Part shown: positions 1 through 64,000 of the stretch, one piece after another
Numbering within the stretch: position 1 is the first letter of the stretch
Layout of the letters: each line of letters opens with the position of its first letter
Assembly (NCBI GenBank): GCA_027319905.1
Contig: DAHVMJ010000002.1
Location: 389 to 64,388, forward strand
From: Candidatus Micrarchaeota archaeon
Lineage (GTDB): Archaea; Micrarchaeota; Micrarchaeia; Micrarchaeales; CABMGC01
Direction: 5' to 3'
DNA: 64,000 nt
The notes under the pieces: model-generated
Told to the model about the DNA's origin: nothing
Databases searched by the model: none
What the model saw: only the letters and a program-made list of their open reading frames with translations
Position numbers and translations under genes: made by a program

Positions 1-861
1 GCCAGAAAGTCCCAGTCTGCAATGGAGTACCTCATGACCTACGGGTGGGCCATACTGATCATAGCAGTAGTCCTAGGAGCGCTTTTTCAACTTGGCGTTT
101 TTAATGCGGGCGCTTTCTCTCCACGGGCGCCTCCAGGAGCCTGCCAAGTATTCAGACCGAACGGCCCGGGTTCTACTACTAACATCAATCTCGAAGGAGT
201 ATGCAACGGCGAGCTGCCGCAATACGCTGGCACATTTAGCGGTGTTGTGACGAGCAATGTAGTTTTAAGCTCTGACACAAATTTCCCTACAGGCACTCAG
301 CAAATAAGCATCTTTGCATGGATAAAAAGCTCCCAGAGCACCACGTATCCCTTTATCTTCAACTACGGCAAATACGGCACCAATCAACAAAATTGGATGT
401 TAGCATTTTATGATGGTCAAGCGTGCGTAGACGTGTGGGGGAGCGGGCCTTGTGCAGGACCTTACATAAATAACAATGCATGGCACTTTGTGGGATTTAC
501 ATACCCTGGCAGCTATCCTGCGATACTTTATGTTGACGGTTCCTCATATTCTCTAACGCCGGGCCTGGCGCCTAACGCTATTACAGGTGCAGGTACAGTT
601 GCAGATATAGGTTATGGCTATGGCAGTTATTTTACTGGAAGCATTGCAGATGTTCAAATCTACAACACCTCCCTCTCAGGTCCAGAAGCGAATGCCCTTT
701 ATGATGAAGGAATTGGTGGCGCGCCGATAAAGCTGCAAAACCTAGTGGGTTGGTGGCCGCTCAACGGCAATGCCAACGACTACTCCGGAAACAATGACAA
801 TGGTGTACCCAACAGCGTTACCTATACCAACCAGTGGACCTCTGGCTACACTCCACCGTAA
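1..861 (+). CDS. Prepilin-like (class III signal peptide) protein with a LamG/concanavalin-A-like domain; 5' end cut by the window edge
   Basis: In-frame codons 1-21 read ARKSQSA ahead of MEYLMTYGWAILIIAVVLGALFQLGVFN, the same leader as paralogs ending at 49786, 53914 and 59674. The LamG_3-type core ends IADVQIYNTSLS..ALYDEG. The C-terminal tail is GWWPLNGNANDYSGN...QWTSGYTPP. Confidence 0.8.
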   Translation, partial: ARKSQSAMEYLMTYGWAILIIAVVLGALFQLGVFNAGAFSPRAPPGACQVFRPNGPGSTTNINLEGVCNGELPQYAGTFSGVVTSNVVLSSDTNFPTGTQQISIFAWIKSSQSTTYPFIFNYGKYGTNQQNWMLAFYDGQACVDVWGSGPCAGPYINNNAWHFVGFTYPGSYPAILYVDGSSYSLTPGLAPNAITGAGTVADIGYGYGSYFTGSIADVQIYNTSLSGPEANALYDEGIGGAPIKLQNLVGWWPLNGNANDYSGNNDNGVPNSVTYTNQWTSGYTPP

Positions 862-867
862 ACAAGA

Positions 868-2382
868 CTAGCCCGCGTTCTGCGTCTCCGCAGATTCCTC
901 TTCCTCTTCCGCCTTGAATAGGTTCTTGTATCTCTTCTCTATCAGGTTTTTGAGCTCCTTCTGCGTCTCCTCTTTCTTCTTTCCTGTCAGTTCCTCGAGA
1001 TCCGCGGAAAGCTGGCTGACATACCTCATTATCGTCTTGTAGCCGCTCTCCTGCACGCTCCTGTGCCGTTCGCCGCTCAGGAATCTCTGCAGCTTCCTGC
1101 CCGCATCCTGCACAGCGAGCTTTATCTCCTCGACTATCTCATCCTCCTGTGCGATCGCCTGCTTGCCAACTCCCGAATAAGGTATGTAGACGCTTGAGAC
1201 ATTGACGAGCACGCTCACCGGTTCTTCGTCGAACTTTGCTATGGAGTAGCGCTTCCAGTCTATTCCCTGCACCGCCTCAGTTATAGCACAGCTGCCAGTG
1301 TCGAACAGTAGCGGCACTTTGTTCGCAAATCTTAGTATGTTGCCCGAAACGAGTTCGCCGTTCTTCCTTCCGGCCTCGCCCCCGTAGGCTATTCCTACCT
1401 CAACCACGAAGGGCACGCCCCCCTTGAATACCTGCGGCTTGCGCTCCACGACGCTGCTGAACTTGGGGTTGAGTATGTTGCGCATAGCGATGTCTATCTG
1501 TTTCTCGCCTATCGTTGACATCGCGTCAAGCTCCGGGCCTATCCACTTCACCCGCTTGAATGCGTTGACTATCTTCGTCGCATCCTCCCACGTAAGCTGT
1601 CTCGGCGCCTTCTCGAAGTCCACGTCTTTTGCAATCTCTACCAGTTCCCTCACCTTGTCGTGCGTGACCCTTGAGAAGGAGTCAACAAGGAAGGACGTGA
1701 CCTTCCTGCTCTCGCTCGTGTGCGCGAAGTCGAGCAGGTCGCTCGCCGATATGCCGAGCGGGTGCGGCAGTATCTGCTTTGGCCTGCGCGGCATCGTTGT
1801 TACAGATCGCGGGAACACGGCTTCGTTGCCGTCGGGTTCTATGAGCTTTATGCTGGCGTGGGGGTTCGATAGCGCAGTTCTGCGTATGTACTCGTAGACG
1901 CCGTGTTCGCCCTTCTCGTACTTGACCTCCCCGAACTCGCCCTCCACGATCAATCCGCGGAAGTCCGATTTTATCTGCTCTAGGTTGTTCACTAGAGGTC
2001 TGTTGCCCTTGATGTCTATGCTAAGGTCGCATGCGTATGCCTCTTTTCCCGTGCCCGACCTCACGTGTATCGGTTTGCCAGTTGTTATCAGTGCAAATAT
2101 GGTGCAGCCGCCTGCCCCTATGCCCTGCTGGCCCCGCTGCTGCATGTACCTGTGGAACTTTGTCCCTGTGAGCACAGACGCCAGCGCCTTGCCGATGTGT
2201 TTTGAGGGTATGCCGGGTCCGTTGTCGCGCACGTAAACGCTGTACCTGCTCTCGGCCAGCTCCTTCACCCTCACCTCTATCTCCGGCAGTATGCCCGCCT
2301 CTTCGCAGGCATCAAGGTTGTTGGTCACGTACTCGTGCACTATGGTTGTCAGCGACCTTACCCTGCCAGCATAGCCGAGCAT
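868..2382 (-). CDS. top6B: DNA topoisomerase VI subunit B
   Basis: GHKL ATPase motifs are present (VTNNLDACEEAGILPEIEV, VRDNGPGIP, GQQGIGA). The conserved N-terminal block HSITEFFRKNSQ lies upstream of the first ATG (2382), so the true start is probably further upstream. An in-frame ATA lies at 2439-2437. Confidence 0.9.
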   Translation of the reverse strand: MLGYAGRVRSLTTIVHEYVTNNLDACEEAGILPEIEVRVKELAESRYSVYVRDNGPGIPSKHIGKALASVLTGTKFHRYMQQRGQQGIGAGGCTIFALITTGKPIHVRSGTGKEAYACDLSIDIKGNRPLVNNLEQIKSDFRGLIVEGEFGEVKYEKGEHGVYEYIRRTALSNPHASIKLIEPDGNEAVFPRSVTTMPRRPKQILPHPLGISASDLLDFAHTSESRKVTSFLVDSFSRVTHDKVRELVEIAKDVDFEKAPRQLTWEDATKIVNAFKRVKWIGPELDAMSTIGEKQIDIAMRNILNPKFSSVVERKPQVFKGGVPFVVEVGIAYGGEAGRKNGELVSGNILRFANKVPLLFDTGSCAITEAVQGIDWKRYSIAKFDEEPVSVLVNVSSVYIPYSGVGKQAIAQEDEIVEEIKLAVQDAGRKLQRFLSGERHRSVQESGYKTIMRYVSQLSADLEELTGKKKEETQKELKNLIEKRYKNLFKAEEEEESAETQNAG

Positions 2383-2473
2383 CTGGCTGTTCTTGCGGAA
2401 GAACTCGGTTATGGAGTGCTCCTTGAACTCCTTGAATATCTCTTCTGCGTTCCTCGTCTTATCCTCAGCCGTG

Positions 2474-2995
2474 CTATCTACCCTCCCTCAGCCGTCGTTT
2501 CGCCTTCTCCATTATCGCATATGCCTTCTTGTGCGTGCCCCCCTCGAGCAGCACCTCTATCGCAGCCCTCGCTATCCTTATCTCATCGACCGTGCCTATC
2601 ATGCTCACCGTGTCGCCGTATATCGCGAGATCGGCTCCGCTCACGCTCTGCACATAGCTCTTTGTCTTGCCGTCCGTCCCTATGACTCTCGCCTTGATCC
2701 TCTTTATCTGCGCTTCATTATTAAAAAGCTGCTTCATGTCTATGCTTTCGAAGAAGCGTTCGTCGCTGAGCAGCTTGCACGCGGTCTCGAACTCGAACCC
2801 TCGGGCGAACGCCTGCAGAACAACGCGCGCGTTGTACTCCTCTAGGGCGTCGCCGTCTATCAGCAGCTCGTTCTCGTTCCTGACCTCTATCCTGCAGCCG
2901 AGGCGCTTGCGCACGCTATCCATAAGCGTTTTGCCTTTCAGTAGCTCGGCCCTTTTCGTGGGAATGAGGAATTGCTGCAATCCAGACACCAGCAA
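2474..2995 (-). CDS. KH-domain RNA-binding protein (archaeal Dim2/Pno1-like)
   Basis: Two KH-like modules are present (RVIGTDGKTKSYVQSVSGADLAIYGDTVSMIG). Size and layout are typical of the archaeal KH type I RNA-processing protein. Confidence 0.6.
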   Translation of the reverse strand: MLVSGLQQFLIPTKRAELLKGKTLMDSVRKRLGCRIEVRNENELLIDGDALEEYNARVVLQAFARGFEFETACKLLSDERFFESIDMKQLFNNEAQIKRIKARVIGTDGKTKSYVQSVSGADLAIYGDTVSMIGTVDEIRIARAAIEVLLEGGTHKKAYAIMEKAKRRLREGR

Positions 2996-3103
2996 GCGTT
3001 TGCACTATCTTATCTGTGGATATTCTTATAAACATAAAACACCGGAGCGCGAGTCCTGCCATTACCCTGCTGCCAGAACCGGTTTACCGTCGCGCGTCTT
3101 AAC

Positions 3104-3721
3104 ATGAATCTATATAAACGGACAGAGGAGAGTAAGAGCAGTGAAAGGATGTTCGGCCGCGGAAAATCAAAGGAACAGCAGCAGTCATGGGTATCCTCTT
3201 CAGTAGATCTGAAGATAGATCAGGCCAGAAAACTGCTCGACTCAGCTGAGGAACTGGCCTCCAAGGGCAATTTTGTCTCGGCAGCAAGCCAGAGGGATCT
3301 CGCGTTCAAAAGCGTACAGGGAGCGAGTCTTGACGATTCGAGCGAGGTGCTCTATGATATCGCATCGAGCTGGCAGGACGAGGCCGAGGAGCTTCATCCA
3401 TATCCTCCTGATGAGGACGCCGTGCCGCACGGCCACGATGAACGCGATTACACCGCCATGTGCTACCAGAAGGCGGCTGAGGTGTTCCTGTACTCTGGAG
3501 ACACCGACTCGGCCGAAGAACTCTTCGGCGAAGCAGCCGAGATATCTCTGCAGCGCATAGAGTCTGGGAACCAGTTCATGTACAAACCAGAGGATATTGC
3601 GAAGCTGGAGGAAGTGGTCGTGAACTTCAGACGCGCAAACAACGAGGAGATGGCGGATCTGGTATCCAGGAAGATACTCACCCAAAAGACACTCGAGTCA
3701 TTGCGCGACAAGCAACAATAG
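3104..3721 (+). CDS. Hypothetical protein (helical, acidic)
   Basis: Long ORF with coding-like composition and no recognisable motif. An alternative start lies at 3149 (MFGRGKS). Confidence 0.45.
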   Translation: MNLYKRTEESKSSERMFGRGKSKEQQQSWVSSSVDLKIDQARKLLDSAEELASKGNFVSAASQRDLAFKSVQGASLDDSSEVLYDIASSWQDEAEELHPYPPDEDAVPHGHDERDYTAMCYQKAAEVFLYSGDTDSAEELFGEAAEISLQRIESGNQFMYKPEDIAKLEEVVVNFRRANNEEMADLVSRKILTQKTLESLRDKQQ

Positions 3722-3860
3722 ACGAATCCTACGTCGGCAAAATCCATTTTGAGTTTTCAGGGCAGTGCGTCCGCAGATTAGTGGAAGTCTGGAAGCTAGG
3801 CATACATACTCTTCCGCAAAAGCGTAATATTTAAATATCTTAATCTTCACACACATATGA

Positions 3861-4409
3861 TTGTTTCATGATTCTCTCATGAAAGGGTTTGGGGACAATC
3901 AGGAGTGGAGTGGCGCAATGAACAAAAAGCAGATGGAACTTGAGCTGCAAGAGTTGAAGAAGCGCGTCGGAGAGCTGCTTCAGCGGAATAACGCAGACAT
4001 ACCATCAAACCTGAGCACCGAGGGCTGGTACAGATACCTGGGTGAGCAGCGCGAGAAGACAAACATGATACTTACCTCCCTGGGCGAGAGGATGAAGATT
4101 CTGGAAGAGAGCGTTGCAGAGATGGCCTCCGGTGAGGGACAGGCAGAGGTCTATGGTCCGGAGAGCGAGGAACAGGTGGAGCTCTCGGTAGTTGACGTTA
4201 AGATACTAAACTTTGTGCAAACTCAGCCGCAGGGAATGGCCTGCGCCGACGACGTTAGAAAGTACATGGGATACAGAGGCAACAACGCCGCATGCGCGAG
4301 GATGAACAGGCTCAGGGTAATGGGCCTGCTCGTGACGCACAGGCTGGGCCACAAGGTGTATTATGCTGGCAAGGCGACCATGAAACTTATTGTATCACCT
4401 CCACAGTAG
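3861..4409 (+). CDS. Hypothetical protein, N-terminal coiled coil plus C-terminal winged-helix-like domain
   Basis: The C-terminus VKILNFVQTQPQGMACADDVRKYMGYRGNNAACARMNRLRVMGLLV resembles a wHTH. TTG 3861 lies about 27 nt downstream of the centre of a TTTAAATA box. An alternative ATG lies at 3879. Confidence 0.5.
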   Translation: MFHDSLMKGFGDNQEWSGAMNKKQMELELQELKKRVGELLQRNNADIPSNLSTEGWYRYLGEQREKTNMILTSLGERMKILEESVAEMASGEGQAEVYGPESEEQVELSVVDVKILNFVQTQPQGMACADDVRKYMGYRGNNAACARMNRLRVMGLLVTHRLGHKVYYAGKATMKLIVSPPQ

Positions 4410-4416
4410 GAAAAAA

Positions 4417-4458
4417 GGGCCTGTGTCTTCCCCCAAGTGCAGGCCCCTTCTATTTCTT
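4417..4458 (+). terminator. Hairpin plus T-rich tract downstream of the 3861..4409 gene
   Basis: GGGCCTG-16 nt-CAGGCCC is followed by CTTCTATTTCTT. Confidence 0.35.
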
Positions 4459-4518
4459 ACGGGCAGCGGCTTGCCAGGCTGCTAAAACGTTATATAGCAG
4501 AGCGTAGATAATAGGCCC

Positions 4519-5502
4519 ATGAGAAACGTAGCCGTGCTCTCGCACATAGCGGACATAGATGGCGTCGGTGCCGCTGCGCTGGTGCGCCTCAGGTACAAGA
4601 TTCCTTTGGGCAACATATTCTTCGCGGGCCACGATGTTGCTGAAGTGTCCTTCGCCGAAGCAGGGATACGTAGGCTCTGCAAGGGAGGCATACTGCTTTT
4701 TGTCACGGATCTGACTCCCGAAGACCAGACTGCGCCGATCTATGAAAGGATAGTGAATTCGGTGAACAGGATCGGCGGCAGGGTCGTATTCCTTGACCAT
4801 CATCCGTGGAGCGACAGGATCGTGAAGAGGATAGCAAAGAAATGCTTCATCGCTGTGTTCGGGGAGAACAGGCAGATGTGCGCCACCGAGCTGGTCAAGA
4901 AGTACACGGGTCTGGACACCAGATTCGTGCGTGAGTTCGCACGTGTTGTGCACCATGCCGACTTTTATATTCAGCTCTCCGAGAAGAGGCACAGCAGGCT
5001 TGTCGATGACTACGCGATGCATTTCGCCGGCGTGAACATGAGCAAAAGTTTCAGCAAGAGGCTGAGAGACCTGAGGCACGTGGCCGAAGTGATAAGCTCG
5101 GGGCGGTTTGAAGACGAGGCAATCTCAAAAGGCGCAGCGAAGTTCAAGAGGCTTAACGAAAGCAGGATCGCCAAGATGCTCGAAAGCGTTCAGATCATAT
5201 CCAACAAGATCGGAGTTGGATTCACGAAGCAGGTCGACTCCACAGAGGCATGCATGGCGATAATACACAGCGAGCGTGTGCCGATGAGCGTCGTAATAAA
5301 TCTGGACCATATGAAGGGCAGCATAAGGAGCACGGGGCCAGACATAAGCGTCCTTGCCAACGCCTTCGGAGGCGGCGGCCATCCGCACGCGTCGGGGTTC
5401 AGCCTGGATGCCAAACGTTACAACTCTTTCAGGACAACCCACGATAGACAGAAGGCCACGGAAATGATCGCCCGCAGGGCAAGGGCGGTTGGCCTGTTGT
5501 AG
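4519..5502 (+). CDS. DHH/DHHA1-family phosphoesterase (NrnA/RecJ-like)
   Basis: Motifs found: HIADIDGVGAA (DxD), VTDL, FLDHHP (DHH) and GGGGHPHASGF (DHHA1 GGGH). Confidence 0.8.
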   Translation: MRNVAVLSHIADIDGVGAAALVRLRYKIPLGNIFFAGHDVAEVSFAEAGIRRLCKGGILLFVTDLTPEDQTAPIYERIVNSVNRIGGRVVFLDHHPWSDRIVKRIAKKCFIAVFGENRQMCATELVKKYTGLDTRFVREFARVVHHADFYIQLSEKRHSRLVDDYAMHFAGVNMSKSFSKRLRDLRHVAEVISSGRFEDEAISKGAAKFKRLNESRIAKMLESVQIISNKIGVGFTKQVDSTEACMAIIHSERVPMSVVINLDHMKGSIRSTGPDISVLANAFGGGGHPHASGFSLDAKRYNSFRTTHDRQKATEMIARRARAVGLL

Positions 5503-5512
5503 ATCCGCTAAA

Positions 5513-6940
5513 TCAATCATTTTGTGCAGCGCCAACAAGATAATCGAAGTAGGCTTCGAGGCTTCGGCGCGGCCAGAAGCCCAACTGTAGTTGTTCCAAT
5601 ACCACATCTTGCGATTCCTGGCTGAGCCCTTCGAGTCGGCGCGAGAACCTTCCCGCCAGATCTTCCGCGGCTATATAGACCCAGTTCCCGATTCTGTGTT
5701 CGAACTCATCCCAGAAACCAGTATTGTAGTATGCAACTTGTTTGTTCTTGTGTATGTCCGTAAGAACGGTGGGGTCTCCGAGAATTGAAAAAATCGCCTT
5801 CGCAGCCTTGTCGCTGTCATGGCCCTGGGTGAAGTATACATAATCTTCGTAGATGGCTGCAAACGCGCCAACTCCATGGAGGCGCTGCTCCACCTCAAAA
5901 TTGTCCAGGAGGAGGTCGAAGTCGTCGCTATCAAGTTCCGGGATTGATTCCCGATTGTTTTTCAGCCTGTCAACAAGTCGGAGCTTTCCAAGCTCAACTA
6001 CTGTTTCCGCGTGCACATTGATAACCGAGGAGTCGTGGTAGGTTTTCATGAACTCCGGGATTTTCGCGTTATTCGCAAGCAGGAAGTGACCCTGGTGGCC
6101 TAGCAGACCTTCCTCTCCCACAATATCTGCGATGACAAAAGCGTCAGGCACGCTTGCCCACCTGTTTCCCTTCTTTATCTTCACGATCGTTCCCGGTTGA
6201 TAGACGTTCAGGTAAATCATATCGTCTTGCATGTAGGTTCCCTTTGACCCGTCCTCAACAAAATTGACGCGCTGCATGTAGTCTTCGAAGTTATTGAACA
6301 GCGTCCTTATTTTCTGCGGCGCCATTTCGAATGATAGCCTGAGCAGCCTGATGTAGAGTTCTTTGACCTGCTGCGCCTGCTCGGTGCTCTCGGGAGCCAT
6401 GGCTTCGTATTTCTCTATGGCCCCCATCCGTGTTTCGGCGATCTTCTGCGTATTGATCTTCATGTAGCGCTCCGCCGCTGAGGCTACATCATCATCGCCT
6501 ATTCCCGATAGCGCCATGACGCTCCTGTAATCAAAAGAGTTCTTCTGACGCACACTCAGTTGCGCTCTCATTGCAGAGAGGCGCTCCGACATGTTCTGCA
6601 GCAGCAAATTCTCCGCTGTGCTCCCGGCGCTTGTGTTTTCCATCTCCCCTGTGATTGCATCCAGGCTTTTTTCTAGTCTGTGCGCTTTCCTAGCCGGGAA
6701 GGCGACCGCCCTGCTGACCGCCTCGAGGCGTTCAAAGCTGTCTGCCAAGCTTTCATACTCATTCGAGTATACTTGCAGCATTTCAGATAGTTGCCTTGGG
6801 AAAGGTTCTATCGTAGCCTCTGAGCTTTTGGGCGACTGACTTCTTCTCGCAGAGCCAAGCAATACATTGTTCAGCTGTAGCGTCCCCGATTCAGAATTGC
6901 GGTGGGCAAACTTTTTGCTCATCATAGCACAATTCTGCAA
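5513..6940 (-). CDS. Hypothetical protein (475 aa)
   Basis: Uninterrupted ORF filling the gap between flanking genes. I recognise no motif. Confidence 0.5.
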   Translation of the reverse strand: MQNCAMMSKKFAHRNSESGTLQLNNVLLGSARRSQSPKSSEATIEPFPRQLSEMLQVYSNEYESLADSFERLEAVSRAVAFPARKAHRLEKSLDAITGEMENTSAGSTAENLLLQNMSERLSAMRAQLSVRQKNSFDYRSVMALSGIGDDDVASAAERYMKINTQKIAETRMGAIEKYEAMAPESTEQAQQVKELYIRLLRLSFEMAPQKIRTLFNNFEDYMQRVNFVEDGSKGTYMQDDMIYLNVYQPGTIVKIKKGNRWASVPDAFVIADIVGEEGLLGHQGHFLLANNAKIPEFMKTYHDSSVINVHAETVVELGKLRLVDRLKNNRESIPELDSDDFDLLLDNFEVEQRLHGVGAFAAIYEDYVYFTQGHDSDKAAKAIFSILGDPTVLTDIHKNKQVAYYNTGFWDEFEHRIGNWVYIAAEDLAGRFSRRLEGLSQESQDVVLEQLQLGFWPRRSLEAYFDYLVGAAQND

Positions 6941-6987
6941 CTAAGCATCGTCGATTTATATAGATTTTGTTTCGGTTCGCCGTTCCG

Positions 6988-8211
6988 CTAAGCACTGGCT
7001 GTTCCGTAACCCGCGAGCCTCCATCTCTGACTGAAATTGCGTAGCACAGATACCTTCGCGGCCTTGTCTATGCACGCCGCGTGCCTCAGCTCTATGCTCA
7101 GCGTGTTCTTCTTCGCGCTCTTCACGTAGCCCACGTTCGTCCCAGTGCCTATTCCCAGCAGCAGTGCTTCCTCTGCCTTGAAGGCTTGCTTCGGAAGGTC
7201 GTCCCTGTTCAGAGACTCGTACTTAAGGTCAAGCGAGTACGTCACCTCCGGCAGCTTGCCCACATGTCCGACCATCTGCCCAACGAGCGTGTCCGCCTTT
7301 GTCATCGCTGGGTCGAGATCCGTGCCTATCGCTATCAGGCCACCGGCTATCGCCTCATCTAGCCTGTCCCTGTCAGCAGAGAGGCTCTCTACTCTTGTTA
7401 TTATCGGCTCGTATGTCTCTCTCTTCTGCTTGTCCTTCTGTGTGCTTATCCCAGGCCTTATCTCTATCTCGTCCCCCACCTTGAACTTGCCCCTTATGAT
7501 CGACCCTCCTATCACGCCGCCCTTCACGTCCTTTATCTTTGTGCCCGGCCTGTTGACGTCAAAAGACCTGGCTATGTACATCGCCGGGGCAGAGGAGGTG
7601 TCGCGCTCCGGTACTGGCAGGTTAGCGAGCTCGGAAAGCACCACGTCGACGTTGACGTTCCTGTTCGGCATTACAGGTATGATCTTCGCGTTCTCTATGC
7701 TGCTGCCCTTCAGGAAGTGCTTTATCTGCTCGTAGCTCTTGACGGCACGCTCCCTGCCCACAATGTCGACCTTTGTTTGCACCACTATCGCGTTCCGTAT
7801 ACCCAACGAGTTAATCAGCATAAGGTGTTCCTTTGTCTGCGGCATCGGCACGGGCTCCGTTGCGGCTATAACGAAGAGCGCGGCGTCGATTATGTTAGAT
7901 CCCGCTATGGCTGTCGCCATGAGTGTCTCGTGCCCAGGCGCGTCAAGCATAGATATGCGCCTCACAGGCCTCGCCTCCCTGCCGTCCGCGCACTTCGCGT
8001 CAGTGGTGTATGCCTCAACCACGTTCTTGTCCCCGCACATTCTTATTGTGGCGTCGGAATAGCCGAGCTTTATGGTCATGCTCCTCTTTACGCTCTCGCT
8101 GTGCACGTCTGTCCAGATGTGGGTTATGGCATAGGTGAGCGTGGTCTTCCCGTAGTCTACGTGGCCGAGCGTGCCTACGTTGAGCTGGCTCTGCCTAAGA
8201 TTATTCTCCAT
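6988..8211 (-). CDS. eif2g: Translation initiation factor aIF2 gamma subunit
   Basis: GTPase motifs are present (GHVDYGKTTL, DAPGHE, QTKVD), followed by EF-Tu-like domains II and III. Confidence 0.9.
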   Translation of the reverse strand: MENNLRQSQLNVGTLGHVDYGKTTLTYAITHIWTDVHSESVKRSMTIKLGYSDATIRMCGDKNVVEAYTTDAKCADGREARPVRRISMLDAPGHETLMATAIAGSNIIDAALFVIAATEPVPMPQTKEHLMLINSLGIRNAIVVQTKVDIVGRERAVKSYEQIKHFLKGSSIENAKIIPVMPNRNVNVDVVLSELANLPVPERDTSSAPAMYIARSFDVNRPGTKIKDVKGGVIGGSIIRGKFKVGDEIEIRPGISTQKDKQKRETYEPIITRVESLSADRDRLDEAIAGGLIAIGTDLDPAMTKADTLVGQMVGHVGKLPEVTYSLDLKYESLNRDDLPKQAFKAEEALLLGIGTGTNVGYVKSAKKNTLSIELRHAACIDKAAKVSVLRNFSQRWRLAGYGTASA

Positions 8212-8250
8212 AAGCGTAATACTAAGGAAAGAAAATATTATAAGGCGGAT

Positions 8251-8661
8251 TCACTTGGCCTCAGCTGCTGTCTGCTCCTTCGCTGCCGCCTTCTTCGGGA
8301 AGAGTTCCTCCGCGCTCTTCGTCCCGTACTCGGTTATCACGGTGTTTATCTGACTCGTGTCAGCGCTCACGACATTTCCTCTGACCAGCTTCCTAACGCG
8401 CATCCCCTTCTTCGCTCCGATTATGCCTGGTCCGTGGCTCAGCAGCGCGTATGCCTTCCTGCTGCCTTCTATCTCCTTCCTGCTCGGCGCGCCCATCGAG
8501 TCGCTCAGTCCAGTGATCTGAAGCTTGAAGCCGTCAAGGCCCACAACCGCTCCCTCTATCATCTCGCCTATCTTTTTGCCGATCAGCATCGGCTCCCTGT
8601 CCTTTGCCACTTCCAGCTGGGCCGTCCTGCCGTTCTTCTTGTCAGAAAAAACAATCTTCAT
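8251..8661 (-). CDS. rps6e: 30S ribosomal protein S6e
   Basis: MKIVFSDKKNGRTAQLEV...GFKLQITGLSDSMGAPSRKEIEGSRK is typical of S6e. The start is placed at the second Met (8661), which removes the overlap with cdc48. The ORF-track start is 8676. Confidence 0.85.
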   Translation of the reverse strand: MKIVFSDKKNGRTAQLEVAKDREPMLIGKKIGEMIEGAVVGLDGFKLQITGLSDSMGAPSRKEIEGSRKAYALLSHGPGIIGAKKGMRVRKLVRGNVVSADTSQINTVITEYGTKSAEELFPKKAAAKEQTAAEAK

Positions 8662-8672
8662 CAAATCCCCGC

Positions 8673-10829
8673 TCATCTGTACATGCTCTCCGGTTCCTCC
8701 TTGAAGCGCTTTATTCGCTCGGCCACTTCTTTCGGAACCGCCGGCTTTATCTCCTGCAGCGCCTTCATGAAATCTTCCTTCCTCACCACGGTGCGCTTGT
8801 TCCTTATCGCGTTCATGCCAGCCTCGCGTACTATGTTCTCTATCTCCGCGCCCGTGTACTCCTCGGTGACATTTGCCAGCTCCACCAGGTCCACGTCCTT
8901 GTCTATTGGCATGCGCTTTGTGTGCACCTTGAATATCTCAAACCTTGCGTTCGCGTCAGGCATAAGTATCTCTATGACCTTGTCGAACCTTCCGGGGCGA
9001 AGCAGCGCAGGGTCTACGTCCTCTGGCCTGTTAGTCGCCGCAAGCACGACAACGTTCTTGAGGTCGCTAAGTCCGTCCATCTCGGTCAGCAGAGTGTCGA
9101 CCACGCGTTCGGAAACCCCAGAGTCCATGTATCCGCTGCCCCTGGAATGTGCGAGCGCGTCTATCTCGTCTATGAAGACTATGCACGGAGCGGCCATCCT
9201 CGCCTTCCTGAACAGCTCCCTCATCGTCTTCTCGCTCTCTCCCACGAACTTGCTCAGCACCTCAGGTCCCTTTATCGAGATGAAGTTCGCCTCTCTTTCT
9301 GTAGCTACCGCCTTTGCCAGAAGCGTCTTGCCCGTGCCAGGAGGGCCAACAAGGAGTATGCCCTTTATCGGCCTTATGCCTATGTTGTCGAATGCCTGGG
9401 GGTCCTTCAGCGGCAGCTCTACCGCTTCTTTTATCTCCGCCTTGACCTTCTCCAGGTTCCCTATGTCGCCCCAGTGCACGTTCGGTCTCTCTACGAACAC
9501 CTCACGCAGCGCGCTGGGTCTTATGCTCTTGAGTGCATCCATGAAGTTCTCCCTGGTGACGCTGAGCGATGACAGTATCTCGTCGGGTATGCGCTTCTTG
9601 TCTATTATCTTGGGCCATATGTTCCTCAGCGACGCCATAGCAGCCTCCTTTGCGAGCGCGCTCAGGTCCGCGCCCGTGTACCCGTGCGTTATCGATGCGA
9701 GCTCGTCAACCACTACGTCCTTTGCCAGCGGCATGTTTCTTGTGTGGATAAGAAGTATCTCCTTTCTTGCGGGCCTATCTGGTATGCCTATCTCTATCTC
9801 TCTGTCGAATCTCCCGGGTCTTCGCAGCGCGGGGTCGATGGCATCTGGCCTGTTCGTCGCAGCAAGCACTATCACCTGCCCTCTCGCTGGCATGCCATCC
9901 AGAAGGGTGAGCAGCTGTGAGACCATCCTTCGCTCAACCTCGTTTGTTGCTTCCTCTCTTTTCGGCGCTATCGCGTCTATCTCATCCATGAATATGATGC
10001 TGGGCGACTTCTCATTCGCTTCGCGGAAGATTTCGCGCAGTTTCTCCTCGCTCTCTCCCACGAACTTGCTAACCAGCTCGGGTCCGGATATGGAGATGAA
10101 ATGGGCATCGCTCTCGTTAGCTACCGCCTTTGCGAGCAGCGTCTTGCCCGTGCCCGGAGATCCGTAGAGCAGCACGCCACGCGGAGGCTCTATCCCAAGA
10201 CGCTCGAAGACCTCAGGGTAGCGTATCGGGTACTCGACCATCTCCCTTATTTTTTGTATCTCGTTCTTCAAGCCGCCTATGTCCTCGTAGTGCACGTCTG
10301 CGACGCGCACCTCAGACTCCGATACCGGTTCCTCCTTTACCGTGAGCGTCGTGTCCTTGGTTATCTTCACAACGCCATGCGGCGATACCTGCACGACTAT
10401 GAAGTTGAAGACCAGACCGAACATCGGTATCGGTATAGAATCGCCTTTCACCAGTGGCCTGTTCTCCAGCCTTCTTTTCGCATAATCCGCGAAGTCTGGA
10501 GATAGTGGGGGTCTCTGGTTCATCGGAGGCGCTATGGTGACCTTCTCCGCTTCCTTTACCTCAGCCTTTGAAACGAAAACCTTGTCGCCTATTCCGATTC
10601 CTATGTTCTGCCTTAGGTAGCCGTCGATTCTCACGAAGCCGAGTCCCTCGTCGCTCGGATGAGCCTGCCACACTATCGCTGCCGTCGACTTGCTCTTCCC
10701 CTTTATCTCCACGGCTTCTCCTGACACAACTCCGAGAAGCTTCTGCGAGTGCGAATCGAGCCTGGCTATGCCCCTGCCCGAATCAGTGATTAACGCGTCG
10801 CTGACAGTTAGCTCTATGCCATTTGCCAT
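8673..10829 (-). CDS. cdc48: CDC48/VCP-type AAA+ ATPase (N domain plus two AAA modules)
   Basis: Double-psi barrel N domain (GIARLD...GEAVEIKG), two Walker A motifs (GSPGTGKT, GPPGTGKT), two Walker B motifs (IIFMDEID, IVFIDEID) and SRH regions. Confidence 0.95.
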   Translation of the reverse strand: MANGIELTVSDALITDSGRGIARLDSHSQKLLGVVSGEAVEIKGKSKSTAAIVWQAHPSDEGLGFVRIDGYLRQNIGIGIGDKVFVSKAEVKEAEKVTIAPPMNQRPPLSPDFADYAKRRLENRPLVKGDSIPIPMFGLVFNFIVVQVSPHGVVKITKDTTLTVKEEPVSESEVRVADVHYEDIGGLKNEIQKIREMVEYPIRYPEVFERLGIEPPRGVLLYGSPGTGKTLLAKAVANESDAHFISISGPELVSKFVGESEEKLREIFREANEKSPSIIFMDEIDAIAPKREEATNEVERRMVSQLLTLLDGMPARGQVIVLAATNRPDAIDPALRRPGRFDREIEIGIPDRPARKEILLIHTRNMPLAKDVVVDELASITHGYTGADLSALAKEAAMASLRNIWPKIIDKKRIPDEILSSLSVTRENFMDALKSIRPSALREVFVERPNVHWGDIGNLEKVKAEIKEAVELPLKDPQAFDNIGIRPIKGILLVGPPGTGKTLLAKAVATEREANFISIKGPEVLSKFVGESEKTMRELFRKARMAAPCIVFIDEIDALAHSRGSGYMDSGVSERVVDTLLTEMDGLSDLKNVVVLAATNRPEDVDPALLRPGRFDKVIEILMPDANARFEIFKVHTKRMPIDKDVDLVELANVTEEYTGAEIENIVREAGMNAIRNKRTVVRKEDFMKALQEIKPAVPKEVAERIKRFKEEPESMYR

Positions 10830-10894
10830 AAGTAGTGACCCTTTAACCTAGAATATGCCAATAAAGGTTAATAAATACTTTGCGATTCTTCGGC

Positions 10895-11641
10895 TCAAAA
10901 AAGTACGCGCCGGTAAAGTGACGACATTACCAGCGCAATTATCAGTATGAAGACTAGGCCGGGGAGGAGCGCAAACAGCGGGACCACCACAGTCAGAAGC
11001 AGGAATATGGCAACCATCATGCCCGCGAATACGGGCTTATTCCACCTGTACACCTTGCTGCCGTCAAGGGGCATTATGGGCAGCATGTTGAAGAAAGCGA
11101 GATAGATGCTTATGAATACGATGAAGCTGAACGCCACCTGCAGATAGGAGATGCCTGCGGGAGCCGTGCCGAAGAGCACTCCGGTAACGTTTCTTCCGAA
11201 TCCCGGAAACATCAGACTTCCTAGTGCGAAGAAGACCGCGAATACGGCGAAGTTGGTGAGCGGGCCCGCGAGTGATACATAGCCTTCCTCTTTCCTCGTG
11301 AAGTGCGGCGCATATATCATCGTGGCTCCAGGCAGCCCGATAAGGAATCCGAACATGCTGGTGACAAGAGTTATCATTATGCCGCTATCCGATTTCCTGA
11401 AGGCGGCCATAGCGCCGAAGCGCTGGGCTACGAACTTGTGCATGAGTTCGTGCAGTATGAATGAAAGCGACACCGCCACGAAGGAGATCGGGAGCAGGTA
11501 CAGAAACGCGCCAGGCGAAAGGCCGAAGAGGCCGCCGCCTAGAGCGAGCGCGAAGCCTATGCTGAGCGCCGCATCCGCTATCAGTATGTCCTCTACCTCC
11601 CTGGAGAGTCCTGAACCGTAAGTCACCTGCATAAGAAACAA
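10895..11641 (-). CDS. M50-family (site-2 protease-like) membrane metalloprotease
   Basis: HELMH zinc motif in a polytopic membrane protein, with a downstream NMLPIMPLDG motif. Confidence 0.8.
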   Translation of the reverse strand: MFLMQVTYGSGLSREVEDILIADAALSIGFALALGGGLFGLSPGAFLYLLPISFVAVSLSFILHELMHKFVAQRFGAMAAFRKSDSGIMITLVTSMFGFLIGLPGATMIYAPHFTRKEEGYVSLAGPLTNFAVFAVFFALGSLMFPGFGRNVTGVLFGTAPAGISYLQVAFSFIVFISIYLAFFNMLPIMPLDGSKVYRWNKPVFAGMMVAIFLLLTVVVPLFALLPGLVFILIIALVMSSLYRRVLF

Positions 11642-11690
11642 TAGAATGTAGCTAAAATCTTATTAAATGCAAGCGTAGAATAAGGCTTGC

Positions 11691-11763
11691 AGCTCCATCG
11701 TCTAGTGGTCAAGGACGGCGGGCTCTGGACCCGCTGACGCCAGTTCGAATCTGGCTGGAGCTA
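11691..11763 (+). tRNA. tRNA-Gln (anticodon CUG)
   Basis: Hand-folded cloverleaf: acceptor AGCTCCA/TGGAGCT plus A73, D stem GTCT/GGAC, anticodon stem GCGGG/CCCGC, loop CTCTGGA, T arm GCCAG-TTCGAAT-CTGGC. Confidence 0.9.
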
Positions 11764-11764
11764 T

Positions 11765-12631
11765 ATGCGAAAGGGTTGCTCGGTGGATAAAACACTGGTC
11801 TTTATCGATGGTGTCTACCTATATAGGCTAGCAAAACTGTTCTACACGGAAGGCAAATTCAGTTTTGTGCAGTTTGCCTTGAAAATAGCCGAGTCACTAG
11901 ACTTAAGCTGCGAAAAGGTGTTTGTATATTACGGGGCATCCTCCCAAAGCAAAGTAGGAACCAGGATAATCGAGGAAAAAGCCGGCATATCAGGAAATGA
12001 CAAGGTCAAATTAATCGTCAGAAGCGGCCTGATGATAAGCAAGAAAAGAAAACTGGCAGAGAAGGGAGTCGACACTTTATTAACCATGGACTTGATGCTC
12101 GAGCCCTTCAAAGAGAACGTCAAAAAGATCATTGTCGTAACCGGGGACAGCGACTTTGTGCCCGTATTAGATTATGTCAGGAGCAAGGGCGTCAAAATCA
12201 CACTCTGCAGCACCATACATACCGCGGAACCTTTACTAAAAGCATGCGATAGGCACCTGATGCTGAATGATTCTGTTTTTAATGAGGTGCCGCCGAAGGC
12301 AGAACCTCGCGAGAACCCCGTGCTTTTAAGAATGAAAAGACATCTTTCGCGGTTGTCACGGCTGCCACGCTTGCTGAGTTCGCACAAGATAAATTACAAA
12401 CAGGAAGTGCTGGAAATCTTGGGCGAAAAACCGTACAATCAGAGCGGCATAGCAAAGCGCATTAGCAAGAAATACGCGGTTGATGCGCAAGAAGCAAAGA
12501 GTCTCGTGCACAAAACACTGCTTGAGTTGCTCAAAGAGGGGAAGATAATGAAGGGCGGACAAAATCAAGAGAAAGACGAGTTAGGCAACCCTGTAATCAA
12601 TTACCGACTTGTAGACAAGGTGCACAGCTAG
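11765..12631 (+). CDS. NYN/LabA-like nuclease-domain protein with a C-terminal winged-helix region
   Basis: Motifs found: VFIDGVYLY, GVDTLLTMDLM and IIVVTGDSDFVPVLDYVRSKGVKI. The C-terminus YNQSGIAKRISKKY...LLELLKEGKI is wHTH-like. Confidence 0.7.
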   Translation: MRKGCSVDKTLVFIDGVYLYRLAKLFYTEGKFSFVQFALKIAESLDLSCEKVFVYYGASSQSKVGTRIIEEKAGISGNDKVKLIVRSGLMISKKRKLAEKGVDTLLTMDLMLEPFKENVKKIIVVTGDSDFVPVLDYVRSKGVKITLCSTIHTAEPLLKACDRHLMLNDSVFNEVPPKAEPRENPVLLRMKRHLSRLSRLPRLLSSHKINYKQEVLEILGEKPYNQSGIAKRISKKYAVDAQEAKSLVHKTLLELLKEGKIMKGGQNQEKDELGNPVINYRLVDKVHS

Positions 12632-12730
12632 CGAAGTTGCTCGAAACTGCAGGAAAAAAGCCGAAGGCGTCGACTTGTGCTCGTACGCCCAAAAAGACTA
12701 TTTGTATGCATCCCGATTGACCGAGGTACG

Positions 12731-13816
12731 TCACCCTAGTAGTCCCCGGATTCCGTCTATGCCTCTTTTCTTCAGTTCCCTGTCGATGAGGACCTCTACG
12801 TAGCCCTGTATGGCCGCGATGGTCTTTATGTCGGCAATCTCCCCAGAAGCTATCATCTCCAGCGCCCTGGCCGGTTTCACCCGTTCGAAGTTCTTGAGTA
12901 TGGTCTCATGTCCTTGCAGGTTACGCGTACCCTCCTCCTCTACTTCGGCGTAGAAAATATGCGCCTTCTCCGAAGCCCTTCCCGGGCTCGAATACCCGCT
13001 TAAAATCGCTTTCAATTCGCGCAGCTTCAGTCCGCCCTCTTCTGAAGCTTCCTTTGCCGCGTTTTCTTCAGGGGTCTCATATGTTCCTGATTTTGTTCTG
13101 TCGATCTTGCCCGCTATCGCCTCAAAAAGCCACTCTCCGTTGCCTTCGTTCGCCGGCGTCCTGTGCTGTCGAATCAGCATTATGTTGCCGTCTGCGTCTA
13201 TGGGAAGCACCATAGCTGCGTTTCCAAAATCGATGTAAGAGCGATTGAATTCCCTTCCGTTTGCGTCCTTCCACACCTGTTCGTGGTAGGTAAAGATACC
13301 TCTCTTGTCAAGCTGGTGCGGCGTGTCGCTTATCTTTTGTGGCGTGTTCTCGCTTTCACTTTCTCTGACCACGCTCTCCGGCTTAAGCATCTCCCTGAAA
13401 GTGCTTTCGGCCTGCTTTAGTTTGCCTGGTATCTGCTCCTTCAGCTGTCCGGCCTCCTGTTCGCTTCTGACTGGTTTAGTTGCTACATCGGCCATCATCG
13501 TCTTGCCTTTCAGCCTTTGATGCTTTTTAGCTACCACCCTGGTGAAAGAGGCGATAGTTTCGTATAGCAATCTCGTATCCTGTTCTCCTAGGTCCAATGC
13601 GTTCGTATCGTTTACAAGCCTGAAGAACTCCGTTACCCTGCCGTTTACGCTCCTGAGCTCTGGAACCTGTACCGCAGGGTCTTCAATGTATGTGGCAAGC
13701 TGCTTTGCGAAATTGTCTACAGACACCACCATTTGGTGCTTCTGATCAGCGGAAGACTCCAAATCCATCCAATCTCCTATATCAATAGCGCTTTCCCTTT
13801 TAATAAAGGTGCGCAT
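12731..13816 (-). CDS. Nudix hydrolase (ADP-ribose pyrophosphatase-like) with an N-terminal extension of about 190 aa of unknown function
   Basis: Nudix-box-like GKIDRTKSGTYETPEENAAKEASEEGGL lies in the C-terminal half. Confidence 0.65.
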   Translation of the reverse strand: MRTFIKRESAIDIGDWMDLESSADQKHQMVVSVDNFAKQLATYIEDPAVQVPELRSVNGRVTEFFRLVNDTNALDLGEQDTRLLYETIASFTRVVAKKHQRLKGKTMMADVATKPVRSEQEAGQLKEQIPGKLKQAESTFREMLKPESVVRESESENTPQKISDTPHQLDKRGIFTYHEQVWKDANGREFNRSYIDFGNAAMVLPIDADGNIMLIRQHRTPANEGNGEWLFEAIAGKIDRTKSGTYETPEENAAKEASEEGGLKLRELKAILSGYSSPGRASEKAHIFYAEVEEEGTRNLQGHETILKNFERVKPARALEMIASGEIADIKTIAAIQGYVEVLIDRELKKRGIDGIRGLLG

Positions 13817-13833
13817 AATACCTCTAGATATTC

Positions 13834-14340
13834 ATGAAGCAAGCTCCAGCCGAAGAGATATTGATTGTGGACGAGAAAGATAGGATCGTCGGACACAGGC
13901 CAAGAAGCGAGGTGGACGAGAAGAACCTCAGGTACAGGGTCGCCGCGCTCTGGCTCAAGAACCAGAAGGGCGAGAGCCTGTTGGCGAGGCGTGCCTACAC
14001 GAAAACCCACGAGCCAGGTAGGTGGGGGCCCGCTGTCTCCGGGACTGTGCCAGTTGGCGAATCTTATCTTGATGCCCTGCTAAGGGAAGCGAAGGAGGAA
14101 CTCGGGCTTTCAGGTCTGGCCCTCAAAGATGGTCCAAAAGAAAGAATCGATGGGTCGCACTGCTGTTTTAACCAATGGTTCACATCAACCTTAGACAAAC
14201 CCGCCGAGGATATTGTAATCCAGCGCGAGGAAGTTGCTGAGGTAAAGTGGTTTTCCAAGAAAGAACTACAAAAAAGAATTGAGACCGATCCGGAAGAGTT
14301 CATTGGCGGGATGAAGAAATACTGCGGCCTGTTCGCGTGA
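13834..14340 (+). CDS. Nudix hydrolase
   Basis: Nudix box SGTVPVGESYLDALLREAKEELGL. Compact 168-aa protein. Confidence 0.75.
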   Translation: MKQAPAEEILIVDEKDRIVGHRPRSEVDEKNLRYRVAALWLKNQKGESLLARRAYTKTHEPGRWGPAVSGTVPVGESYLDALLREAKEELGLSGLALKDGPKERIDGSHCCFNQWFTSTLDKPAEDIVIQREEVAEVKWFSKKELQKRIETDPEEFIGGMKKYCGLFA

Positions 14341-14540
14341 TGTAGCATGAGAGAAAATAGCGCCTTGTGGTCATAGACATGGAGAACTGGAGCATCAATG
14401 ACAACACAAAGGGCCATACCGAGAAAACTTACGAACTTCATAGACAAAAACAGAGACAAGTTTGCTTGCGCCGATCATCTTGCGATTCGGCGCCGACGCA
14501 TACTTTTTTATGCTTGCGATTGTAGAACTGACTCGGGAAC

Positions 14541-14975
14541 ATGCCCAAGGAACTGAGCGACCACGTCATAGTCTGCGGATACGGTCTTGTCGGCGAGAAG
14601 ATAGTGGACATACTGCTGCAGCACGACATAGACCTCGTGGTTATAGACGCCGATAAGAACAAAGTGGACGCGCTGAACGATCGTGGCGTACGCGCAATTT
14701 TTGGTGACGCCACCTCCTCGAAGATTCTCAAGGAGGCCGGAGTTGAGAGGGCAAGGGCGATAGCCATAGCAATGGACGACGACGCCAAGAACATCTTTGC
14801 TGTCATAACCGCACGGAGCCTGAATGACAAGATAACAATAGCGACGCGCGCCAACGACGAATTTCTCAAGGACAAGCTCAAGGAGGCTGGAGCGAAGTTT
14901 GTCGCCACCCCGAACAAATCAGCAAGCGACGAGCTATTCAGCGAGCTGGAGAAAGGAGCCGGTCCGGGTGCGTGA
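14541..14975 (+). CDS. TrkA-N/RCK NAD-binding domain protein (soluble)
   Basis: Rossmann motif HVIVCGYGLVGEKI and ..VVIDAD...FGDAT, typical of TrkA-N. Confidence 0.8.
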   Translation: MPKELSDHVIVCGYGLVGEKIVDILLQHDIDLVVIDADKNKVDALNDRGVRAIFGDATSSKILKEAGVERARAIAIAMDDDAKNIFAVITARSLNDKITIATRANDEFLKDKLKEAGAKFVATPNKSASDELFSELEKGAGPGA

Positions 14976-15743
14976 ATGCAGTCGAATAAGGAGGACGCCT
15001 TCAACGTTATGGTCCTTACGGTTGTCATCGTTGTAGTGATCATCGTTGCCTCCATCATCGCCCTCGCGTTCCTTACCCACAACCTTTACCTCGATTCCTA
15101 TTTCGCGCTTGAGGCCTTCTTTGACGCGCAGAACACAGCAGCGTCATCGGCTCTCGCGGCGATAGCATTTGCAGAAGGGCCATCACAGTGGGTGCCAATA
15201 CTGCTTATAGTAATCGCCGACAACCTTAGCAGGATACTGATAGTGAGCTTCATAATCGCCGCTGTGATAGACTTCCTGAACTTTGCAAACGTCGAACAGA
15301 TAATAAACGACTTCAAGGCTCGCGGACTCAGGAACCACGTGATAATCTGCGGCTATAACGACCTCGCCATAAGGCTGATGCAGCGCCTGAAGGCGCAGCA
15401 CTCCAGCTACTTCGTCATAAGCGAGAGAAAAGGGCTTGAATCGGAGTTCTCAGAAAAGAAGATACTCGGGATAACCGGCGACTTCACGAAGGACGACGTA
15501 CTCAAGGATGCGCAGATAGACAAGGCACGCGCGATTGCGATAGTGTCAGAGAGCGACGTGGATAACATAGTGTCAGCGATGGTTGCCAGGCGCATAAATC
15601 CTAAGATAAAGGTGCTGATACGGCTCGCTGACGAGCACGTACGCAAGCGTGTGTACGGGATAGGCGCCGACATGGCCGTCATACCGGAGTACCTTGCAGG
15701 TATAGAGATCGGCGAGTTCATTGCGAGGGCGCAGGGTGCGTAG
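14976..15743 (+). CDS. Membrane protein with a C-terminal TrkA-N/RCK domain (ion-channel-like, no canonical K+ filter)
   Basis: N-terminal TMHs followed by HVIICGYNDLAIRL...GDFT. No TVGYG-type signature is seen. Confidence 0.65.
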   Translation: MQSNKEDAFNVMVLTVVIVVVIIVASIIALAFLTHNLYLDSYFALEAFFDAQNTAASSALAAIAFAEGPSQWVPILLIVIADNLSRILIVSFIIAAVIDFLNFANVEQIINDFKARGLRNHVIICGYNDLAIRLMQRLKAQHSSYFVISERKGLESEFSEKKILGITGDFTKDDVLKDAQIDKARAIAIVSESDVDNIVSAMVARRINPKIKVLIRLADEHVRKRVYGIGADMAVIPEYLAGIEIGEFIARAQGA

Positions 15744-16469
15744 ATGGTGAGACTCAGAGCAATACAGCTCGTTTCGATAACCTTCATAGCCATAATCTTC
15801 GTCATCTCCACAGCGCTCATCACGCTGGACAATTACAGCCTACCCGCCGCTGCTCTTTACGCGATGCTCAACATAATAGGTGCGAACTTTCCGCCATCTG
15901 CAAACCTTGTTGATGCGGCCAACCCTCTTGTGCTGCTCTCCCTCACTCTCGCTGGCATAGCGAACGTTGCCTTCACGATCACGTTTGCCACCATCTTCTA
16001 CCAGCTGCTGGTGGGCGTAGACATGAGGTACACGTTGCAGAACCAGATGCTGCGCGGCGTTTCGGGGCACATAATAATTACCCCTATCAATGGAATAGGC
16101 ACAGAACTGGCAAACAGGCTGAGGGAGGAGAAGAAGCGTGTCGTCTTCATAGACGAGAACAAGTACGAGGTCAGGAAGGCACACAGCAGAGGCTTTCTCG
16201 CAGTCTACGGTGATCCTACAAAAAACGAGACGCTGGTATCGGCACGAATAGACAGCGCCGCAGCTCTCTGCGCGCTCTACGATGATGATATAAAGAACAC
16301 ACTGGTTACGATAGAAGCGAGGAGAGGGGTGCAGAAGACGCGCGTGCTTTCCAGAATAAAGAGGCTTGAAGACATGCCCAAGATGGAGAGGGCTGGGGCG
16401 CTCCGCATCATACTCCCCGAGGCGGCGGTGGGCATAGAACTTGGCGACTTTCTTGTCGCAAATAGCTAG
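15744..16469 (+). CDS. Membrane protein with a C-terminal TrkA-N/RCK domain (ion-channel-like, degenerate filter)
   Basis: Two or three TMHs and a pore-helix-like segment (LNIIGANFPP) precede GHIIITPINGIGTELA...YGDPT. Confidence 0.65.
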   Translation: MVRLRAIQLVSITFIAIIFVISTALITLDNYSLPAAALYAMLNIIGANFPPSANLVDAANPLVLLSLTLAGIANVAFTITFATIFYQLLVGVDMRYTLQNQMLRGVSGHIIITPINGIGTELANRLREEKKRVVFIDENKYEVRKAHSRGFLAVYGDPTKNETLVSARIDSAAALCALYDDDIKNTLVTIEARRGVQKTRVLSRIKRLEDMPKMERAGALRIILPEAAVGIELGDFLVANS

Positions 16470-16531
16470 CGCTAACAGACTGCAGTCTCTTCTCCCAGAA
16501 AGAGTTAAAATCCTTTAATTGTTAGAGCCGT

Positions 16532-17740
16532 ATGGTAGACATGGCTGACCAGCCCGTAACCACTAGCATAGACGACCTAGTCAAGTATATCAACGAGCAC
16601 GGCGAAACCGATTCAAGCACCCTCGCAGCGGCGCTCAAGGTCGGCGAGAACATAATAGAGACCTGGGCCGACGTGCTGGAGAAGGCGCAGATAGTCAAGA
16701 TAAACTACAAGCTGGGTAAGATGTTCGTTGCGCCGAAGACGGTCACAAAGGAAGGCGCAGAGGTAGCGAAGAAAACCGTAGAGCTGAAGCGCGGCACGGC
16801 CGAGACCGAGCTCGCGACCCAGCTCAGCATGATAAACCAGATCAACGCAAGGCTGGAGGAATTCAAGAGATACGTGACAAGCGCTGAGGGGGCGTTCAAA
16901 ACCAAAGCCGGCCAGATAAAAGCGACGATAGACCAGATAGACAAGCTGAACGCGCAGGTCGACTCGGCGTACAGGAAGCTGAAGGACAAGAAGGACACGA
17001 TAGACAGGCTTTCTGCTACTCTTGACAAGGAGGCGGCTCAGCTGGAAGAGAAGGCGAGTAGGACTCAGGTTGCAGCCGGGGGCAGCGGCGACCCGCAGAG
17101 AGTTATAAATGATATAAGCGCAAAACTGGAAGACTCCGAGGGCAGGCTAAAGGCGCTGCACTCAAACGTTGACTCCACGCTCAACCAGAGCAGGAACGAG
17201 CTTTCGCAGATGCTCAACAGCATACGCGACGAGACCAAGCTGCTCAGGGACCTGCTCTCGCAGCGGGAGAAGGAACTGCACGACTATGACTCCGTCCTCA
17301 AGTCCTACAAGCAGGAATCAGATTCTGTAAAGAGACAGGCGGCAAGGGAGCGCGCACACATGCTCGATGACATAGCCAGATCAAGCGACGAGGCCGGGAA
17401 GATATACGCCGTGGCCGAGAAGCAGATAACAGACGTGAAGAAGGTGCTCGCGGATACGAAGGCGCAGTTCGGCGGCTTCGCCGATCTTAGCGACAAGCTG
17501 AATGGTATTAAAAGCAGCATCGATTCTATATCAAGGCAGAAGGACGAGCTGCAGAAGGAGTTTGAGCAACTGCAGGAAATGATGCGTGCCCTATCTGCCC
17601 TGGACGATTCGAAGATTGCAGAGAAGAGCATGAAGATGCAGGAGATCAACGAGCGCGTCGACAGGGCCAACAAGAAGATCACGCAACTCGGCAACCAGGC
17701 AGACGATGTGAAGAAGGGCATAGACGAGATGGCGAAGTGA
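16532..17740 (+). CDS. Coiled-coil protein with an N-terminal winged-helix-like domain; first gene of the pilus ATPase operon
   Basis: About 60 aa of wHTH-like sequence (IDDLVKYINEHGETDSSTLAAALKVGENIIETWADVLE) is followed by about 330 aa of heptad-rich sequence. It ends 4 nt before the ATPase gene. Confidence 0.55.
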   Translation: MVDMADQPVTTSIDDLVKYINEHGETDSSTLAAALKVGENIIETWADVLEKAQIVKINYKLGKMFVAPKTVTKEGAEVAKKTVELKRGTAETELATQLSMINQINARLEEFKRYVTSAEGAFKTKAGQIKATIDQIDKLNAQVDSAYRKLKDKKDTIDRLSATLDKEAAQLEEKASRTQVAAGGSGDPQRVINDISAKLEDSEGRLKALHSNVDSTLNQSRNELSQMLNSIRDETKLLRDLLSQREKELHDYDSVLKSYKQESDSVKRQAARERAHMLDDIARSSDEAGKIYAVAEKQITDVKKVLADTKAQFGGFADLSDKLNGIKSSIDSISRQKDELQKEFEQLQEMMRALSALDDSKIAEKSMKMQEINERVDRANKKITQLGNQADDVKKGIDEMAK

Positions 17741-17744
17741 ACTG

Positions 17745-19271
17745 ATGGATGATACACAGCCGCAACCGCAGGATCATGGAGAGAAGGAATACGCTTCTTA
17801 CGAGCTTGACGCACACGGACTCAAGGTCAAGATACGCATAGTTGACAAGGGTACATTCGTACCGCAGTACGAGGTCACCGTGCCGGGCCTCGGCGACGCT
17901 ACGAAGGTTCTGCTCATCTCGCTAAGGCAGGAGCTCCTCTCGATGGTGCCCATAGACCCTACCAGGATAGAGGACAAGGAGTATGTTGAGGAGCTCACTC
18001 AGAAGTACATAGACGCAACCAACATAATCATAGACAGGTACCTGCCAGGATCCAACCCCGATACAAAGAAAGTGCTCATAGCGTACGTGGTCAACTTCAT
18101 GCTTGGCCTCGGAGATCTCGAGGCTCCCCTCTCCGACGACAACCTCGAGGAGGTGGCGGTCAACACTTCCAGAGAACCGATCTGGGTCTACCACAAGAAG
18201 TTCGGCTGGTGCAGGACGAACATAACACTCCAGGACGAGAACATCATATATGACGACGCGGAGCAGATAGGCAGGAGGATAGGCAGGCAGATAACAAACC
18301 TGGCACCGCTCATGGACGCGGAACTACCGGACGGCTCCAGAGTCAACGCGACGCTCTACCCGATTTCTCAGAAGGGAAACACGCTCACAATCAGAAAGTT
18401 CGGAAAGAACCCGTGGACGATGACGGCGATGGTGGCCAACGGCACACTCTCTCCGGAGATAGCCGCACTCACCTGGCTTGCAGTAGAGAACGAGGTAAGC
18501 ATACTCATCTCGGGCGGTACCGCCAGCGGAAAGACAAGCTTCCTCAACGCGATGAGCATTTTCATACCTCCAACGCACAGGATAATCTCGGTTGAGGAGG
18601 ACAGGGAGCTCACGCTGCCCAACTTCCTGCACTGGGTGCCGATGCTGACAAGGCAGCCCAACCCTGAGGGCAAGGGCGAGGTCACTCTCTACAACCTCAT
18701 GATCAACGCGCTTAGGCAGAGGCCTGACGTCATGCTCGTTGGAGAGGTCAGAACAAAGAGCGACGCGGAAACGCTCTTCGAAGCGATACACACGGGCCAC
18801 GCGGTCTACGGCACAGTGCACGCGGATAACGCACAGGATACGATTGTACGTATGACCAACCCTCCCATCGAGGTGCCCAAGCTGATGCTCAATGCGTTCG
18901 GAGGCGTAATCTCGCTGTTCAGGCACAGGAGGCTGGGCATAAGGCGCGTGCTCGAATTCGCCGAGATGATGAGAAACGGAGACGTGAGCGTGGTTTTCAG
19001 ATGGGACATGCGCAACGACACCTTTGCGCAGATAACCGAGATAGCGAGGCTTAGCGAGACGATATCGCTCTACGGCGGCTACGATAGGAGCGAGCTCGAA
19101 CGAAGTCTTGATGAGAAGAAGAGGGTACTGAACTGGATGGTCAAGAACAACATAACCGGCGTTGACGACGCTGGCTACGTTGTATCCAGCTACTACAGGA
19201 ACGCGGAGAAGATGCTGAAGATCGCTGACGATAACCAGCCGTATTCCAAAGAGCTGATTGAGAGGCTGTAG
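17745..19271 (+). CDS. Type II/IV secretion-family ATPase (archaeal FlaI/ArlI-PilB-like)
   Basis: Walker A ILISGGTASGKTS, IISVEEDRELTL and MLVGEVR..ETLFEAIHTGH match the VirB11/GspE/FlaI family. Confidence 0.9.
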   Translation: MDDTQPQPQDHGEKEYASYELDAHGLKVKIRIVDKGTFVPQYEVTVPGLGDATKVLLISLRQELLSMVPIDPTRIEDKEYVEELTQKYIDATNIIIDRYLPGSNPDTKKVLIAYVVNFMLGLGDLEAPLSDDNLEEVAVNTSREPIWVYHKKFGWCRTNITLQDENIIYDDAEQIGRRIGRQITNLAPLMDAELPDGSRVNATLYPISQKGNTLTIRKFGKNPWTMTAMVANGTLSPEIAALTWLAVENEVSILISGGTASGKTSFLNAMSIFIPPTHRIISVEEDRELTLPNFLHWVPMLTRQPNPEGKGEVTLYNLMINALRQRPDVMLVGEVRTKSDAETLFEAIHTGHAVYGTVHADNAQDTIVRMTNPPIEVPKLMLNAFGGVISLFRHRRLGIRRVLEFAEMMRNGDVSVVFRWDMRNDTFAQITEIARLSETISLYGGYDRSELERSLDEKKRVLNWMVKNNITGVDDAGYVVSSYYRNAEKMLKIADDNQPYSKELIERL

Positions 19272-19279
19272 GGCATTGC

Positions 19280-19930
19280 ATGGATGACGACGATTACCAG
19301 AAGGCAGTTTCGCTCGTTGACACGATAGACACATCGCACGGCCCTGAATCCGCGCAGATAGACATGAGCGATGTCTTCGCAAACAGGCTCCAACTAAAGA
19401 AGCTCAGCTACGCAGACGTGGGCCAGCTCATCGAAAGAGGGGAGAAGGGTACGGCGTACAAGCCCGAGGCTGCACAGGCCCCCCAGCCAGCGCAACAAGC
19501 GCACGCGCAACCAGCGCCGCAACGACCCCAACCTCAGCCGCAGCCACAACCTGCGCCGCGTGTGCCTAAGCATGAACTGTCAAAGGATATGAACGGCGCC
19601 GCAGAGAGATTGAGGAGCATGGTCGGAGGCGCAGGGAAGGAGTTTGCCACAGACGTGTCTACAAAGATAGAGGAGGCAAAGGAGGCTAACCTGGTGCTTC
19701 CGAAGCTGTCTCTTCAGGACCAGATATCAGACCTGGACAAGATGAAGGAGGGCATAGACGAACACGTGTTCGATGCCGAACAGCTGCATATAATAGAGGA
19801 GGAAGTGGACGGCATGGAACGCATTTCCACGCGCGAGAGCAAGAGCACGCTGAACGACGAGCAACGCGAACTCGTCATAATGAGAAACCAAAGACTTAAA
19901 GAGCTGAAGGGCAGATTGAATATCGGTTAA
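19280..19930 (+). CDS. Hypothetical protein with a central Pro/Gln-rich tract
   Basis: Contains AQAPQPAQQAHAQPAPQRPQPQPQPQPAP. Operonic position between the ATPase and platform genes. Confidence 0.5.
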   Translation: MDDDDYQKAVSLVDTIDTSHGPESAQIDMSDVFANRLQLKKLSYADVGQLIERGEKGTAYKPEAAQAPQPAQQAHAQPAPQRPQPQPQPQPAPRVPKHELSKDMNGAAERLRSMVGGAGKEFATDVSTKIEEAKEANLVLPKLSLQDQISDLDKMKEGIDEHVFDAEQLHIIEEEVDGMERISTRESKSTLNDEQRELVIMRNQRLKELKGRLNIG

Positions 19931-19947
19931 TCTGTCCGTGTGGTCCA

Positions 19948-21234
19948 ATGGCGCTTTTCGGTGCAAAAAAAGGCGATAAGGAGAAGAAGGAGGAGAACAA
20001 GGGACCAATAGTCGGATTCACAAAACCGAAGAGATTCCTCTTTTTCAAGGTAAAATCTAAGCCCATATACGCCAGCCAGCCGCAGCAGCCGCAGGCAGCG
20101 CAGCCCACGCAACCCCAGCAGCAGGCCGGCCAGCAGCAGGTTCCAAAACCGCAGCCAGCGCAGCAATCCAGGCCTCTCCAACAGCAGCCGCAACAACCAC
20201 AGCAGCCCAAACAGCTCCAGCAACCGCAACCTCGACCTCGTCCAAGCCTCACGTTCAAATCCCCCATCCCGAAATTTTCTTTTAAGATTCCGGCAATGAA
20301 GCCCAGGGCCCAGGCCCGGCAACCCCAGCCCGGGCAGGCCGCGCAGCCCACGGCGCAGAGGCAGCAGACTGCAATGCCGCAGACGCCAGGCGGCAAGCCT
20401 GCGGGCAAGCCGAACCAGTTGCAGATCTACTTCATGAGCATGGCTAGCAAGCACAAAGACCTCGAAGCAGCGCTGAGGGCGCAGAACATAAAGGAGAGCC
20501 CATACGAGTTCGTCAGGAAGATGTTCATCTACGCGATAACCATCAGCGTGGTAGTCGCGATCGCGACGGGGGCATTGCTCGTGAGCTATGGGCTCACCCC
20601 GATACTCGCGCTCGCGCTCGGCATAGCGTGCTACTACGCTCTATTCAACAGGTTCATACGCTACCCGCTGGACAGGAGCGTGGTGGTGGGCAAGGAGATA
20701 GAGAGGGACATACTCTTCGCGGCAAGGGACATGGTGATCAGCATGCGATCAGGCATGCCGCTCTTCAACGCGATAACCGCGGTGAGCACAGGCTACGGTG
20801 CCGCCAGCCTCGAGTTCGCGAAGGTCGTGGAGCTTGTGCAGCTCGGCACACCGATCGAGCAGGCGCTCGACGAGGTGAGCAGCAGAAGCCAGTCCAAGAC
20901 GTTCAAGAGGATAATGCTGCAGGCAACGGTCAGCCTGAAGGCGGGAGCCGATGTCGTGGGCGCGCTGCAAGGAGTGGTCGACGAGGTGATGCAGGAGCGA
21001 GTCATAGAGCTCAGGCGATACGGGCAGAGGCTGAATGCGCTTGCAATGTTCTACATGCTCTTCGGTGTCATCTTCCCCAGCATGGGAATAGCAGTTGCTG
21101 CGATACTCACCACGTTCATCAACCTCTTCAGCATAGACGAGAACACGCTCATCTTTGCTCTTATAGGAATCTTCTTCCTGCAGATAATATTCCTTAATAT
21201 AATGAGGTCCTCAAGACCAACATTCGCAATGTAG
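19948..21234 (+). CDS. Pilus platform protein, first half (one T2SSF/TadB-like domain) with a Q/P-rich N-terminal extension of about 170 aa
   Basis: The C-terminal 250 aa or so have a TMH-helical cytoplasmic domain-2 TMH topology, with sequence resembling FlaJ/PilC/TadB repeats (ILFAARDMVISMRSGMPLFNAI...). Confidence 0.7.
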   Translation: MALFGAKKGDKEKKEENKGPIVGFTKPKRFLFFKVKSKPIYASQPQQPQAAQPTQPQQQAGQQQVPKPQPAQQSRPLQQQPQQPQQPKQLQQPQPRPRPSLTFKSPIPKFSFKIPAMKPRAQARQPQPGQAAQPTAQRQQTAMPQTPGGKPAGKPNQLQIYFMSMASKHKDLEAALRAQNIKESPYEFVRKMFIYAITISVVVAIATGALLVSYGLTPILALALGIACYYALFNRFIRYPLDRSVVVGKEIERDILFAARDMVISMRSGMPLFNAITAVSTGYGAASLEFAKVVELVQLGTPIEQALDEVSSRSQSKTFKRIMLQATVSLKAGADVVGALQGVVDEVMQERVIELRRYGQRLNALAMFYMLFGVIFPSMGIAVAAILTTFINLFSIDENTLIFALIGIFFLQIIFLNIMRSSRPTFAM

Positions 21235-21317
21235 GTGGAAACACGAAGATAGAGTATCAGCGTCTGATATCGAGAAGCGTCGTCACGCTGCTGCAGCGCG
21301 AGCTGTATCTCGCCGGC

Positions 21318-22235
21318 GTGAAGACAGACATAAACAAGTTCCTCCAGGTGCTCATCGTCGGCGGTCTTGGTCTATTCATAGTCATACCTTTCGCCCTCGT
21401 CCTGCTTGCAAAGCTCAGCGCCGGCATAGCCGCGCTCGCCGGAATAGCCGCGGCCGCGATATTCGAGGTGATGATATACGCGACACTCGAGTTCAAGATC
21501 GAGCAGAGAAAGACCTTTGTCGACAACCTGCTGCCCGACTATCTTCAGCTTGCGGGCGCGAACGTCAGGAGCGGAATAGCGCTCGACAAGGCGATGGTCC
21601 TCGCGGCGAGGCCAGAATTCGGCTACTTCAGCGACGACGTGAAGGAGATGAACAAGGAGCTCTATGGCGGCCTGACTCTTCAGCAGTCGATGACCAACCT
21701 GGGCAAGAAGTACAGGTCGACGCAGTTGCAGCACACGATACGCATGATGAACGAAGGCATACAGTACGGAGGAGGCATGACCGACCTGCTCAACCAGATA
21801 GCCAAGGACATACGAAGCCAGCACATGGTTCAGCGCGAGATAAGCGGACAGCTCTTCATGTACACCATATTCATCGCCTTCGCTGCGCTGATAGGAGCCC
21901 CGGTGCTCTACGCGCTTACCTCACAGATGATCGGCGTCACCGATACCGTCTGGGCCGGCATACTCAAACAGAACCCTGGAGGCCTGCCCACAGCGGGCAT
22001 CTCCTTCCTAAGACCCAGCCCCCCGAAGATAACGATAGACGAGTACCATAACTTCGCGCTCTCAAGCGTGATACTCATCACGGGTTTCGGAGCTTTCATA
22101 GTATCGGCAATATCAACTGGTTCGGTGCTGAAAGGGTTACGGTACCTGCCAATCTTCCTGATAGTCGGGCTCGGCGTCTTCTTTGTGGTGTCAGCACTGA
22201 TAGGGAGCATATTCACCAGCATAAGCGGCGTCTGA
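21318..22235 (+). CDS. Pilus platform protein, second half (T2SSF/TadC-like domain)
   Basis: GTG start. LPDYLQLAGANVRSGIALDKAM...MMNEGIQYGGGMTDLL plus flanking TMHs match the second FlaJ/PilC repeat. Confidence 0.7.
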   Translation: MKTDINKFLQVLIVGGLGLFIVIPFALVLLAKLSAGIAALAGIAAAAIFEVMIYATLEFKIEQRKTFVDNLLPDYLQLAGANVRSGIALDKAMVLAARPEFGYFSDDVKEMNKELYGGLTLQQSMTNLGKKYRSTQLQHTIRMMNEGIQYGGGMTDLLNQIAKDIRSQHMVQREISGQLFMYTIFIAFAALIGAPVLYALTSQMIGVTDTVWAGILKQNPGGLPTAGISFLRPSPPKITIDEYHNFALSSVILITGFGAFIVSAISTGSVLKGLRYLPIFLIVGLGVFFVVSALIGSIFTSISGV

Positions 22236-24869
22236 TTATGTATTCGTAAGCCCGAAAGCCTGCCACTCATTCACAGAAGAGGCTATCGAGGAAAGCCCTG
22301 GAGAGGTGTAGGTGCCTGAAAAGTAAGGATAAACGAATCCGCCCCCTGTAGCTATACCGTTGTTGCTGTTTCCGCTGTAGTCATTGGCGTTCCCATTCAG
22401 CGGCCACCAGCCGACTAGGTTCGAAGTGAACGGAATACCCGCCATGCCTTCCTGGTATAACTGCTGGATCTGCGTTCCGGAGAGCGCAGCGCTGTACATC
22501 TGCGCGTCAGCCACGCTGCCATTAAAGCTGTCTCCCGTGTTGGATCTGCTGCCTATGAATCCGTCTAGTCCAGTGCCCTGCAGTGATATGGCGTTGTAGG
22601 CTGCGCTGCTCGCAACCTGGTTGCCGTTGATCCATAGGCTCACCGCGCTCCCGTTGTATCTGCTTACCAAAAAGTACCAATTACCTAGCTGAATCGCGCC
22701 GGCCGCGCTTTTCGCCTCTGACCAGCAATTCGTAACCGTGCATACCCACGTCTCGGCTTCTTCGGTGCCGCTGTCATTCACAGCTATGATTGGATTTATT
22801 TCATCTCCCAACGCAGAGTCGGCGCCTAAGATCTCCTGCCTTCCGCTGTGGCTGCCACTGTTCCACTTTGCCCATATCGCCATTGTTGCTGCGGTTCCTT
22901 GGAGGAGGGCGTTGGAGGTCGCTATCGTTATGTTCGCTCCCCTCCCGTTTAGTTGCGCAGTCTGCACTGTGCCTCCCTGTGCTTCAAGCGGCATATACCC
23001 AAGATACAACTGCGGCAGTGTGTTAGACGCGCAATTGCCGTTTGATGTGCACGAGAGTATACCGGGTATCGGAGAGAGCTTCGTAGGCACGGGAGTGTTG
23101 AGTATGCTGTCCCTGCTGTAGTTCTGCAGCAGGTCGTACGAAACGCCCGTGGCTGCGCCATTGTTTCCCTGCCCGCTGTAGTCGTTCGCATTGCCATTCA
23201 GCGGCCACCAGCCGGCAACATTTGAGTTGGTCGGAGGCACTCCAGAGATGCCTTCTTGATAAAGCCTCTGGATCTCAATTGCCGAAAGGGTGGTGTTGTA
23301 AACCTGCACGCCAGAAATGTCGCCTATAAAGTCGTACGCGCTCATCTTCCCCAGACTGCTCCCGATGCTGAATGTGCCGTCGACGACACTCTCTGAGTAG
23401 GTGCTCCACGTTACCGAAGAGAGCCCGTTGACATATAATGTGCCCGTGGAAGGCCCCTGAACAAAGACAATCTGGGTCCAGCTATTTAGCGGTACTGAGT
23501 TCGACGACTGCGCCCCGGTCTGGGCCCAGCCGTTGACGTTTATTTTACCATCTGATTGGTATGCAATCTGTATAGAGTTCGAGCTGCTCCCTTCGTACAC
23601 GATTACATTGGCTGTGGAATAAGATGTGCCTGAGCCCAGCGCTTTGGGATATATCCACGCTACTATCGATATGCCGTGTTTGTTTAGTGACTGAAGACCG
23701 GGCATGCTCACATAGCTGCTGCCTCCGAACTGCCCGGCCTGCGTATTGTAGTTCGAGAAGCTGAAGATGCCGTTAGGTGACTGGGTATTGAAGCTTCCTT
23801 GGCTCCTTGACAAGTACGAGGAAGTGAACGGAGAAGCGAAGTAGTAGCCGTTGCTTATCGCGCTCTTCAGACCCTCTATGTCCAACGTTTCCAAAGCTGG
23901 CCCGTAGAGCAGTACCTTCGTTCCAGAAGGCATAGATTGCAGTATGTTGGAAGAGCTGGGGTAGATCAGGTAGGCCACGGTCGGGAGGGTCGAGGGTGCG
24001 ATATACGCTACAAGGCCCGCATAGCTGTTCTCGCAGCTCTCCAGACCTATGGCGTTGTACGTTTCGAGTATGATGTTTGATTCGAGCGCAGAGATCTTGG
24101 AAGGAATGGATGTGCACGAGGCGCCGCTCACCGAGTTGCTCGCAAGCCAGTATGTGGTTCCATACGCGTATGCAAGCACGTTTCCGCTCGTCGCTTGAGC
24201 ATTTCCGATAACACGCGTCAGGTTGCCAAGTCCAGAAAAGACCACAGGCCTGTAAATTCCCTGCTGGGCGTAGAGAAGGTCAGGGGTGCCGTTGAGCGAG
24301 ACAGTCGCGTTAACCGGTATGGTGTAGGTGTAGCTGACGCCTGAGACGTTGAACGATATCCTCTCCGTGTAAGAGACTGCAAGATGATACGGGTCTGCCT
24401 GGAACACGCTTGGTGTGCTCTCGTTTATCGATTTGAGCTGAGATGCGAACCCCAGAAGCGTGGCTACCGACGTGTTGTATGCCTTCAGCGTCAGGTTGCC
24501 CATGGAGTTCTGTGGGTATCCTGATGTGTCGTTAGGCAGTACCCCGTTGACCATAAGGTCAGAGAGGTAAAGGCTGGTGTTTGAGATGAAGTTCGATTTC
24601 CTAAGGTTTGGGGTAATCTCATAGTTTGCCAGCACTGCGATCGCCTTGCTTAGGCTCGATGCCGCGAACGCGCCCGCGCTGGCCTTCAGCGCCCCGGCAT
24701 AGTTGTTGGAGGTTGACGAGATCGTCAGCGACTGCGCTATGTTGTTGGAGCTTATGTTGAGCAGCGCAAACGCGAAGAGCTCCGCAAGCAAGAGCACGAA
24801 TATGATCAGCATGATGAGTGTCATCAGCTGACCCTTGCTCGATCCCAGTCCCATCGAACCTAGCTCCAT
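22236..24869 (-). CDS. Giant prepilin-like surface protein with two LamG modules
   Basis: Leader GSSKG|QLMTLIMLIIFVLLL. Two copies of GWWPLNGNANDYSG are each followed by a LamG_3-type core ending ..VQ(V/M)Y..LS..(E/Q)IQ.LYQEG. Confidence 0.75.
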   Translation of the reverse strand: MELGSMGLGSSKGQLMTLIMLIIFVLLLAELFAFALLNISSNNIAQSLTISSTSNNYAGALKASAGAFAASSLSKAIAVLANYEITPNLRKSNFISNTSLYLSDLMVNGVLPNDTSGYPQNSMGNLTLKAYNTSVATLLGFASQLKSINESTPSVFQADPYHLAVSYTERISFNVSGVSYTYTIPVNATVSLNGTPDLLYAQQGIYRPVVFSGLGNLTRVIGNAQATSGNVLAYAYGTTYWLASNSVSGASCTSIPSKISALESNIILETYNAIGLESCENSYAGLVAYIAPSTLPTVAYLIYPSSSNILQSMPSGTKVLLYGPALETLDIEGLKSAISNGYYFASPFTSSYLSRSQGSFNTQSPNGIFSFSNYNTQAGQFGGSSYVSMPGLQSLNKHGISIVAWIYPKALGSGTSYSTANVIVYEGSSSNSIQIAYQSDGKINVNGWAQTGAQSSNSVPLNSWTQIVFVQGPSTGTLYVNGLSSVTWSTYSESVVDGTFSIGSSLGKMSAYDFIGDISGVQVYNTTLSAIEIQRLYQEGISGVPPTNSNVAGWWPLNGNANDYSGQGNNGAATGVSYDLLQNYSRDSILNTPVPTKLSPIPGILSCTSNGNCASNTLPQLYLGYMPLEAQGGTVQTAQLNGRGANITIATSNALLQGTAATMAIWAKWNSGSHSGRQEILGADSALGDEINPIIAVNDSGTEEAETWVCTVTNCWSEAKSAAGAIQLGNWYFLVSRYNGSAVSLWINGNQVASSAAYNAISLQGTGLDGFIGSRSNTGDSFNGSVADAQMYSAALSGTQIQQLYQEGMAGIPFTSNLVGWWPLNGNANDYSGNSNNGIATGGGFVYPYFSGTYTSPGLSSIASSVNEWQAFGLTNT

Positions 24870-27028
24870 GAGTACACCCCTACTGCTACTGTATTGCTCG
24901 CCCCCGTCGTGTAGTTAACCACAGGCAGAAAGGCGCTAGCCTTCGATATCTGGTAGGCGTTGGAGAGGGCCTGAGACGTATATGCGGTTCTGACAAAACC
25001 GAGGCCTCCGACAGGGAAGCCGGTGTTATAGTTTCCATAATCATTTGTATCACCGCTCAGCGGCCACCAGCCGGCGAGGCCCGCCCCGCTCACAGGAGGG
25101 CCAGATATGCCTTCACGGTACAGCTGAGCCACCTGGCTTGTCGCCAGCGTGCTGGCATATACCTGTACATCCGCTATCTGCCCAGTGAATTTGCAGCCCC
25201 CGTCGGGCCACGCGCCTATGTAGGACGCCAGCCCGGAGGTAGGCGTGTCGAGAACATTGCCCGAAAGCGACCCCGTTGCCTTCTGCCCATTCATGTAGAC
25301 CGTTACGTTGCTCGTATCTTTTTGGTACGCGGCCGCGATGAAGGTCCACGTGTTCTTCGGTGCAGTCAGCGAGGAGACGTAATCGTCGCTGTTGCCAGCG
25401 AAACTCACCAGGCCGTTTGCGTTGAGTCCAAGGCCGCTGTACTGGCCAACGCCACCTCCGATGGTGGGTCCGTAGCCCGTTGCCATCTCCTGCCCGCAGC
25501 CGCCGTTGCTGTACGATGATACGTTTACCCAGGCAACAAGCGTTCTCGAGTTGGAGATTGTGGCGAATCCACGCGTTCCGGTCTCAACATATGCTGTCGT
25601 TCCATTGAAGTCTGCAGCCAGAACGGTGTTTGTGGACGGCGGGCCTGCGAAGAAGGTGTAGTTCGATGCAGGATATATGCTGTTCAGCAGCGCCTTCCCG
25701 CATCCCGACTGCCCGTTGAGATACATTGCCGCCACGGCTCCGAGCAGCGTGGATCCAGGCGGCGAATCGCAAGCGCCATAAGCCACTATTTTGTTGCTTG
25801 TTTCAACGTAGAGCCTGCCATAAGCGAGCGTCATCCGCGGGCGGAGCGTCACGCCAGAGGTATTGGCAAACCAGTATATTGTGCCCGTGCTCAGATTCTC
25901 CCCGGCGAGGCCGTTTGACCACAGCGTGTATACCATGGATCCGCTTACAGCGGGAGTGGCGTTGGTTATGCTGCTTCCGAAGTAAGACGGTACAGCAACG
26001 CTCCAGTAAGAGGTTCCGCTGGACGAGAGGGCCGCCACGCCGGCGCTGGTCTGGTACACTATGTAGTTGCCGTAGAGCGCCGCTCCTGTTACGGTGCTGC
26101 CCGTTCCTACCGGGAAGCCGCTTGCGACCGTGCCGTTTGTGTACGTGGCATTGGCGCTGCTTCCAGTTCCAAGATAGAACGTGCTGCCCTCAGAGCCAGC
26201 CACGCCTGTAGGAGAATTGCCTATAGCATACGCGTTGTTGGCTACCTGCTTTGCGCCTCCGCCAGTGAAGACTATCACGAATATGTTGTTCGTGGAGGTC
26301 TTTACCGCGAGATTTCCGCCCGCTATCGCCATGGACACCGGTATGGAACCGGTGTAGTTTGACCAATATGCTGTGCCGTTTGTCGCGTAGTACGCGTGCA
26401 CCCAGTTGTCTCCGCCTCCGAAGATCACCTGGTTGTTGTAGACCAGGAGAGGCGACGACACTGTTACGCTGCTGATCGAGTTAGTGCTCCATAAGATGTT
26501 CCCATTGTCCGCGTTCGCCGCGGTGAGGTTAGTCGCATTTGCATAGAAGATCATGCCTGACGCAAGCGCCGGGGTGCTGGCGACGTTGGATCTGGTGTTC
26601 GTGCTCCATACCGTTGCGTTGGTTGTTGCATTGACTGCGTAGAGCATCGAGTTGGCCGCGAAGTATATGTTGCCATACGCCGCTACCACACTTGTAGTGA
26701 TCGTGTTACCAGGCTTGAAGACGTAAGAGATGGTCGGATAGAGAGGGCCTATTGGGTTGCTGCCCTGCGCGTACGCGCTTCCGAGGAAGAGAGGCGAAGT
26801 CTCGTTTGCGCCCGCGTACTGGTTCACCAGCGCCTTTGCTATGAAGCTGCTATTCTGCACTGATGCAACTGTTGTGGATGCAAGATTGCTGAAGATCGTC
26901 TGCGCATTGGAGTAGTGCAGATTGTAAGGCGTTTGCGCGTAGTACTGGAAGAAGAGGAGCACAGAAACGCCAACAACGGTTATGACTAGCGCGAAGATCG
27001 CATCCATCGTGAATACTATCCCTTTCAT
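24860..27028 (-). CDS. Prepilin-like protein with a PQQ/BamB-like beta-propeller and a C-terminal LamG module
   Basis: Leader MKG|IVFTMDAIFALVI. Repeated ..A.NA.NG...W(S/T).. blades are present (NATVWSTN, NGNILWSTN, NGTAYWSN, GTIYWFAN). The LamG core ends IADVQVYASTLA..LYREG and is followed by GWWPLSGDTNDYG. Confidence 0.7.
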   Translation of the reverse strand: MKGIVFTMDAIFALVITVVGVSVLLFFQYYAQTPYNLHYSNAQTIFSNLASTTVASVQNSSFIAKALVNQYAGANETSPLFLGSAYAQGSNPIGPLYPTISYVFKPGNTITTSVVAAYGNIYFAANSMLYAVNATTNATVWSTNTRSNVASTPALASGMIFYANATNLTAANADNGNILWSTNSISSVTVSSPLLVYNNQVIFGGGDNWVHAYYATNGTAYWSNYTGSIPVSMAIAGGNLAVKTSTNNIFVIVFTGGGAKQVANNAYAIGNSPTGVAGSEGSTFYLGTGSSANATYTNGTVASGFPVGTGSTVTGAALYGNYIVYQTSAGVAALSSSGTSYWSVAVPSYFGSSITNATPAVSGSMVYTLWSNGLAGENLSTGTIYWFANTSGVTLRPRMTLAYGRLYVETSNKIVAYGACDSPPGSTLLGAVAAMYLNGQSGCGKALLNSIYPASNYTFFAGPPSTNTVLAADFNGTTAYVETGTRGFATISNSRTLVAWVNVSSYSNGGCGQEMATGYGPTIGGGVGQYSGLGLNANGLVSFAGNSDDYVSSLTAPKNTWTFIAAAYQKDTSNVTVYMNGQKATGSLSGNVLDTPTSGLASYIGAWPDGGCKFTGQIADVQVYASTLATSQVAQLYREGISGPPVSGAGLAGWWPLSGDTNDYGNYNTGFPVGGLGFVRTAYTSQALSNAYQISKASAFLPVVNYTTGASNTVAVGVYSWS

Positions 27029-27576
27029 CAGCTGACACCAAAACTTTCGTTCGTCCAGAGAAATATCTGCATCTTGACAGGTACGCCATTGAGCACAGCA
27101 GACTGCCTAGCTACCTGCACCGCATAAGGATTTCTCGTATAGGGGTACAGACCCATGCCTATGCTCGTATTGCTGTAGTTTATCTCTATGTACCAGTCGT
27201 AGCCCACGCCCAGCAGCGGCTTCGTGGCTTGGTACGTTATGCTGTTGTAGTTGGCCATCGCCATGAGCGTTATTATCTTATCCTGCGAGATCGCGCTTCC
27301 AGAGCCGGAGCCCAAACCTATGCTCACGTTCTGCCAGGTACCGACATCAATCACATTTACTGCTGAGTTCCAGTCCGATGGCGAGCCCGGTTCCAGTATT
27401 CTTGTCTGCAGGCTCTGCAGTTGTGCCTGCATGGTCTGCAAGCCGAAGCCGTAGGCTATGTTGTACTGGCTGCTCACGTTGACCCAGACGAAGGTGAGTA
27501 TAATTAGCGCGGACCCGAATATGATCATCGCGAAAATGACATCGAATGACCAGAACTGCGCTTTCATGGGAACCAA
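27028..27576 (-). CDS. Small prepilin-like protein
   Basis: Leader MKA|QFWSFDVIFAMIIFGSALIIL. 182 aa, operonic with the other prepilin genes. Confidence 0.65.
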   Translation of the reverse strand: MVPMKAQFWSFDVIFAMIIFGSALIILTFVWVNVSSQYNIAYGFGLQTMQAQLQSLQTRILEPGSPSDWNSAVNVIDVGTWQNVSIGLGSGSGSAISQDKIITLMAMANYNSITYQATKPLLGVGYDWYIEINYSNTSIGMGLYPYTRNPYAVQVARQSAVLNGVPVKMQIFLWTNESFGVS

Positions 27577-36919: not shown

Positions 36920-36940
36920 GGGCCCGTAGCTTAGTCTGGT
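36920..36940 (+). other. Extra copy of the first 21 nt of tRNA-Ile (orphan att-like fragment, or true 5' exon if the insertion is an intron)
   Basis: GGGCCCGTAGCTTAGTCTGGT is the acceptor 5' strand plus D-arm 5' half. Its first 13 nt recur at 38056-38068 and its last 8 nt (one mismatch) recur at 38097-38104. Confidence 0.7.
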
Positions 36941-38055
36941 CGTATATACGTTAGATTTAAATGACTCTGTTACTAAAATAGTCACGATACTTATGAGGTT
37001 TCAATTTGCCAGAGGACAACAAGAAGAGTTTATCAAAACTTTCTTAAAGCAAGAGAGAGTATCCCTCACAACTGCCGCTAGGTTTCTCAGCGTAGGCAAA
37101 ACGACTCTTAAAAGATGGCTAAAAGAAGAGGTCACTCTTCCTGAAACCGCATTTCATACAATTTGCGTTAAAATGCCAGACTTAAGAATCTACAAAAAAC
37201 AGATAATAAAAATACTTCCGGATAATTGGGGTCAAATACAAGGTGGCAGATCGAGGGTTATTCAAATAAAAAACATTAACGAATATCTGAGTTCTGTAAG
37301 AGCTGCTAAAAATAAAAAAAGATTAGTGGCGGCACAAATAACAAAACGCAAGCTTAAATTCTCAAGCCAACTTCTCAACAATCTTATTGAAGATCACGTT
37401 GATCTAGAAGCACTATTAGCCACTTGTTTACTAACTGATGGTTCTCTGACTAGAGACGGTAACAGTTACAGAATAGGATACTATACAAAAGACCAAGCCT
37501 TGCGTAAATTCGTAAAAAGCCTGCTATTTGAGTTAAGCGCCTTTGTGCCTTCAGAAATTCTTACAAAAAAGAGCGTTTACGCAATCAGAGTAAGTGACTA
37601 TCGGCTAGCACAACAACTACTTAGATTGTCGCCGTCATATAAAAAGACAGCAAGGAACCATCAGACGATTAAAAGCTACTTGAAAGAGCGCCAACCTTCT
37701 TTGGCTTTCCTAAAAGAGGCAGATGAAAAAACGATGACCTGGTGCATACGGCTAGCCTTTTCTGCAGAGGGGTCCATCTCAATTTCTCAGAGCAACACTA
37801 TCGAACTTAATTTTGCCTGTTACCATCCTAAGTTGGCCAAGGAGTGGTTAGAGATTTTTAAAAACTACGGATTAGAAGGCCACATCGGCAGAGAAAAGAA
37901 ATCTTGGAGTGGAATTGATGGCGTTAGGGTCTACTCTCTGGCCTCTCTTAAGAATTTTGTCGGATTGGGAGGATTCCTGCCCGGAGTTGTAGTATCCAAC
38001 AAAAGCAAGCGTTATAAAGGCTTAGAGAAAAACGAGGTATTGAATAAAGCCGTAA
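36941..38055 (+). mobile_element. AT-rich insertion carrying a LAGLIDADG homing-endonuclease-like gene, bracketed by repeats of the tRNA-Ile 5' segment
   Basis: Composition is visibly A/T-rich relative to both flanks. It has a single ORF with its own TTTAAAT box and is flanked by direct repeats derived from the tRNA. Confidence 0.6.
36956..36962 (+). promoter_or_regulatory. TATA-box-like element for the LAGLIDADG ORF
   Basis: The centre of TTTAAAT lies about 34 nt upstream of ATG 36993. Confidence 0.35.
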
Positions 38056-38120
38056 GGGCCCGTAGCTTTCCTGTGTCTCGAAAACATGGGGCTGAAAGCC
38101 TGGTTGGAGCGTCCGACTGA
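36993..38120 (+). CDS. Double-motif LAGLIDADG homing-endonuclease-like protein with an N-terminal HTH
   Basis: Two LAGLIDADG-type motifs are present (LLATCLLTDGSL and IRLAFSAEGSI), plus an N-terminal HTH (SLTTAARFLSVGKTTLKRWL). The last 22 codons or so read through the tRNA-Ile sequence. The stop is the TGA inside the anticodon loop cTGAtaa. Confidence 0.7.
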   Translation: MRFQFARGQQEEFIKTFLKQERVSLTTAARFLSVGKTTLKRWLKEEVTLPETAFHTICVKMPDLRIYKKQIIKILPDNWGQIQGGRSRVIQIKNINEYLSSVRAAKNKKRLVAAQITKRKLKFSSQLLNNLIEDHVDLEALLATCLLTDGSLTRDGNSYRIGYYTKDQALRKFVKSLLFELSAFVPSEILTKKSVYAIRVSDYRLAQQLLRLSPSYKKTARNHQTIKSYLKERQPSLAFLKEADEKTMTWCIRLAFSAEGSISISQSNTIELNFACYHPKLAKEWLEIFKNYGLEGHIGREKKSWSGIDGVRVYSLASLKNFVGLGGFLPGVVVSNKSKRYKGLEKNEVLNKAVRARSFPVSRKHGAESLVGASD

Positions 38121-38158
38121 TAATCGGAAGGTCGGGAGTTCAAATCTCCCCGGGCCCA
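38056..38158 (+). tRNA. tRNA-Ile (anticodon GAU), interrupted in the D arm
   Basis: Acceptor GGGCCCG/CGGGCCC plus A73, anticodon stem TCCGA/TCGGA, loop CTGATAA, T arm GGGAG-TTCAAAT-CTCCC. There is either a 28-nt intervening sequence (38069-38096) between GCTT and AGCCTGGTTGGAGC, or the 5' exon lies at 36920-36940. Confidence 0.75.
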
Positions 38159-38226
38159 CTTTTCAAGCGAAAGAATAATAATGGGCGGAAAACAGGAAGA
38201 TGTAATTTCCGAGATTTGGGAGTTTT

Positions 38227-38934
38227 ATGGCTGAAAGGATCGTGGCCACATGCATGGACCGCAGGCTGCCTCAGAAAATAGGTGCCATTGCCGATGGGAT
38301 ACACGTAAGCAACGCCGGCTGCAACATCGCGGCGATGAGGGACACGCTTGTCGCGCTCGCGCGTCAGGACAAGGAGATAAGGGAGATAGTAGCATACGTG
38401 CACACTGACTGCGGTGCAATGGGCGCTGTGGACGATGCGCGGAATGGACACGTGCACAAGTACGGCGGCCGCATAAAACACACACTTCTAGACGTATTCA
38501 TGGGAAGGAGCTGGAAAGGCCGCGATGACCTGGAAAGACGCGAGAACGTTGGCGTGCAGCTGAAGGCGCTGGAGGAGATACCCGCTCTGGTGGGCAGAGA
38601 GATAGCGGTAAGGGTTGAGCTGATAGAGACAAGCGCGATAAAAGTGCCGGAGATCGACCATAGCGAGTTTGCGCTTCTTATCCTCAAGCCATCCGAATCT
38701 TCTGTGCCTGAGGCGATATCAAAAGCAGGTCTAAAGCAGTTCGCCACGTATGTTGTACAGCTTCTGAATGTGAGCGAGGCTCTCGGTGACATAGAGCTCA
38801 CGATAAACAACCTTCACGTCGGCCGCGTTGTACTGGGAGTCGCGGCGTCGTCCAAAGCCCAGACGCTCTCTGACAAGCAGACCCTAAAATCCGCATTCCC
38901 AAATCTGGAGCCTGAAGAGGCTTACGTGGAATAA
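38227..38934 (+). CDS. Beta-class carbonic anhydrase (Cab/clade D)-like protein with an extra C-terminal domain
   Basis: TCMDRRL (CxDxR), VSNAGC and VHTDCGAM (HxxC) occur with the spacing seen in clade-D beta-CAs. The C-terminal 120 aa or so are unassigned. Confidence 0.5.
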   Translation: MAERIVATCMDRRLPQKIGAIADGIHVSNAGCNIAAMRDTLVALARQDKEIREIVAYVHTDCGAMGAVDDARNGHVHKYGGRIKHTLLDVFMGRSWKGRDDLERRENVGVQLKALEEIPALVGREIAVRVELIETSAIKVPEIDHSEFALLILKPSESSVPEAISKAGLKQFATYVVQLLNVSEALGDIELTINNLHVGRVVLGVAASSKAQTLSDKQTLKSAFPNLEPEEAYVE

Positions 38935-38949
38935 AAGGCGCCATAATAG

Positions 38950-39228
38950 CTACAGAAAGTGGACTGCGATAAAGAGCATCAAGAAGTTCAGTGCCAGAAG
39001 GCCAGCGACCTTTAAGGTTCCAATGTCAGACCCATAGGACCTGCAAAACCTAATGTAGGCGCCACTTGTAGCTATCGAGAATAGCAAAGCAGCAGGCCAG
39101 TACGCCCAGAATCCGGTAAGTGCAAGGACAACAGAGAAAGTGGTTCCCAGACTGATTGAGAGGGCAGCGCTCATGGCGAACCCGTTCTCGACTATACTCT
39201 GCTTGTAGATTTTTTGCATATTGCGCAT
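38950..39228 (-). CDS. Small membrane protein (3 TMH), last gene of the eight-gene operon
   Basis: Hydrophobic 92-aa product. Its start overlaps the upstream stop. Confidence 0.5.
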   Translation of the reverse strand: MRNMQKIYKQSIVENGFAMSAALSISLGTTFSVVLALTGFWAYWPAALLFSIATSGAYIRFCRSYGSDIGTLKVAGLLALNFLMLFIAVHFL

Positions 39229-39410
39229 CAGATCACCATGTAGACGAGCAGGGATGCAAGGAATAGAACGATGAAGCCGAAGGCCTGCCTGTACACAGTG
39301 TCGTTCCTACTGCCTGCAACTGAGCAAACGAGAATGGCGGATATGTATGCGCTCGAGATCATGGCGCTGGCCTTCATCACCGCAACGTCAAATGGTATAA
39401 GTATGTCCAT
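39228..39410 (-). CDS. Small membrane protein (TM hairpin, 60 aa)
   Basis: Two hydrophobic helices, tightly coupled to its neighbours. Confidence 0.45.
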   Translation of the reverse strand: MDILIPFDVAVMKASAMISSAYISAILVCSVAGSRNDTVYRQAFGFIVLFLASLLVYMVI

Positions 39411-39411
39411 A

Positions 39412-39876
39412 CTATATTGTCTCTAAATCGAGCGAGTAACCGGCTAGATACTGGAGCAATACTCCAGACTCACCTCCGAAGTAAAATAAACGCCTGACTG
39501 GTTCTGTCGAATCACTGACGAATAGAACAAGTCGCGAATTGCAGGGCGGCGCAGCCATGTACGCGCTGCGTGAGTGCCCTTTCATGTCTGCCATGCCCAA
39601 CTTCAGGAATGCTACTCTCCTGATATTTTCCGCAGATTTGTTTTTGGGAGCAAGGCCATTTACAAGCAGCATGTCGTACGCTTCTCTCACAAATGCCTCT
39701 TCGCTTTTTGGCTCTAACCTTCCAGATGCAATTGAATCGGGATTCGGCAACATGCTCCCCGTGATTTCCGGGGCTACGATTGTTACGCGGTCTCTCACCA
39801 CAGCCACAGATTTTGCAACGATAACAAAAGCTATACCAAAAAGCACCGGCATGAACTGTAAAAGATAGCTCAACAA
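39412..39876 (-). CDS. N-terminally membrane-anchored protein (154 aa)
   Basis: Single N-terminal TMH (FMPVLFGIAFVIVAKSVAVV) followed by a soluble domain. Confidence 0.5.
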   Translation of the reverse strand: MLSYLLQFMPVLFGIAFVIVAKSVAVVRDRVTIVAPEITGSMLPNPDSIASGRLEPKSEEAFVREAYDMLLVNGLAPKNKSAENIRRVAFLKLGMADMKGHSRSAYMAAPPCNSRLVLFVSDSTEPVRRLFYFGGESGVLLQYLAGYSLDLETI

Positions 39877-39884
39877 GATGTTGC

Positions 39885-40568
39885 TCAGATTCTCACCAAG
39901 TTAAATGTGCCTCTTCCCGCGTTCACAACTCTGTAGCCCATACTCTCGGCTCCGTCCAACGCCTCCGTCACTTCCTTTTTCTCTATACCAAGCCTGCCAG
40001 CAATACTCTCGATACTGTAGTCAGTAAGGCCCGACAGCAAGACAGCCTTCAATACGACCCTTTTGAAATTCTTTTCTATTCTATCTCTCGCTTCCACAAG
40101 CGTTAGATTCTCGTTCATGACCGCGATGAGTCTCTTTGAGAGAATAATATCGGGCAGTTCCATACCGGTGTGTTTGCTCTCGCGCTGCAGCATATCGAGC
40201 TGCTGCTCCGCAATCGTCATTATCAGATATGGATAGACGGATCCGATTTCGATTTTGTAGCAGTCAGAGAGCGTCTGCATAACGCCCAGCAGTCTAAGCA
40301 TCGCTTCTTGGATGAAGCGCATTGGAGTGAGCCTGGAATAGATGCTCATGGAAATGCTTTCTTTGCCTAGCTCCAGAAGAAAGAAATGGTCTTCACCTTC
40401 TGCGGCACTCATCGAATATAGCAGTTTGGTTCCATCGCGTTCGAGCGTCATGCCGGGGTACGGTACCAGGCATCTTTTGATCTTGGCAAAGCCGGAGATA
40501 AGAACTGCGTTCACGCTTATGCTGCTGAACAAATAGTCTTTGTTCCTCATTCCACCAGCTGCGCTCAT
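39885..40568 (-). CDS. Cytoplasmic protein with a C-terminal winged-helix-like region (227 aa)
   Basis: No TMH. The C-terminus SIESIAGRLGIEKKEVTEALDGAESMGYRVV is wHTH-like. There is a 4-nt overlap with the ATPase gene. Confidence 0.5.
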   Translation of the reverse strand: MSAAGGMRNKDYLFSSISVNAVLISGFAKIKRCLVPYPGMTLERDGTKLLYSMSAAEGEDHFFLLELGKESISMSIYSRLTPMRFIQEAMLRLLGVMQTLSDCYKIEIGSVYPYLIMTIAEQQLDMLQRESKHTGMELPDIILSKRLIAVMNENLTLVEARDRIEKNFKRVVLKAVLLSGLTDYSIESIAGRLGIEKKEVTEALDGAESMGYRVVNAGRGTFNLVRI

Positions 40569-41677
40569 TCTTTCAACCTTGAAGACACTGCGATAGCAAA
40601 CGAATCTGCCAGCGCGTCCTCGTCTATTCCAAGCTTTCTCAGTACTCCAAGAAGTTTCCTGCCACGCGTCCCTTTGTCAAGGAGGGCTGCTATCATCACG
40701 GAAAGGTCAACATAACCATTCTTCTCTCCTGCATGCAGGGCTTCAGATGCGGCGCCTTCACCGCACACCTCTCTCATAGCGTCCTCCAGTTTCGATTTCG
40801 TTATCTCAAACCGCGTTTTGTCACCCGTTTTCAACATAAGTGTTTCCTCAAACTCAATCCCGTGCACCTTCTCTACAAGACAGAGTTCCATTTTCCCCGT
40901 GGCCAGCGACTGCATCACCATACAGCTGCCAACGCCCAACTCCTGTATCATTTCCACCTGCCCGTTTCCAAGGCCGTAGTTGGCAGCGAGCCTGCGCAAT
41001 CCCTGTCTGTTCTGCAACCTGAAGACGAAAATCGTGGCTGCATTCGAGAGCATAGCCAGATCCATGTCCTCTGCAAGCTGCGAAGAGAAGATGAGCCCGT
41101 AGCCATACTTCCTCCCTTCCCTGAGTAGCGATTGCAGCACCTTGCTGCCATCAAGTAGCTTCCAGGCCTCGTCTAGCATCACGAACACCTTCCTGTTATC
41201 CCCGCTACGCATGCGCATGTTCTCTATCACCTGACTCAGAACCTTGTCTGCAACGCTGACCCTTGATTTCTGATTCCTTTCCTCGGCAAGGTTAAGATAG
41301 AGCACTCCAGAGCCTTTTGCAGCTAGCGATTCTGCGAAGTTTTCCGAACACGTTCGTTTTTCTCCGATGAGTCTGACAAAATTCTCGTATTCTCCGGTGA
41401 AGTCAATCAGGGCTATGGTCGAGCTCCGTATCTCGGCGAGTTTCAGCATAAGGTTACGCATCAGATATGTCTTGCCGCTGCCCGTTATGCCGCATACGAA
41501 TATGTGGGGGTTGATTACGTTATCCAGGTCCAGAAAATACGGTAGCCCGCGCGTTCGCCCTATGAGAATTCCACTCTTTGCTGACTCCAAGGCGCGTCTT
41601 ATCTCTTGCGCCTTCAGATCGGGAAACCTGATGAGATCTGACGCCATGGAAACCTTTACGAATGAACCATCACTCAC
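40565..41677 (-). CDS. FtsK/HerA-superfamily P-loop ATPase, VirB4/CedB-HerA-like
   Basis: Walker A VCGITGSGKTYL, Walker B VFVMLDEAWKLL (DEAW as in VirB4/TrbE-type ATPases) and REGRKYGYGLIFSSQ (HerA-like). Confidence 0.75.
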   Translation of the reverse strand: MSDGSFVKVSMASDLIRFPDLKAQEIRRALESAKSGILIGRTRGLPYFLDLDNVINPHIFVCGITGSGKTYLMRNLMLKLAEIRSSTIALIDFTGEYENFVRLIGEKRTCSENFAESLAAKGSGVLYLNLAEERNQKSRVSVADKVLSQVIENMRMRSGDNRKVFVMLDEAWKLLDGSKVLQSLLREGRKYGYGLIFSSQLAEDMDLAMLSNAATIFVFRLQNRQGLRRLAANYGLGNGQVEMIQELGVGSCMVMQSLATGKMELCLVEKVHGIEFEETLMLKTGDKTRFEITKSKLEDAMREVCGEGAASEALHAGEKNGYVDLSVMIAALLDKGTRGRKLLGVLRKLGIDEDALADSFAIAVSSRLKE

Positions 41678-42405
41678 TCCAGATCACCTTCTGCTTCGAG
41701 TTCATTCAGTAGTCTCTCGCCCATGAGAATTTCGTGCTCCAAGCCAAGCGTTGACGAAAACGATCCAGATATAAAGCCCGCGTTCCTCACTGCCTCTCTT
41801 GCGGCTTCGGTCGCGCTCCAGGATTTTGCAAACGTCCGCAGCCGCATCTTCATTGCCAGTAGTTTTTCCCCGCGTACGCTGCGTATCTCATTATCTATCA
41901 CACTCAGTTCCCTCCTCAGCCCGTTGACCTTATCGTAATTCTTTGGGTCACTTCTCGCAATCTCTATCTCCTTTAGCCTCCTTCTCTCCTCCAGCCCATC
42001 GAGTACGCGACCGTGGTCCACGCTTCTCAGGCCCAGACTGAACTCAAAAGGAAAATCCGTTTTTGTGACCATCGCTTCGATATGCTCTCCGTTCCTCTCA
42101 GCCGCGCCGCCGCTCAGAAGCACGCACGACACCGCGACGTAACCATTGCTGGCCCTCTTCACCGCTGCCGCGAGATCATCACTCAGCGTGTAGCCATTGT
42201 ACACTTCTATGACCCTTCCTTTTTTCAGCAATAGGTTGTTCAAGATGTGCCCCGAGCGGAAGTAAACAGCTGCGACGAGCAGCAGCGCCGCAGATAACGC
42301 GGCAAGATAATAGCCGCCAGATACCAGCCCCAGCAAAAATGTGGCTGTGGCCATGACGTAGAAAGCATACGAATAAATTCTGTTATTGATTTCCCAGTCT
42401 AGCAT
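41674..42405 (-). CDS. Membrane-anchored protein (N-terminal TM hairpin plus soluble domain), possible VirB3/VirB4 N-domain equivalent
   Basis: Two adjacent TMHs (YAFYVMATATFLLGLVSGGYYLAALSAALLLVAAVYF). There is a 4-nt overlap with the downstream ATPase gene. Confidence 0.5.
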   Translation of the reverse strand: MLDWEINNRIYSYAFYVMATATFLLGLVSGGYYLAALSAALLLVAAVYFRSGHILNNLLLKKGRVIEVYNGYTLSDDLAAAVKRASNGYVAVSCVLLSGGAAERNGEHIEAMVTKTDFPFEFSLGLRSVDHGRVLDGLEERRRLKEIEIARSDPKNYDKVNGLRRELSVIDNEIRSVRGEKLLAMKMRLRTFAKSWSATEAAREAVRNAGFISGSFSSTLGLEHEILMGERLLNELEAEGDLE

Positions 42406-42409
42406 CTGA

Positions 42410-43411
42410 TCACAGGAGGCTCAGCTTTCCGAAGAAATTCCCAGCTCCAAGCAGTTCCGAAAGTTCTCGAATGGAGATGGCGGTTAGCATCAGGCTGAAC
42501 GCGGGCAGCACGAAAGTAGATACTATGAAATAAGCTATCGCGCTGAAGAGATAGCTGATGAGGTTGGAAAGCCGGACGGCAATCCCGCTTCCAATATTGC
42601 TCAGCTCTGCTACTATGCCTGTAGCGTTGTCTCCCTGCCCAGCATACGAGAGCGTACTGCTCTCTATCGCATTGAGATTGGCGGATAGCGTGGAGAGCGA
42701 TGTTTGGTTTGCAAGAAGTGAGTACTGACTCACTAACGACGCATTCATCAGATACGTGAGCGGCAGCACAACATACAAGCCTATGGTTAGCGCTATCAGA
42801 AAACTGCCCGCTTTTCTTGAAGGATAGAAAGAACGTAGCACAAGCCCGAGCGGAAGTAGTATGGTGAGCGCGCTTGCTGCTATGAATACCAGCACAGACG
42901 CCTGCACAGTAACGCTTACCGCCGCAGCGCCGAGCATTTGTACTGCACTCTGAATCTGAGCAAGCACAGGACCGAGGAAGCTTCTGAATATGCCAAGCGC
43001 CGCATAGAGAGATACCAAACCGGCTATGATGAGCGAAACAGAGCTTAGTATCGATGAGTGCTGCGTGCCAAGATACCGATAGGGCGCCGGTCCCACCAGG
43101 TAGTTGTACGCGAAACAGATTGCTGCATTGTACTGCAGGAAAGTGTTGCAGCTTATGCTAGTTCCCCTTGCCAGAGCCAGCGAGTTTACCAAAGACCCCA
43201 CAAGCCCTCCACTAGTGAACAACAGCAAGAAGCCTCCAACCAGTGCCCCGTTTACCAGCGATTGGAAGATCTCGTTCCTTCCAAACTCCTTGAACTTCTT
43301 TTCGTTAAGCGCGTAGCCCAAGCCCAACGCTATGCCTCCTATGGCGAGCATGATGCTCACAAGCAAGACGGATATGTTCAGGCCGTATCCCCCGAACGGC
43401 ATCGTCTGCAT
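42410..43411 (-). CDS. Polytopic membrane protein (at least 6 TMH), VirB6/CedA-like by position and topology
   Basis: 333 aa, hydrophobic throughout, with one Ser/Asn-rich loop of about 60 aa. Confidence 0.55.
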   Translation of the reverse strand: MQTMPFGGYGLNISVLLVSIMLAIGGIALGLGYALNEKKFKEFGRNEIFQSLVNGALVGGFLLLFTSGGLVGSLVNSLALARGTSISCNTFLQYNAAICFAYNYLVGPAPYRYLGTQHSSILSSVSLIIAGLVSLYAALGIFRSFLGPVLAQIQSAVQMLGAAAVSVTVQASVLVFIAASALTILLPLGLVLRSFYPSRKAGSFLIALTIGLYVVLPLTYLMNASLVSQYSLLANQTSLSTLSANLNAIESSTLSYAGQGDNATGIVAELSNIGSGIAVRLSNLISYLFSAIAYFIVSTFVLPAFSLMLTAISIRELSELLGAGNFFGKLSLL

Positions 43412-43415
43412 CTAG

Positions 43416-43793
43416 CTACACCGACGAATTGGTTATGTTCACAAGAAGATGGGTCGAAGCCAACGCGAGCCCGTTGGAGGCAACCGAGAGCACTGCCACT
43501 ATTACGGCCCCGATCAGTATGTCTATCGAGGTGGCGTGCAGGCTCGCCCTTTTCGTCGCTGGAAATAACTGTCCTATCGCATAGAAAATGCCTGCTAGTA
43601 TGAACAATATCGCGCTAAGCACGGGCCCCAGGTGTGCCAATAAGGTCTGAATATTTGTCAGCGTTGCCACAATGTCAAAGGATAGAGGAGCAGCATACGT
43701 TTTCGCAGGCATCAAAGCCAAGAGAAGCCACATAACCTTCGCGTACCGTTTAATCAGAGCCAGCCATCCGAGATCCAAACCTGCGGTTCCCAT
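43416..43793 (-). CDS. Small secreted or membrane protein with TrbC/VirB2-pilin-like architecture
   Basis: Signal peptide (MWLLLALMPAKTYA|APLS) followed by two hydrophobic helices joined by the short basic loop FPATKRASLH. Confidence 0.55.
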   Translation of the reverse strand: MGTAGLDLGWLALIKRYAKVMWLLLALMPAKTYAAPLSFDIVATLTNIQTLLAHLGPVLSAILFILAGIFYAIGQLFPATKRASLHATSIDILIGAVIVAVLSVASNGLALASTHLLVNITNSSV

Positions 43794-43796
43794 ATA

Positions 43797-43830
43797 TTTA
43801 CCTTAGGTAATGATTATTTACCTAAGTAAA
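43797..43830. promoter_or_regulatory. Paired palindromic boxes in the divergent intergenic region
   Basis: TTTACCTTAGGTAA (arms TTACCT/AGGTAA) and TTTACCTAAGTAAA (arms TTTAC/GTAAA) are 6 nt apart. They lie between the start of the eight-gene operon and a TATATAA element. Confidence 0.35.
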
Positions 43831-43900
43831 AGTATATAAGCTTTTCCGACAAACTGATAAATGACCATTGCGGTGTGGTCGAATGATAAGCATAAATATA

Positions 43901-43922
43901 TGTTTAAACATACGTTTAAACG
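43901..43922. promoter_or_regulatory. Tandem 10-bp palindromes just upstream of vapB (candidate antitoxin operator)
   Basis: TGTTTAAACA-TA-CGTTTAAACG ends 6 nt before ATG 43929 and is preceded by ATAAATATA. Confidence 0.4.
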
Positions 43923-43928
43923 ATAAAA

Positions 43929-44144
43929 ATGGTGAAGACAATAACTATAAAGACAGAGGTCTACAGGAAGCTGCTCAAAGAAAAAATGCCAAAGGAGAGC
44001 TTCAGCGATCTCTTTGAGAGGCTACTAGAAACAGCAACTCCGGCCGTAATTATGAAACGTATCCGTGGTTCAGTGGTGTGGAAGGACAAGGAGAAGCTTC
44101 TAGCAGATATTCGCTCTAAGAGAGCGGGGAGACGGTTTGAATGA
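43929..44144 (+). CDS. vapB: VapB-type antitoxin
   Basis: 71-aa protein starting MVKTITIKTEVYRKLLKEK. Its stop overlaps the start of the PIN gene (ATGA). Confidence 0.7.
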   Translation: MVKTITIKTEVYRKLLKEKMPKESFSDLFERLLETATPAVIMKRIRGSVVWKDKEKLLADIRSKRAGRRFE

Positions 44145-44512
44145 TACTCATAGACACGGATGCGCTTATTGAGATACTGGACAAGCACTCAGACGCAGGC
44201 ATGAGGCTGTCAGAGAAAGTAATCGCCAGCGGCGAAGAGTTTTGTACATCTGCCATTAATATGCACGAGATACTTTACGGCTACGTTAAATACTCGAAGT
44301 CTATTGACGAAATCCTGCTTCTTAGAGTACTTGAGTATACAAAAGCCGATGCGCTGCTCTCTTCCGAGCTAGAGGCGGCAATTCCAGGAAGAAGCAATGC
44401 AGAGTTGAGATCTGACGCAATGATTGCTGCAATAGCGATAAATCATGGCTGTAAGTTGCTAACTGGTAACCGAAAAGATTTCGAAAATTTCAAGAGCATC
44501 GAGTTTTTCTAA
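44141..44512 (+). CDS. vapC: PIN-domain toxin VapC
   Basis: The four-position PIN signature is present: ILIDTDALIE, MHEIL, RSDAMIAAIA and TGNRKDF. Confidence 0.85.
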   Translation: MILIDTDALIEILDKHSDAGMRLSEKVIASGEEFCTSAINMHEILYGYVKYSKSIDEILLLRVLEYTKADALLSSELEAAIPGRSNAELRSDAMIAAIAINHGCKLLTGNRKDFENFKSIEFF

Positions 44513-44644
44513 GTTGGGTAAATTCACCTAAGCGTTAAATACTTTTAGCTCGCTATAAAACTGGGTAATAAAATAGCCAAATTCGAAGTACCAGCTCTGC
44601 CATACGCATACAACGCGCTCGAACCGTACGTCTCGGAGCAGATC

Positions 44645-45187
44645 ATGAAGCTGCACCATGACAAGCACCATGTCGGTTACACAAACAACCTCAACGCCGC
44701 GATAGAGAAGCATCAGGAGTGGGGCGACAAGAACATAGAGGATATACTCAAGACGTATGCAAGCGCGCCCGACGACATCAAGAGCGCGCTCAGGAATCAC
44801 GGCGGCGGCTTCTACAACCACTCGCTCTTCTGGCAGATGATGAGCCCTGAGAAAGATCAGCAGCCGTCAGGCAGCATAACAGAAGAGATAAACAAGACAT
44901 TTGGAGGCGTTGATGCTTTCAAACAGCAGTTCAGTGACGCGGCGAAGAAGATCTTCGGATCTGGCTGGGAGTGGCTCGTTATGGACAATGGCAAGCTGGC
45001 ATTGATGAGCACGCCCAATCAGGACTCGCCAGTGACGCAGGGCAAGACGCCAATACTCGGACTCGACGTCTGGGAACATGCGTATTACCTCCAGTACCTC
45101 TCCGATCGCGGCTCGTATGTGGACGCGTGGTGGCACGTCGTCAACTGGGGGGACGTGGCGGAGAGGTTTGACTCCGCCAAGAGATAG
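44645..45187 (+). CDS. sod: Fe/Mn superoxide dismutase
   Basis: Motifs found: HHDKHH, GGGFYNHSLFW and GLDVWEHAYYLQY. The conserved N-terminal FEVPALPYAYNALEPYVSEQI is encoded in frame upstream of the first ATG. The real start is therefore probably near 44573 (ATA). Confidence 0.9.
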   Translation: MKLHHDKHHVGYTNNLNAAIEKHQEWGDKNIEDILKTYASAPDDIKSALRNHGGGFYNHSLFWQMMSPEKDQQPSGSITEEINKTFGGVDAFKQQFSDAAKKIFGSGWEWLVMDNGKLALMSTPNQDSPVTQGKTPILGLDVWEHAYYLQYLSDRGSYVDAWWHVVNWGDVAERFDSAKR

Positions 45188-45260
45188 AGACAGGCGAGGC
45201 GAGCAGAAAGCAATAAATAACTTGCAAAACAACATCTGTAGGCAAACTAGGTGAATCAGC

Positions 45261-45803
45261 ATGAAGCTTAGACCCGGCAGGACAGTGCGCAAAATAAACA
45301 GCCAGGCGTGGGCGCGCTATTCTGTAAAGAAGCCCAAGAAGAATTACATCAAGGCGCTGCCGCGCACCACACTGCTCATCTTCAACATGGGGGTCAGGAA
45401 GCCTGGATACGATCTTGACCTCACGCTCAGGTCCAGGCAGAACGTGCAGCTGAGGTCAAACGCGCTCAACGCCGCCAGACTTGCGGCCAACATGTACCTG
45501 GAGCGCGAGATACCTGGTGAGTACTACCTCAGGATCATACCCTTCCCGCACAACGTGGTTCGCGAGAAGAAGTTCGCTACAGGCGCCGGTGCAGACAGAG
45601 TTTCACAGGGAATGACCCTCTCATTCGGCAAGCCCGCCGCCGTTGCGGCCAGGGTCTTCGAGGGCAAGCCGGTCTTCGAGCTCAAGACACACGCCGACAA
45701 CAAGGACATAGCCAGGGAGGCGCTGAGGCGCGCATCAGACAAACTCTCAGGCACCTACTCGATAAACCTCTCCGTGTTGCAGAAGCAGCAGACCGCAGGC
45801 TAA
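45261..45803 (+). CDS. rpl10e: 50S ribosomal protein L10e (uL16)
   Basis: RPGRTVRKINSQAWARYSVKKPKKNYIKALP...RSNALNAARLAANMYL is typical of L10e. Confidence 0.9.
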   Translation: MKLRPGRTVRKINSQAWARYSVKKPKKNYIKALPRTTLLIFNMGVRKPGYDLDLTLRSRQNVQLRSNALNAARLAANMYLEREIPGEYYLRIIPFPHNVVREKKFATGAGADRVSQGMTLSFGKPAAVAARVFEGKPVFELKTHADNKDIAREALRRASDKLSGTYSINLSVLQKQQTAG

Positions 45804-45823
45804 CATTTCCAGAGATTCATTCC

Positions 45824-46747
45824 ATGAGGATACTTTTGCAGTTCCCCGAAGGGCTTAAGCAGGAGGCGCTGAAGCACGCGAAGAAACTGGAAGCTGAGGG
45901 TAACGAGGTCATAATATCAGCATCGCCCACTTTCGGCGCTTGCGATCTCGCAATAGACGAGGCGAAGAAGGTCGGGGCGGAGAAGCTGGTGCACTTCGGC
46001 CACGCCGAGTTCCACCACGTGGATTTCAACGTGGAGTATGTGCCATACACGATAGACGCCTCGCTTGACGTGCTGCCATCTTCCCTCGACCAGTTGAAGG
46101 GCTTGCAGACCATCTGCCTGATGACAACGATCCAGCACGTTCACCAGCTCGAACAGATCAGGCGGTTTTACGAGGAGAACGGCAAGAAGGTGCTGCTGAA
46201 CAGGCCAAACGGCTTTGCCAAGGTCAACGGTCAGATACTCGGCTGCGACGACGGCAACGTTATGGTGCTCGACAGGAGCGTCGACGCGTTCGTGTATTTC
46301 GGCGGCGGTATCTTCCATCCGCTCGGCGCTCTGCTGCAGACCACCAAGCCCTTCCTTGTTGTCGACCCGTTCCAGAACAGGGCGTATCGCATCGACGAGA
46401 TGAGGGAGAGGCACAGGAAGAGGAGCAGGGGCAAGATACTGGCATCGCTGAAGTCCAAGAACTTCGGGATACTGGTGAGCACGAAGAACGGCCAGTACAA
46501 CATGGTGCTGGCAAAGCTGCTGAAGAAGAAGATAGAGCAGAGCGGGCTTACCGCAGCAATATTGGTCTCGAACACGCTGGACTTCGACTCGCTCAACAAC
46601 ATGCTAGAGTTCGACGCGTTCGTGAATACCGCGTGCCCGCGCATAGCGATAGACGACACGGAGAGGCTGCGCAAGCCGCTGCTGAGCGCGAACGAGCTCA
46701 CCGAGGCGCTCAGGCTCATCGCCGAGACAAGGCTTGCCGCTCGCTAG
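45824..46747 (+). CDS. dph2: Diphthamide synthesis protein Dph2 (2-(3-amino-3-carboxypropyl)histidine synthase)
   Basis: LLQFPEGLK start plus three conserved Cys contexts (TFGACDL, ILGCDDG, NTACPRIAIDD). Confidence 0.8.
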   Translation: MRILLQFPEGLKQEALKHAKKLEAEGNEVIISASPTFGACDLAIDEAKKVGAEKLVHFGHAEFHHVDFNVEYVPYTIDASLDVLPSSLDQLKGLQTICLMTTIQHVHQLEQIRRFYEENGKKVLLNRPNGFAKVNGQILGCDDGNVMVLDRSVDAFVYFGGGIFHPLGALLQTTKPFLVVDPFQNRAYRIDEMRERHRKRSRGKILASLKSKNFGILVSTKNGQYNMVLAKLLKKKIEQSGLTAAILVSNTLDFDSLNNMLEFDAFVNTACPRIAIDDTERLRKPLLSANELTEALRLIAETRLAAR

Positions 46748-46792
46748 CACGCAGTAATATGCCGCGGAACGCCGCGGCGAGAATCTCAAATC

Positions 46793-47374
46793 CTAAGAGA
46801 CCTTGGCCGTTATCGTCGCTATCTTTGCTGTGAGCATCGGGTTAGATCCGCCAGGCGCACCGCTGCTCAACGTGTAGTTCATCCAGAGAGAGCCGCTGAA
46901 GGTCGCGCCCACCGAGCTTGTTCCCATGGCAGGTCCCGCGCTCGTGTAGCAGCTAAGCCCGCTCACTGCAACAGTCTGCCCGCTTGTCAGCGAGAGTGCC
47001 CCTGTGGCAGGCCCGTTAGCAGGCGTCGCGGTAGCAGCGCCGGCGCTGCTCAGGTACACTAGCGCAAGCGTGTTGCTCGGAAGGCCAGTGCTGCCTGCAA
47101 CAGCGTCACATCCAAGCCCTATGTTGTAGAACGTCGAGCCAGTTGCCTGACCAAACGAGGTAAGCGAGAGGGTTCCCGAGGTTGTGAGCGATGGGTTGGT
47201 GCAGAGGTAGCCTGGTGCAGGTATGCAGTTCGTGCCAAGCAGCGTGCCTCCGCTGAATACTCCAAGGGAGAAGAGCGCTCCCAGGACCACGGCTATGATG
47301 AGTATGGCCCAGCCGTAGGTCATGAGGTACTCCATCGCGCTCTGCGCTTTCAACATTCTTCTATTATTTCCCAT
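46793..47374 (-). CDS. Short prepilin-like protein without a LamG domain (candidate major pilin)
   Basis: Leader LKA|QSAMEYLMTYGWAILIIAVVLGALF, followed by about 150 aa of Ser/Thr/Gly/Ala-rich sequence containing two Cys pairs. Confidence 0.7.
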   Translation of the reverse strand: MGNNRRMLKAQSAMEYLMTYGWAILIIAVVLGALFSLGVFSGGTLLGTNCIPAPGYLCTNPSLTTSGTLSLTSFGQATGSTFYNIGLGCDAVAGSTGLPSNTLALVYLSSAGAATATPANGPATGALSLTSGQTVAVSGLSCYTSAGPAMGTSSVGATFSGSLWMNYTLSSGAPGGSNPMLTAKIATITAKVS

Positions 47375-47430
47375 TCTTATCGCCTTACTTAATTCTAAAT
47401 AGATATGATAGCAAGTATTTTAAAGTATAC

Positions 47431-48000
47431 CTAGCCGCGGGACCTCGCCCCCAGAAGTTCGCTGGCCGTGCTCTCCACTTGAATCCTCGCGGTGTCCTGC
47501 TTGCGCCTGAACTCCGGCACGAGCGAGTTGGCGAAGCGCATAGACCGCGTGGAGTCATAGATCCCCTTCATGAAGCCGTAGTATGCGTTTGCAGCCTCGA
47601 TGTCGCCATCGCGTATCGAGTCTATGGCCTCCCTCTTCAGCTCTCCAGTGAGGTCGAGCATGCCCAGAAGATACGGTATCTCGCCCACGCGCAGCTCAGC
47701 GTGCGAGGCGAGCCTGCGCTCTTTTAGCATCGTGTAGAACGCCTTCGCCTCGACGTACTCCTGGTATGCTGGTATGGAGAAGTACTCGAATCCTGCTTCG
47801 CTCGCCTTCAGCCTTCTGGTCAGGGAGTCGAGCTGCCTGATGCAGCTCCTTGCCTGTCCTAGTTTCTTTGCGTGCATCAGCGTTATGCTCCTGCCGGCCA
47901 GCCTTACAATGTCCCTGGATATGTCAATCACTCTGTCCTTTTTGTCCTGCAGCTCCACAAGCCTCTTCTCCACGCGCCTCATGTCCGGAACCGTTCTCAT
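47431..48000 (-). CDS. Translin-family protein
   Basis: All-helical 189-aa protein. The segment YQEYVEAKAFY...EIPYLLGMLDLTGELKR matches the translin/TRAX core. Confidence 0.6.
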   Translation of the reverse strand: MRTVPDMRRVEKRLVELQDKKDRVIDISRDIVRLAGRSITLMHAKKLGQARSCIRQLDSLTRRLKASEAGFEYFSIPAYQEYVEAKAFYTMLKERRLASHAELRVGEIPYLLGMLDLTGELKREAIDSIRDGDIEAANAYYGFMKGIYDSTRSMRFANSLVPEFRRKQDTARIQVESTASELLGARSRG

Positions 48001-48911
48001 CTAAGCACCTTTCCAAGCTTATTGATTCTTGCATTATGGAATAAATACTGTTGCGCATACCCCGCGTACCCGCCCCACCTCTCCTCAGCGAACTCGTGTA
48101 TCTCGCGTATGCTCCGCTTCCGTCCCTTGAAGTACACGTGCTCGACTATGCGCTTTATCCACGTGTCTGTGGGGAAGGCCTCGAGCCTTCCGTAGCCGAA
48201 GAGGAGTATGCAGTCCGCTACCTTGTCGCCGACGCCATCCAGGGACATGAGTTCCTCCTTCGCTTTGGAGTAGTCCTCGCCTTCGATTCTCTTCAGGTCG
48301 AAAGACTCGCTGCACTCGCGTGCAAGTTTCTTTATGTATCTGGCCCTGAATCCCACCCCGTGGCGCATCAGGTCGTCTGTGCTCCTTTCAGCCAACGACT
48401 CTGGCGTCGGGAAGCTTCTGAATCGAAGCTGTGCGCCTCCAGCCAGGAAAGAGTGCTCCTCCCCATAGCTGGCAACAAGCCCCTTCACAATACCCCTTAT
48501 CCTCTTTACGTTGTTGAACTGCGATATGACGAAGCACAATGCCGTTTCCCAGGGATCGTTTCGTGTTATGCGCAGGCCACTATAGCTGTCAATCGCTTTC
48601 TTCATGAAAGCGTCAGTGGCTATGCTCTTGTATATACGCGCCATGTCGTCCCCCAGTCCGAATCTCATGATCACCTCATTCCTCAGTTCTGGGCCCTTGA
48701 TGTTGCCGTAGGCCCTGTAATCAAGCAGGCTTCCCTTCTGCACCACTTCAATCATGCTGTTCTTGTGCGTGTACGTCATCCCCTTGCCGTCGCCTCTCTC
48801 GTCTCCAAAGAACGTCAGCGGCTGAGCGCTCTCGACGGTGTGCGCAAGGTTAAATGTCGTGACTCTCATCTGTCCCATTACGATCACGGAGGCGTATACC
48901 CTGCGGTCCAC
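47997..48911 (-). CDS. ogg: HhH-GPD DNA glycosylase (8-oxoguanine glycosylase/AP lyase, Ogg-type)
   Basis: LMSLDGVGDKVADCILLFGYGRLEAFPTDTWIKR (HhH-GPD with a catalytic K/D context). Using Met 48878 or 48869 as the start would avoid the overlap with the upstream gene. Confidence 0.8.
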   Translation of the reverse strand: MDRRVYASVIVMGQMRVTTFNLAHTVESAQPLTFFGDERGDGKGMTYTHKNSMIEVVQKGSLLDYRAYGNIKGPELRNEVIMRFGLGDDMARIYKSIATDAFMKKAIDSYSGLRITRNDPWETALCFVISQFNNVKRIRGIVKGLVASYGEEHSFLAGGAQLRFRSFPTPESLAERSTDDLMRHGVGFRARYIKKLARECSESFDLKRIEGEDYSKAKEELMSLDGVGDKVADCILLFGYGRLEAFPTDTWIKRIVEHVYFKGRKRSIREIHEFAEERWGGYAGYAQQYLFHNARINKLGKVLR

Positions 48912-49786
48912 TGGCTCGTGTACGTCACGCCGCTTGGCGCGCCGTTGTTGTTATTACCACTGTAGTCGTTCGCGTTTCCGTTGAGCGGCCACCACCCCAC
49001 TAAGTTGGAAAGTTTGATGGGCGCGCCGCCGATGCCCTCGAGATATAGTGCGTTGACTTCTGGAGCTGAGAGTGAAGCGTTGTAGATTTGGACGTTTGCG
49101 ATTTGGCCGTTCATATAATCGGTTGTTGGGTCGTTACCAATCCAGGAGACACCAAGAACAATGTTTAGAGCTGCGCCAATCGAAACTGTTTGACTGTTTG
49201 AATCTTCGTAGAGCGTTACTGAAGAACCGCCAGAGTAAGTGTAACCAATAAAAGTCCATGTGTTTAGCGGAACGGTCATGGTGCTGTAATATCCGCCGGC
49301 AAAATCATAGAACGCTACAGCGCAAGATGCACCATTCACTCCAATGAATTCCATTTCATAATTCACTTTGGTTCCGGAGCTATAAACAGCATACCAACTT
49401 CCTACACCTGGGCAGGCTGAAACGTACATCCATGCAAACGCGCTAGATGAAGACGGACCGGAGGGAATACCAGTAGTGCCCGTTGATATATATTGATTAT
49501 TTATACGTATGAAGCTAGCCACGTACTGCGGCAGTTCGCCGCTGCACACTCCCTCTAAATTAACCAGAGATAAACTACCTGGCCCGTTTGGTCTGAAAAC
49601 CTGGCAGGCTCCTGGCGGCGCGCGGGGTGCAAACGTGCCTGCGTTGAAGACACCAAGCTGGAAGAGCGCTCCCAAAACTACAGCGATGATGAGTATCGCC
49701 CAGCCGTAGGTCATGAGGTACTCCATCGCAGACTGAAGCTTTCTGGTTCTTGCCTTTGGAGTAAGCGGATCAAATCTCTCCGGCAT
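48884..49786 (-). CDS. Prepilin-LamG paralog
   Basis: Leader RKL|QSAMEYLMTYGWAILII, conserved ACQVFRPNGPG..NLEGVCSGELPQY, LamG core, and C-terminal GWWPLNGNANDYSGNNNNG...QWTAGYTPP. Confidence 0.8.
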   Translation of the reverse strand: MPERFDPLTPKARTRKLQSAMEYLMTYGWAILIIAVVLGALFQLGVFNAGTFAPRAPPGACQVFRPNGPGSLSLVNLEGVCSGELPQYVASFIRINNQYISTGTTGIPSGPSSSSAFAWMYVSACPGVGSWYAVYSSGTKVNYEMEFIGVNGASCAVAFYDFAGGYYSTMTVPLNTWTFIGYTYSGGSSVTLYEDSNSQTVSIGAALNIVLGVSWIGNDPTTDYMNGQIANVQIYNASLSAPEVNALYLEGIGGAPIKLSNLVGWWPLNGNANDYSGNNNNGAPSGVTYTSQWTAGYTPP

Positions 49787-51272
49787 GCTTCCTTACCTGC
49801 TTCGTGGTGTTCCTGTCCCTCACTGTCACCGTGCCGTCCTCAAGCGTTGTGTAGTCTATAGTAATGCAGTAAGGCACACCTATCTCGTCGGCGCGGGCGT
49901 AGCGCTTGCCTATGCTTGCAGTTTCGGAATAGTAGCAGTCGGCGTTCTTGTCCTGCAGTAGCGTGTATACCTCCCTCGCCTTTGCGATCAGCTTGTCGTC
50001 CTTCTGCAGCGGAAACACCCCGTACCTGTAAGGTGCTATCCTCTCGCTGAGCCTGAGCCACGACCAGCCCCTGCCGTCGTCGTCAACGACGCTGTTGTCG
50101 AGTATCGCAAACACGGGCCTGTCGCCTCCTATGGTCAGCTCCATCACATTTGGGGTTATCTTCTTGCCGCTCTCAGAGAGCACGGCCAGATCCTTGCCCG
50201 ATTCTTTTGCATGCTGCGAGAGATCCCAGTCGGATCTGTGAGCGGCTCCGGACAGCTCGATGTACCCGTATGAGGTTTTCATCTCGAGGTCTATGTTGCC
50301 CTTCGAGTAGTGCGGCAGCTCCTCCTTCTCCAGCTCCCTGAACCTGTACAGCTTCCTGTCCACTCCCAGTTCCTGCATCAGCCTCTCCTGCAGGTAGATG
50401 AGAAACGCCATGTACTTGTTCGGCACCGAGCCGTTTTTGAGAAGCGCGTCAAGGCCTGCCTCTTTCTCTTCCTCGCTTCCCTTTGCCACGAACCTGACCT
50501 TCTGTCGCAGCATCTCGCTGACCGTGAAGCCCATTATCTCCTTCGGGTCGTCATCCGGGTCTATGAAAAGTTCGAGGTCCATCTGCGTCAGCTCTCGCAG
50601 CCTCACAAGCTGCTGCCTAGGAGATATCTCGTTCCTATACGCCCTTCCGACCTGGGCAATGCCAGCCGGAAGTTTGAGCCCGTAGGTCTTGTAGAGGTGT
50701 ATGAAGTCAACGAAGATGCTCTGCGCGGTCTCAGGTCTAAGGTACGCGACGCTGCCCCCGGAGGTCGGGCCAACCTGCGTCTTGAACGTCATGTTGAACT
50801 TCTCCACTTTGCCGAGCGCGTTCCCGCACCTCTCGCATTTTATGCCGTGCTCTGCAAGCTTCTTCTCCATCTGTGCCATGTCCATCTTCTTTACCTTCGC
50901 GGCCTCGTCAGGCATGCCCTTCTTCTCGTAGTACTCCTCGAGGAGCTTGTCTGCCCTGTACGGGGTCTTGCACACGGTGCACGGGACCATGGGGTCTGTA
51001 AAAGCCGAGAGGTGCCCGCTCGCCCTGAGCACAGGCTCAGGAACGATGTTTGTGCTTTCTATCTCAAGCGCTCCGGTCCTGTTTACGAAGAGCGATCTCC
51101 AAGCGTTCTCGAACCTGCGCTTTATCCTTACGCCTATCGGTCCGTAGTCGTAGAAACCGGCAACGCCGTCGTAGATGCCAAACGCCTGGAAGTAGATTCC
51201 GCGCCTCGCCGCTACGTCCGAAGCCTTGCTCTCCTTCTGGTTTGCCATGCCTACATCGCTATCAGTTTGCAT
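49770..51272 (-). CDS. glyS: Glycine--tRNA ligase (archaeal/eukaryotic alpha2 type)
   Basis: RRGIYFQAFGIYDGVAGFYDYGPIG, class II motifs (YLRPETAQ, GRAYRNEISPR) and a C-terminal anticodon-binding domain. Confidence 0.9.
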   Translation of the reverse strand: MQTDSDVGMANQKESKASDVAARRGIYFQAFGIYDGVAGFYDYGPIGVRIKRRFENAWRSLFVNRTGALEIESTNIVPEPVLRASGHLSAFTDPMVPCTVCKTPYRADKLLEEYYEKKGMPDEAAKVKKMDMAQMEKKLAEHGIKCERCGNALGKVEKFNMTFKTQVGPTSGGSVAYLRPETAQSIFVDFIHLYKTYGLKLPAGIAQVGRAYRNEISPRQQLVRLRELTQMDLELFIDPDDDPKEIMGFTVSEMLRQKVRFVAKGSEEEKEAGLDALLKNGSVPNKYMAFLIYLQERLMQELGVDRKLYRFRELEKEELPHYSKGNIDLEMKTSYGYIELSGAAHRSDWDLSQHAKESGKDLAVLSESGKKITPNVMELTIGGDRPVFAILDNSVVDDDGRGWSWLRLSERIAPYRYGVFPLQKDDKLIAKAREVYTLLQDKNADCYYSETASIGKRYARADEIGVPYCITIDYTTLEDGTVTVRDRNTTKQVRKHAGEI

Positions 51273-51353
51273 ATAACCCTTTTATGCCATTCGCCAGTAC
51301 CCTTCCGGTCTCAACTCCGCCTCTCTACTTTCTGGTTCATTCTTTCTATGGTC

Positions 51354-51635
51354 TCACCTATCATTCAACATCTCCAGCACAAGCCTTCCCAGACCGGTCA
51401 GTTCTGCGTGCGAACTGTTTACCTCAGCGAGACCCAGCTCCAGCATTACCCTTACGTTAAGCCTGAGCGTTGACAACGGAACTCCGTGCGACGATGAGAC
51501 ATGATTCAGAAGAGAGCTGACGCTTGGGAAGGAGTTGTGCTTTATCGCGTTGAGGAGCAGGATCTGGTTGTCGTTCAGCGCCCTTCTTAGCACTGGCCTC
51601 AGGCTCTTCCTCTGCCTGTCAGGTATGCAAAGCAT
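51354..51635 (-). CDS. Small winged-helix transcriptional regulator
   Basis: 93 aa. LLNAIKHNSFPSVSSLLNHVSSSHGVPLSTLRLNVRVMLELGLAE is an HTH plus wing. Confidence 0.55.
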   Translation of the reverse strand: MLCIPDRQRKSLRPVLRRALNDNQILLLNAIKHNSFPSVSSLLNHVSSSHGVPLSTLRLNVRVMLELGLAEVNSSHAELTGLGRLVLEMLNDR

Positions 51636-51764
51636 TCGCCTTGGAAGGGCATCACACTTACCTCGTTTTTAACTTTGGCCACGACGCAGTTTATATCGCT
51701 TCCGTGCAGGTTTACCTGCGCATCGCGTTTTCTGCAGTTGCATTTTTGCAATCTTATCTCAATC

Positions 51765-51772
51765 TTTAAATA
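51765..51772 (+). promoter_or_regulatory. TATA-box-like element upstream of the 51862 prepilin-like gene
   Basis: TTTAAATA. The predicted TSS is near 51795, inside the start-less upstream coding extension. Palindromes GCAGGTttACCTGC and TTGCAttttTGCAA lie just upstream. Confidence 0.35.
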
Positions 51773-51861
51773 GGCGGAAATGCATAAGCACTATTGGGCA
51801 TTTCGGTAGGTGGGGTGGGGAAACGTCTCAGGGGCTCAGGGCCCAGGCGTCGCTGGAATAC

Positions 51862-52992
51862 TTGCTAGCGTTCGCCGCGGCCCTCGGAATTATGCTCGTT
51901 GCCGCGTACGCGCTACTCGGAACCGGGTCAGCAATAGGGAATCTCGCTCCGTCGAGTTGCAGCTTTGACCTAGGCATAGGCTGCCAGAACATAGCCCTTG
52001 TCTCCAACACCACATCCACTTTCTTTGCCTTCATCGGGAACAACGAGCAGGAGTACCCGATAAACAACCTCAGGCTCAACCTTTTCTTTGGCGGAAAGAG
52101 CGTCACTCCGCAGTGCACTACGGGCAGGATAAACCCCGGCGAAACTTTCGTCTGCTTCGCCAAGACGGCCCTACAGCAGAGGCCAGGCACTGTTGCCTCA
52201 GGCAATCTTACGGCGCGTGTGGGCTACTGCTCGCTCAGCGGAGGCGATTGCAGCGGAGGCCAGATATCAGAGACGTACGTCGGCACGTACAACTCTCCAG
52301 TTGGAAGCAGCAATGCAAACGTGGGCTTGGTCTTCTCAAATGCGTTTGTCAAATCCGACGGCCAGATAGCGGTCAACGTCAGCTTCAATCTTCTGGGTTA
52401 CGGCCTGTTCCTTGCCACAGTAAGCCTAAACCCGAGATCGGGCTCATCGCCCACAATAACCGATTCAGGTCCCGGCTCAGCATCGCTAAGCCTGAGCGCC
52501 GGAACGCTGGCGGACTACTGCGCCGCTCTCGTCAACATAACATACGCAAACATGACCGGCACATACGCCGTAGCGCTTAACTCCAGCAACTACAACCAGT
52601 CCAGTTACAAGCTCTCCAGCAACACTAACAACGCATGCCTGTCGCTCCTGAGTGCGACAAAGACAGTATCGATAAGCGGCAAGAACAACACTGCAGGTCT
52701 CTTCACCCTTTCTGATGTGCTGATCAACGTCTCATCGACAGGCTCGCAGAACAACCTGGCGATATTCAATAGCAACGCGACTCTCAAGGTCGAGGGCAAC
52801 TACAACAACATAACCATGTACAACAGCACAGTGGTGCTGAGCATAGAGGGCACGTACAACAGAGTGGCATTCATCAACAGCAGAATAAGCAACCTCACCG
52901 CGAGCGGCAACAACAACCTGGTAATACTGCAGAACACAACAGTAGCTCACGAGAGCGTTACCGGAACCAACGATGTCATACAGAAATCATAG
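51862..52992 (+). CDS. Prepilin-like protein with an N-x-S/T-rich C-terminal repeat region
   Basis: The ORF track starts at TTG inside the hydrophobic helix. The in-frame upstream codons encode GLRA|QASLEYL, a complete prepilin cleavage motif, so the true start lies upstream of 51838. Confidence 0.7.
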   Translation: MLAFAAALGIMLVAAYALLGTGSAIGNLAPSSCSFDLGIGCQNIALVSNTTSTFFAFIGNNEQEYPINNLRLNLFFGGKSVTPQCTTGRINPGETFVCFAKTALQQRPGTVASGNLTARVGYCSLSGGDCSGGQISETYVGTYNSPVGSSNANVGLVFSNAFVKSDGQIAVNVSFNLLGYGLFLATVSLNPRSGSSPTITDSGPGSASLSLSAGTLADYCAALVNITYANMTGTYAVALNSSNYNQSSYKLSSNTNNACLSLLSATKTVSISGKNNTAGLFTLSDVLINVSSTGSQNNLAIFNSNATLKVEGNYNNITMYNSTVVLSIEGTYNRVAFINSRISNLTASGNNNLVILQNTTVAHESVTGTNDVIQKS

Positions 52993-53008
52993 CGATTGAG
53001 TGCCGATC

Positions 53009-53914
53009 CTACGGCGGCGTGTAACCCGACGCCCACTGGTTCGTGTAAGTCACGCCTGCCGGCGCGCCATTGTTGTTATTCCCACTGTAGTCGTTCGCGT
53101 TTCCGTTGAGCGGCCACCAACCCACGAGGTTCTGAAGTTTGATCGGCGCACCACCGATGCCTTCGTCATAGAGGTACAGTATCTCGTTCGCCGACAGCGA
53201 AGTGTTGTAAAGCTGGATGTTTGCGATTTCGCCAGTAAAGCGTTCATTACCTGAAGAATCAGCACCCATATTGAAATTATAATTGCCTGTGCTTTGAGAA
53301 CCGCTCAGTGATAGTGAGGCTGGATCTAGATTTGAATTTACATAGCCATTGAGATTGGAACCCGTGAAAGTACATGTTAGAAAGGTCCATCCACTTGATG
53401 GAACTGTCAATGAGCCATGGAAATAGTTGTCAGCAGTGACATGGGCAAAACAAGCAATAGCATACGGAGGCGCGCCAGAGGTATACACCACAAGGCCGTA
53501 CCCGTCTCCGCCTGCGTTAGCGCCTTCGTCTACAACCGATTCCCATGCACCTCCTGTTTGGGTTTGTCCGTTTAGATTAACCCATGCGCTCAGTGTGAAA
53601 TAGGTATTAAGCTGCAGGCTCTGGTGTTCTCCAACGCCAACAAAGCTGCCAGCATTTCCGGAAAAGACATTTACATACTGCGGCAGCTCGCCGCTGCACA
53701 CGCCCTCCAGGTTTATTAGCGAGGAAGTCATCGGGCCATTGGGCCTGAAGACCTGACACGCGCCGGGTGGCGCTCTTGGAGCAAAGGTGCCTGCATTGAA
53801 GACGCCAAGCTGGAAGAGCGCGCCGAGGACAACTGCTATAATTAGTATGGCCCAGCCGTAGGTCATCAGATACTCCATCGCGCTCTGCGATTTCCTGGAG
53901 CGTTGCCCTTTCAT
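53009..53914 (-). CDS. Prepilin-LamG paralog
   Basis: MKGQRSRKS|QSAMEYLMTYGWAILII leader, LamG core and C-terminal GWWPLNGNANDYSGNNNNG...QWASGYTPP. Confidence 0.85.
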   Translation of the reverse strand: MKGQRSRKSQSAMEYLMTYGWAILIIAVVLGALFQLGVFNAGTFAPRAPPGACQVFRPNGPMTSSLINLEGVCSGELPQYVNVFSGNAGSFVGVGEHQSLQLNTYFTLSAWVNLNGQTQTGGAWESVVDEGANAGGDGYGLVVYTSGAPPYAIACFAHVTADNYFHGSLTVPSSGWTFLTCTFTGSNLNGYVNSNLDPASLSLSGSQSTGNYNFNMGADSSGNERFTGEIANIQLYNTSLSANEILYLYDEGIGGAPIKLQNLVGWWPLNGNANDYSGNNNNGAPAGVTYTNQWASGYTPP

Positions 53915-53980
53915 CTCCTCCTTTCATTTCGCTGATGCAAGATATTTATAGTCTAACTCCCCACGTATCTTGGGGCTTTT

Positions 53981-54868
53981 TTGGTAGAGACCGCGGAGGA
54001 GAAAAGGAATAGACTCATCGGGCTTGCGAAGCAGGCGGTTGGCAAGGCCTACTCGACAGGCGAGCATTCGATAGCCCAGGCGATAAACGCATACAACGAG
54101 ATAGAGAAGACACGCAACCTAATCCATGAGCGCCTTGAGGAGTGGTACGGCATCTACTTCCCCGAGCTCACGATCGGAAGCGCGGAGAAGTACACGAAGT
54201 TCGTGCTCCAGGCCGGATCCAACAAGAAGGGCGCCAGCCAGGAGACGCTGCGCGAGGTATTCGGCGACAGGAGCGAGGACGCGCTGATGCGGATAAGGCA
54301 GAGCGTGGGCGCGGAGCCGGACCAGGGCGAGTACAGGGCGCTGAGCGCGCTAGCAAACACTGAGGTGCAACTGCTAAGTATGGAGAAGGAGATCGACGCT
54401 TACCTGAAGGAGAACGTGCCGAAGCTCATGCCCAACGTATCATATCTGGTCGACTACAAGCTCGCGGCAGAACTCCTGGCGCGAGCAGGATCTCTCAACA
54501 AGCTCGCGTTGATGCCGTCAAGCACGCTGCAACTGCTCGGAGCCGAGAAGGCGCTCTTCAGGCACCTGCGCTCAGGCAGCAAGCCGCCGAAATACGGCGT
54601 CCTTTTCAAGCTCAAAGAGATAACAGAAGCTGACAGGCGCAGCCGCGGGCGCATAGCAAGGCTCTTCGCCACAAAGCTGAGCATAGCGGCGCGCGCCGAT
54701 TCGATATCTAAGAGGTTCATAGGCAAGCAGCTGCGCGAATCGATAGACAAGAACCTTCAGAGGATAAGGGAGAAGGAGAAGAGCATGCCGCCTGCGCGCG
54801 AGCAGCAACAGCAGAAGTTCCCGAGGCAGAATCAGAGATTTGGGAGGCACCAGTTCAGGCGCAGGTAG
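53981..54868 (+). CDS. Nop5 (Nop56/58) C/D-box sRNP core protein lacking the N-terminal domain
   Basis: The coiled-coil start is IAQAINAYNEIEKTRNLIHERLEEWYGIYFPEL. The Nop domain is LLGAEKALFRHLRSGSKPPKYGVLF. The TTG start lies about 34 nt downstream of the centre of an ATTTATA box. Confidence 0.85.
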   Translation: MVETAEEKRNRLIGLAKQAVGKAYSTGEHSIAQAINAYNEIEKTRNLIHERLEEWYGIYFPELTIGSAEKYTKFVLQAGSNKKGASQETLREVFGDRSEDALMRIRQSVGAEPDQGEYRALSALANTEVQLLSMEKEIDAYLKENVPKLMPNVSYLVDYKLAAELLARAGSLNKLALMPSSTLQLLGAEKALFRHLRSGSKPPKYGVLFKLKEITEADRRSRGRIARLFATKLSIAARADSISKRFIGKQLRESIDKNLQRIREKEKSMPPAREQQQQKFPRQNQRFGRHQFRRR

Positions 54869-55934
54869 CTGTGATAGATTGAAATCGCTAAGCGTGTTAA
54901 GCAAGCATCTCGAAGACGTACATCTCGCTGCACACACCACAACCGCCAGGGTTGTGGAGAACACGAAACTCTACGAGCTGGCAGAGGATCTGGTGAGCCA
55001 GTTCAGACCCTCGAAGACATACTCGAAGAACGACATAAGATGGACCCACTTCTATCTGCCCCTCGAGGGCCCAAAACTCAGAGCGATACCTTTTGGGATA
55101 GGATATGTTAACGGCGAGTACTGGCTGGGGTTCGACGAACTTGGACAGGTGGGAATAAAGAAGGGCGACCAAAAGGTAAGCGACGTATATTTCGACATAC
55201 TTAGATCCACCGCAGCATTCGAGCACCTGACGGACAAGGCCGCCCTGGAGAAGGTGATTCCCTGGAAATTCAGGACGGGAAAGGCGAAGAGGAAGTACGT
55301 GGATACTGATGTGGACTTCTGGAAAGGGAGTGACTGCAGGAAGGTCAGCAAGGCGTATGCCTCGCATCTTGCCAAAGGGCTGAAATCAGGTCCGATCTCG
55401 CTCAACCACTACCTTGAGACTGCAGCCATAGCATATCGCGCCGCATTCCCTGACGAGGCAGGCAAGAGCCCGCTCGAGCTTTATAAGGCACATGCTGACC
55501 TGAGGCACGGAGGTATGCTGGAAATCAAGAGGCCTGACAGCAGATCGGCATACAACAGATGGCTCTTGAGTGACGAATGGCAGGGCTCGCATCCCTTCGA
55601 AGTCGTCTTCAGCTGGCACAACTACGGTATACATTTCGCCCCACCCCGCATGGACAGATGGAGTGACGCAAACAGCTTCAACATAACTGTCGGAGACTCC
55701 GTGTACTCGCAGATGTATATCAAGATGCTGAGCGCACTGATGCAGGCAGGCGTGGCGGTGACGACGCAGCAGCCTATGCTTAATGATGCGCTCCAATATC
55801 TCAGCGGCGAACTCTACTACACGGTAAACGACTACTCCAATAACTATACACACTATGAGGGATACGCCGAGGAAGAGGAGCTCTTCAAGCATATAAAGTG
55901 GGACGAGATAAAAGTCTTAAAGAGGAGGGGCTGA
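54840..55934 (+). CDS. Hypothetical protein (about 330-364 aa)
   Basis: Long ORF with no recognisable motif. The start is uncertain: TTG 54840 overlaps nop5, and an alternative GTG lies at 54954. Confidence 0.5.
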   Translation: MGGTSSGAGSCDRLKSLSVLSKHLEDVHLAAHTTTARVVENTKLYELAEDLVSQFRPSKTYSKNDIRWTHFYLPLEGPKLRAIPFGIGYVNGEYWLGFDELGQVGIKKGDQKVSDVYFDILRSTAAFEHLTDKAALEKVIPWKFRTGKAKRKYVDTDVDFWKGSDCRKVSKAYASHLAKGLKSGPISLNHYLETAAIAYRAAFPDEAGKSPLELYKAHADLRHGGMLEIKRPDSRSAYNRWLLSDEWQGSHPFEVVFSWHNYGIHFAPPRMDRWSDANSFNITVGDSVYSQMYIKMLSALMQAGVAVTTQQPMLNDALQYLSGELYYTVNDYSNNYTHYEGYAEEEELFKHIKWDEIKVLKRRG

Positions 55935-55991
55935 AGATGTGCAAGCATTCGCCGATAGACGATATTTCCATGTGCATGGTCTGAAATTATG

Positions 55992-55999
55992 TTTAAATA
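55992..55999 (+). promoter_or_regulatory. TATA-box-like element for the radical SAM gene
   Basis: TTTAAATATCTTA has the same extended box as at 3830. Its centre lies about 32 nt upstream of GTG 56028. Confidence 0.35.
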
Positions 56000-56027
56000 T
56001 CTTATGTTCATAACAGAGTAATAAACG

Positions 56028-57983
56028 GTGTTTTCCTTGGGAATGAGTAGCTCTTCTAGACCTTCTGACATACTAAAGATGGACGATAAAACGAACACGA
56101 TAGCGGGCTCCGCAGCTATGCCTGTAGATGCGCTTCACGCCCCCTACCACAGGACCATGGAGGAGATAGAGGCCATGCCTGTGATAGACAAGACCAAGAC
56201 AGTCTGCCCCGAATGCAAGCTCATAATTGACGGCATAATCTACAAAGACGGCGACAACGTAATGATTCGCAAGCACTGCCCGGACGACGGCTGGACGATA
56301 GAGAAGTACTGGGAAGACTATGACATGTACATGCGAATGCGCAACTACAACTACTACGGCCGCGGATTCGACAACCCCGACGTCATAAACAAGGGCGAGA
56401 ACTGCCCGTTCGACTGCGCAATGTGCATGCGACACAAGAGCCACAGCGGGCTGGTAAACGTCGTGATAACAAACAGGTGCCACCTCTCGTGCTGGTACTG
56501 CTTCTTCTACGCGAAGGAGGGCGAGCCAGTGTACGAGCCCACCAGGGAGGAGCTTAACAAGATGTTCGTCAAGCTGAGGAACCAGAAGCCCATACCCGCA
56601 AACGCGCTCCAGATAACTGGAGGCGAACCCACGATGCGTGAGGATCTGCCAGAGATAGTGACCATGGCAAAGGAGGCCGGCTTCGACCAGATACAGCTCA
56701 ACACCACAGGCATAAACCTTGGCATGCACCCGGAGATGATGAAGAGGCTGAGGCACGCTGGCGTGAGCACACTCTACATGAGCTTCGACGGGGCGAGCAA
56801 GAGGGCAAACCCGAAGAACCACTGGGAGGTGCCGGCGACGCTGAGGGCTGCGAGAGACGCCAACCTGAGCATAGTGCTCGTTCCCACGGTCATACGCACG
56901 ATAAACGACCACGAGCTAGGCAACATAATCAACTTCGCGCTCAACAACATTGACATAATAAGAGCGGTCAACTTCCAGCCCGTATCGCTCGTGGGCAGGA
57001 TGCCCGCCAGGCTGAGGGAGAAGCAGCGCATAACAATACCGGGAGCGATCAAGCTGATAGAGGAGCAGACCGGAGGCGTGATAACGAAGGAGGACTGGTT
57101 CTCGGTGCCCTATGTGGGCGGAATAAACAGGTTCATAGAGGCGCTTACAGGAGAGTACAAGTACGACCTCTCGATACACTTCGCCTGCGGAGCAGGCAGC
57201 TACATCTTCCTGGACAAGGACAACAAGATAATACCGCTCACAAGGTTCGTGGACGCGCCTGGACTGCTAGAGCACCTGCAGGAAGCGGTCAACGAGATGG
57301 CCGGCAAGAGCAAGCTGCAGCGAAGGGTGCTGGCGATGAGGTCGCTGATGCAGATGAACAGGTTCGTGGACAAGGAGAGGCAGCCGAAGAGCGTGAACTT
57401 CAGCAAGCTTCTCATGAGCGTGCTGCTCAAGCACGACTTCGCGAGCGTCGGCATGTTCCAGATGAAGAGCTTGTTCCTCGGCATGATGCACTTCCAGGAC
57501 GAGTACACGTATGACATAAAGCGGGTGGAGAAGTGCGACATACACTACTCGATGCCAGACGGCCGTGTGCTCCCGTTCTGCACGTTCAACGTCTTTCCGG
57601 AGGTATACAGGGACAAGGTGCAGAGGCAGTACGCCATACCGAGCAAGGACTGGGAGACCACGCACCCGGCGTGGAGCTACGCAGCGGATAAGTACAAGCG
57701 CGACATAAAGGCGCTTGAGGCAACAGCCGAGTACCAGAAGCTGTACAACCAGGCCACAGACTTCTTCAAGCTGCAGACAAACACCGTCGAGGCGGAGAAG
57801 ATAAGGGCGCGCAAGAGGAAGGTCGCGGTTATTGAGACAAACGCGGGATCCACGGCCACGGTGCAGGTGCCAAGCGCCCCCGCGGCGCAGGAGCCTGCGC
57901 ATGAAGGGCACGCCAACGAGACCGGAGAAGCCCACGGCTGCGGAGACCCCAACTGCGGCTGCGGCGGAGCCTGCGAAAACTGA
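56028..57983 (+). CDS. Radical SAM enzyme, tetraether lipid synthase (Tes/GDGT-MAS, MJ0619 family)-like
   Basis: N-terminal rubredoxin-like CPEC...CPDDG, auxiliary CPFDCAMC and the radical SAM motif NRCHLSCWYC. The body is long and the tail is Cys-rich (GCGDPNCGCGGAC). Alternative ATG starts lie at 56043 and 56079. Confidence 0.6.
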   Translation: MFSLGMSSSSRPSDILKMDDKTNTIAGSAAMPVDALHAPYHRTMEEIEAMPVIDKTKTVCPECKLIIDGIIYKDGDNVMIRKHCPDDGWTIEKYWEDYDMYMRMRNYNYYGRGFDNPDVINKGENCPFDCAMCMRHKSHSGLVNVVITNRCHLSCWYCFFYAKEGEPVYEPTREELNKMFVKLRNQKPIPANALQITGGEPTMREDLPEIVTMAKEAGFDQIQLNTTGINLGMHPEMMKRLRHAGVSTLYMSFDGASKRANPKNHWEVPATLRAARDANLSIVLVPTVIRTINDHELGNIINFALNNIDIIRAVNFQPVSLVGRMPARLREKQRITIPGAIKLIEEQTGGVITKEDWFSVPYVGGINRFIEALTGEYKYDLSIHFACGAGSYIFLDKDNKIIPLTRFVDAPGLLEHLQEAVNEMAGKSKLQRRVLAMRSLMQMNRFVDKERQPKSVNFSKLLMSVLLKHDFASVGMFQMKSLFLGMMHFQDEYTYDIKRVEKCDIHYSMPDGRVLPFCTFNVFPEVYRDKVQRQYAIPSKDWETTHPAWSYAADKYKRDIKALEATAEYQKLYNQATDFFKLQTNTVEAEKIRARKRKVAVIETNAGSTATVQVPSAPAAQEPAHEGHANETGEAHGCGDPNCGCGGACEN

Positions 57984-58036
57984 TGCTTGCGATTTAAGTA
58001 CGTTAACACACATACCAATAGCAAAACGGTGGCTGC

Positions 58037-58747
58037 ATGGACAGAAGAGAGGACGCGGAGAACTACACCTATCAGAAAGAACTCGAGGAGGAGCGCAAGC
58101 AGCCAGACGCGGCCCGCGACGAGTACGTCGAAGAGAACGGGGTCAAGTTCAGAGTGCCTTACAAGATGGTAAGGGAGGTAACGTTCAGCAACGTGAGGAA
58201 GGAGGAGCTTATAGACACGGAGCACGCCGCGAGGCTGCAGTACAGGCTTATGCTGCAAGAGGCGGTGCTCTTCGCCAAGGTCGAGTTCGTGACAAGGAAG
58301 ATACGCATAACCTACAATCCCGACGACGTGGTGAACAGGAAGGCGAAGATGAGCCTGCAGCAGCTTGTTGAATTCCTGTCGAAGCAGGGGGTTAATGTCA
58401 GCGCCGAGGGCCCTGACACCAGCCAGAGGGATGTCGACTACTACACGGAACACTACAGCTACCACTTCAACCCCGCCGTAATCCGCGAGCACCCGCCCTA
58501 CGGCTATACCCGCGAGGAGTGGCAGGAGATGAAGGTAGAGTACGAGGGAAAGAAAGTGGAGTACGAGAAGGGCAAGCTGGACAAGTTCCACGCGTTCCAG
58601 GCAGAGTACCTGCAGGAGCACCCGGACCTCGCGGAGCAGCTGGGCATCAAGCTGGAGGCAAAGCCTGAGGACAAATCGGTGCTGGGCAGGGTGCTCAAGA
58701 AAAAGAAGGAGACCAGAGACAAGGGATTCTGGTTCCACGGCGTATAG
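58037..58747 (+). CDS. Hypothetical protein (charged, ferredoxin-like/HMA-like central segment without CxxC)
   Basis: ORF directly downstream of the radical SAM gene. The segment VEFVTRKIRITYNPDDV...LVEFLSKQGVNV is beta-alpha-beta-like. Confidence 0.5.
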   Translation: MDRREDAENYTYQKELEEERKQPDAARDEYVEENGVKFRVPYKMVREVTFSNVRKEELIDTEHAARLQYRLMLQEAVLFAKVEFVTRKIRITYNPDDVVNRKAKMSLQQLVEFLSKQGVNVSAEGPDTSQRDVDYYTEHYSYHFNPAVIREHPPYGYTREEWQEMKVEYEGKKVEYEKGKLDKFHAFQAEYLQEHPDLAEQLGIKLEAKPEDKSVLGRVLKKKKETRDKGFWFHGV

Positions 58748-58759
58748 CAGTTGCTGATT

Positions 58760-59674
58760 CTACGGAGGAGTGTATCCGCTGGTCCACTGGCTCGTGTACG
58801 TGACCCCACCACTGGTCGCTCCGTTGCCGTCGTTTCCGCTGTAGTCGTTGGCGTTTCCATTCAGCGGCCACCAGCCGACAAGGTTCTGGAGCTTGAGCGG
58901 CGCGCCGCCGATGCCTTCAGAATATAGGTACTGTATCTCGTTGGATGAGAGTGACGTGTTGTAGATCTGCACGTTAGAGATGGAACCGTTGAAATAGCGG
59001 TCCCAGATGCCTATCCTGAACTGCCCGTTTTGAACCGGGGCACAGGTGACTGCAGAACCATAGGGGCCTCCAACGCCATTTATGTATTCTGACGGTGTTC
59101 CTGCGCTATTCGTATTCCCGTTCACACCGTTGAAAGTCATCGCTGAGAATATCCAGATGCCTTTAAAATTCGAGGAGGAATAGTATTGGTCGCCGCCAGT
59201 GCTGCCGGCGCCATTGTTGTAGATATATTCAAATCTGTAAGAGCCGTCGTTGTTCTCAAGGTCAGGGCCGCCGTACACAACGCCACCAGATGAGCCATAT
59301 GCCTGAATCGCGACTATTCCGCCTCTGTTGCCTGAACTCGGCATTCCGGAATCGTACGACCATGCTGTTAAAGTAAAGTTGCATAGCGCGTTGTCTGCTG
59401 AGGTTGTCATTGTCACCACAGCGCCATTGCCGTTGAAAACGCCAACGTACTGCGGCAGTTCACCGTTGCACACGCCTTCCAGATTGATAAACTGTGCCGT
59501 ATTGGGACCATTGGGCCTGAATACCTGGCACGCTCCGGGCGACGCTCTTGGGGCAAAGGCGCCAGCGTTGAAGACGCCGAGCTGGAACAAAGCGCCGAGG
59601 ACAACCGCTATGATCAGTATGGCCCACCCGTAGGTCATGAGGTACTCCATCGCGCTCTGCGATTTTCTTGGCAT
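58760..59674 (-). CDS. Prepilin-LamG paralog
   Basis: MPRKS|QSAMEYLMTYGWAILII leader (the ORF track extends to 59722), LamG core and C-terminal GWWPLNGNANDYSGNDGNG...QWTSGYTPP. Confidence 0.8.
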   Translation of the reverse strand: MPRKSQSAMEYLMTYGWAILIIAVVLGALFQLGVFNAGAFAPRASPGACQVFRPNGPNTAQFINLEGVCNGELPQYVGVFNGNGAVVTMTTSADNALCNFTLTAWSYDSGMPSSGNRGGIVAIQAYGSSGGVVYGGPDLENNDGSYRFEYIYNNGAGSTGGDQYYSSSNFKGIWIFSAMTFNGVNGNTNSAGTPSEYINGVGGPYGSAVTCAPVQNGQFRIGIWDRYFNGSISNVQIYNTSLSSNEIQYLYSEGIGGAPLKLQNLVGWWPLNGNANDYSGNDGNGATSGGVTYTSQWTSGYTPP

Positions 59675-59731
59675 GTCCTCTCGCTTATCTGATTGCGTAA
59701 TTATAAATAGATTCCCAGTCATTTTCTAGCG

Positions 59732-60598
59732 ATGTCAGCAAAAGATTACGCCATGCCAGCGGCACTGATAGTGCTCATACTTTTCGTCAGCATTCTCTAC
59801 TACACCGGCTTCCAGACAACCGTATGCCTGAACAGGACCGTTTCAAGCGTGTTTCTCTCAAACTTCAACGGCTACAGCGAGGTGCGCGGCAGCCCCGTGT
59901 CGGCCACGCTCAACATCTTCGCCGTGATAGCTCTCATGTCCCTGGCTGCGCTCGCAATAGGAAAGATAATCGATGACAAACACGTCAACTTCGTTTTCAC
60001 CTTCATGATAGCAACGCAGATAATCTACGACTTCGTCATCTCCTACGGTACCCTCTCATCCACGTGCGTCATAGGAGGCGTCTCGCTCTTCGACACAAAC
60101 AGCTACGCCATAGTCATAACGCTGGTCGTGTTCTACATAGGCAGCACGGCCTACAACACGTTTAACAGGAAGCCACCGAAGGCATCACTTCCTGTCTCTT
60201 TCAGCACAACTGCAATAGCCGCATACCTGCTCATCTACTTTCTCGTACTTCCATCCGCTGAGTCACAGATAATATTCTACGCGATAATGATGGTCCTCTT
60301 CGCCGGTCTGTATCACTTCTCGGACATGTTTCTGGCATCGAAGTACAAGAGCATGAACAGCGAGCTGAAATCAGACTACCACCGCGCGCCGCTTCTCCTC
60401 CTGCTCTTCTGGCCGGCGTTTCTCGTGTCCGCGCTCGCCACCGAGTTCTATTTCTTCTTCCTCACAAGGCCGGTGCACGCGATAGAGCTCGCGATCTTCG
60501 CCTTCTTCCTGGCGCTCTACTTCGTGCTCCACCTCACCTCAAAGCGCCCAATCGAGGCGAAGCCGACGCCGGCGCAGGCCAGCGCCGCAACGGCCTAG
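59732..60598 (+). CDS. Polytopic membrane protein (about 8 TMH), unknown function
   Basis: Hydrophobic throughout. I recognise no catalytic motif. Confidence 0.55.
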   Translation: MSAKDYAMPAALIVLILFVSILYYTGFQTTVCLNRTVSSVFLSNFNGYSEVRGSPVSATLNIFAVIALMSLAALAIGKIIDDKHVNFVFTFMIATQIIYDFVISYGTLSSTCVIGGVSLFDTNSYAIVITLVVFYIGSTAYNTFNRKPPKASLPVSFSTTAIAAYLLIYFLVLPSAESQIIFYAIMMVLFAGLYHFSDMFLASKYKSMNSELKSDYHRAPLLLLLFWPAFLVSALATEFYFFFLTRPVHAIELAIFAFFLALYFVLHLTSKRPIEAKPTPAQASAATA

Positions 60599-61957
60599 CT
60601 ATTTCTCCAGCGCCTTCTTCAGCCTTTCGACAGTGTCCTTTATGATCGCCTTTTTCATCTCGTCATTCTTCATCTTTATGCTTGCTGCGTTGCTGTGCCC
60701 TCCCGTCGACTCCACGTAGTTGGAGAAGTTCGCGCGCACATCCTCCAGTATCTTCAACAGCTCGACCCTGCCTATCAGCTTCTTGCTCATGCGAACGGAA
60801 ATGAAATAGCCGAAGTGCAGCATGAGTATGCAGGCATCTTTGTTCAGCTCCTCTATCCTGCCCAGCAGCCGCGAGGCGAACCTTCCAGGCAGCGGGTACC
60901 TCTCCTGGTCGTTGGCGCGTATCGCCTCGAAGTCAGCGACGTAGATGCGCGTGGAGTCTGCGTTGTACGCCTTCACGGAGCTTATGGCCAGATCAAGCAT
61001 CTCAGCAATCCTGCTCTCGGCGTAGGCAGTCAGCTCCTCGCTCTTCTGCCTGTCTCTCAGCACCGAGTCCACGCTCTCAGGAGTGAGGTTGCCCCTCATG
61101 CCCGATATCACGCGCGTGTCGCTGGTCAGCAGGTCCAGGAGGGCAGCGAGTTTCCTGCTTCCCACGCTGGGCTTGGAGTACTCGCTGTAATCGCCTATGA
61201 ATGACGCCTCCTCAATCTCCCGCGTGTCTACATTTGTTAGCGTCTTGGCGAAGACGCACGCGAGGAAACCTGCGGTATAGTTGGAATCTCCGCCGAAGTT
61301 CCACGGGTTTATGTAGTGCTTCAGCTCTCCTCCCCCGAATCCTTCCACGATCGGATGATGGTCAAGCCAGACTATGTCGAACTTTTCCTTCGCGGCTTCA
61401 AGCCCCGCGTTGCTCTCCTCTGACGTGCCAAAATCTACTATCAGCAGCAGCGGCTTCTCGACGCACTCATAGTTGTTGCACATGAGAAGATCGTTTATGG
61501 CGTCGTCCTTCGTGTAGAACACTGAGCCGTGCATGCGCCATGCTATGTTTGGTTTGTACGCCAGGTGCTCGCTGCTTTCCAAAACGAAGGCGAGCGTCTT
61601 GTAGAGCGCGTAGGCGCCGCTCGCGCCGTCTATGTCGTTGTGGAACCGTATCACTATCGGCGCGCCGAGCATGAGCTTCTTCGCAAAGAGTGCCATCGCA
61701 TCGCGCAGCCGCTTCCACATCTTCTCTGTGACCGAGTCAACTGCGGCTATGCCTATCTTGTGCGCCTCTCCCTTGAGCATCTCCTTCGCTGCCGCCTCTA
61801 TCATCTCACCGAACGCGCTGCGCTCCCCTGCGTCTTCCAGCCGCGTGAACCTCTCCACGCTTCCCTCCACGACCGACATCTCGGCCGCTTCCCCGAGGTT
61901 TAGAGCAAGCGTGCTTTTCAGCGATCGCGTTCTCGCAGTGCCGTCGTGCATTACCAC
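60599..61957 (-). CDS. DHH-family RecJ/Cdc45 (GAN)-like protein
   Basis: Motifs found: HNDIDGASGAYAL, LLIVDFG, VWLDHHP and TGGHSNAASIK (DHHA1-like). Confidence 0.7.
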   Translation of the reverse strand: MVMHDGTARTRSLKSTLALNLGEAAEMSVVEGSVERFTRLEDAGERSAFGEMIEAAAKEMLKGEAHKIGIAAVDSVTEKMWKRLRDAMALFAKKLMLGAPIVIRFHNDIDGASGAYALYKTLAFVLESSEHLAYKPNIAWRMHGSVFYTKDDAINDLLMCNNYECVEKPLLLIVDFGTSEESNAGLEAAKEKFDIVWLDHHPIVEGFGGGELKHYINPWNFGGDSNYTAGFLACVFAKTLTNVDTREIEEASFIGDYSEYSKPSVGSRKLAALLDLLTSDTRVISGMRGNLTPESVDSVLRDRQKSEELTAYAESRIAEMLDLAISSVKAYNADSTRIYVADFEAIRANDQERYPLPGRFASRLLGRIEELNKDACILMLHFGYFISVRMSKKLIGRVELLKILEDVRANFSNYVESTGGHSNAASIKMKNDEMKKAIIKDTVERLKKALEK

Positions 61958-62029
61958 GAAGTAATCGGGCTGCTCTGCCCCCGAATTGCGTCTTATGCAG
62001 GATACGAAGCCCTTCGAAAAATCACCAGC

Positions 62030-63064
62030 TCATGATCCCGATATGCAGCTCTGCCTGTAGCTCGCGTTGCTTATCTCGCTGCAGTACGCGCTGTTCGAGT
62101 ACGTGCTGGCAAGCAGGGTATAGCATTCCGCATCCTGCCCCGTGGGCAGCCTCGCGCACAGCGTCGCGTTCCTTGTCTTTACCGCCTGTGAGAGCGTCAC
62201 GTAATCGGCGCACCCCTGCGCATAGGCTCCTGTGCTCGCACACGCGGCCAGCAGCGCGGTGAAGTTCTCGGTGACGTTTGTGCTGCTCGTGCTCGCCTGC
62301 TCGTTGCACAGCGTCGCCGCATCTCCCGCGCTGACGTTTTGGCAGAGCGCGGGGTTGGACGAGCTTGTGGCCAGTGTGATGTAGCAGTAGTCACGCGCGG
62401 TGTAGGTTACGTTCGGCAGGAATGCCAGCACGTCGAGCGCGGTGCCGGCCTGCGCATACGCAGCACTCACCCCCGCGCTTACGTTCCTTATTATGTAGCC
62501 GCTCACGTTCCTGTCGTAGGAGGCGCTGACCTCTGAGCAGAGCATCGCGTTGCTCGTGGCGAAGGCTGCGCGCATCGCTATTATCGATGTGCACTCGCTT
62601 TCATAGGTTGAGTTTGATATGGAAGCGCATAACGCCTCGTTTCCAAGCTTGACCGCCACGCCCGCAGCGCACCTTGAAGCGTACGGCTCTTCGGCGCCGG
62701 CGCACGCGGAATAGTTTCCGCTCGCGACAGCCGTCACATCTATGCACTCTCCAAAAACGCTTCTGTTGCTTATGCCCGAGCACATGCTTGTGCTGTTGCT
62801 TTTCTCAGCCACCTGGACGTAGCACGAATCTGCGAAAGAAACCGGCTCGTAGCCGCATATGCTGGAGTTCTCCTGGGCCAGCGCCAGCCCGGTCAGGCAC
62901 GTGTACCTGCTGCTCTGGATCACCAGCCTGTTGCAGGCTCCAAGACTCGCGCCCTGAGGCACAAGCAGGAACGAGGCAAAAGCGATTATCATGAGCGCTA
63001 TGGTTATTGCAGCATACATCCTGAGCCTCCTCGATCTTTCAGAGCCGTTGCCTTCTTCCCGCAT
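62030..63064 (-). CDS. N-terminally anchored, Cys-rich tandem-repeat extracytoplasmic protein
   Basis: One N-terminal TMH is followed by about 9-10 degenerate units of about 30 aa, each with a Cys pair (e.g. SMCSGISNRSVFGECIDV, ALCASISNSTYESECTSI, AYCSEISNASYRQSCISG). Confidence 0.55.
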   Translation of the reverse strand: MREEGNGSERSRRLRMYAAITIALMIIAFASFLLVPQGASLGACNRLVIQSSRYTCLTGLALAQENSSICGYEPVSFADSCYVQVAEKSNSTSMCSGISNRSVFGECIDVTAVASGNYSACAGAEEPYASRCAAGVAVKLGNEALCASISNSTYESECTSIIAMRAAFATSNAMLCSEVSASYDRNVSGYIIRNVSAGVSAAYAQAGTALDVLAFLPNVTYTARDYCYITLATSSSNPALCQNVSAGDAATLCNEQASTSSTNVTENFTALLAACASTGAYAQGCADYVTLSQAVKTRNATLCARLPTGQDAECYTLLASTYSNSAYCSEISNASYRQSCISGS

Positions 63065-63082
63065 CGAACCAGCTTGAACTTG

Positions 63083-63844
63083 CTATAGGCCCATCTCCTC
63101 TGCGGAGAGTATGCTTACTCCGCCGGGGGTTATCTCGTAGGGGGTTGTCACGAAGCTGTGCTTCGAGCCCCTGGTCTTTATCACTTCCATGGCGAGCATT
63201 CGCTTATCCTCCTCGCCCTTCTCGTACATTATCACTATGTCGTCGAAAACGAAGTACTCCATCTTGAATCTGAGCTCCCTCCTCTCAGGTGTCACCATCT
63301 CCGCGGTAAGGAATGCGGTAACCCCCAGTCTTCGCAGGTTGTTCACCAGCGCGAGCATTGACCTCCTGTACACCACCTGGTCGGAGACGAGCATGTCTAT
63401 CACAGAGAGCGAGTCTATCACTATCCTCTTTGCGCCGCTCGATACCACAACGGACTCTATGTCGGATACGATCTTTCCGAACTCGTACTGCGAGGTGCCG
63501 CTCTCACTGCCGCCGTGCAGCACAGCGGTTGGGTCCTCACCGTCTATTATCAGTTTCTTGCTCTTTATCAGCGCGTCTATGTCCTTGAATTCAGAGAACG
63601 CGGCCTTTGCGTTGGCGAGCACGCGCTCAGGAGTCTCCTCCAGTGCAAAGAAGACAGAGGTCACACCCATCTTTGCGCTTCTGTACAGGTATTCGAACGA
63701 GAGCAGCGTCTTCCCGGCTCCCGGTCCTCCGGCGATTATCACCTGGTTGCCCTCCGGCACTCCGCCGTATAGCATCGCGTCGAGCCCGCTTATCCCTGTC
63801 TTTACCAGATTGGCCAACTGACCACTGACAACTATTACTACCAA
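63083..63844 (-). CDS. KaiC/RadA-superfamily single-domain ATPase
   Basis: TGISGLDAMLYGGVPEGNQVIIAGGPGAGKT (Walker A) and RIVIDSLS (Walker B). An alternative TTG start at 63817 fits the TATA box at 63847-63856 better. Confidence 0.75.
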   Translation of the reverse strand: MVVIVVSGQLANLVKTGISGLDAMLYGGVPEGNQVIIAGGPGAGKTLLSFEYLYRSAKMGVTSVFFALEETPERVLANAKAAFSEFKDIDALIKSKKLIIDGEDPTAVLHGGSESGTSQYEFGKIVSDIESVVVSSGAKRIVIDSLSVIDMLVSDQVVYRRSMLALVNNLRRLGVTAFLTAEMVTPERRELRFKMEYFVFDDIVIMYEKGEEDKRMLAMEVIKTRGSKHSFVTTPYEITPGGVSILSAEEMGL

Positions 63845-64000
63845 TCATTTAAATAATATTCTCGCGGGCCGCAGAGAAAAAATCTTTAAGCATGCGCTGC
63901 CTATGCTTCTCGATAGTGTGAAAAAGAAGTTTCTTTACATAGGGCTCGCGCTGATAGTTGTAGGCATAGCCGTAGGCTTTCTCTCCCCGGGGTTGGCGCT

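Follow-up and report, generated by a model that had tools for sequence, protein, structure and literature searches.

Type IV pilin-like LamG proteins with conserved ends and divergent cores form a large dispersed gene family in a Micrarchaeota genome

The 64,000-nucleotide stretch of genomic DNA analyzed here (the window) carries four members of a gene family that we interpret as modular type IV pilin-like lectins. On the reading that we consider likely, they form a static, conserved repertoire that undergoes rapid turnover and is not subject to programmed switching. The preliminary description of the window had reported four prepilin-LamG genes, and all four ORFs exist at the coordinates it gave (Table 1). 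It had also proposed a surface-protein repertoire in which the pilin-type N-terminus stays constant and the LamG heads vary, which agrees with our results; the organism is of the DPANN/Micrarchaeota type. However, the family is not limited to four genes: 31 ORFs of 230–400 aa with the N-terminal motif were found genome-wide (29 of them complete), plus about eight fragments. With about 35 copies, the family occupies 32,952 bp, or 3.85% of the 855-kb Micrarchaeota genome. It occurs in a single order of Micrarchaeota and in no other group. Individual genomes contain between 0 and 48 copies.

Table 1. Window coordinates of family members, their parts, and pilus-related genes
Feature	Position	Strand	N block	Core	C block	Remarks
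LamG pilin-like paralogue 1	1–861	+	13–225	226–642	643–858	5′ end cut by window edge; helix 13–111; Laminin_G_3 E 7e-14
LamG pilin-like paralogue 2 (LamG48)	48884–49786	–	49523–49735	49103–49522	48887–49102	between aaRS and OGG genes
LamG pilin-like paralogue 3 (LamG53, P0003)	53009–53914	–	53675–53887	53228–53674	53012–53227	antisense, between unknown gene and Nop56
LamG pilin-like paralogue 4 (LamG58)	58760–59674	–	59447–59659	58982–59446	58763–58981	leader MPRKS from proximal ATG at 59674
Type IV pilus/archaellum-type assembly ATPase (T2SSE)	17745–19271	+				one of three in genome
Platform-protein gene (T2SSF domain)	19948–21234	+
Platform-protein gene (T2SSF domain)	21318–22235	+
Five consecutive pilin-like genes	22236–31434	–				include multi-LamG giants
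g877	22236–24869	–				multi-LamG giant
g722	24860–27028	–				beta-propeller + LamG
g1132	27564–30962	–				multi-LamG giant
pil193, short pilin-like gene	46793–47374	–				family leader and helix QSAMEYLMTYGWAILIIAVVLGALF, without LamG domain

Pairwise identity among the four window proteins is 54–58%. As described earlier, the N block, which begins at Q+1 and ends with LPQY (71 aa in all), is almost invariant, a C block of 72–73 aa is common to all four, and the cores differ in both sequence and length. All four lie among housekeeping genes. The likely ATG of paralogue 1 lies 12 nt upstream of the first base of the window (C22:377), while the ATG and first six codons of LamG48 overlap the 3′ end of the aaRS gene. 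A TATA-like box is located about 36 nt 5′ of the LamG53 ATG. The LamG58 reading frame is open to 59722, and the start chosen earlier is the ATG closest to the cleavage site. Genome-wide, a usable start codon (ATG, GTG or TTG) is present in frame in all but one of the 29 complete copies, and 15 of the 29 have a TATA-like box at –45 to –15, compared to 3.3% of random positions.

Every copy has the same order of parts: a short basic leader, Q+1/E+5, a 33-aa hydrophobic helix, a two-Cys linker, the LamG core, and the C block. Leaders are 3–25 aa long and K/R-rich, and nearly all of the 31 copies have K or R at –2 or –3. The leader, Q+1, E+5, and the helix are invariant in the 29 copies and in 121 database homologues; the hydrophobic stretch that follows the cleavage site, QSAMEYLMTYGWAILIIAVVLGALFQLGVF, with E at +5, varies little or not at all. 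Position –1 is occupied by S, L, A or M, where G or A is usual and L and M are atypical. Judged by the leader, E+5, and the helix, the N-terminus resembles a class III, type IV pilin-like signal. No class III signal model of Pfam or NCBIfam matched the N-terminal 61 aa or the whole proteins, a weak negative since such short motif models are often filtered. Searches of whole family proteins against these two collections matched nothing besides LamG and TafC.

The Laminin_G_3 domain (PF13385) was found in all four window proteins with 33–71.7 bits (E 8e-8 to 1e-19; curated Pfam cut-off 27.6 bits), and matches to PDB profiles are confined to the core. In the AF2 model of P0003 the core has a pLDDT of 76–93, and Foldseek matches it to pentraxins and to the PAPP-A LamG domain, with a probability of 1.0. 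A helix is modelled at residues 12–35 (pLDDT 75–92), and the linker (aa 45–80) and the last 30 residues are poorly modelled in the monomer. The head would bind a ligand, probably a glycan.

The C block had been taken for an end that serves assembly and anchoring. It probably does neither, and it is not confined to these genes: the LamG modules of the giants at 22236–30962 are also trailed by C-block sequence (..VQ.YN..LS...LY.EGI.G.P...LVGWWPLNGNANDYSGN.NNG). After both g877 modules this segment is confidently modelled (pLDDT 81–92), and a 50-aa low-confidence linker separates it from the next module. This recurrence and the models suggest that the C block is probably the closing part of the lectin fold, in which the last strand would be followed by a helix and then by the WWPLNGNANDYSGN strands. 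It would be constant because it closes this particular LamG subtype.

The genome encodes three T2SSE ATPases and T2SSF platforms, as well as a single Peptidase_A24 match above the cut-off (33.7–34.8 bits; cut-off 26.5 bits). The family helix is common to four short pilins. One of the short pilin-like genes, pil193, is syntenic across the genus, where it is present in 2–4 tandem copies, and is a candidate core pilin. We propose that the single prepilin peptidase removes the leader before Q+1, and that one of the three ATPase/platform machines lifts the helix from the membrane into a filament, which probably also contains the short pilins with the identical helix. The LamG head would point away from the filament and act as an adhesin that binds a ligand, probably a glycan. 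Constancy of the N block would then follow from the need of all paralogues to be compatible with one peptidase, one machine, and one filament core. Leader cleavage, filament incorporation, and host adhesion are all three inferred, and the proteins probably serve in cell attachment.

A different role is conceivable and, in our view, rather unlikely. The proteins may not be filament subunits at all, being instead peptidase-processed, membrane-tethered or pseudopilus-mounted binders for nutrient capture rather than attachment, akin to the sugar-binding proteins of the Sulfolobus bindosome. The genes are indeed scattered among housekeeping genes and not in pilus operons, pilus machinery adjoins only one family member, and the head, at about 230 aa, is large. 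The literature describes T4F components that are scattered in DPANN, as well as substrate-binding proteins with class III signals in Sulfolobales (PMC13705601). However, the short pilins have the identical helix, homologous modules are present in proteins encoded within the pilus operon, LamG is not a solute-binding fold, and the one adjoining member, on C33, lies directly 3′ of a T2SSE assembly ATPase.

A close architectural parallel is PilC of Streptococcus sanguinis, a modular type IV pilin with a lectin module (PMC9934059; PilB in PMC8179133). Like the family, it has a class III signal that includes E5, followed by a pilin moiety of small size onto which a module of the ConA-like lectin fold is grafted. 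The PilC module is displayed on a type IV filament and serves adhesion to glycans, a role that is putative for the family. The family differs in that it is archaeal, has Q at +1, and is almost devoid of a globular pilin moiety, having only the 40-aa two-Cys linker. PilC is one gene, in contrast to about 35 paralogues with unrelated cores, scattered at sites away from the pilus operon. In the family, a conserved WWPLNGNANDYSGN segment also trails the LamG module.

Among archaeal systems, substrates of EppA carry Q at +1. The Epd-type pilins of Methanococcus maripaludis, T4F ‘system 1’ (PMC13705601), share Q at +1 and E at +5 with the family. Their archaeal pilus system likewise comprises an ATPase and a pair of platform genes, together with several minor pilins, of which some have adhesin-like domains. 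The QxSxExxxL motif is only partly matched here (QSAMEYL), with no hit to the class III model. TafC, the tip subunit of haloarchaeal Tat-fimbriae, is also an archaeal filament subunit with a laminin-G-like domain, which has been proposed to act in adhesion (PMC11821415). The TafC model NF052521 gave a weak NCBIfam match restricted to the LamG part (39.8 bits, E 3e-10). Since this is far below the cut-off of 410 bits, membership of the family in TafC was rejected; TafC also differs in relying on Tat secretion and donor-strand assembly and not on a class III signal.

Expansions of LamG proteins have been noted in DPANN before. The relevant passages report that LamG-like jelly-roll proteins are expanded in ‘Ca. 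Mancarchaeum acidiphilum’ Mia14 (Golyshina et al. 2017, PMC5498576), which belongs to the same phylum and has the same domain as the family described here, and arCOG07813 LamG-like proteins in Undinarchaeota (PMC7414124). They tie some copies to type IV pilus loci and propose a role in host-cell interaction. A pilin-type N-terminus, constant ends around divergent cores, the mode of selection, and turnover between species are not described in these passages of the two papers.

The preliminary description stressed that the end blocks are conserved as DNA. This is weakly so: the paralogous blocks are 74–83% identical over 210–230 nt, with identity of 0.92–1.0 at positions 1–2 and of only 0.37–0.76 at third positions. 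The 36-mer quoted as shared DNA has one exact occurrence in the genome, and other copies differ from it at 1–9 positions. Among the paralogues of this genome (G000), pN/pS values are 0.10/0.70 for the N block, 0.15/0.73 for the C block, and 0.61/0.80 for the core; dN/dS of the end blocks is about 0.05. Thus, the amino acids are kept even though silent sites diverge, and conservation of the ends beyond protein constraint largely fails to appear. Identity at 4-fold sites of the N and C blocks is 0.39 and 0.37 within the genome and 0.37–0.42 against congeners. Since silent sites are near saturation and no more alike within the genome than between species, protein constraint explains most of the similarity. 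Overall 4-fold identity of the end blocks, 0.38, exceeds the random expectation of 0.26, which points to some homogenization or site-specific codon preference beyond protein constraint. The conservation of the ends thus appears to come mainly from protein constraint and not from ongoing conversion.

The opposite view, that frequent gene conversion rather than protein constraint keeps the N and C blocks alike, is in our judgment improbable. It is consistent with 11 near-fixed end-block differences between all G000 copies and all G020 copies, with the monophyly of the copies of each of G020, G004, and G030, with within-cluster 4-fold identity of 0.63–0.66 in G004, and with the existence of significant conversion tracts (see below). 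The silent-site values of G000 and their equality within and between species speak against it. So do the end blocks being at least 90% invariant in the 121 homologues, which come from many genomes, and the C block being equally conserved in modules of other proteins. Monophyly of the copies in each distant genome could also reflect lineage-specific bursts.

The ends had also been proposed as substrates for recombination between loci. Recombination between them does occur, and it is rare: significant conversion tracts, judged against a global permutation threshold, were detected in 8 of 812 pair-blocks (N block, 3 of 406 pairs; C block, 5 of 406 pairs). Exact shared tracts of 122 and 107 nt were found; the median longest exact match over pairs is 20 nt, and it reaches at least 25 nt in 31% of pairs. 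One copy, C13_6029, is a three-parent mosaic with the core of one paralogue and end tracts from two others. Judged from these tracts, gene conversion between copies is real but rare. Acting over long times, such short tracts in the end blocks would make the ends of all copies of a lineage co-evolve.

Neisseria pilE/pilS has many pilin copies in which conserved segments flank variable ones, with conversion between copies. A comparable system here, with conserved ends serving as homology arms that exchange cores or invert segments, is very improbable. Besides the long exact tracts, the tracts that pass the permutation threshold, and the mosaic, it could draw on an excess of contig ends at family members (11 of 80 versus 5.8 expected, P = 0.03). 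Yet silent sites of the ends are close to saturated and equally alike within and between species, the conversion tracts sit within ends and none spans a core, a similar core is shared by only 1 of 406 pairs, and purifying selection acts on the cores wherever an orthologue is retained (dN/dS 0.05–0.09 in pairs with congener G006); no sign of core exchange between loci was seen. An inversion between the plus-strand copy and the minus-strand copies, another earlier suggestion, is contradicted by gene order, since the segment is collinear with three congeners. As for variant alleles, none was seen in two further assemblies from the same population, which match at 99.9% identity over two of the genes. 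In contrast to pilE/pilS, every copy is complete, with a leader and a start of its own, and promoter-like boxes precede half of them, which argues against silent cassettes; nor were silent donors with a single expression locus, or the near-identical DNA typical of cassettes, found. In the genome and relatives compared, no core shuffling, inversion, or silent cassette was found.

Diversity-generating retroelements (DGRs) are reportedly common in DPANN and might in principle produce the core diversity. We see practically no chance of this, since no reverse transcriptase (RVT_1) match was found in the genome, of which the assembly misses roughly 9%, and the cores differ wholesale, with indels, and not by adenine-specific substitutions. 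A DGR target was thus rejected for this assembly.

The static repertoire that we favor is also suggested by the cores themselves, which are mutually about 20% identical. They appear to be old, unrelated to each other in sequence, and each individually conserved, which would make the repertoire a set of fixed specificities. Variation would instead come from whole genes gained and lost at many intergenic sites, yielding a species-specific repertoire. A bolder reading, improbable if taken as a whole, is that the order builds heteropolymeric ‘lectin-brush’ pili, with dozens of interchangeable LamG-headed subunits on one stem. Each subunit would then have its own conserved specificity. Single genes, gained and lost horizontally at intergenic sites, would supply each species with its set from a pan-genomic pool, and this set would decide which host cells can be attached. 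The invariant Asn/Asp-rich WWPLNGNANDYSGN segment would act in all subunits as an element for metal or glycan binding or for subunit docking.

Only 3 of the 29 copies have an orthologue in G006 with 78% identity or more. New copies may trace either to differential loss or to horizontal transfer. The three minus-strand sites of the window are all empty in seven congeners. In G006, by contrast, two of the three are occupied, one by 3 copies and the other by at least 4.

We found all four genes of the LamG pilin-like family that the preliminary description had placed in the window, each as described, and all four pass the Pfam Laminin_G_3 model (E-values from 7.8e-8 to 9.6e-20). The encoded proteins share 54–58% pairwise identity. 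The proposed design of constant ends around divergent cores holds: the N block (71 aa, from Q at +1 to LPQY) and the C block (72–73 aa) are almost invariant, while the core varies in both sequence and length. The family itself is far larger than the four genes. In the source genome (855,448 bp in 40 contigs, 91% complete; the window is C22:389-64388) a search with the family returned 49 matches, and a six-frame scan of the whole genome revealed 31 open reading frames of 230–400 aa with the N motif, 29 of them complete, as well as fragments. In total, sequence homologous to the family amounts to 32,952 bp (3.85% of the genome).

A 42-aa N-terminal family fragment lies upstream of the member C5_5085. 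It matches the beginning of the 922-bp contig C27 at 99% identity, which would make it a truncated pseudogene or else mark a fork of the assembly at a family member. Two members on C40 and C39 are otherwise ~80% identical, yet have the same unusual C-terminus (..ASSYTTP) and an identical 49-nt 3′ flank, at which C40 begins; this is either a conversion tract extending beyond the stop codon or a pair of population alleles.

Every copy has the same layout: a short K/R-rich leader is followed by QSAMEYLMTYGWAILIIAVVLGALFQLGVFNAG, with Q in position +1, E in position +5 and some 30 hydrophobic residues, and then by a conserved two-Cys linker, the LamG core and the C block. An AF2 model of a LamG pilin (121-sequence alignment) has a helix at residues 12–35 and a confident LamG sandwich at 80–260, with the linker (45–80) and the last 30 residues poorly modelled. 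Foldseek and a PDB profile search gave matches limited to generic LamG, pentraxin and ConA-like jelly rolls, in the core region alone. The genome contains one prepilin peptidase (Peptidase_A24, above cut-off), three T2SSE ATPases, one of them inside the window, and four short pilins with the family helix (153–183 aa when mature). Thus, it encodes components needed for type IV filaments. The window also holds a complete type IV pilus-like locus, in which plus-strand genes for a coiled-coil protein, a T2SSE ATPase and a pair of T2SSF platform proteins face five convergent pilin-like genes on the minus strand; the 722-aa product of one of these combines a beta-propeller with LamG. On contig C33 one family member immediately follows a T2SSE ATPase. 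A (GA)11 repeat precedes its Q codon by ~50 nt, and no in-frame ATG, GTG or TTG is present; the gene could be a pseudogene, have an unusual start or be under slipped-strand control. C5_5085 also has a dinucleotide run upstream, (CA)7, but an in-frame TTG is present there.

Positions of family members, pilus-related genes and other features (window coordinates unless a contig is named)
Feature	Sequence	Position	Strand	Remark
Family member	window	1-861	+	5′ end cut by window edge; likely start ATG C22:377, leader MQRKARKS
Coiled-coil to pilin-like genes	window	16532-31434	+ and -	type IV pilus-like locus
T2SSE ATPase	window	17745-19271	+
Two T2SSF platform genes	window	19948-22235	+
Five-gene pilin-like operon	window	22236-31434	-	includes multi-LamG proteins of 877, 722 and 1132 aa
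Short pilin	window	46793-47374	-	family helix
LamG48	window	48884-49786	-	family member
376-aa gene	window	51862-52992		beside LamG53
LamG53	window	53009-53914	-	family member
LamG58	window	58760-59674	-	family member; start taken as ATG closest to cleavage site
N-terminal fragment	C5	4599-4739		matches C27:1-141
Shared 3′ flank	C40	1-49
Shared 3′ flank	C39	27888-27936
ATPase-adjacent member	C33	49173-50198
Prepilin peptidase	C11	140504-141457
Repeat	C11	183-1722		family-unrelated
Repeat	C24	1378-2919		family-unrelated
Five-copy array	relative G032, C1	583631-592414		family copies

The sequence of the C block (..F.G.IANVQ.YN..LS....LY.EGI.G.P...LVGWWPLNGNANDYSGN.NNG) also trails LamG modules of the giant proteins. 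It follows the last modules of the 877-aa and 722-aa proteins, and the last module of the 1132-aa protein retains its first part only. We modelled residues 375–877 of the 877-aa protein with AF2 (52-sequence alignment) and read the result as confidence values and secondary structure. The segment has pLDDT values of 86–92 after module 1 and 81–92 after module 2, where nothing lies beyond it; a 50-residue low-confidence linker (45–53) separates the module-1 segment from module 2. Confidence after both modules, with the linker placed beyond the first segment, suggests indirectly that the segment folds back and most likely packs on its preceding module. The C block would then contribute, at the C-terminal end, the strands found N-terminally in canonical LamG_3 domains, as in a circular permutation. 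Judging by this model, the block is probably neither a donor strand nor an anchor, and a donor-strand or orphan-leader role of its WWPLNG segment is disfavoured by the two-module model. As a speculation, the Asn/Asp-rich loop might bind a metal or a ligand. We also considered whether the Cys linker of the N block corresponds to the latter half of the linker between modules of the giants. This idea was dropped after a profile search and hhalign: the Cys-linker profile matched nothing significantly among 55 giant homologues (best E 0.005, elsewhere in the protein), and the hhalign alignment begins only at QYV.FNG.

The conserved ends had been proposed to act as substrates for recombination between loci. 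When the 29 complete copies of the source genome are aligned by codon, identity in the end blocks is 0.9–1.0 at codon positions 1 and 2 and merely 0.37–0.76 at third positions. Median Nei-Gojobori pS and pN are 0.70 and 0.10 in the N block, 0.73 and 0.15 in the C block, and 0.80 and 0.61 in the core. Four-fold sites are identical at frequencies of 0.38 (N block), 0.37 (C block) and 0.265 (cores), with 0.26 expected from composition. At the DNA level the end blocks are 74–83% identical, and a 36-mer cited as conserved occurs exactly once in the genome. Within the source genome, four-fold identity of the end blocks (0.39/0.37) equals that against two congeneric genomes (0.37–0.42) and exceeds that against other genera (0.29–0.34); the equality with congeners means that the ends have not been homogenised within this one genome over the time in which species diverged. 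Most of the conservation of the ends is explained by purifying selection on the protein (dN/dS ~0.05). The observation of constant ends and variable cores therefore stands, while their interpretation as a recombination device is for the most part unsupported, protein constraint being the chief factor.

Conversion was examined by a GENECONV-like permutation of polymorphic sites with a global 95% threshold (406 pairs per block). Three pairs in the N block and five in the C block lie beyond the threshold. The longest runs cover 64 polymorphic sites (122 nt of exact identity) and 70 (107 nt), where permutation gave at most 37 and 33. LamG53 is involved in a single borderline case, in which it shares a run of 30 such sites with C5_5085. 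C13_6029 is a mosaic gene with three sources: its first 45 codons are 95–100% identical to C40_7111, its core 83–100% to C5_5085, and its last 30 codons 100% to C11_83743. For the pair C5_5085/C13_6029, dS of the ends (0.95–1.12) is higher than dS of the core (0.47), as expected if the ends were overwritten after duplication. No other pair has a common core. These comparisons indicate that conversion is real, but rare, short-tract and restricted to the ends. Recombination between the conserved ends, as suggested earlier, does occur in this limited form; no shuffling of cores was found.

Over longer times the ends seem to evolve together. Eleven end-block positions are near-fixed for one residue across all copies of the source genome and for another across all 29 sampled copies of the relative G020, and the copies from any one distant genome form a monophyletic group, a pattern that points to slow concerted evolution. 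Lineage-specific bursts are an alternative. Core-only BLAST, run to find cross-genus core orthologues, gives equally weak scores within and between genomes (median 23–31 bits); the cores are therefore saturated, and bursts are not separable from concerted evolution of the ends.

Several observations speak against a switching system. A leader is present in every complete copy and an in-frame start codon in all except one, and 15 of the 29 copies have a TATA-like hexamer at -45..-15, compared with 3.3% of random positions. The segment between the plus-strand and minus-strand copies is collinear with three relatives (G007, G002 and G010). The Nop56-LamG53-aaRS-LamG48-OGG region is present in two independent public assemblies of the same population (99.98% and 99.88% identical), and no variants were seen in them. 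A diversity-generating retroelement was rejected, as this 91%-complete genome is without a reverse transcriptase. Contig ends fall at family members in 11 of 80 cases versus 5.8 expected (P=0.03). Some of these breaks are explained by near-identical stretches of 89–254 nt with k=77 overlaps, and as a sign of hypervariability they are weak evidence. At several contig ends the overlap is exactly 77 nt, the assembler's k-mer, and the assembly also contains family-unrelated repeats (1.5 kb at 96% identity between C11 and C24; 0.7 kb at 90% between C28 and C7).

Public databases yielded 3,791 homologues at E<=1e-3, labelled ‘LamG domain-containing protein’ and assigned to Ca. Micrarchaeota and, in some cases, Marsarchaeota. 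Full-length members (E<=1e-40) were found in 43 of 121 sampled genomes of the phylum, all 43 from the order of the source genome. Copy number per genome lies between 0 and 48. Core identity is ~0.19–0.21, within as between genomes. With pS saturated, core dN/dS was not computable family-wide, and three pairs of orthologues plus one recent pair of paralogues were used. The orthologue pairs, shared with the congener G006, are 79–85% identical overall, near the level of neighbouring housekeeping proteins, and have core dN/dS of 0.05–0.09, which argues that the cores are not hypervariable. These three are the only copies, out of 29, with such an orthologue among the 15 full-length copies recovered from G006.

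The genus shares a conserved backbone, DHH - orf236 - radical SAM - Nop56 - unk376 - aaRS - OGG - translin - short pilins - orf307, and in seven congeners the LamG genes at 48.9, 53.0 and 58.8 kb are missing from the corresponding sites. In G006 the orf288/orf236 site is filled by three copies, and at least four stand beside Nop56, none orthologous to the window copies. At the aaRS/OGG site of the congener G007, which is empty, the aaRS stop overlaps the OGG start (TGATG). LamG48 exactly occupies this junction (48877-49790), with the OGG ATG 7 nt after its stop. The ATG and first six codons of LamG48 lie inside the aaRS 3′ end, where that frame reads WSERFD in G007 and MPERFD in the source genome; the start codon was recruited from within the aaRS 3′ end. 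A weak 6-nt signal, TTGATC, is found at both junctions of the insertion. Apart from this signal, no conserved flanks, repeats or mobile-element signatures were detected around the copies upstream of approximately -8 or past the stop codon. Given the empty sites and the range of copy numbers, the repertoire changes through whole-gene gain and loss. The 376-aa gene beside LamG53, which has no Pfam match, is fast-evolving (51–65% identity where its neighbours have 80–88%) and is tandemly duplicated in G007 and G002.

The closest characterised analogue of the LamG pilins is bacterial PilC of Streptococcus sanguinis, a modular pilin in which a class III signal and a short pilin moiety are joined to a glycan-binding ConA-like lectin module (PMC9934059). 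TafC of haloarchaeal Tat-fimbriae likewise carries a LamG head on a filament subunit from archaea, but differs in its route of secretion and assembly. A 2017 paper notes the LamG-like expansion in Micrarchaeota (Mia14), partly beside pilus loci (PMC5498576), and a survey from 2026 of type IV filaments in archaea records no more than scattered components for DPANN (PMC13705601). We found no paper on the pilin-type N-terminus, selection regime or turnover of the family. With close to 4% of a sub-megabase genome taken up by it, the family bears on how DPANN archaea recognise and hold hosts: near-total difference between congeners together with conservation of the retained members is the pattern expected of factors that set partner specificity. 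Concrete candidates are the LamG pilins themselves, the short pilins that carry the family helix, and the pilus locus including its giant LamG proteins. In a complete genome from another family of the order (G032), five family copies with identical scores repeat at an exact period of 1,974 nt, a recent tandem amplification.

What the first reader, a model, noticed from the sequence alone, without database searches (positions are those of the whole stretch)
36920..38158. tRNA-Ile(GAU) with a duplicated 5' segment bracketing an AT-rich 1.1-kb LAGLIDADG-encoding insertion
There is only one tRNA-Ile 3' part: 38097-38158, covering the rest of the D arm, anticodon arm CTGATAA, T arm and acceptor 3' strand. 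There are two candidate 5' parts. The first is GGGCCCGTAGCTTAGTCTGGT at 36920-36940. The second is GGGCCCGTAGCTT at 38056-38068, which is separated from AGCCTGGT.. by 28 nt. Joining either 5' part to the 3' part gives a 75-nt cloverleaf, and the two products differ at one D-loop base. Between the copies lies a visibly A/T-rich segment with its own TTTAAAT box. It holds one ORF (36993-38120) with an N-terminal HTH and two LAGLIDADG-type motifs. That ORF reads across the second 5' copy and stops at the TGA formed by the anticodon loop. Model A is a D-loop intron of about 1164 nt carrying a homing endonuclease. Such introns are known for archaeal rRNA, but to my knowledge not for archaeal tRNA. 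Model B is a tRNA with a 28-nt non-canonical D-arm intron, plus an upstream mobile cassette that duplicated the first 21 nt in intron-less form. That pattern looks like an att-type or homing-repair footprint. Either model is unusual. If this is the only tRNA-Ile(GAU) gene, its maturation depends on the answer.
Basis: seen in the sequence. Interest (0 to 1): 0.75.

Follow-up and report, generated by a model that had tools for sequence, protein, structure and literature searches.

The report
Homing-endonuclease cassette splitting a tRNA-Ile gene
A 1.1-kb selfish-gene cassette has landed inside an archaeal isoleucine tRNA gene and keeps the gene working by bringing its own replacement front end, itself interrupted by a tiny spliceable intron; the same design recurs in many DPANN archaea and suggests one route by which odd tRNA introns and orphan tRNA fragments could arise.

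Summary
The coordinates, the 21-nt and 13-nt 5' copies, the 28-nt spacer, the ORF and its LAGLIDADG nature all check out.

Model A, a 1,164-nt homing-endonuclease (HEG) intron, is rejected. Its junctions form no bulge-helix-bulge (BHB). In related loci the upstream copy has decayed and cannot pair with the 3' acceptor strand.

Model B is supported and refined:
- The 28 nt fold as a near-canonical BHB intron at position 13/14, with strong covariation across 11 loci.
- The upstream 21 nt are the native 5' end of the gene, stranded at the native promoter.
- Uninterrupted "empty" tRNA-Ile genes sit at the same spot in syntenic metagenome contigs.
- The cassette (promoter, HEG, tRNA nt 1-13, mini-intron, nt 14-21) recurs in at least 12 loci assigned to Micrarchaeota and other DPANN archaea. 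The HEG reads into the tRNA in nearly all of them.
- None of 118 HEG-less alleles sampled carries the D-arm intron.

Best reading: an endonuclease-driven insertion that heals its target with a replacement 5' segment. I infer that the mini-intron protects that segment from re-cleavage.

The closest precedent is the Caldiarchaeum tRNA-Thr insertion (Sugahara 2012). I rate this a new variant of a known kind. Mobility, the cleavage site and 5'-end maturation are untested.

The parts
36882..36899 (+). Native tRNA-Ile promoter block GGAAAACAATTATAATCT. The TATA-like AATTATAAT (36889-36897) ends 22 nt before the relic's first base.
   Evidence: Nearly identical to GGAAAACAAATATAATCT, found at the same distance upstream of the uninterrupted tRNA-Ile in the syntenic empty-site locus L098. 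The window's tRNA-Gln has a TATA-like box ending about 21 nt before +1, and the syntenic uninterrupted tRNA-Ile genes have boxes ending 21-23 nt before +1. tRNA-Cys is ambiguous.
36920..36940 (+). Relic: the native tRNA-Ile 5' end (linear nt 1-21, up to ..CTGGT), cut off from the rest of the gene by the insertion. Probably non-functional as an exon. It may serve as the left homology arm or as the 5' UTR of the HEG transcript.
   Evidence: One mismatch to the spliced downstream copy, with 0 matches expected by chance. It carries T at D-loop position 16, like the empty-site allele in L098, whereas the downstream copy has C. Equivalent relics occur in 11 related loci in varying states of decay.
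36941..38104 (+). The whole insertion relative to an uninterrupted tRNA-Ile allele (1,164 nt). It comprises the cassette left end, the HEG, the replacement tRNA nt 1-13, the mini-intron and nt 14-21.
   Evidence: Comparison with uninterrupted alleles in syntenic contigs L098, L127, L115 and L044. GC is 0.34-0.46 inside against about 0.50-0.60 in the flanks.
36941..36992 (+). Cassette left end: conserved CGTATATACGTTA (36941-36953) and the TATA-like TTTAAAT (36956-36962), 30 nt before the ATG. Presumed HEG promoter giving a near-leaderless mRNA.
   Evidence: The block NATTTRTACGTTA..(A)TTTAAAT follows ..GGT of the relic in the window, L001, L004, L005, L012, L018, L139, L141 and L143. Promoter function is inferred.
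36993..38120 (+). HEG: a monomeric double-motif LAGLIDADG endonuclease with an N-terminal helical/HTH extension of about 130 aa. The real protein probably ends near residue 354-358. The tail is a translation of tRNA nt 1-13, the mini-intron and part of exon 2. Catalytic Asp149 is at 37437-37439 and Glu259 at 37767-37769.
   Evidence: Pfam LAGLIDADG_3 at 4.5e-7. AF2 pLDDT 89.4, with the tail 359-375 below 50. Foldseek hits to I-Tsp061I, I-DmoI (TM about 0.7), I-SceI, PI-PfuI and WhiA. D149 is invariant and position 259 is D in at least 90% of 20 homologues, with E in the window.
38012..38020 (+). TTATAAAGG inside the HEG codons for R-Y-K-G, 35 nt before tRNA +1. Candidate internal promoter for the downstream tRNA (speculative).
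   Evidence: The DNA block (A/T)TATAAAGG sits at constant spacing in main-clade loci. It lies too far upstream for a leaderless tRNA. Untested.
38056..38068 (+). Functional tRNA-Ile exon 1 (nt 1-13: acceptor 5' strand, U8, A9, D-stem 5' strand).
   Evidence: 7 of 7 acceptor pairs with 38151-38157. This copy stays intact in related loci while the relics decay.
38069..38096 (+). 28-nt BHB mini-intron at tRNA position 13/14. The central helix pairs U8-C11 (38063-38066) with GCUG (38091-38094). The bulges are UU|U (38067-38069) and AA|A (38095-38097). The inner helix pairs 38070-38076 with 38084-38090, closing the loop 38077-38083.
   Evidence: BHB register check gives 4 central and 7 inner pairs, with splice sites after the second nucleotide of each bulge. 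Covariation over 11 loci gives 87.9% paired, 11 of 12 pairs changed on both sides, 0 of 500 shuffles as good, and 29-44% paired in slid controls. The register agrees with the published description of the motif (PMC4090602).
38097..38158 (+). tRNA-Ile exon 2 (nt 14-75): D-loop, anticodon arm (anticodon GAT at 38119-38121), T arm, acceptor 3' strand and discriminator A38158. No encoded CCA.

Best explanation
The locus is a tRNA-Ile(GAU) gene invaded by a compact cassette carrying a LAGLIDADG homing-endonuclease gene (HEG).

The cassette sits after linear nt 21 of the gene, in the D-loop. It is not spliced out as one intron. It carries at its right end its own copy of tRNA nt 1-21, so a complete gene is rebuilt downstream. 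The native nt 1-21 stay behind at the native promoter as a relic.

The replacement segment is interrupted at 13/14 by a 28-nt bulge-helix-bulge intron. The archaeal splicing endonuclease and ligase should remove it. The mature tRNA is therefore 38056-38068 joined to 38097-38158.

Inferred steps:
1. The endonuclease cuts uninterrupted tRNA-Ile genes in or near the D-arm.
2. The break is repaired from an occupied allele. The relic serves as the left homology arm and the tRNA body as the right arm, so the cassette is copied in.
3. The mini-intron, together with the relic's truncation, leaves only partial target sites in an occupied allele. This gives immunity from self-cleavage. It may also reduce deletion between the repeats.
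4. The tRNA is made from a transcript that starts at the HEG promoter or the native promoter. It therefore needs 5' trimming.
For: Shown:
- The BHB has exact splice-site geometry, and its product is identical to natural uninterrupted alleles.
- The BHB is supported by covariation across 11 loci.
- The same architecture (relic, conserved left end, HEG, intron-bearing tRNA-Ile) occurs in the window, L001, L004, L005, L012/L010, L013, L018, L139/140 and L141. Variants occur in L008, L142 and L015.
- Relics decay while downstream copies stay intact.
- Empty sites exist. Uninterrupted tRNA-Ile lies directly after orthologues of the same flanking genes (L098, L127, L115, L044), and L098 shares the promoter block.
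- Genomes with empty sites interleave with occupied ones by flank-protein identity. The window is 49% identical to empty L098 but 41% to occupied L004.
- Of 11 main-clade loci, 9 carry the 13/14 intron. None of 118 HEG-less alleles sampled does, and no HE homologue lies near them.
- The mini-intron position differs between HE clades (13/14, 15/16, 9/10) but always lies inside the duplicated 5' segment.
- The two main-clade loci without the intron (L014, L143) have altered D-loop centres, GGTTTGG and GGTCAGCAGC.
- The protein has the LAGLIDADG fold with both catalytic acidic residues conserved.
- The ORF overlaps the tRNA across the family, with C-termini RARSF, GP or GPVA, which are translations of the tRNA 5' end.
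- The cassette is AT-rich relative to its flanks.
- The target is very conserved. The first 27 nt are identical in most of the 118 uninterrupted metagenomic alleles sampled.
Against: - No cleavage or mobility data exist. The target site and cut position are only inferred.
- If the cut is at the insertion point (21/22), the 13/14 intron changes only the outer roughly 3 bp of a 22-bp site. The immunity role therefore needs a site centred nearer nt 14-18.
- L014 and L143 keep an apparently intact HEG without the intron.
- The HE tree is star-like, so horizontal and vertical spread cannot be separated.
- In L141 and L012/L010 the relic and the downstream copy share host-specific acceptor variants (GGGCGGG, GGGCTCG). 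This fits in-situ duplication or gene conversion better than simple import of a foreign 5' segment.
- The homology arms for cross-species homing are short (21 and about 54 nt).
- The BHB has no outer helix (0 bp), so it needs a broad-specificity splicing endonuclease. The host's enzyme was not examined.
- The downstream tRNA has no TATA box at the -25 to -30 position typical of this lineage's tRNAs. Its 5' maturation is unexplained.
- The best Foldseek hit is WhiA, a non-nuclease LAGLIDADG derivative.
Confidence: 0.62

Rival explanations
1. Model A. The whole of 36941-38104 is one giant archaeal intron in the D-loop that carries a HEG, as in rRNA introns encoding I-DmoI-type enzymes. The mature tRNA would join 36920-36940 to 38105-38158.
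For: In the window the upstream copy is perfect (7 of 7 acceptor pairs). It sits at the native promoter, positioned for a near-leaderless transcript. That would solve the 5'-end problem. HEG-bearing BHB introns exist in archaeal rRNA, for example I-Tsp061I and I-DmoI.
Against: The required junctions form no BHB: 4 central pairs plus 1+0 flanking pairs, and 76 of 2,750 junction pairs tested also have a 4-bp helix. In L004, L014, L018 and L143 the upstream copy cannot form the acceptor stem. The internal copy, its BHB and its covariation would have no reason to be conserved. No ribozyme is present.
Confidence: 0.03
2. The repeats are att-type borders of a site-specific (integrase-mediated) integration into the tRNA gene, as for SSV1 or pNOB8 elements and as proposed for Caldiarchaeum tRNA-Thr. 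The present cassette would be the eroded remnant, with the LAGLIDADG gene a passenger.
For: The direct repeat of a tRNA segment at both borders, with the gene reconstituted, is the hallmark of such integrations (PMC3293823). The cassette has foreign base composition.
Against: No integrase or other gene lies between the repeats in any locus that has both borders (the main-clade loci, L015 and L142). The cassette is always about 1.1 kb, with the HEG overlapping the tRNA. The HE family as a whole tracks tRNA genes. No relatives appear in IMG/VR, PLSDB or INPHARED. Independent erosion to the same minimal unit in many lineages is unlikely.
Confidence: 0.12
3. The LAGLIDADG protein is domesticated, acting as a WhiA-like DNA-binding regulator or a maturase-like RNA cofactor for this tRNA. 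The arrangement would be an old, vertically inherited gene pair rather than an active mobile element. The relic would be a fossil of a single ancient event.
For: The top structural hit is WhiA. There is an N-terminal HTH extension. Intact ORFs persist at 37-60% identity across deep lineages. The tRNA apparently depends on cassette-driven transcription. Several relics are heavily decayed.
Against: Both catalytic acidic residues are conserved, whereas WhiA lacks them (from my own knowledge of that family). Presence and absence are patchy among equally related genomes. The relics of the window, L001 and L012 are near-perfect, which argues for recent events. The cassette is AT-rich, with foreign-like composition.
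Confidence: 0.15
4. The locus is a dead tRNA pseudogene wrecked by an insertion, and a separate intact tRNA-Ile(GAU) elsewhere does the work.
For: Standard tRNA finders fail or score poorly here. The rest of the genome could not be inspected.
Against: The downstream copy gives a perfect cloverleaf identical to functional alleles. Its BHB shows compensatory changes across 11 loci, which implies selection for splicing. The acceptor stems stay complementary, including host-specific variants.
Confidence: 0.05

Closest known systems
Caldiarchaeum subterraneum tRNA-Thr(GGU) locus: 5' fragment tRNA-Thr-F, a 1,868-bp insertion, then tRNA-Thr-II (Sugahara et al. 2012, PMC3293823)
   Same: The layout is almost identical. 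The native 5' fragment (nt 1-27) is left upstream. The insertion ends in a replacement 5' segment that contains an extra BHB intron (24/25). A single ORF lies immediately next to the rebuilt tRNA on the same strand. Base composition is foreign.
   Different: That case is one population-level example. Its ORF was assigned to 'DNA-binding/recombination' only by SVMProt, and it was interpreted as pNOB8-type integration. Here the enzyme is a clear LAGLIDADG endonuclease. The cassette is shorter (1.1 kb) and overlaps the tRNA. The design recurs in at least 12 diverged DPANN loci, with empty sites and BHB covariation. Homology between the two ORFs was not tested.
Archaeal rRNA BHB introns encoding LAGLIDADG endonucleases (I-DmoI, I-Tsp061I, I-PorI type)
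   Same: The same enzyme fold and the same host splicing machinery. The target is a highly conserved stable-RNA gene.
   Different: There the HEG lies inside the BHB intron and is spliced out with it. Here the HEG lies outside the intron, upstream of a rebuilt gene, and the intron is a separate 22-37-nt element.
Free-standing homing endonucleases with an intron-protected target ('collaborative homing' in T-odd and T7-like phages; recalled from memory, not checked here)
   Same: In both, the HEG is adjacent to rather than inside the interrupted gene. A neighbouring HEG-less intron splits the endonuclease's target and confers immunity. The two elements travel together.
   Different: The phage cases involve self-splicing group I introns in protein genes and no duplicated exon segment. 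Here the intron is a protein-spliced BHB intron in a tRNA, and the cassette also carries a replacement exon piece. The immunity role is inferred here, not shown.
SSV1 / pNOB8-type integration into archaeal tRNA genes
   Same: A tRNA gene is the target. A tRNA segment is directly repeated at both borders and a functional gene is reconstituted (PMC3293823).
   Different: Those elements use tyrosine-recombinase integrases and are many kilobases long. No integrase is present here.
Non-canonical BHB tRNA introns of ARMAN-2/Micrarchaeum and Thermoproteales
   Same: Short introns at non-canonical positions with strict or relaxed BHB motifs. In ARMAN-2 (Micrarchaeum) they are cut by the broad-specificity epsilon2 endonuclease, and 56% of its tRNA genes are disrupted (PMC3239211; PMC4090602).
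   Different: The origin of those introns is unknown; intron transposition has been proposed without a mechanism (PMC4090602). Here the intron is physically tied to a HEG cassette.

Membership tests
LAGLIDADG homing endonuclease (monomeric, two-motif) | Two LAGLIDADG alpha-beta-beta-alpha-beta-beta-alpha domains in one chain | tested here: met
   Pfam LAGLIDADG_3 at 30.5 bits (cut-off 22.5), two stretches. The AF2 model (pLDDT 89.4) matches I-Tsp061I, I-DmoI (TMt about 0.7), I-SceI and PI-PfuI.
LAGLIDADG homing endonuclease (monomeric, two-motif) | Catalytic acidic residue at the end of each LAGLIDADG helix | tested here: met
   LLTD149GS is invariant. In AFS(T/A)D/E259GS the residue is D in at least 90% of sequences and E in the window.
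LAGLIDADG homing endonuclease (monomeric, two-motif) | Site-specific cleavage of the insertion-free allele, followed by copying of the element | not testable with these tools
   Indirect support only: patchy occupied and empty sites in synteny.
Archaeal bulge-helix-bulge intron (the 28-nt element) | A 4-bp helix flanked by two 3-nt bulges on opposite strands, with splice sites after the second bulge nucleotide | tested here: met
   UAGC/GCUG with bulges UU|U and AA|A, and the same register in 9 main-clade loci. Register definition from PMC4090602.
Archaeal bulge-helix-bulge intron (the 28-nt element) | Flanking helices h and h' (strict hBHBh') | tested here: inconclusive
   The inner helix is 7 bp (4-12 bp in relatives) with covariation. 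The outer helix is 0 bp. The motif is therefore of the relaxed HBh' kind and needs a broad-specificity endonuclease.
Archaeal bulge-helix-bulge intron (the 28-nt element) | Excision restores a canonical tRNA | tested here: met
   The spliced product is a 75-nt cloverleaf whose first 27 nt equal those of most of the 118 uninterrupted alleles sampled.
Archaeal bulge-helix-bulge intron (the 28-nt element) | Cleavage by the host EndA and ligation in vivo | not testable with these tools
   The host's EndA type was not examined. ARMAN-2 (Micrarchaeum) epsilon2 EndA cuts relaxed motifs (PMC3239211).
HEG-containing BHB intron (Model A, rRNA-intron type) | BHB motif formed by the two ends of the 1,164-nt insertion | tested here: not met
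   The best candidate giving a 75-nt product has 4 central pairs and 1+0 flanking pairs. 76 of 2,750 junction pairs tested have a 4-bp helix.
HEG-containing BHB intron (Model A, rRNA-intron type) | The upstream exon is kept functional in all members | tested here: not met
   Relics in L004, L014, L018 and L143 form only 4-5 of 7 acceptor pairs.
Group I / group II intron | Ribozyme core detectable by covariance model | tested here: not met
   No hit at the gathering threshold or at E up to 1 in 36700-38400. Only 52 nt of the cassette upstream of the rebuilt tRNA (36941-36992) lie outside the ORF.
Integrase-type tRNA-targeting integrative element (SSV/pNOB8) | Tyrosine-recombinase integrase encoded between the att repeats | tested here: not met
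   The HEG is the only ORF of at least 50 aa lying wholly inside the insertion. One 81-aa antisense ORF (36740-36985) overlaps the relic and the left end. The HEG has no integrase domain. Called genes show the same in related loci.
Integrase-type tRNA-targeting integrative element (SSV/pNOB8) | Direct repeat of a tRNA segment at both borders with the gene reconstituted | tested here: met
   36920-36940 against 38056-38068 plus 38097-38104.
Caldiarchaeum-type tRNA gene disruption (Sugahara 2012) | Orphan 5' fragment, an insertion with one ORF next to the tRNA on the same strand, and a rebuilt tRNA with an extra intron inside the duplicated segment | tested here: met
   for the window; the published description.
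Caldiarchaeum-type tRNA gene disruption (Sugahara 2012) | Homology of the insertion-encoded protein | not tested

The most novel reading that the evidence does not exclude
A family of LAGLIDADG endonuclease cassettes in DPANN archaea spreads by cutting conserved tRNA genes. Each repairs the damage with an element-borne replacement 5' segment, whose BHB mini-intron is an immunity device that splits the enzyme's own target. If so, this family generates non-canonical tRNA introns and orphan 5' tRNA fragments (the raw material of split tRNAs). It has radiated onto several tRNAs: Ile-GAU, Ile-UAU and possibly Ala-CGC. That would give the first mechanistic link between homing endonucleases and the gain of archaeal tRNA introns.
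Probability: 0.35. Interest if true: 0.85.

Novelty: new variant of a known kind. Interest (0 to 1): 0.7.

Why it matters
How archaeal tRNA genes acquire introns at odd positions, and how tRNA fragments and split tRNAs arise, is an open question. The reviews consulted state that the mechanism of intron gain or transposition is unknown (PMC4090602). The only concrete case linking a mobile element to intron gain found in these searches is one Caldiarchaeum locus with an unidentified enzyme (PMC3293823).

This locus and its relatives give a recurrent, comparative example with an identifiable enzyme, defined borders, empty sites and a testable logic: cut, heal with a replacement exon piece, protect with a mini-intron.

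There is also a practical point. Standard tRNA finders mis-call or miss these genes. An apparently essential tRNA-Ile would then be reported as absent or mis-bounded in DPANN genomes. The relic could also be mistaken for a split-tRNA half.

Last, the tRNA's expression appears to be captured by the selfish cassette. That is an unusual dependency worth testing.

Tried and rejected
- Giant-intron model: I scanned 2,750 junction pairs (5' side 36915-36964, 3' side 38060-38114) for BHB geometry. Nothing rose above chance for a tRNA-length product.
- Ribozyme intron: Rfam at the gathering threshold and at E up to 1 found none.
- Plain MFE folding of the pre-tRNA (38056-38158) did not return the BHB or the cloverleaf. 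I relied on register analysis and covariation instead.
- Sequence search of the HE profile against PDB found nothing. Only the structure comparison worked.
- One metagenome scan was meant to catch both uninterrupted and intron-bearing alleles.
- HE tree against synteny groups: the tree is star-like and uninformative.
- Searches for carriers in IMG/VR, PLSDB and INPHARED gave no relatives.
- I looked for a tRNA-Ala relic upstream of the second HEG in L144. The only local alignment lies at the HEG start codon, not in the candidate relic region, so there is no statistical support for a relic. The BHB of that 13-nt insert is only relaxed, with 3 of 4 central pairs.
- An embedded tRNA promoter (TTATAAAGG in the HEG 3' end) was considered, but its spacing does not fit this lineage's near-leaderless tRNA promoters.
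- The source organism's name could not be obtained. DPANN/Micrarchaeota is inferred from relatives.
Full report
**1. Observation**

- GGGCCCGTAGCTTAGTCTGGT lies at 36920-36940.
- GGGCCCGTAGCTT lies at 38056-38068. It is followed by 28 nt (38069-38096) and then by AGCCTGGTTGGAGCG... running to the discriminator A at 38158.
- The 13-nt repeat is exact.
- The 21-mer is the only match with 3 or fewer mismatches in the 64-kb window, against zero expected from shuffles.
- ORF 36993-38120 encodes 375 aa. Its stop codon TGA (38118-38120) overlaps the anticodon GAT (38119-38121).
- GC drops from about 0.55 to 0.34-0.44 across the insert.
- ARAGORN and Rfam detect only a degraded tRNA-Ile at 38088-38158/9 (41 bits). 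They take the intron-derived GGGGCTG as the acceptor strand.

**2. The protein**

- The ORF passes Pfam's threshold for LAGLIDADG_3, with two stretches.
- An AlphaFold model built on 20 homologues has pLDDT 89.4. Only residues 359-375 are disordered, and these are the part translated from the tRNA and intron.
- Foldseek against PDB returns WhiA, I-Tsp061I, PI-PfuI, I-SceI and many I-DmoI entries, with a target-normalised TM-score of about 0.7.
- Asp149 in LLTDGS is invariant. The second-motif acidic residue is D in at least 90% of sequences and E259 in the window.
- An N-terminal helical region of about 130 residues, with HTH-like segments and an invariant NWG..KGG motif, precedes the core.
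- The ORF is therefore a two-motif LAGLIDADG enzyme with its catalytic residues intact.
- No ribozyme is present.

**3. The 28-nt spacer is a BHB intron**

The published motif is a 4-bp helix flanked by two 3-nt bulges. The first two anticodon bases lie in the helix of a 37/38 intron, so cleavage falls after the second bulge nucleotide (PMC4090602).

Applied here:
- tRNA U8-C11 (38063-38066) pair with GCUG (38091-38094).
- The bulges are UU|U and AA|A.
- A 7-bp inner helix (38070-76 with 38084-90) closes a 7-nt loop.
- The predicted cuts fall exactly at 38068/69 and 38096/97.
- The product is a 75-nt cloverleaf. Its first 27 nt are identical to most of the 118 uninterrupted archaeal tRNA-Ile genes sampled.
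- There is no outer helix, so the motif is of the relaxed HBh' kind.

I aligned 11 homologous loci in BHB register, using constructs trimmed around the motif.
- 87.9% of cells pair.
- 11 of 12 pairs show changes on both sides.
- No shuffle out of 500 does as well.
- Sliding the partner by 1-3 columns drops pairing to 29-44%.

**4. The architecture is a family trait**

The protein has about 20 full-length homologues at 35-58% identity. A profile search finds 86 cluster representatives at E up to 1e-30. GTDB genomes that carry it are labelled Candidatus Micrarchaeota, Woesearchaeota and Iainarchaeum. One short contig is binned as Chloroflexota.

Loci fetched for twelve homologues, plus the genome-scan loci, show the following.
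- Eight further loci (L001, L004, L005, L012/L010, L013, L018, L139/140, L141) repeat the window's layout: an intron-less tRNA 5' fragment of about 21 nt ending in ..GGT, a conserved block NATTTRTACGTTA..TTTAAAT, the HEG, and a complete tRNA-Ile(GAU) interrupted at 13/14 by a BHB insert of 22-37 nt.
- In L008 and L142 the insert is at 15/16, with central helix GCUU/GAGC.
- In L015 the gene is tRNA-Ile(UAU), with a 16-nt BHB insert at 9/10.
- L014 and L143 lack the D-arm insert. Both have changed D-loop centres (GGTTTGG; GGTCAGCAGC).
- Most ORFs end in RARSF, GP or GPVA. These are the three reading frames of the tRNA 5' end, so the HEG-tRNA overlap is family-wide.

**5. Which 5' copy is real**

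- The downstream copy always forms 6-7 of 7 acceptor pairs with the 3' strand.
- The upstream copy is degenerate in L004, L014, L018 and L143 (AGACCT.../GCTCCT...), with only 4-5 of 7 pairs.
- No BHB can be drawn for the ends of the 1,164-nt segment.

Together these reject the giant-intron model.

**6. Empty sites**

None has an HE homologue nearby.

Four of them lie in synteny with occupied loci.
- L098 carries the orthologue of the window's upstream 506-aa exosortase-like gene (48.6% identity). That gene is followed directly by an intact tRNA-Ile.
- Its promoter block GGAAAACAAATATAATCT matches the window's GGAAAACAATTATAATCT at the same distance from +1.
- Its D-loop has the T found in the window's relic, not the C found in the downstream copy.
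- L127 and L115 match the L018 context. L044 matches the AMMECR1 context of L001, L013, L014, L140 and L143.

By flank-protein identity, empty genomes interleave with occupied ones. The window is 49% identical to empty L098 and 41% to occupied L004.

The upstream 21 nt are therefore the native 5' end of the gene, stranded at the native promoter. The insertion is 36941-38104.

**7. Mechanism**

Shown:
- The anatomy of the locus.
- The BHB and its covariation.
- Decay of the relics while the downstream copies stay intact.
- The empty sites.
- The association between HEG and mini-intron: 9 of 11 main-clade loci against 0 of 118 HEG-less alleles.
- The enzyme's fold and catalytic residues.

Inferred:
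- The enzyme cuts uninterrupted tRNA-Ile DNA in the D-arm.
- Repair from an occupied allele uses the relic (21 nt, plus flank within a species) and the tRNA body (about 54 nt) as homology arms.
- The mini-intron and the relic's truncation each leave only part of the target, which gives immunity.

A target centred around nt 14-18 would be split on both sides by the two disruptions. That would explain why the mini-intron, whatever its exact position (9/10, 13/14 or 15/16), always lies within the duplicated 5' segment. It would also explain why the two intron-less loci have altered D-loop centres.

An alternative or additional role is to break the 21-nt direct repeat, lowering deletion of the cassette.

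**8. Open problems**

- Native tRNA promoters in this lineage end 21-23 nt before +1. This holds for the relic, the window's tRNA-Gln and the syntenic uninterrupted tRNA-Ile genes, and it implies near-leaderless transcripts; tRNA-Cys is ambiguous.
- The downstream copy has no such box. Its nearest TATA-like element is TTATAAAGG, inside the HEG and 35 nt upstream. The tRNA must therefore be trimmed from a longer transcript. Whether this organism has RNase P was not determinable.
- In L141 and L012/L010 the relic and the downstream copy share host-specific acceptor variants. This points to gene conversion, spread within a lineage or in-situ duplication, rather than import of a foreign 5' segment.
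- The HE tree is star-like.
- No relatives were found in viral or plasmid collections, so no vector is known.

**9. Comparison with what is known**

- The closest precedent is the Caldiarchaeum tRNA-Thr locus. It has an orphan 5' fragment (nt 1-27), a 1,868-bp insertion whose single ORF abuts the tRNA, and a rebuilt gene with an extra 24/25 intron. It was interpreted as pNOB8-type integration, and its ORF was classified only by SVMProt (PMC3293823).
- The present family shares that layout. It adds an identifiable LAGLIDADG enzyme, recurrence across DPANN lineages, empty sites and covariation.
- It differs from rRNA-intron HEGs because the HEG lies outside the intron.
- It differs from integrase elements because there is no integrase.
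- It resembles phage 'collaborative homing' in logic only. That comparison is from memory.
- ARMAN-2 (Micrarchaeum) has a broad-specificity epsilon2 splicing endonuclease and many disrupted tRNA genes (PMC3239211). That fits the relaxed motif.
- My literature searches found no description of a LAGLIDADG-tRNA association in DPANN archaea.

**10. Verdict**

- Model A is rejected. Model B is supported, with the direction of the 'duplication' corrected.
- This is a new variant of known kinds: a homing endonuclease, a BHB intron and tRNA-gene disruption by a mobile element.
- It is of real interest for the origin of tRNA introns and tRNA fragments.
- Mobility, the target site, the immunity role and 5' maturation all remain to be shown experimentally.

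Noticed in passing
L144 2757-3880 (- strand); L144 is the whole contig that also holds L141: A second LAGLIDADG paralogue (338 aa) has the same N-terminal HTH/NWGQIKG layout. It lies about 30 nt upstream of a tRNA-Ala(CGC) (G3:U70) that carries an insert of about 13 nt near position 25/26. This suggests the family has moved onto other tRNAs. An upstream relic is not statistically supported, and the insert's BHB is only relaxed.
   Followed up: partly
L009 about 3550-3640; the C-termini of P0044 and P0050: In an Iainarchaeum MAG the HE homologue converges on an intron-less tRNA-Ile(GAT) on the opposite strand, and no relic is visible. Two distant family members have C-termini that look like read-through of reverse-complemented tRNA T-arms. 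Not all members share the head-to-tail layout.
   Followed up: no
window 38088-38159: ARAGORN and Rfam place the tRNA 5' end at 38088, using intron-derived GGGGCTG as the acceptor strand. ARAGORN finds no tRNA at all in L001, L004 and L005. Automated annotation will mis-bound or miss this tRNA-Ile in such genomes.
   Followed up: yes
window 11630-11690, 32565-32625 and 36860-36919; L098, L115, L044 and L035 upstream of tRNA-Ile: TATA-like boxes end 21-23 nt before tRNA +1 for the relic, tRNA-Gln and the syntenic uninterrupted tRNA-Ile genes (tRNA-Cys is ambiguous). This implies near-leaderless tRNA transcripts in this lineage, reminiscent of Nanoarchaeum. Whether RNase P exists here is unknown, and it bears on how the rebuilt tRNA gets its 5' end.
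   Followed up: partly
L142 about 1380-1490 and 2570-2790: The tRNA-Ile downstream of this HEG carries at least three inserts (15/16, one in the anticodon stem region, and one long one after the anticodon). A T-arm-like sequence with an insert lies upstream of the HEG. The HEG start codon sits inside the relic itself.
   Followed up: no
L141 about 2690-2800 (= L144 6030-6139): Directly after tRNA-Ile lies another tRNA with a long intron of about 35 nt. ARAGORN calls it 'tRNA-Stop(tta)', probably wrongly.
   Followed up: no
window 35362-36882: The 506-aa multi-pass membrane ORF upstream is orthologous to genes with Exosortase_EpsH (PF09721) hits in L004, L018 and L005. It is likely an archaeosortase-type protein. 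The exosortase-then-tRNA-Ile linkage is conserved across several lineages.
   Followed up: partly
L001 4134-4167, L004 4134-4158, L139 about 1583-1598, L014 about 3621-3632, L098: Many of these tRNA-Ile genes, occupied and empty alike, also carry a canonical 37/38 intron of 12-34 nt. The window's gene does not. In the two checked (L001, L004) the central helix has only 3 of 4 pairs, with an A35 mismatch.
   Followed up: partly

Follow-up and report, generated by a model that had tools for sequence, protein, structure and literature searches.

A phylum-wide Micrarchaeota operon with the parts of a stripped-down, probably T4SS-derived machine

Two archaeal systems, Ced and Ted, are domesticated T4SS composed of VirB2-, VirB6- and VirB4-like parts, with no relaxase (PMC9905601). 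Ted, from Thermoproteales, consists of the pilin TedC, whose signal peptide is cleaved, the membrane protein TedA and the VirB4-like ATPase TedB (PMC9905601). Ced, from Sulfolobales, comprises CedA, CedA1, CedA2, CedB, CedD and CedE (PMC11868833, PMC9905601); CedB and CedD are membrane-anchored and carry HerA-clade ATPase domains, with N-terminal domains that resemble parts of the VirB4 N-terminal domain, and archaea are without VirB3 and VirB8 (PMC11868833). Here we analyse an operon in a DPANN archaeon of the Micrarchaeota, for which we found no published description in the literature. It lies on the minus strand of the window (the whole 64,000-nt stretch of DNA analysed), where eight tightly packed, co-directional ORFs, here g1 to g8, run from 43793 to 38950. 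The features, all on the minus strand, are as follows.

43798 to 43846, minus strand: promoter and predicted operator (sequence read; layout shared with relatives)
43416 to 43793, minus strand: g1, putative VirB2-like prepilin, 125 aa (Pfam family matches, hhalign, alignment, hydropathy)
42410 to 43411, minus strand: g2, polytopic membrane protein, 333 aa (AlphaFold2 model, invariant columns)
41674 to 42405, minus strand: g3, predicted VirB4 N-terminal-domain homologue with a membrane anchor, 243 aa (AlphaFold2 and Foldseek)
40565 to 41677, minus strand: g4, FtsK/HerA/VirB4-superfamily P-loop ATPase, 370 aa (Pfam, NCBIfam, hhalign, motifs)
39885 to 40568, minus strand: g5, cytoplasmic protein with a C-terminal winged-helix-like domain, 227 aa (PDB-sequence profile search)
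39412 to 39876, minus strand: g6, N-terminally membrane-anchored protein, 154 aa (TTG start) or 146 aa (ORF, hydropathy, public call)
39228 to 39410, minus strand: g7, membrane protein with two hydrophobic helices, 60 aa (ORF, hydropathy)
38950 to 39228, minus strand: g8, membrane protein with two hydrophobic helices, 92 aa, the last operon gene in this genome (ORF, hydropathy)

Neighbouring genes are separated by 4 nt (g1/g2 and g2/g3), 8 nt (g5/g6) or 1 nt (g6/g7), or overlap by 4 nt (g3/g4 and g4/g5) or 1 nt (g7/g8). Public gene calls for the source contig (GCA_021823435.1, JAKANZ010000004.1) contain the identical eight genes except for the start of g6, which is placed 33 nt past the g5 stop to give the 146-aa product. 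ORFs, junctions and public calls all agree with the eight-gene operon that an earlier note had read from the DNA, coordinates included. Hydropathy likewise reproduced the hydrophobic segments described there.

To evaluate conservation, iterated HMMs of the eight proteins were used to search the ORFs in 84 related loci. At least 80 of these loci represent distinct species-level genomes, and all except one are labelled Micrarchaeota. The ATPase gene g4 is present in all 84, followed by g3 (82), g5 (78), g2 (77) and g1 (73), then by g6 (52), g7 (27, with unchanged position) and g8 (26). The detected genes keep the same order and strand in every locus but one, and the eight-gene arrangement is therefore far beyond chance. 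An ordered g1–g5 core on a single strand recurs in most of these loci; the same operon thus occurs across the phylum Micrarchaeota, extending to relatives the gene order first noted in this one genome. A relative of g4 is encoded by at least 244 species-representative genomes. The operon is flanked by housekeeping genes (uL16, Dph2, SOD, translin, OGG and a tRNA synthetase), and the identity of g1–g5 between loci follows that of the adjacent uL16 (Spearman 0.71–0.85, n=19). With such neighbours and divergence in step with uL16, the operon appears to be inherited vertically and looks like a chromosomal fixture rather than a mobile element. In this it differs from the plasmid-borne MPF_T T4SS (R388 Trw, Agrobacterium VirB/D4) and resembles Ted, which by its published description is also chromosomal, relaxase-less and archaeal, with no outer membrane; however, the VirC1/ParA, Rad50 and HerA genes that neighbour Ted are missing here, and Ted belongs to Thermoproteota rather than DPANN.

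Family-level homology supports the assignment of g1 as a VirB2-like pilin. Its predicted signal peptide (cleavage between AKTYA and AP) is followed by hydrophobic helices at residues ~48–80 and ~83–114, linked by the conserved loop GQLFPxxKRA, and a C-terminal N-x-T sequon (N119) is invariant in the family alignment. The VirB2/TrbC-pilin layout proposed earlier is borne out by VirB2-clan Pfam matches in about half of the family: TrbC/VirB2 is matched by 36 of 66 members (best 4e-6) and T4SS_pilin by 34 (best 3e-7), and each other Pfam family by three at most. The g1 of the window itself scores below the TrbC threshold (E=0.0018; 18.9 bits against 27.9). In hhalign comparisons, R388 TrwL/VirB2 was the only protein matched within the reference set tested (P=5.7e-4), and the g1 profile retrieved no chain from PDB sequences, even at E<=10. 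A VirB2-type pilin is shared with MPF_T systems, and one whose signal peptide is cleaved by signal peptidase I (predicted for g1) is shared with Ted; in contrast, CedA1 reportedly undergoes no processing.

A further link to T4SS is provided by g3 and g4. The g3 product joins a transmembrane hairpin (residues ~2–50) to an alpha/beta domain (~70–240), and a Foldseek search of its AlphaFold2 model (pLDDT 78.9) against the PDB placed R388 TrwK/VirB4 at each of ranks 1–14 (7o42, 8rtd, 8rtb, 7o43, 7o41; E from 7.6e-5 to 1.4e-2, probability 1.00, 153–173 columns aligned) before a first non-TrwK match that is unrelated (E=0.048). The structural match has a TM-score of ~0.38 over the whole query at an rmsd of ~6 Å, and hhalign against the reference proteins revealed no sequence signal between g3 and VirB4. 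Because g3 has no P-loop, the match would fall in the VirB4 N-terminal domain, and the hairpin that precedes it recalls VirB3 and VirB3–VirB4 fusions. For its part, g4 possesses Walker A (GITGSGKT), Walker B (MLDEAW; VFVMLDEAWKLL) and REGRKYGYGL motifs, with key catalytic residues invariant over 25 homologues, and exceeds the Pfam thresholds for AAA_10 (48.1 bits), DUF87 (44.7) and TrwB_AAD_bind (40.3). It is thus an intact ATPase of the FtsK/HerA/VirB4 superfamily, where the earlier note had placed it, and the counterpart of the VirB4/CedB C-terminal domain. CedB is the top NCBIfam model for the whole g4 family (25 of 25 members, best 5e-19); TraC, CD1110 and VirB4_CagE, all of them VirB4-type models, also match each of the 25. 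Yet g4 is not a CedB orthologue, since it scores 53 bits against a cutoff of 700. Scores against HerA models are about equal to those against CedB, and judged from sequence the ATPase domain by itself cannot tell VirB4 from HerA.

Taken together, the TrwK/VirB4 match of g3 and the VirB4/CedB-like ATPase of g4 make the pair look like a split, membrane-anchored VirB4, in agreement with the VirB3/VirB4- or CedB-type split proposed earlier. The combination of an N-terminal domain and a RecA-like C-terminal domain reproduces the VirB4 fold of MPF_T systems, and a VirB4-type ATPase also occurs in Ted, although the Micrarchaeota equivalent is encoded by two overlapping genes and is anchored in the membrane. 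Ced likewise has a membrane-anchored ATPase that combines a HerA-clade domain with a VirB4-like N-terminal part, whereas here the two lie on separate polypeptides. Among the references tested, the best profile match of g4 is the 630-aa TrbE-like/VirB4-like ATPase of the Sulfolobus conjugative plasmid pNOB8 (NC_006493; hhalign probability 97.3%, E=2e-11, 214 columns), which differs in being plasmid-borne and a single polypeptide, and its N-terminal region has no sequence similarity to g3 (hhalign P=0.088). In 35 of the 84 loci (~40%) the operon continues with a ninth gene, for a second FtsK/HerA/VirB4-superfamily ATPase (~735 aa) that is missing from this window; many Micrarchaeota loci thus resemble Ced in having two paralogous ATPases.

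The remaining products are less readily aligned with known components. The g2 protein has ~6 transmembrane helices, two invariant cysteines on an outer loop (C88 and C99), the conserved loop LRxFYPxRKxG and a long helical hairpin bearing N-glycosylation sequons (AlphaFold2 pLDDT 78.9, pTM 0.71). Its family is large, with 2466 representatives at E<=1e-3. The VirB6/TrbL/CedA-like position suggested for it stands, but no matching homology was detected: Pfam and NCBIfam HMMs revealed nothing to VirB6, TrbL or CedA, PDB sequences gave no link, Foldseek against a PDB copy containing R388 structures with VirB6 gave no VirB6 match, and hhalign detected no similarity to a 9-sequence VirB6 profile. The g2 protein is a candidate channel or platform, a VirB6 analogue through position only. 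As in Ted, the gene for a polytopic membrane protein adjoins the pilin gene; TedA, in contrast, is reported to match VirB6 by HHpred, and g5–g8 are conserved additions compared with Ted. The g5 profile matches PDB sequences over residues ~148–216 (DeoR HTH 7bhy, E=0.0019; MarR 3nrv, E=0.008), in line with the winged-helix-like end noted previously, and HTH Pfam matches are scattered among its family members; g5 is a candidate operator regulator or substrate-binding factor. The domain of g6 has no recognised fold, and g6 shows no link to VirB8 or VirB5. Hydropathy confirms g7 and g8 as two-helix membrane proteins, and these together with a polytopic membrane protein are reminiscent of Ced, but no relation of g7 or g8 to pilins was recovered, nor any link to VirB2 or VirB3. 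NCBIfam at E<=1 gave no match for g1, g2, g7 or g8, a library that may lack CedA, CedA1 and CedA2 models.

Overall, we consider it rather probable that the operon encodes a stripped-down chromosomal machine descended from the T4SS of conjugation, Ced/Ted-like in kind and phylum-wide in Micrarchaeota. The pilin family, split ATPase, synteny and DPANN host are as expected of the minimal, non-classical apparatus envisaged for this small-genome archaeon. The order of pilin, membrane parts and ATPase is broadly that of MPF_T systems, yet VirB1, VirB5, VirB7–11, VirD4 and a relaxase were not found and VirB6 homology is undetectable, so the description as something other than a classical conjugative T4SS holds; the operon contains no relaxase, coupling protein (the absence of both was pointed out in the earlier note), nuclease or other obvious DNA-processing gene. 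Patescibacteria/CPR provide a further parallel, as ultra-small, host-dependent organisms with a T4SS-derived system of VirB4 and VirB2-like pilins (Pfam PF04956, PF18895), usually without relaxase, in most genomes of the entire lineage (PMC12102498). Their system is bacterial, however, lies inside the MPF_FATA VirB4 clade and has recognisable VirB6, VirB3 and VirB8 homologues (PMC12102498), whereas in Micrarchaeota VirB4 is split and the accessory proteins are unrelated.

Starting from what the sequences show, namely a conserved order of genes, homology for g1, g3 and g4, catalytic motifs that are intact and a chromosomal setting, we propose how the parts might assemble. Sec would export g1 and, after removal of the signal peptide, a 91-aa two-helix VirB2-like pilin would gather in the membrane, its C-terminus glycosylated on the outer side. 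Through its hairpin and VirB4-type N-terminal domain, g3 would anchor a ring of g4 ATPase at the membrane, the two acting as a single split VirB3–VirB4-like motor for pilin extraction and polymerisation, for driving substrate across the membrane, or both. A platform or channel might be formed by g2 with the small membrane proteins g6–g8, in the role of VirB6, CedA or TedA elsewhere. The resulting pilus or conduit would join the Micrarchaeon to another cell and convey, in whichever direction, DNA or another macromolecule, most likely DNA by analogy with Ced and Ted. Micrarchaeota cells are tiny and probably host-dependent, and this operon, presumably derived from bacterial-type conjugation machinery, is a strong candidate for the apparatus by which they exchange material with other cells.

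The same T4SS-derived machine could instead carry something other than DNA, delivering effectors from symbiont to host or taking up host RNA, nucleotides, lipids or protein, in parallel with the relaxase-less chromosomal T4SS of Patescibacteria. We regard this as unlikely, if well worth considering. The operon is phylum-wide in reduced genomes and free of DNA-processing genes, and its g1 pilin is nearly as conserved as uL16, suggesting a constrained core function. In Patescibacteria a relaxase-less chromosomal T4SS is widespread and reported essential for epibiotic growth (PMC12102498), and putative T4SS pili occur at the parasite–host interface of a host-RNA-feeding parasite (bioRxiv 10.64898/2026.06.21.733656). 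However, effector, adhesin and transporter genes are all absent from the operon, and Ced and Ted, the closest characterised archaeal relatives, transport DNA (PMC9905601, PMC11868833).

A pilin and a VirB4-like ATPase are enough for T4SS pilus biogenesis (reviewed in PMC12624023), and g1 might form only an adhesive or structural filament for attachment or biofilm, with no substrate passage. This genome lacks a coupling protein, and the invariant sequon on the exposed g1 C-terminus would fit surface recognition; nevertheless, the second ATPase in ~40% of related loci suggests translocation, and archaeal type IV pilin-like adhesion proteins are already encoded, such as the candidate ORF 46793–47374 (assigned from its N-terminus; no Pfam match), so that we find a pilus-only function improbable. 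Least probable is a HerA-type repair or anti-phage module, or a relic of a virus or conjugative element (a conjugation apparatus or packaging ATPase), in place of a cellular transfer machine. The matches of g4 to PADLOC HerA (64.8 bits), mad8, NCBIfam HerA_antiphage, solved HerA-like chains and two PHROGs, one annotated large terminase, would be explained in this way, as would an integrase that one relative carries downstream of its operon. Against it, PADLOC models match none of the seven g4 partner proteins, five of the eight encoded proteins are membrane proteins, g3 resembles the VirB4 structure, and genes for NurA, Sir2, a capsid or a relaxase were not found in gene and family searches. 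The retained chromosomal neighbours and the divergence parallel to uL16 also disfavour a remnant, and IMG/VR has just two weak partial relatives, with plasmids giving partial matches only (26–35% identity).

Finally, the g1 promoter carries a conserved predicted operator. On the minus strand, a BRE-like GAAAAG (43846–43841) and a TATA box, TTATATA (43839–43833), precede a palindromic box, TTACTTAGGTAA (43829–43818), and a second, TTACCTAAGGTAA (43810–43798), whose end is separated from the g1 ATG by 5 nt. These paired operators over the promoter may control expression, possibly via g5. The TATA and two-box arrangement also lies 5′ of g1 in 11 relatives, and 47 of 69 loci have a box with at most two mismatches close to where g1 starts, compared to 0.0074 expected per equal-sized window. 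Across the whole window, a match to the box with at most one mismatch is found just once.

Eight co-directional minus-strand genes, g1 to g8, run from 43793 to 38950, and all eight are present as the earlier note had read them from the sequence. They are listed here with the hydropathy of each product:

43416-43793, minus strand: g1, 125 aa, signal-peptide-like N-terminus followed by two hydrophobic helices
42410-43411, minus strand: g2, 333 aa, about six hydrophobic segments
41674-42405, minus strand: g3, 243 aa, N-terminal hairpin
40565-41677, minus strand: g4, 370 aa, no hydrophobic segments
39885-40568, minus strand: g5, 227 aa, no hydrophobic segments
39412-39876, minus strand: g6, 154 aa, single N-terminal anchor
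39228-39410, minus strand: g7, 60 aa, two helices
38950-39228, minus strand: g8, 92 aa, two helices

Adjacent genes overlap by up to 4 nt, as g3 and g4 do, or are separated by up to 8 nt. The same genes occur in public gene calls (GCA_021823435.1, JAKANZ010000004.1), the sole discrepancy being a g6 start placed 33 nt past the g5 stop, which yields 146 aa. The GC content of the operon is about 0.50, slightly under the window average.

The TrbC/VirB2-pilin layout proposed for the g1 product is borne out by its signal peptide, two hydrophobic helices and short basic loop, and by comparisons at the level of the family. The window protein matches Pfam TrbC/VirB2 at E=0.0018, which does not reach the threshold; among 66 family members, 36 match TrbC/VirB2 (best 4e-6) and 34 match T4SS_pilin (PF18895, best 3e-7), every other Pfam family being matched by at most three. 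Against 13 reference proteins, hhalign returned the R388 pilin TrwL as the sole match (P=5.7e-4), and searching PDB sequences with its profile yielded zero chains. In the family alignment the signal peptide varies, the mature region, which includes the loop GQLFPxxKRA, is highly conserved, and a C-terminal N-x-T sequon is invariant. A relationship of the pilin to the N-terminus of the polytopic protein, as reported for VirB2 with VirB6 and for CedA1 with CedA, was not recovered for g1 and g2: the hairpins align in hhalign, at a non-significant P=0.09.

VirB4-family ATPases, the only ubiquitous proteins of type IV secretion systems (T4SS), comprise an N-terminal domain and a C-terminal P-loop domain, and g3 and g4 correspond to this family at the level of fold and superfamily, as a split protein. 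The g4 product has about 45 residues before its P-loop region, and Walker A, Walker B and REGRKYG are invariant in its family. Pfam matches to AAA_10 (48.1 bits, threshold 27.5), DUF87 and TrwB_AAD_bind all exceed threshold, and hhalign aligns g4 over 214 columns with a VirB4-like protein of 630 aa from pNOB8, a conjugative plasmid of Sulfolobus (97.3% probability, E=2e-11). In NCBIfam, all 25 family members searched match CedB (best 5e-19), TraC, CD1110 VirB4-like, VirB4_CagE and HerA_antiphage models, with scores far under the equivalog cutoffs and NurA-type HerA models lower. For g4 itself, CedB is the best model at 52.9 bits (cutoff 700), CedD scores 38.9 bits (cutoff 600), and the NurA-associated HerA models reach 33 and 30 bits. 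The PADLOC HerA models give similar scores (64.8 bits), so the ATPase domain alone lacks the power to separate HerA from VirB4. This ambiguity parallels the published picture of CedB and CedD, in which a HerA-clade ATPase domain is joined to an N-terminal domain similar to portions of the one in VirB4, often with transmembrane helices, in archaea without VirB3 and VirB8 (PMC11868833).

The partner protein g3 returned no match in Pfam, NCBIfam or other sequence searches, and hhalign detected no signal against either TrwK, the VirB4 of R388, or the N-terminus of the pNOB8 protein. In its AlphaFold2 model (pLDDT 78.9), a transmembrane hairpin leads into an alpha/beta domain, and the 14 top-ranked PDB matches in Foldseek are without exception TrwK/VirB4 chains of the R388 system (E 7.6e-5 to 1.4e-2, probability 1.00, 153-173 aligned columns), the first unrelated match appearing at E=0.048. 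The link between g3 and VirB4 is structural only. Foldseek gave no target coordinates; since g3 lacks a P-loop, the matched part should be the VirB4 N-terminal domain. We read the overlapping g3 and g4 as one VirB3-VirB4-like unit divided between N-terminal domain and ATPase, in agreement with the split VirB3/VirB4- or CedB-type ATPase anticipated from the sequence.

For g2, the proposed VirB6/TrbL/CedA-like position holds with respect to gene order and topology, and homology to VirB6 does not, every test having been negative. No VirB6 signal was detected in Pfam (68 members plus 37 distant members), in NCBIfam (68 members), or by hhalign against TrwI, the R388 VirB6, and a VirB6 profile of MPF_T systems (nine sequences from PLSDB) gave P=0.27-0.59. 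The PDB sequence profile search returned only spurious ABC-transporter transmembrane matches. The AlphaFold2 model is confident and all-helical, with very long helices (pLDDT 78.9, pTM 0.71); its best Foldseek match in the PDB has E=0.12, and no T4SS entry occurs among the best 50. A full-library HMM search places 2466 representative clusters (50% identity) in the family at E<=1e-3; the best 150 matches all belong to it, with no bridge to a known family. We therefore dropped g2 as a VirB6 homologue and retained the positional analogy, bearing in mind that any homology may be too remote for these tools. Adjacency to the pilin, topology and conservation, which includes two invariant Cys and several invariant Gly, Pro and Arg residues, make g2 a candidate channel or platform and nothing further. 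In another Micrarchaeota genome, two divergent g2 paralogues lie side by side (P0382 and P0418; MBI5158570.1 and MBI5158571.1; HY992_00440 and HY992_00445), indicating that the family can duplicate in tandem, for which CedA and CedE provide a precedent.

The remaining products offer fewer clues. A weak but consistent winged-helix signal is found at the C-terminus of g5, and g6-g8 have no detectable relatives beyond their own families in Pfam, NCBIfam or the reference-protein comparison. No signal emerged for g7 or g8 as an additional pilin or VirB3, or for g6 as VirB8 or VirB5, and these possibilities were discarded. Of the 84 related loci, 35 have a further ATPase after the operon, soluble and about 735 aa long, which in some begins 4-8 nt past g8 (for example L013:10843-13095, L023:10862-13096 and L025:10832-13006); it was not found in the window. 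Its ATPase domain is related to that of g4 (hhalign probability 95.7%), with weak matches to the CD1110 VirB4-like model, CedD and HerA_C; its N-terminal domain is unrelated to g3, and it carries no coupling-protein (T4CP) signature. The pairing with g4 in these relatives recalls the CedB/CedD pair of Ced.

Upstream of g1, the promoter region (43798-43846, minus strand) contains a BRE/TATA element and, after it, the 12-bp palindrome TTACTTAAGTAA in two copies. This promoter and two-box layout is repeated upstream of g1 in related loci L001, L003, L005, L007-L011, L013, L015 and L073. More broadly, 47 of 69 loci have a box close to the start of g1, where 0.0074 would be expected in a stretch of that length, a roughly hundredfold enrichment over background, and it has no second consistent location. 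The conserved position near the g1 start points to dedicated transcriptional control; the TTACTTAAGTAA pair probably serves as the operator of a regulator specific to these genes, for which g5 is the obvious candidate.

The chromosomal setting bears on the origin of the operon. Genes adjoining it or listed among its housekeeping neighbors include the following:

43929-44512, plus strand: VapB/VapC (PIN) toxin-antitoxin pair
45261-45803: ribosomal protein uL16
45824-46747: diphthamide synthase
8673-10829: Cdc48

Further neighbors encode an Fe/Mn superoxide dismutase, translin, an OGG glycosylase and a class II aminoacyl-tRNA synthetase. The VapB/VapC pair lies directly upstream of the operon, in divergent orientation, and is common to only two or three relatives. 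On contigs whose ATPase is 56% and 47% identical to g4, the same eight genes recur with nearly equal sizes, also adjoined by the uL16 and diphthamide-synthase genes, so the arrangement is indeed conserved in related genomes. Relatives of g4 occur in at least 244 genomes in a scan of one genome per GTDB species. The best 80 of these loci are labeled Micrarchaeota, 'uncultured archaeon' or 'Marsarchaeota', bar one Acidoferrum, and g4 homologues with a source name are labeled Micrarchaeota, Micrarchaeia, Micrarchaeales or, in a few cases, 'Marsarchaeota'. The exception, L065 (DATJLP010000007.1), holds a full g1-g5 set in a genome labeled Candidatus Acidoferrum (Acidobacteriota), and is probably a mis-binned Micrarchaeota contig.

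Iterated HMMs built from the eight window proteins were searched against the ORFs of 84 loci, yielding matches to g4 in all 84, g3 in 82, g5 in 78, g2 in 77, g1 in 73, g6 in 52, g7 in 27 and g8 in 26. They share a single strand, in most cases overlap or sit a few bases from one another, and follow an identical order in all but one locus. Where uL16 is retained upstream (19 loci), how closely g1-g5 match their window counterparts correlates with uL16 identity (Spearman 0.71-0.85). The pilin candidate g1 (56-81%) is almost as conserved as uL16 (59-90%) and more so than the ATPase g4, which is unusual for the subunit of a surface filament. IMG/VR holds only two g4 relatives, weak and partial, and PLSDB only partial matches at 26-35% identity. 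From synteny, co-divergence with uL16 and these scant matches, we take the operon to be an ancient chromosomal trait of the phylum, passed on vertically, and not the cargo of a mobile element.

The alternatives can be weighed against this background. A mobile element, for which PHROG matches are confined to the ATPase, is rejected on the genomic context, the uL16 co-divergence, the weak or partial IMG/VR and PLSDB matches, and the lack of a relaxase, integrase or capsid gene. A conjugative T4SS, with its relaxase, VirD4-type coupling protein and carriage on a plasmid or ICE, does not fit either: neither a relaxase nor a T4CP turned up in the eight products or up to about 10 kb away, and the setting is chromosomal, among housekeeping genes, with the operon diverging in step with uL16. 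In HerA-NurA repair and HerA defence, a HerA with a HAS-barrel N-terminal domain acts with a partner nuclease or effector (NurA, Sir2, DUF4297). PADLOC matches only the ATPase here, the residues ahead of the P-loop region of g4 number only about 45, no such partner was matched in PADLOC, Pfam or NCBIfam, and the operon encodes five membrane proteins, so a defence or repair role was also rejected. Ced of Sulfolobales is alike in architecture, and the genes are not orthologous to CedB/CedD, CedA or CedA1/A2; g1, g2, g7 and g8 have no NCBIfam match at E<=1, in a library that may not hold CedA, CedA1 or CedA2 models. Likeness to Ted of Thermoproteales was judged from the published description of TedC, TedA and TedB (PMC9905601). 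The nearest literature parallel is provided by giant nanohaloarchaeal surface proteins with a VirB4/TraG-like domain, in a different architecture (PMC10266531).

The operon belongs among T4SS-derived, chromosomally domesticated systems, within which several features set it apart: its VirB4 is split, its candidate channel family is novel, its accessory proteins are new, its operator is conserved, and it is distributed throughout a phylum of host-dependent archaea. The best-supported reading is a T4SS-derived machine that has been domesticated, and the Ced/Ted-like minimal apparatus proposed in the earlier note is supported to this extent, with g2 as a positional analogue of VirB6 and the function as a proposal. 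In such a machine, signal peptidase I would process the VirB2-like pilin to a mature form of 91 aa, predicted to be glycosylated, the membrane-anchored split motor (g3 and g4) would drive pilin extraction and polymerization and/or substrate translocation, and g2 with g6-g8 may build a lineage-specific membrane platform. If Ced and Ted are the guide, the machine would carry DNA from cell to cell (PMC9905601, PMC11868833). Alternatively, the operon could serve a symbiont-host interface instead, as the Patescibacteria T4SS, likewise lacking a relaxase, would suggest (PMC12102498). The data establish the homologies and the conservation, and do not choose between these cargoes; assembly, cargo and direction of the machine are what we infer. 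We consider it rather unlikely that the operon is the physical conduit of DPANN symbiosis in Micrarchaeota, with a T4SS-derived pilus or channel, essential throughout the phylum, by which the symbiont would take from its host nucleic acids or other macromolecules that it is unable to make, g2 replacing VirB6 as a new channel family, and an origin independent of the Patescibacteria T4SS or shared very deeply with it. A role as a pilus only strikes us as improbable.

How DPANN archaea obtain host material is a central open question, and we know of no dedicated transfer machine defined so far for Micrarchaeota. A full-text literature search found no published description of such a cluster in Micrarchaeota or other DPANN, and the Ced/Ted paper does not mention DPANN. 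Some g4 homologues already bear the NCBI pipeline name 'type IV secretory system conjugative DNA transfer family protein' or 'DUF87', and the other seven proteins are 'hypothetical' wherever named. The domesticated machine proposed here offers a concrete, conserved candidate gene set for DPANN-host material transfer, with a pilin open to proteomics and cryo-EM, an ATPase pair open to biochemistry, and a promoter operator open to DNA-binding tests. Micrarchaeota are already grown in co-culture, an example being Mia14, a relative of ARMAN-2, with Cuniculiplasma (PMC5498576). The operon would extend domesticated conjugation machinery, known so far from Ced/Ted in Thermoproteota and the Patescibacteria T4SS, to a third deeply separate lineage with reduced genomes. 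It would also be a natural case of a VirB4 whose N-terminal and ATPase domains are encoded separately, and it directs attention to the g2 family of membrane proteins, large and unannotated (>2,400 representative clusters), which may stand in for VirB6.

Several features elsewhere in the window deserve mention. Downstream of the operon, a 375-aa ORF with a LAGLIDADG/WhiA-like domain (36993-38120, plus strand) overlaps tRNA-Ile(GAT) (38088-38159) by 33 nt; this flank looks variable, since the related locus L001 has a tyrosine integrase there instead. A 193-aa ORF (46793-47374, minus strand), without a Pfam match, has an N-terminus resembling the class III signal peptide of archaeal type IV pilins (..KAQSAMEYLMTYGWAILIIAVV..) and recurs near the operon in eight loci. 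Finally, the stretches 22236-30962 (minus strand) and 35362-36882 (plus strand) contain a run of very large ORFs (877, 722, 182 and 1132 aa), in which the 1132-aa product has Laminin_G_3/lectin-type matches in public gene calls, and, close to it, an exosortase/archaeosortase-like membrane protein (PF09721); together these may represent surface adhesins with their sorting enzyme.
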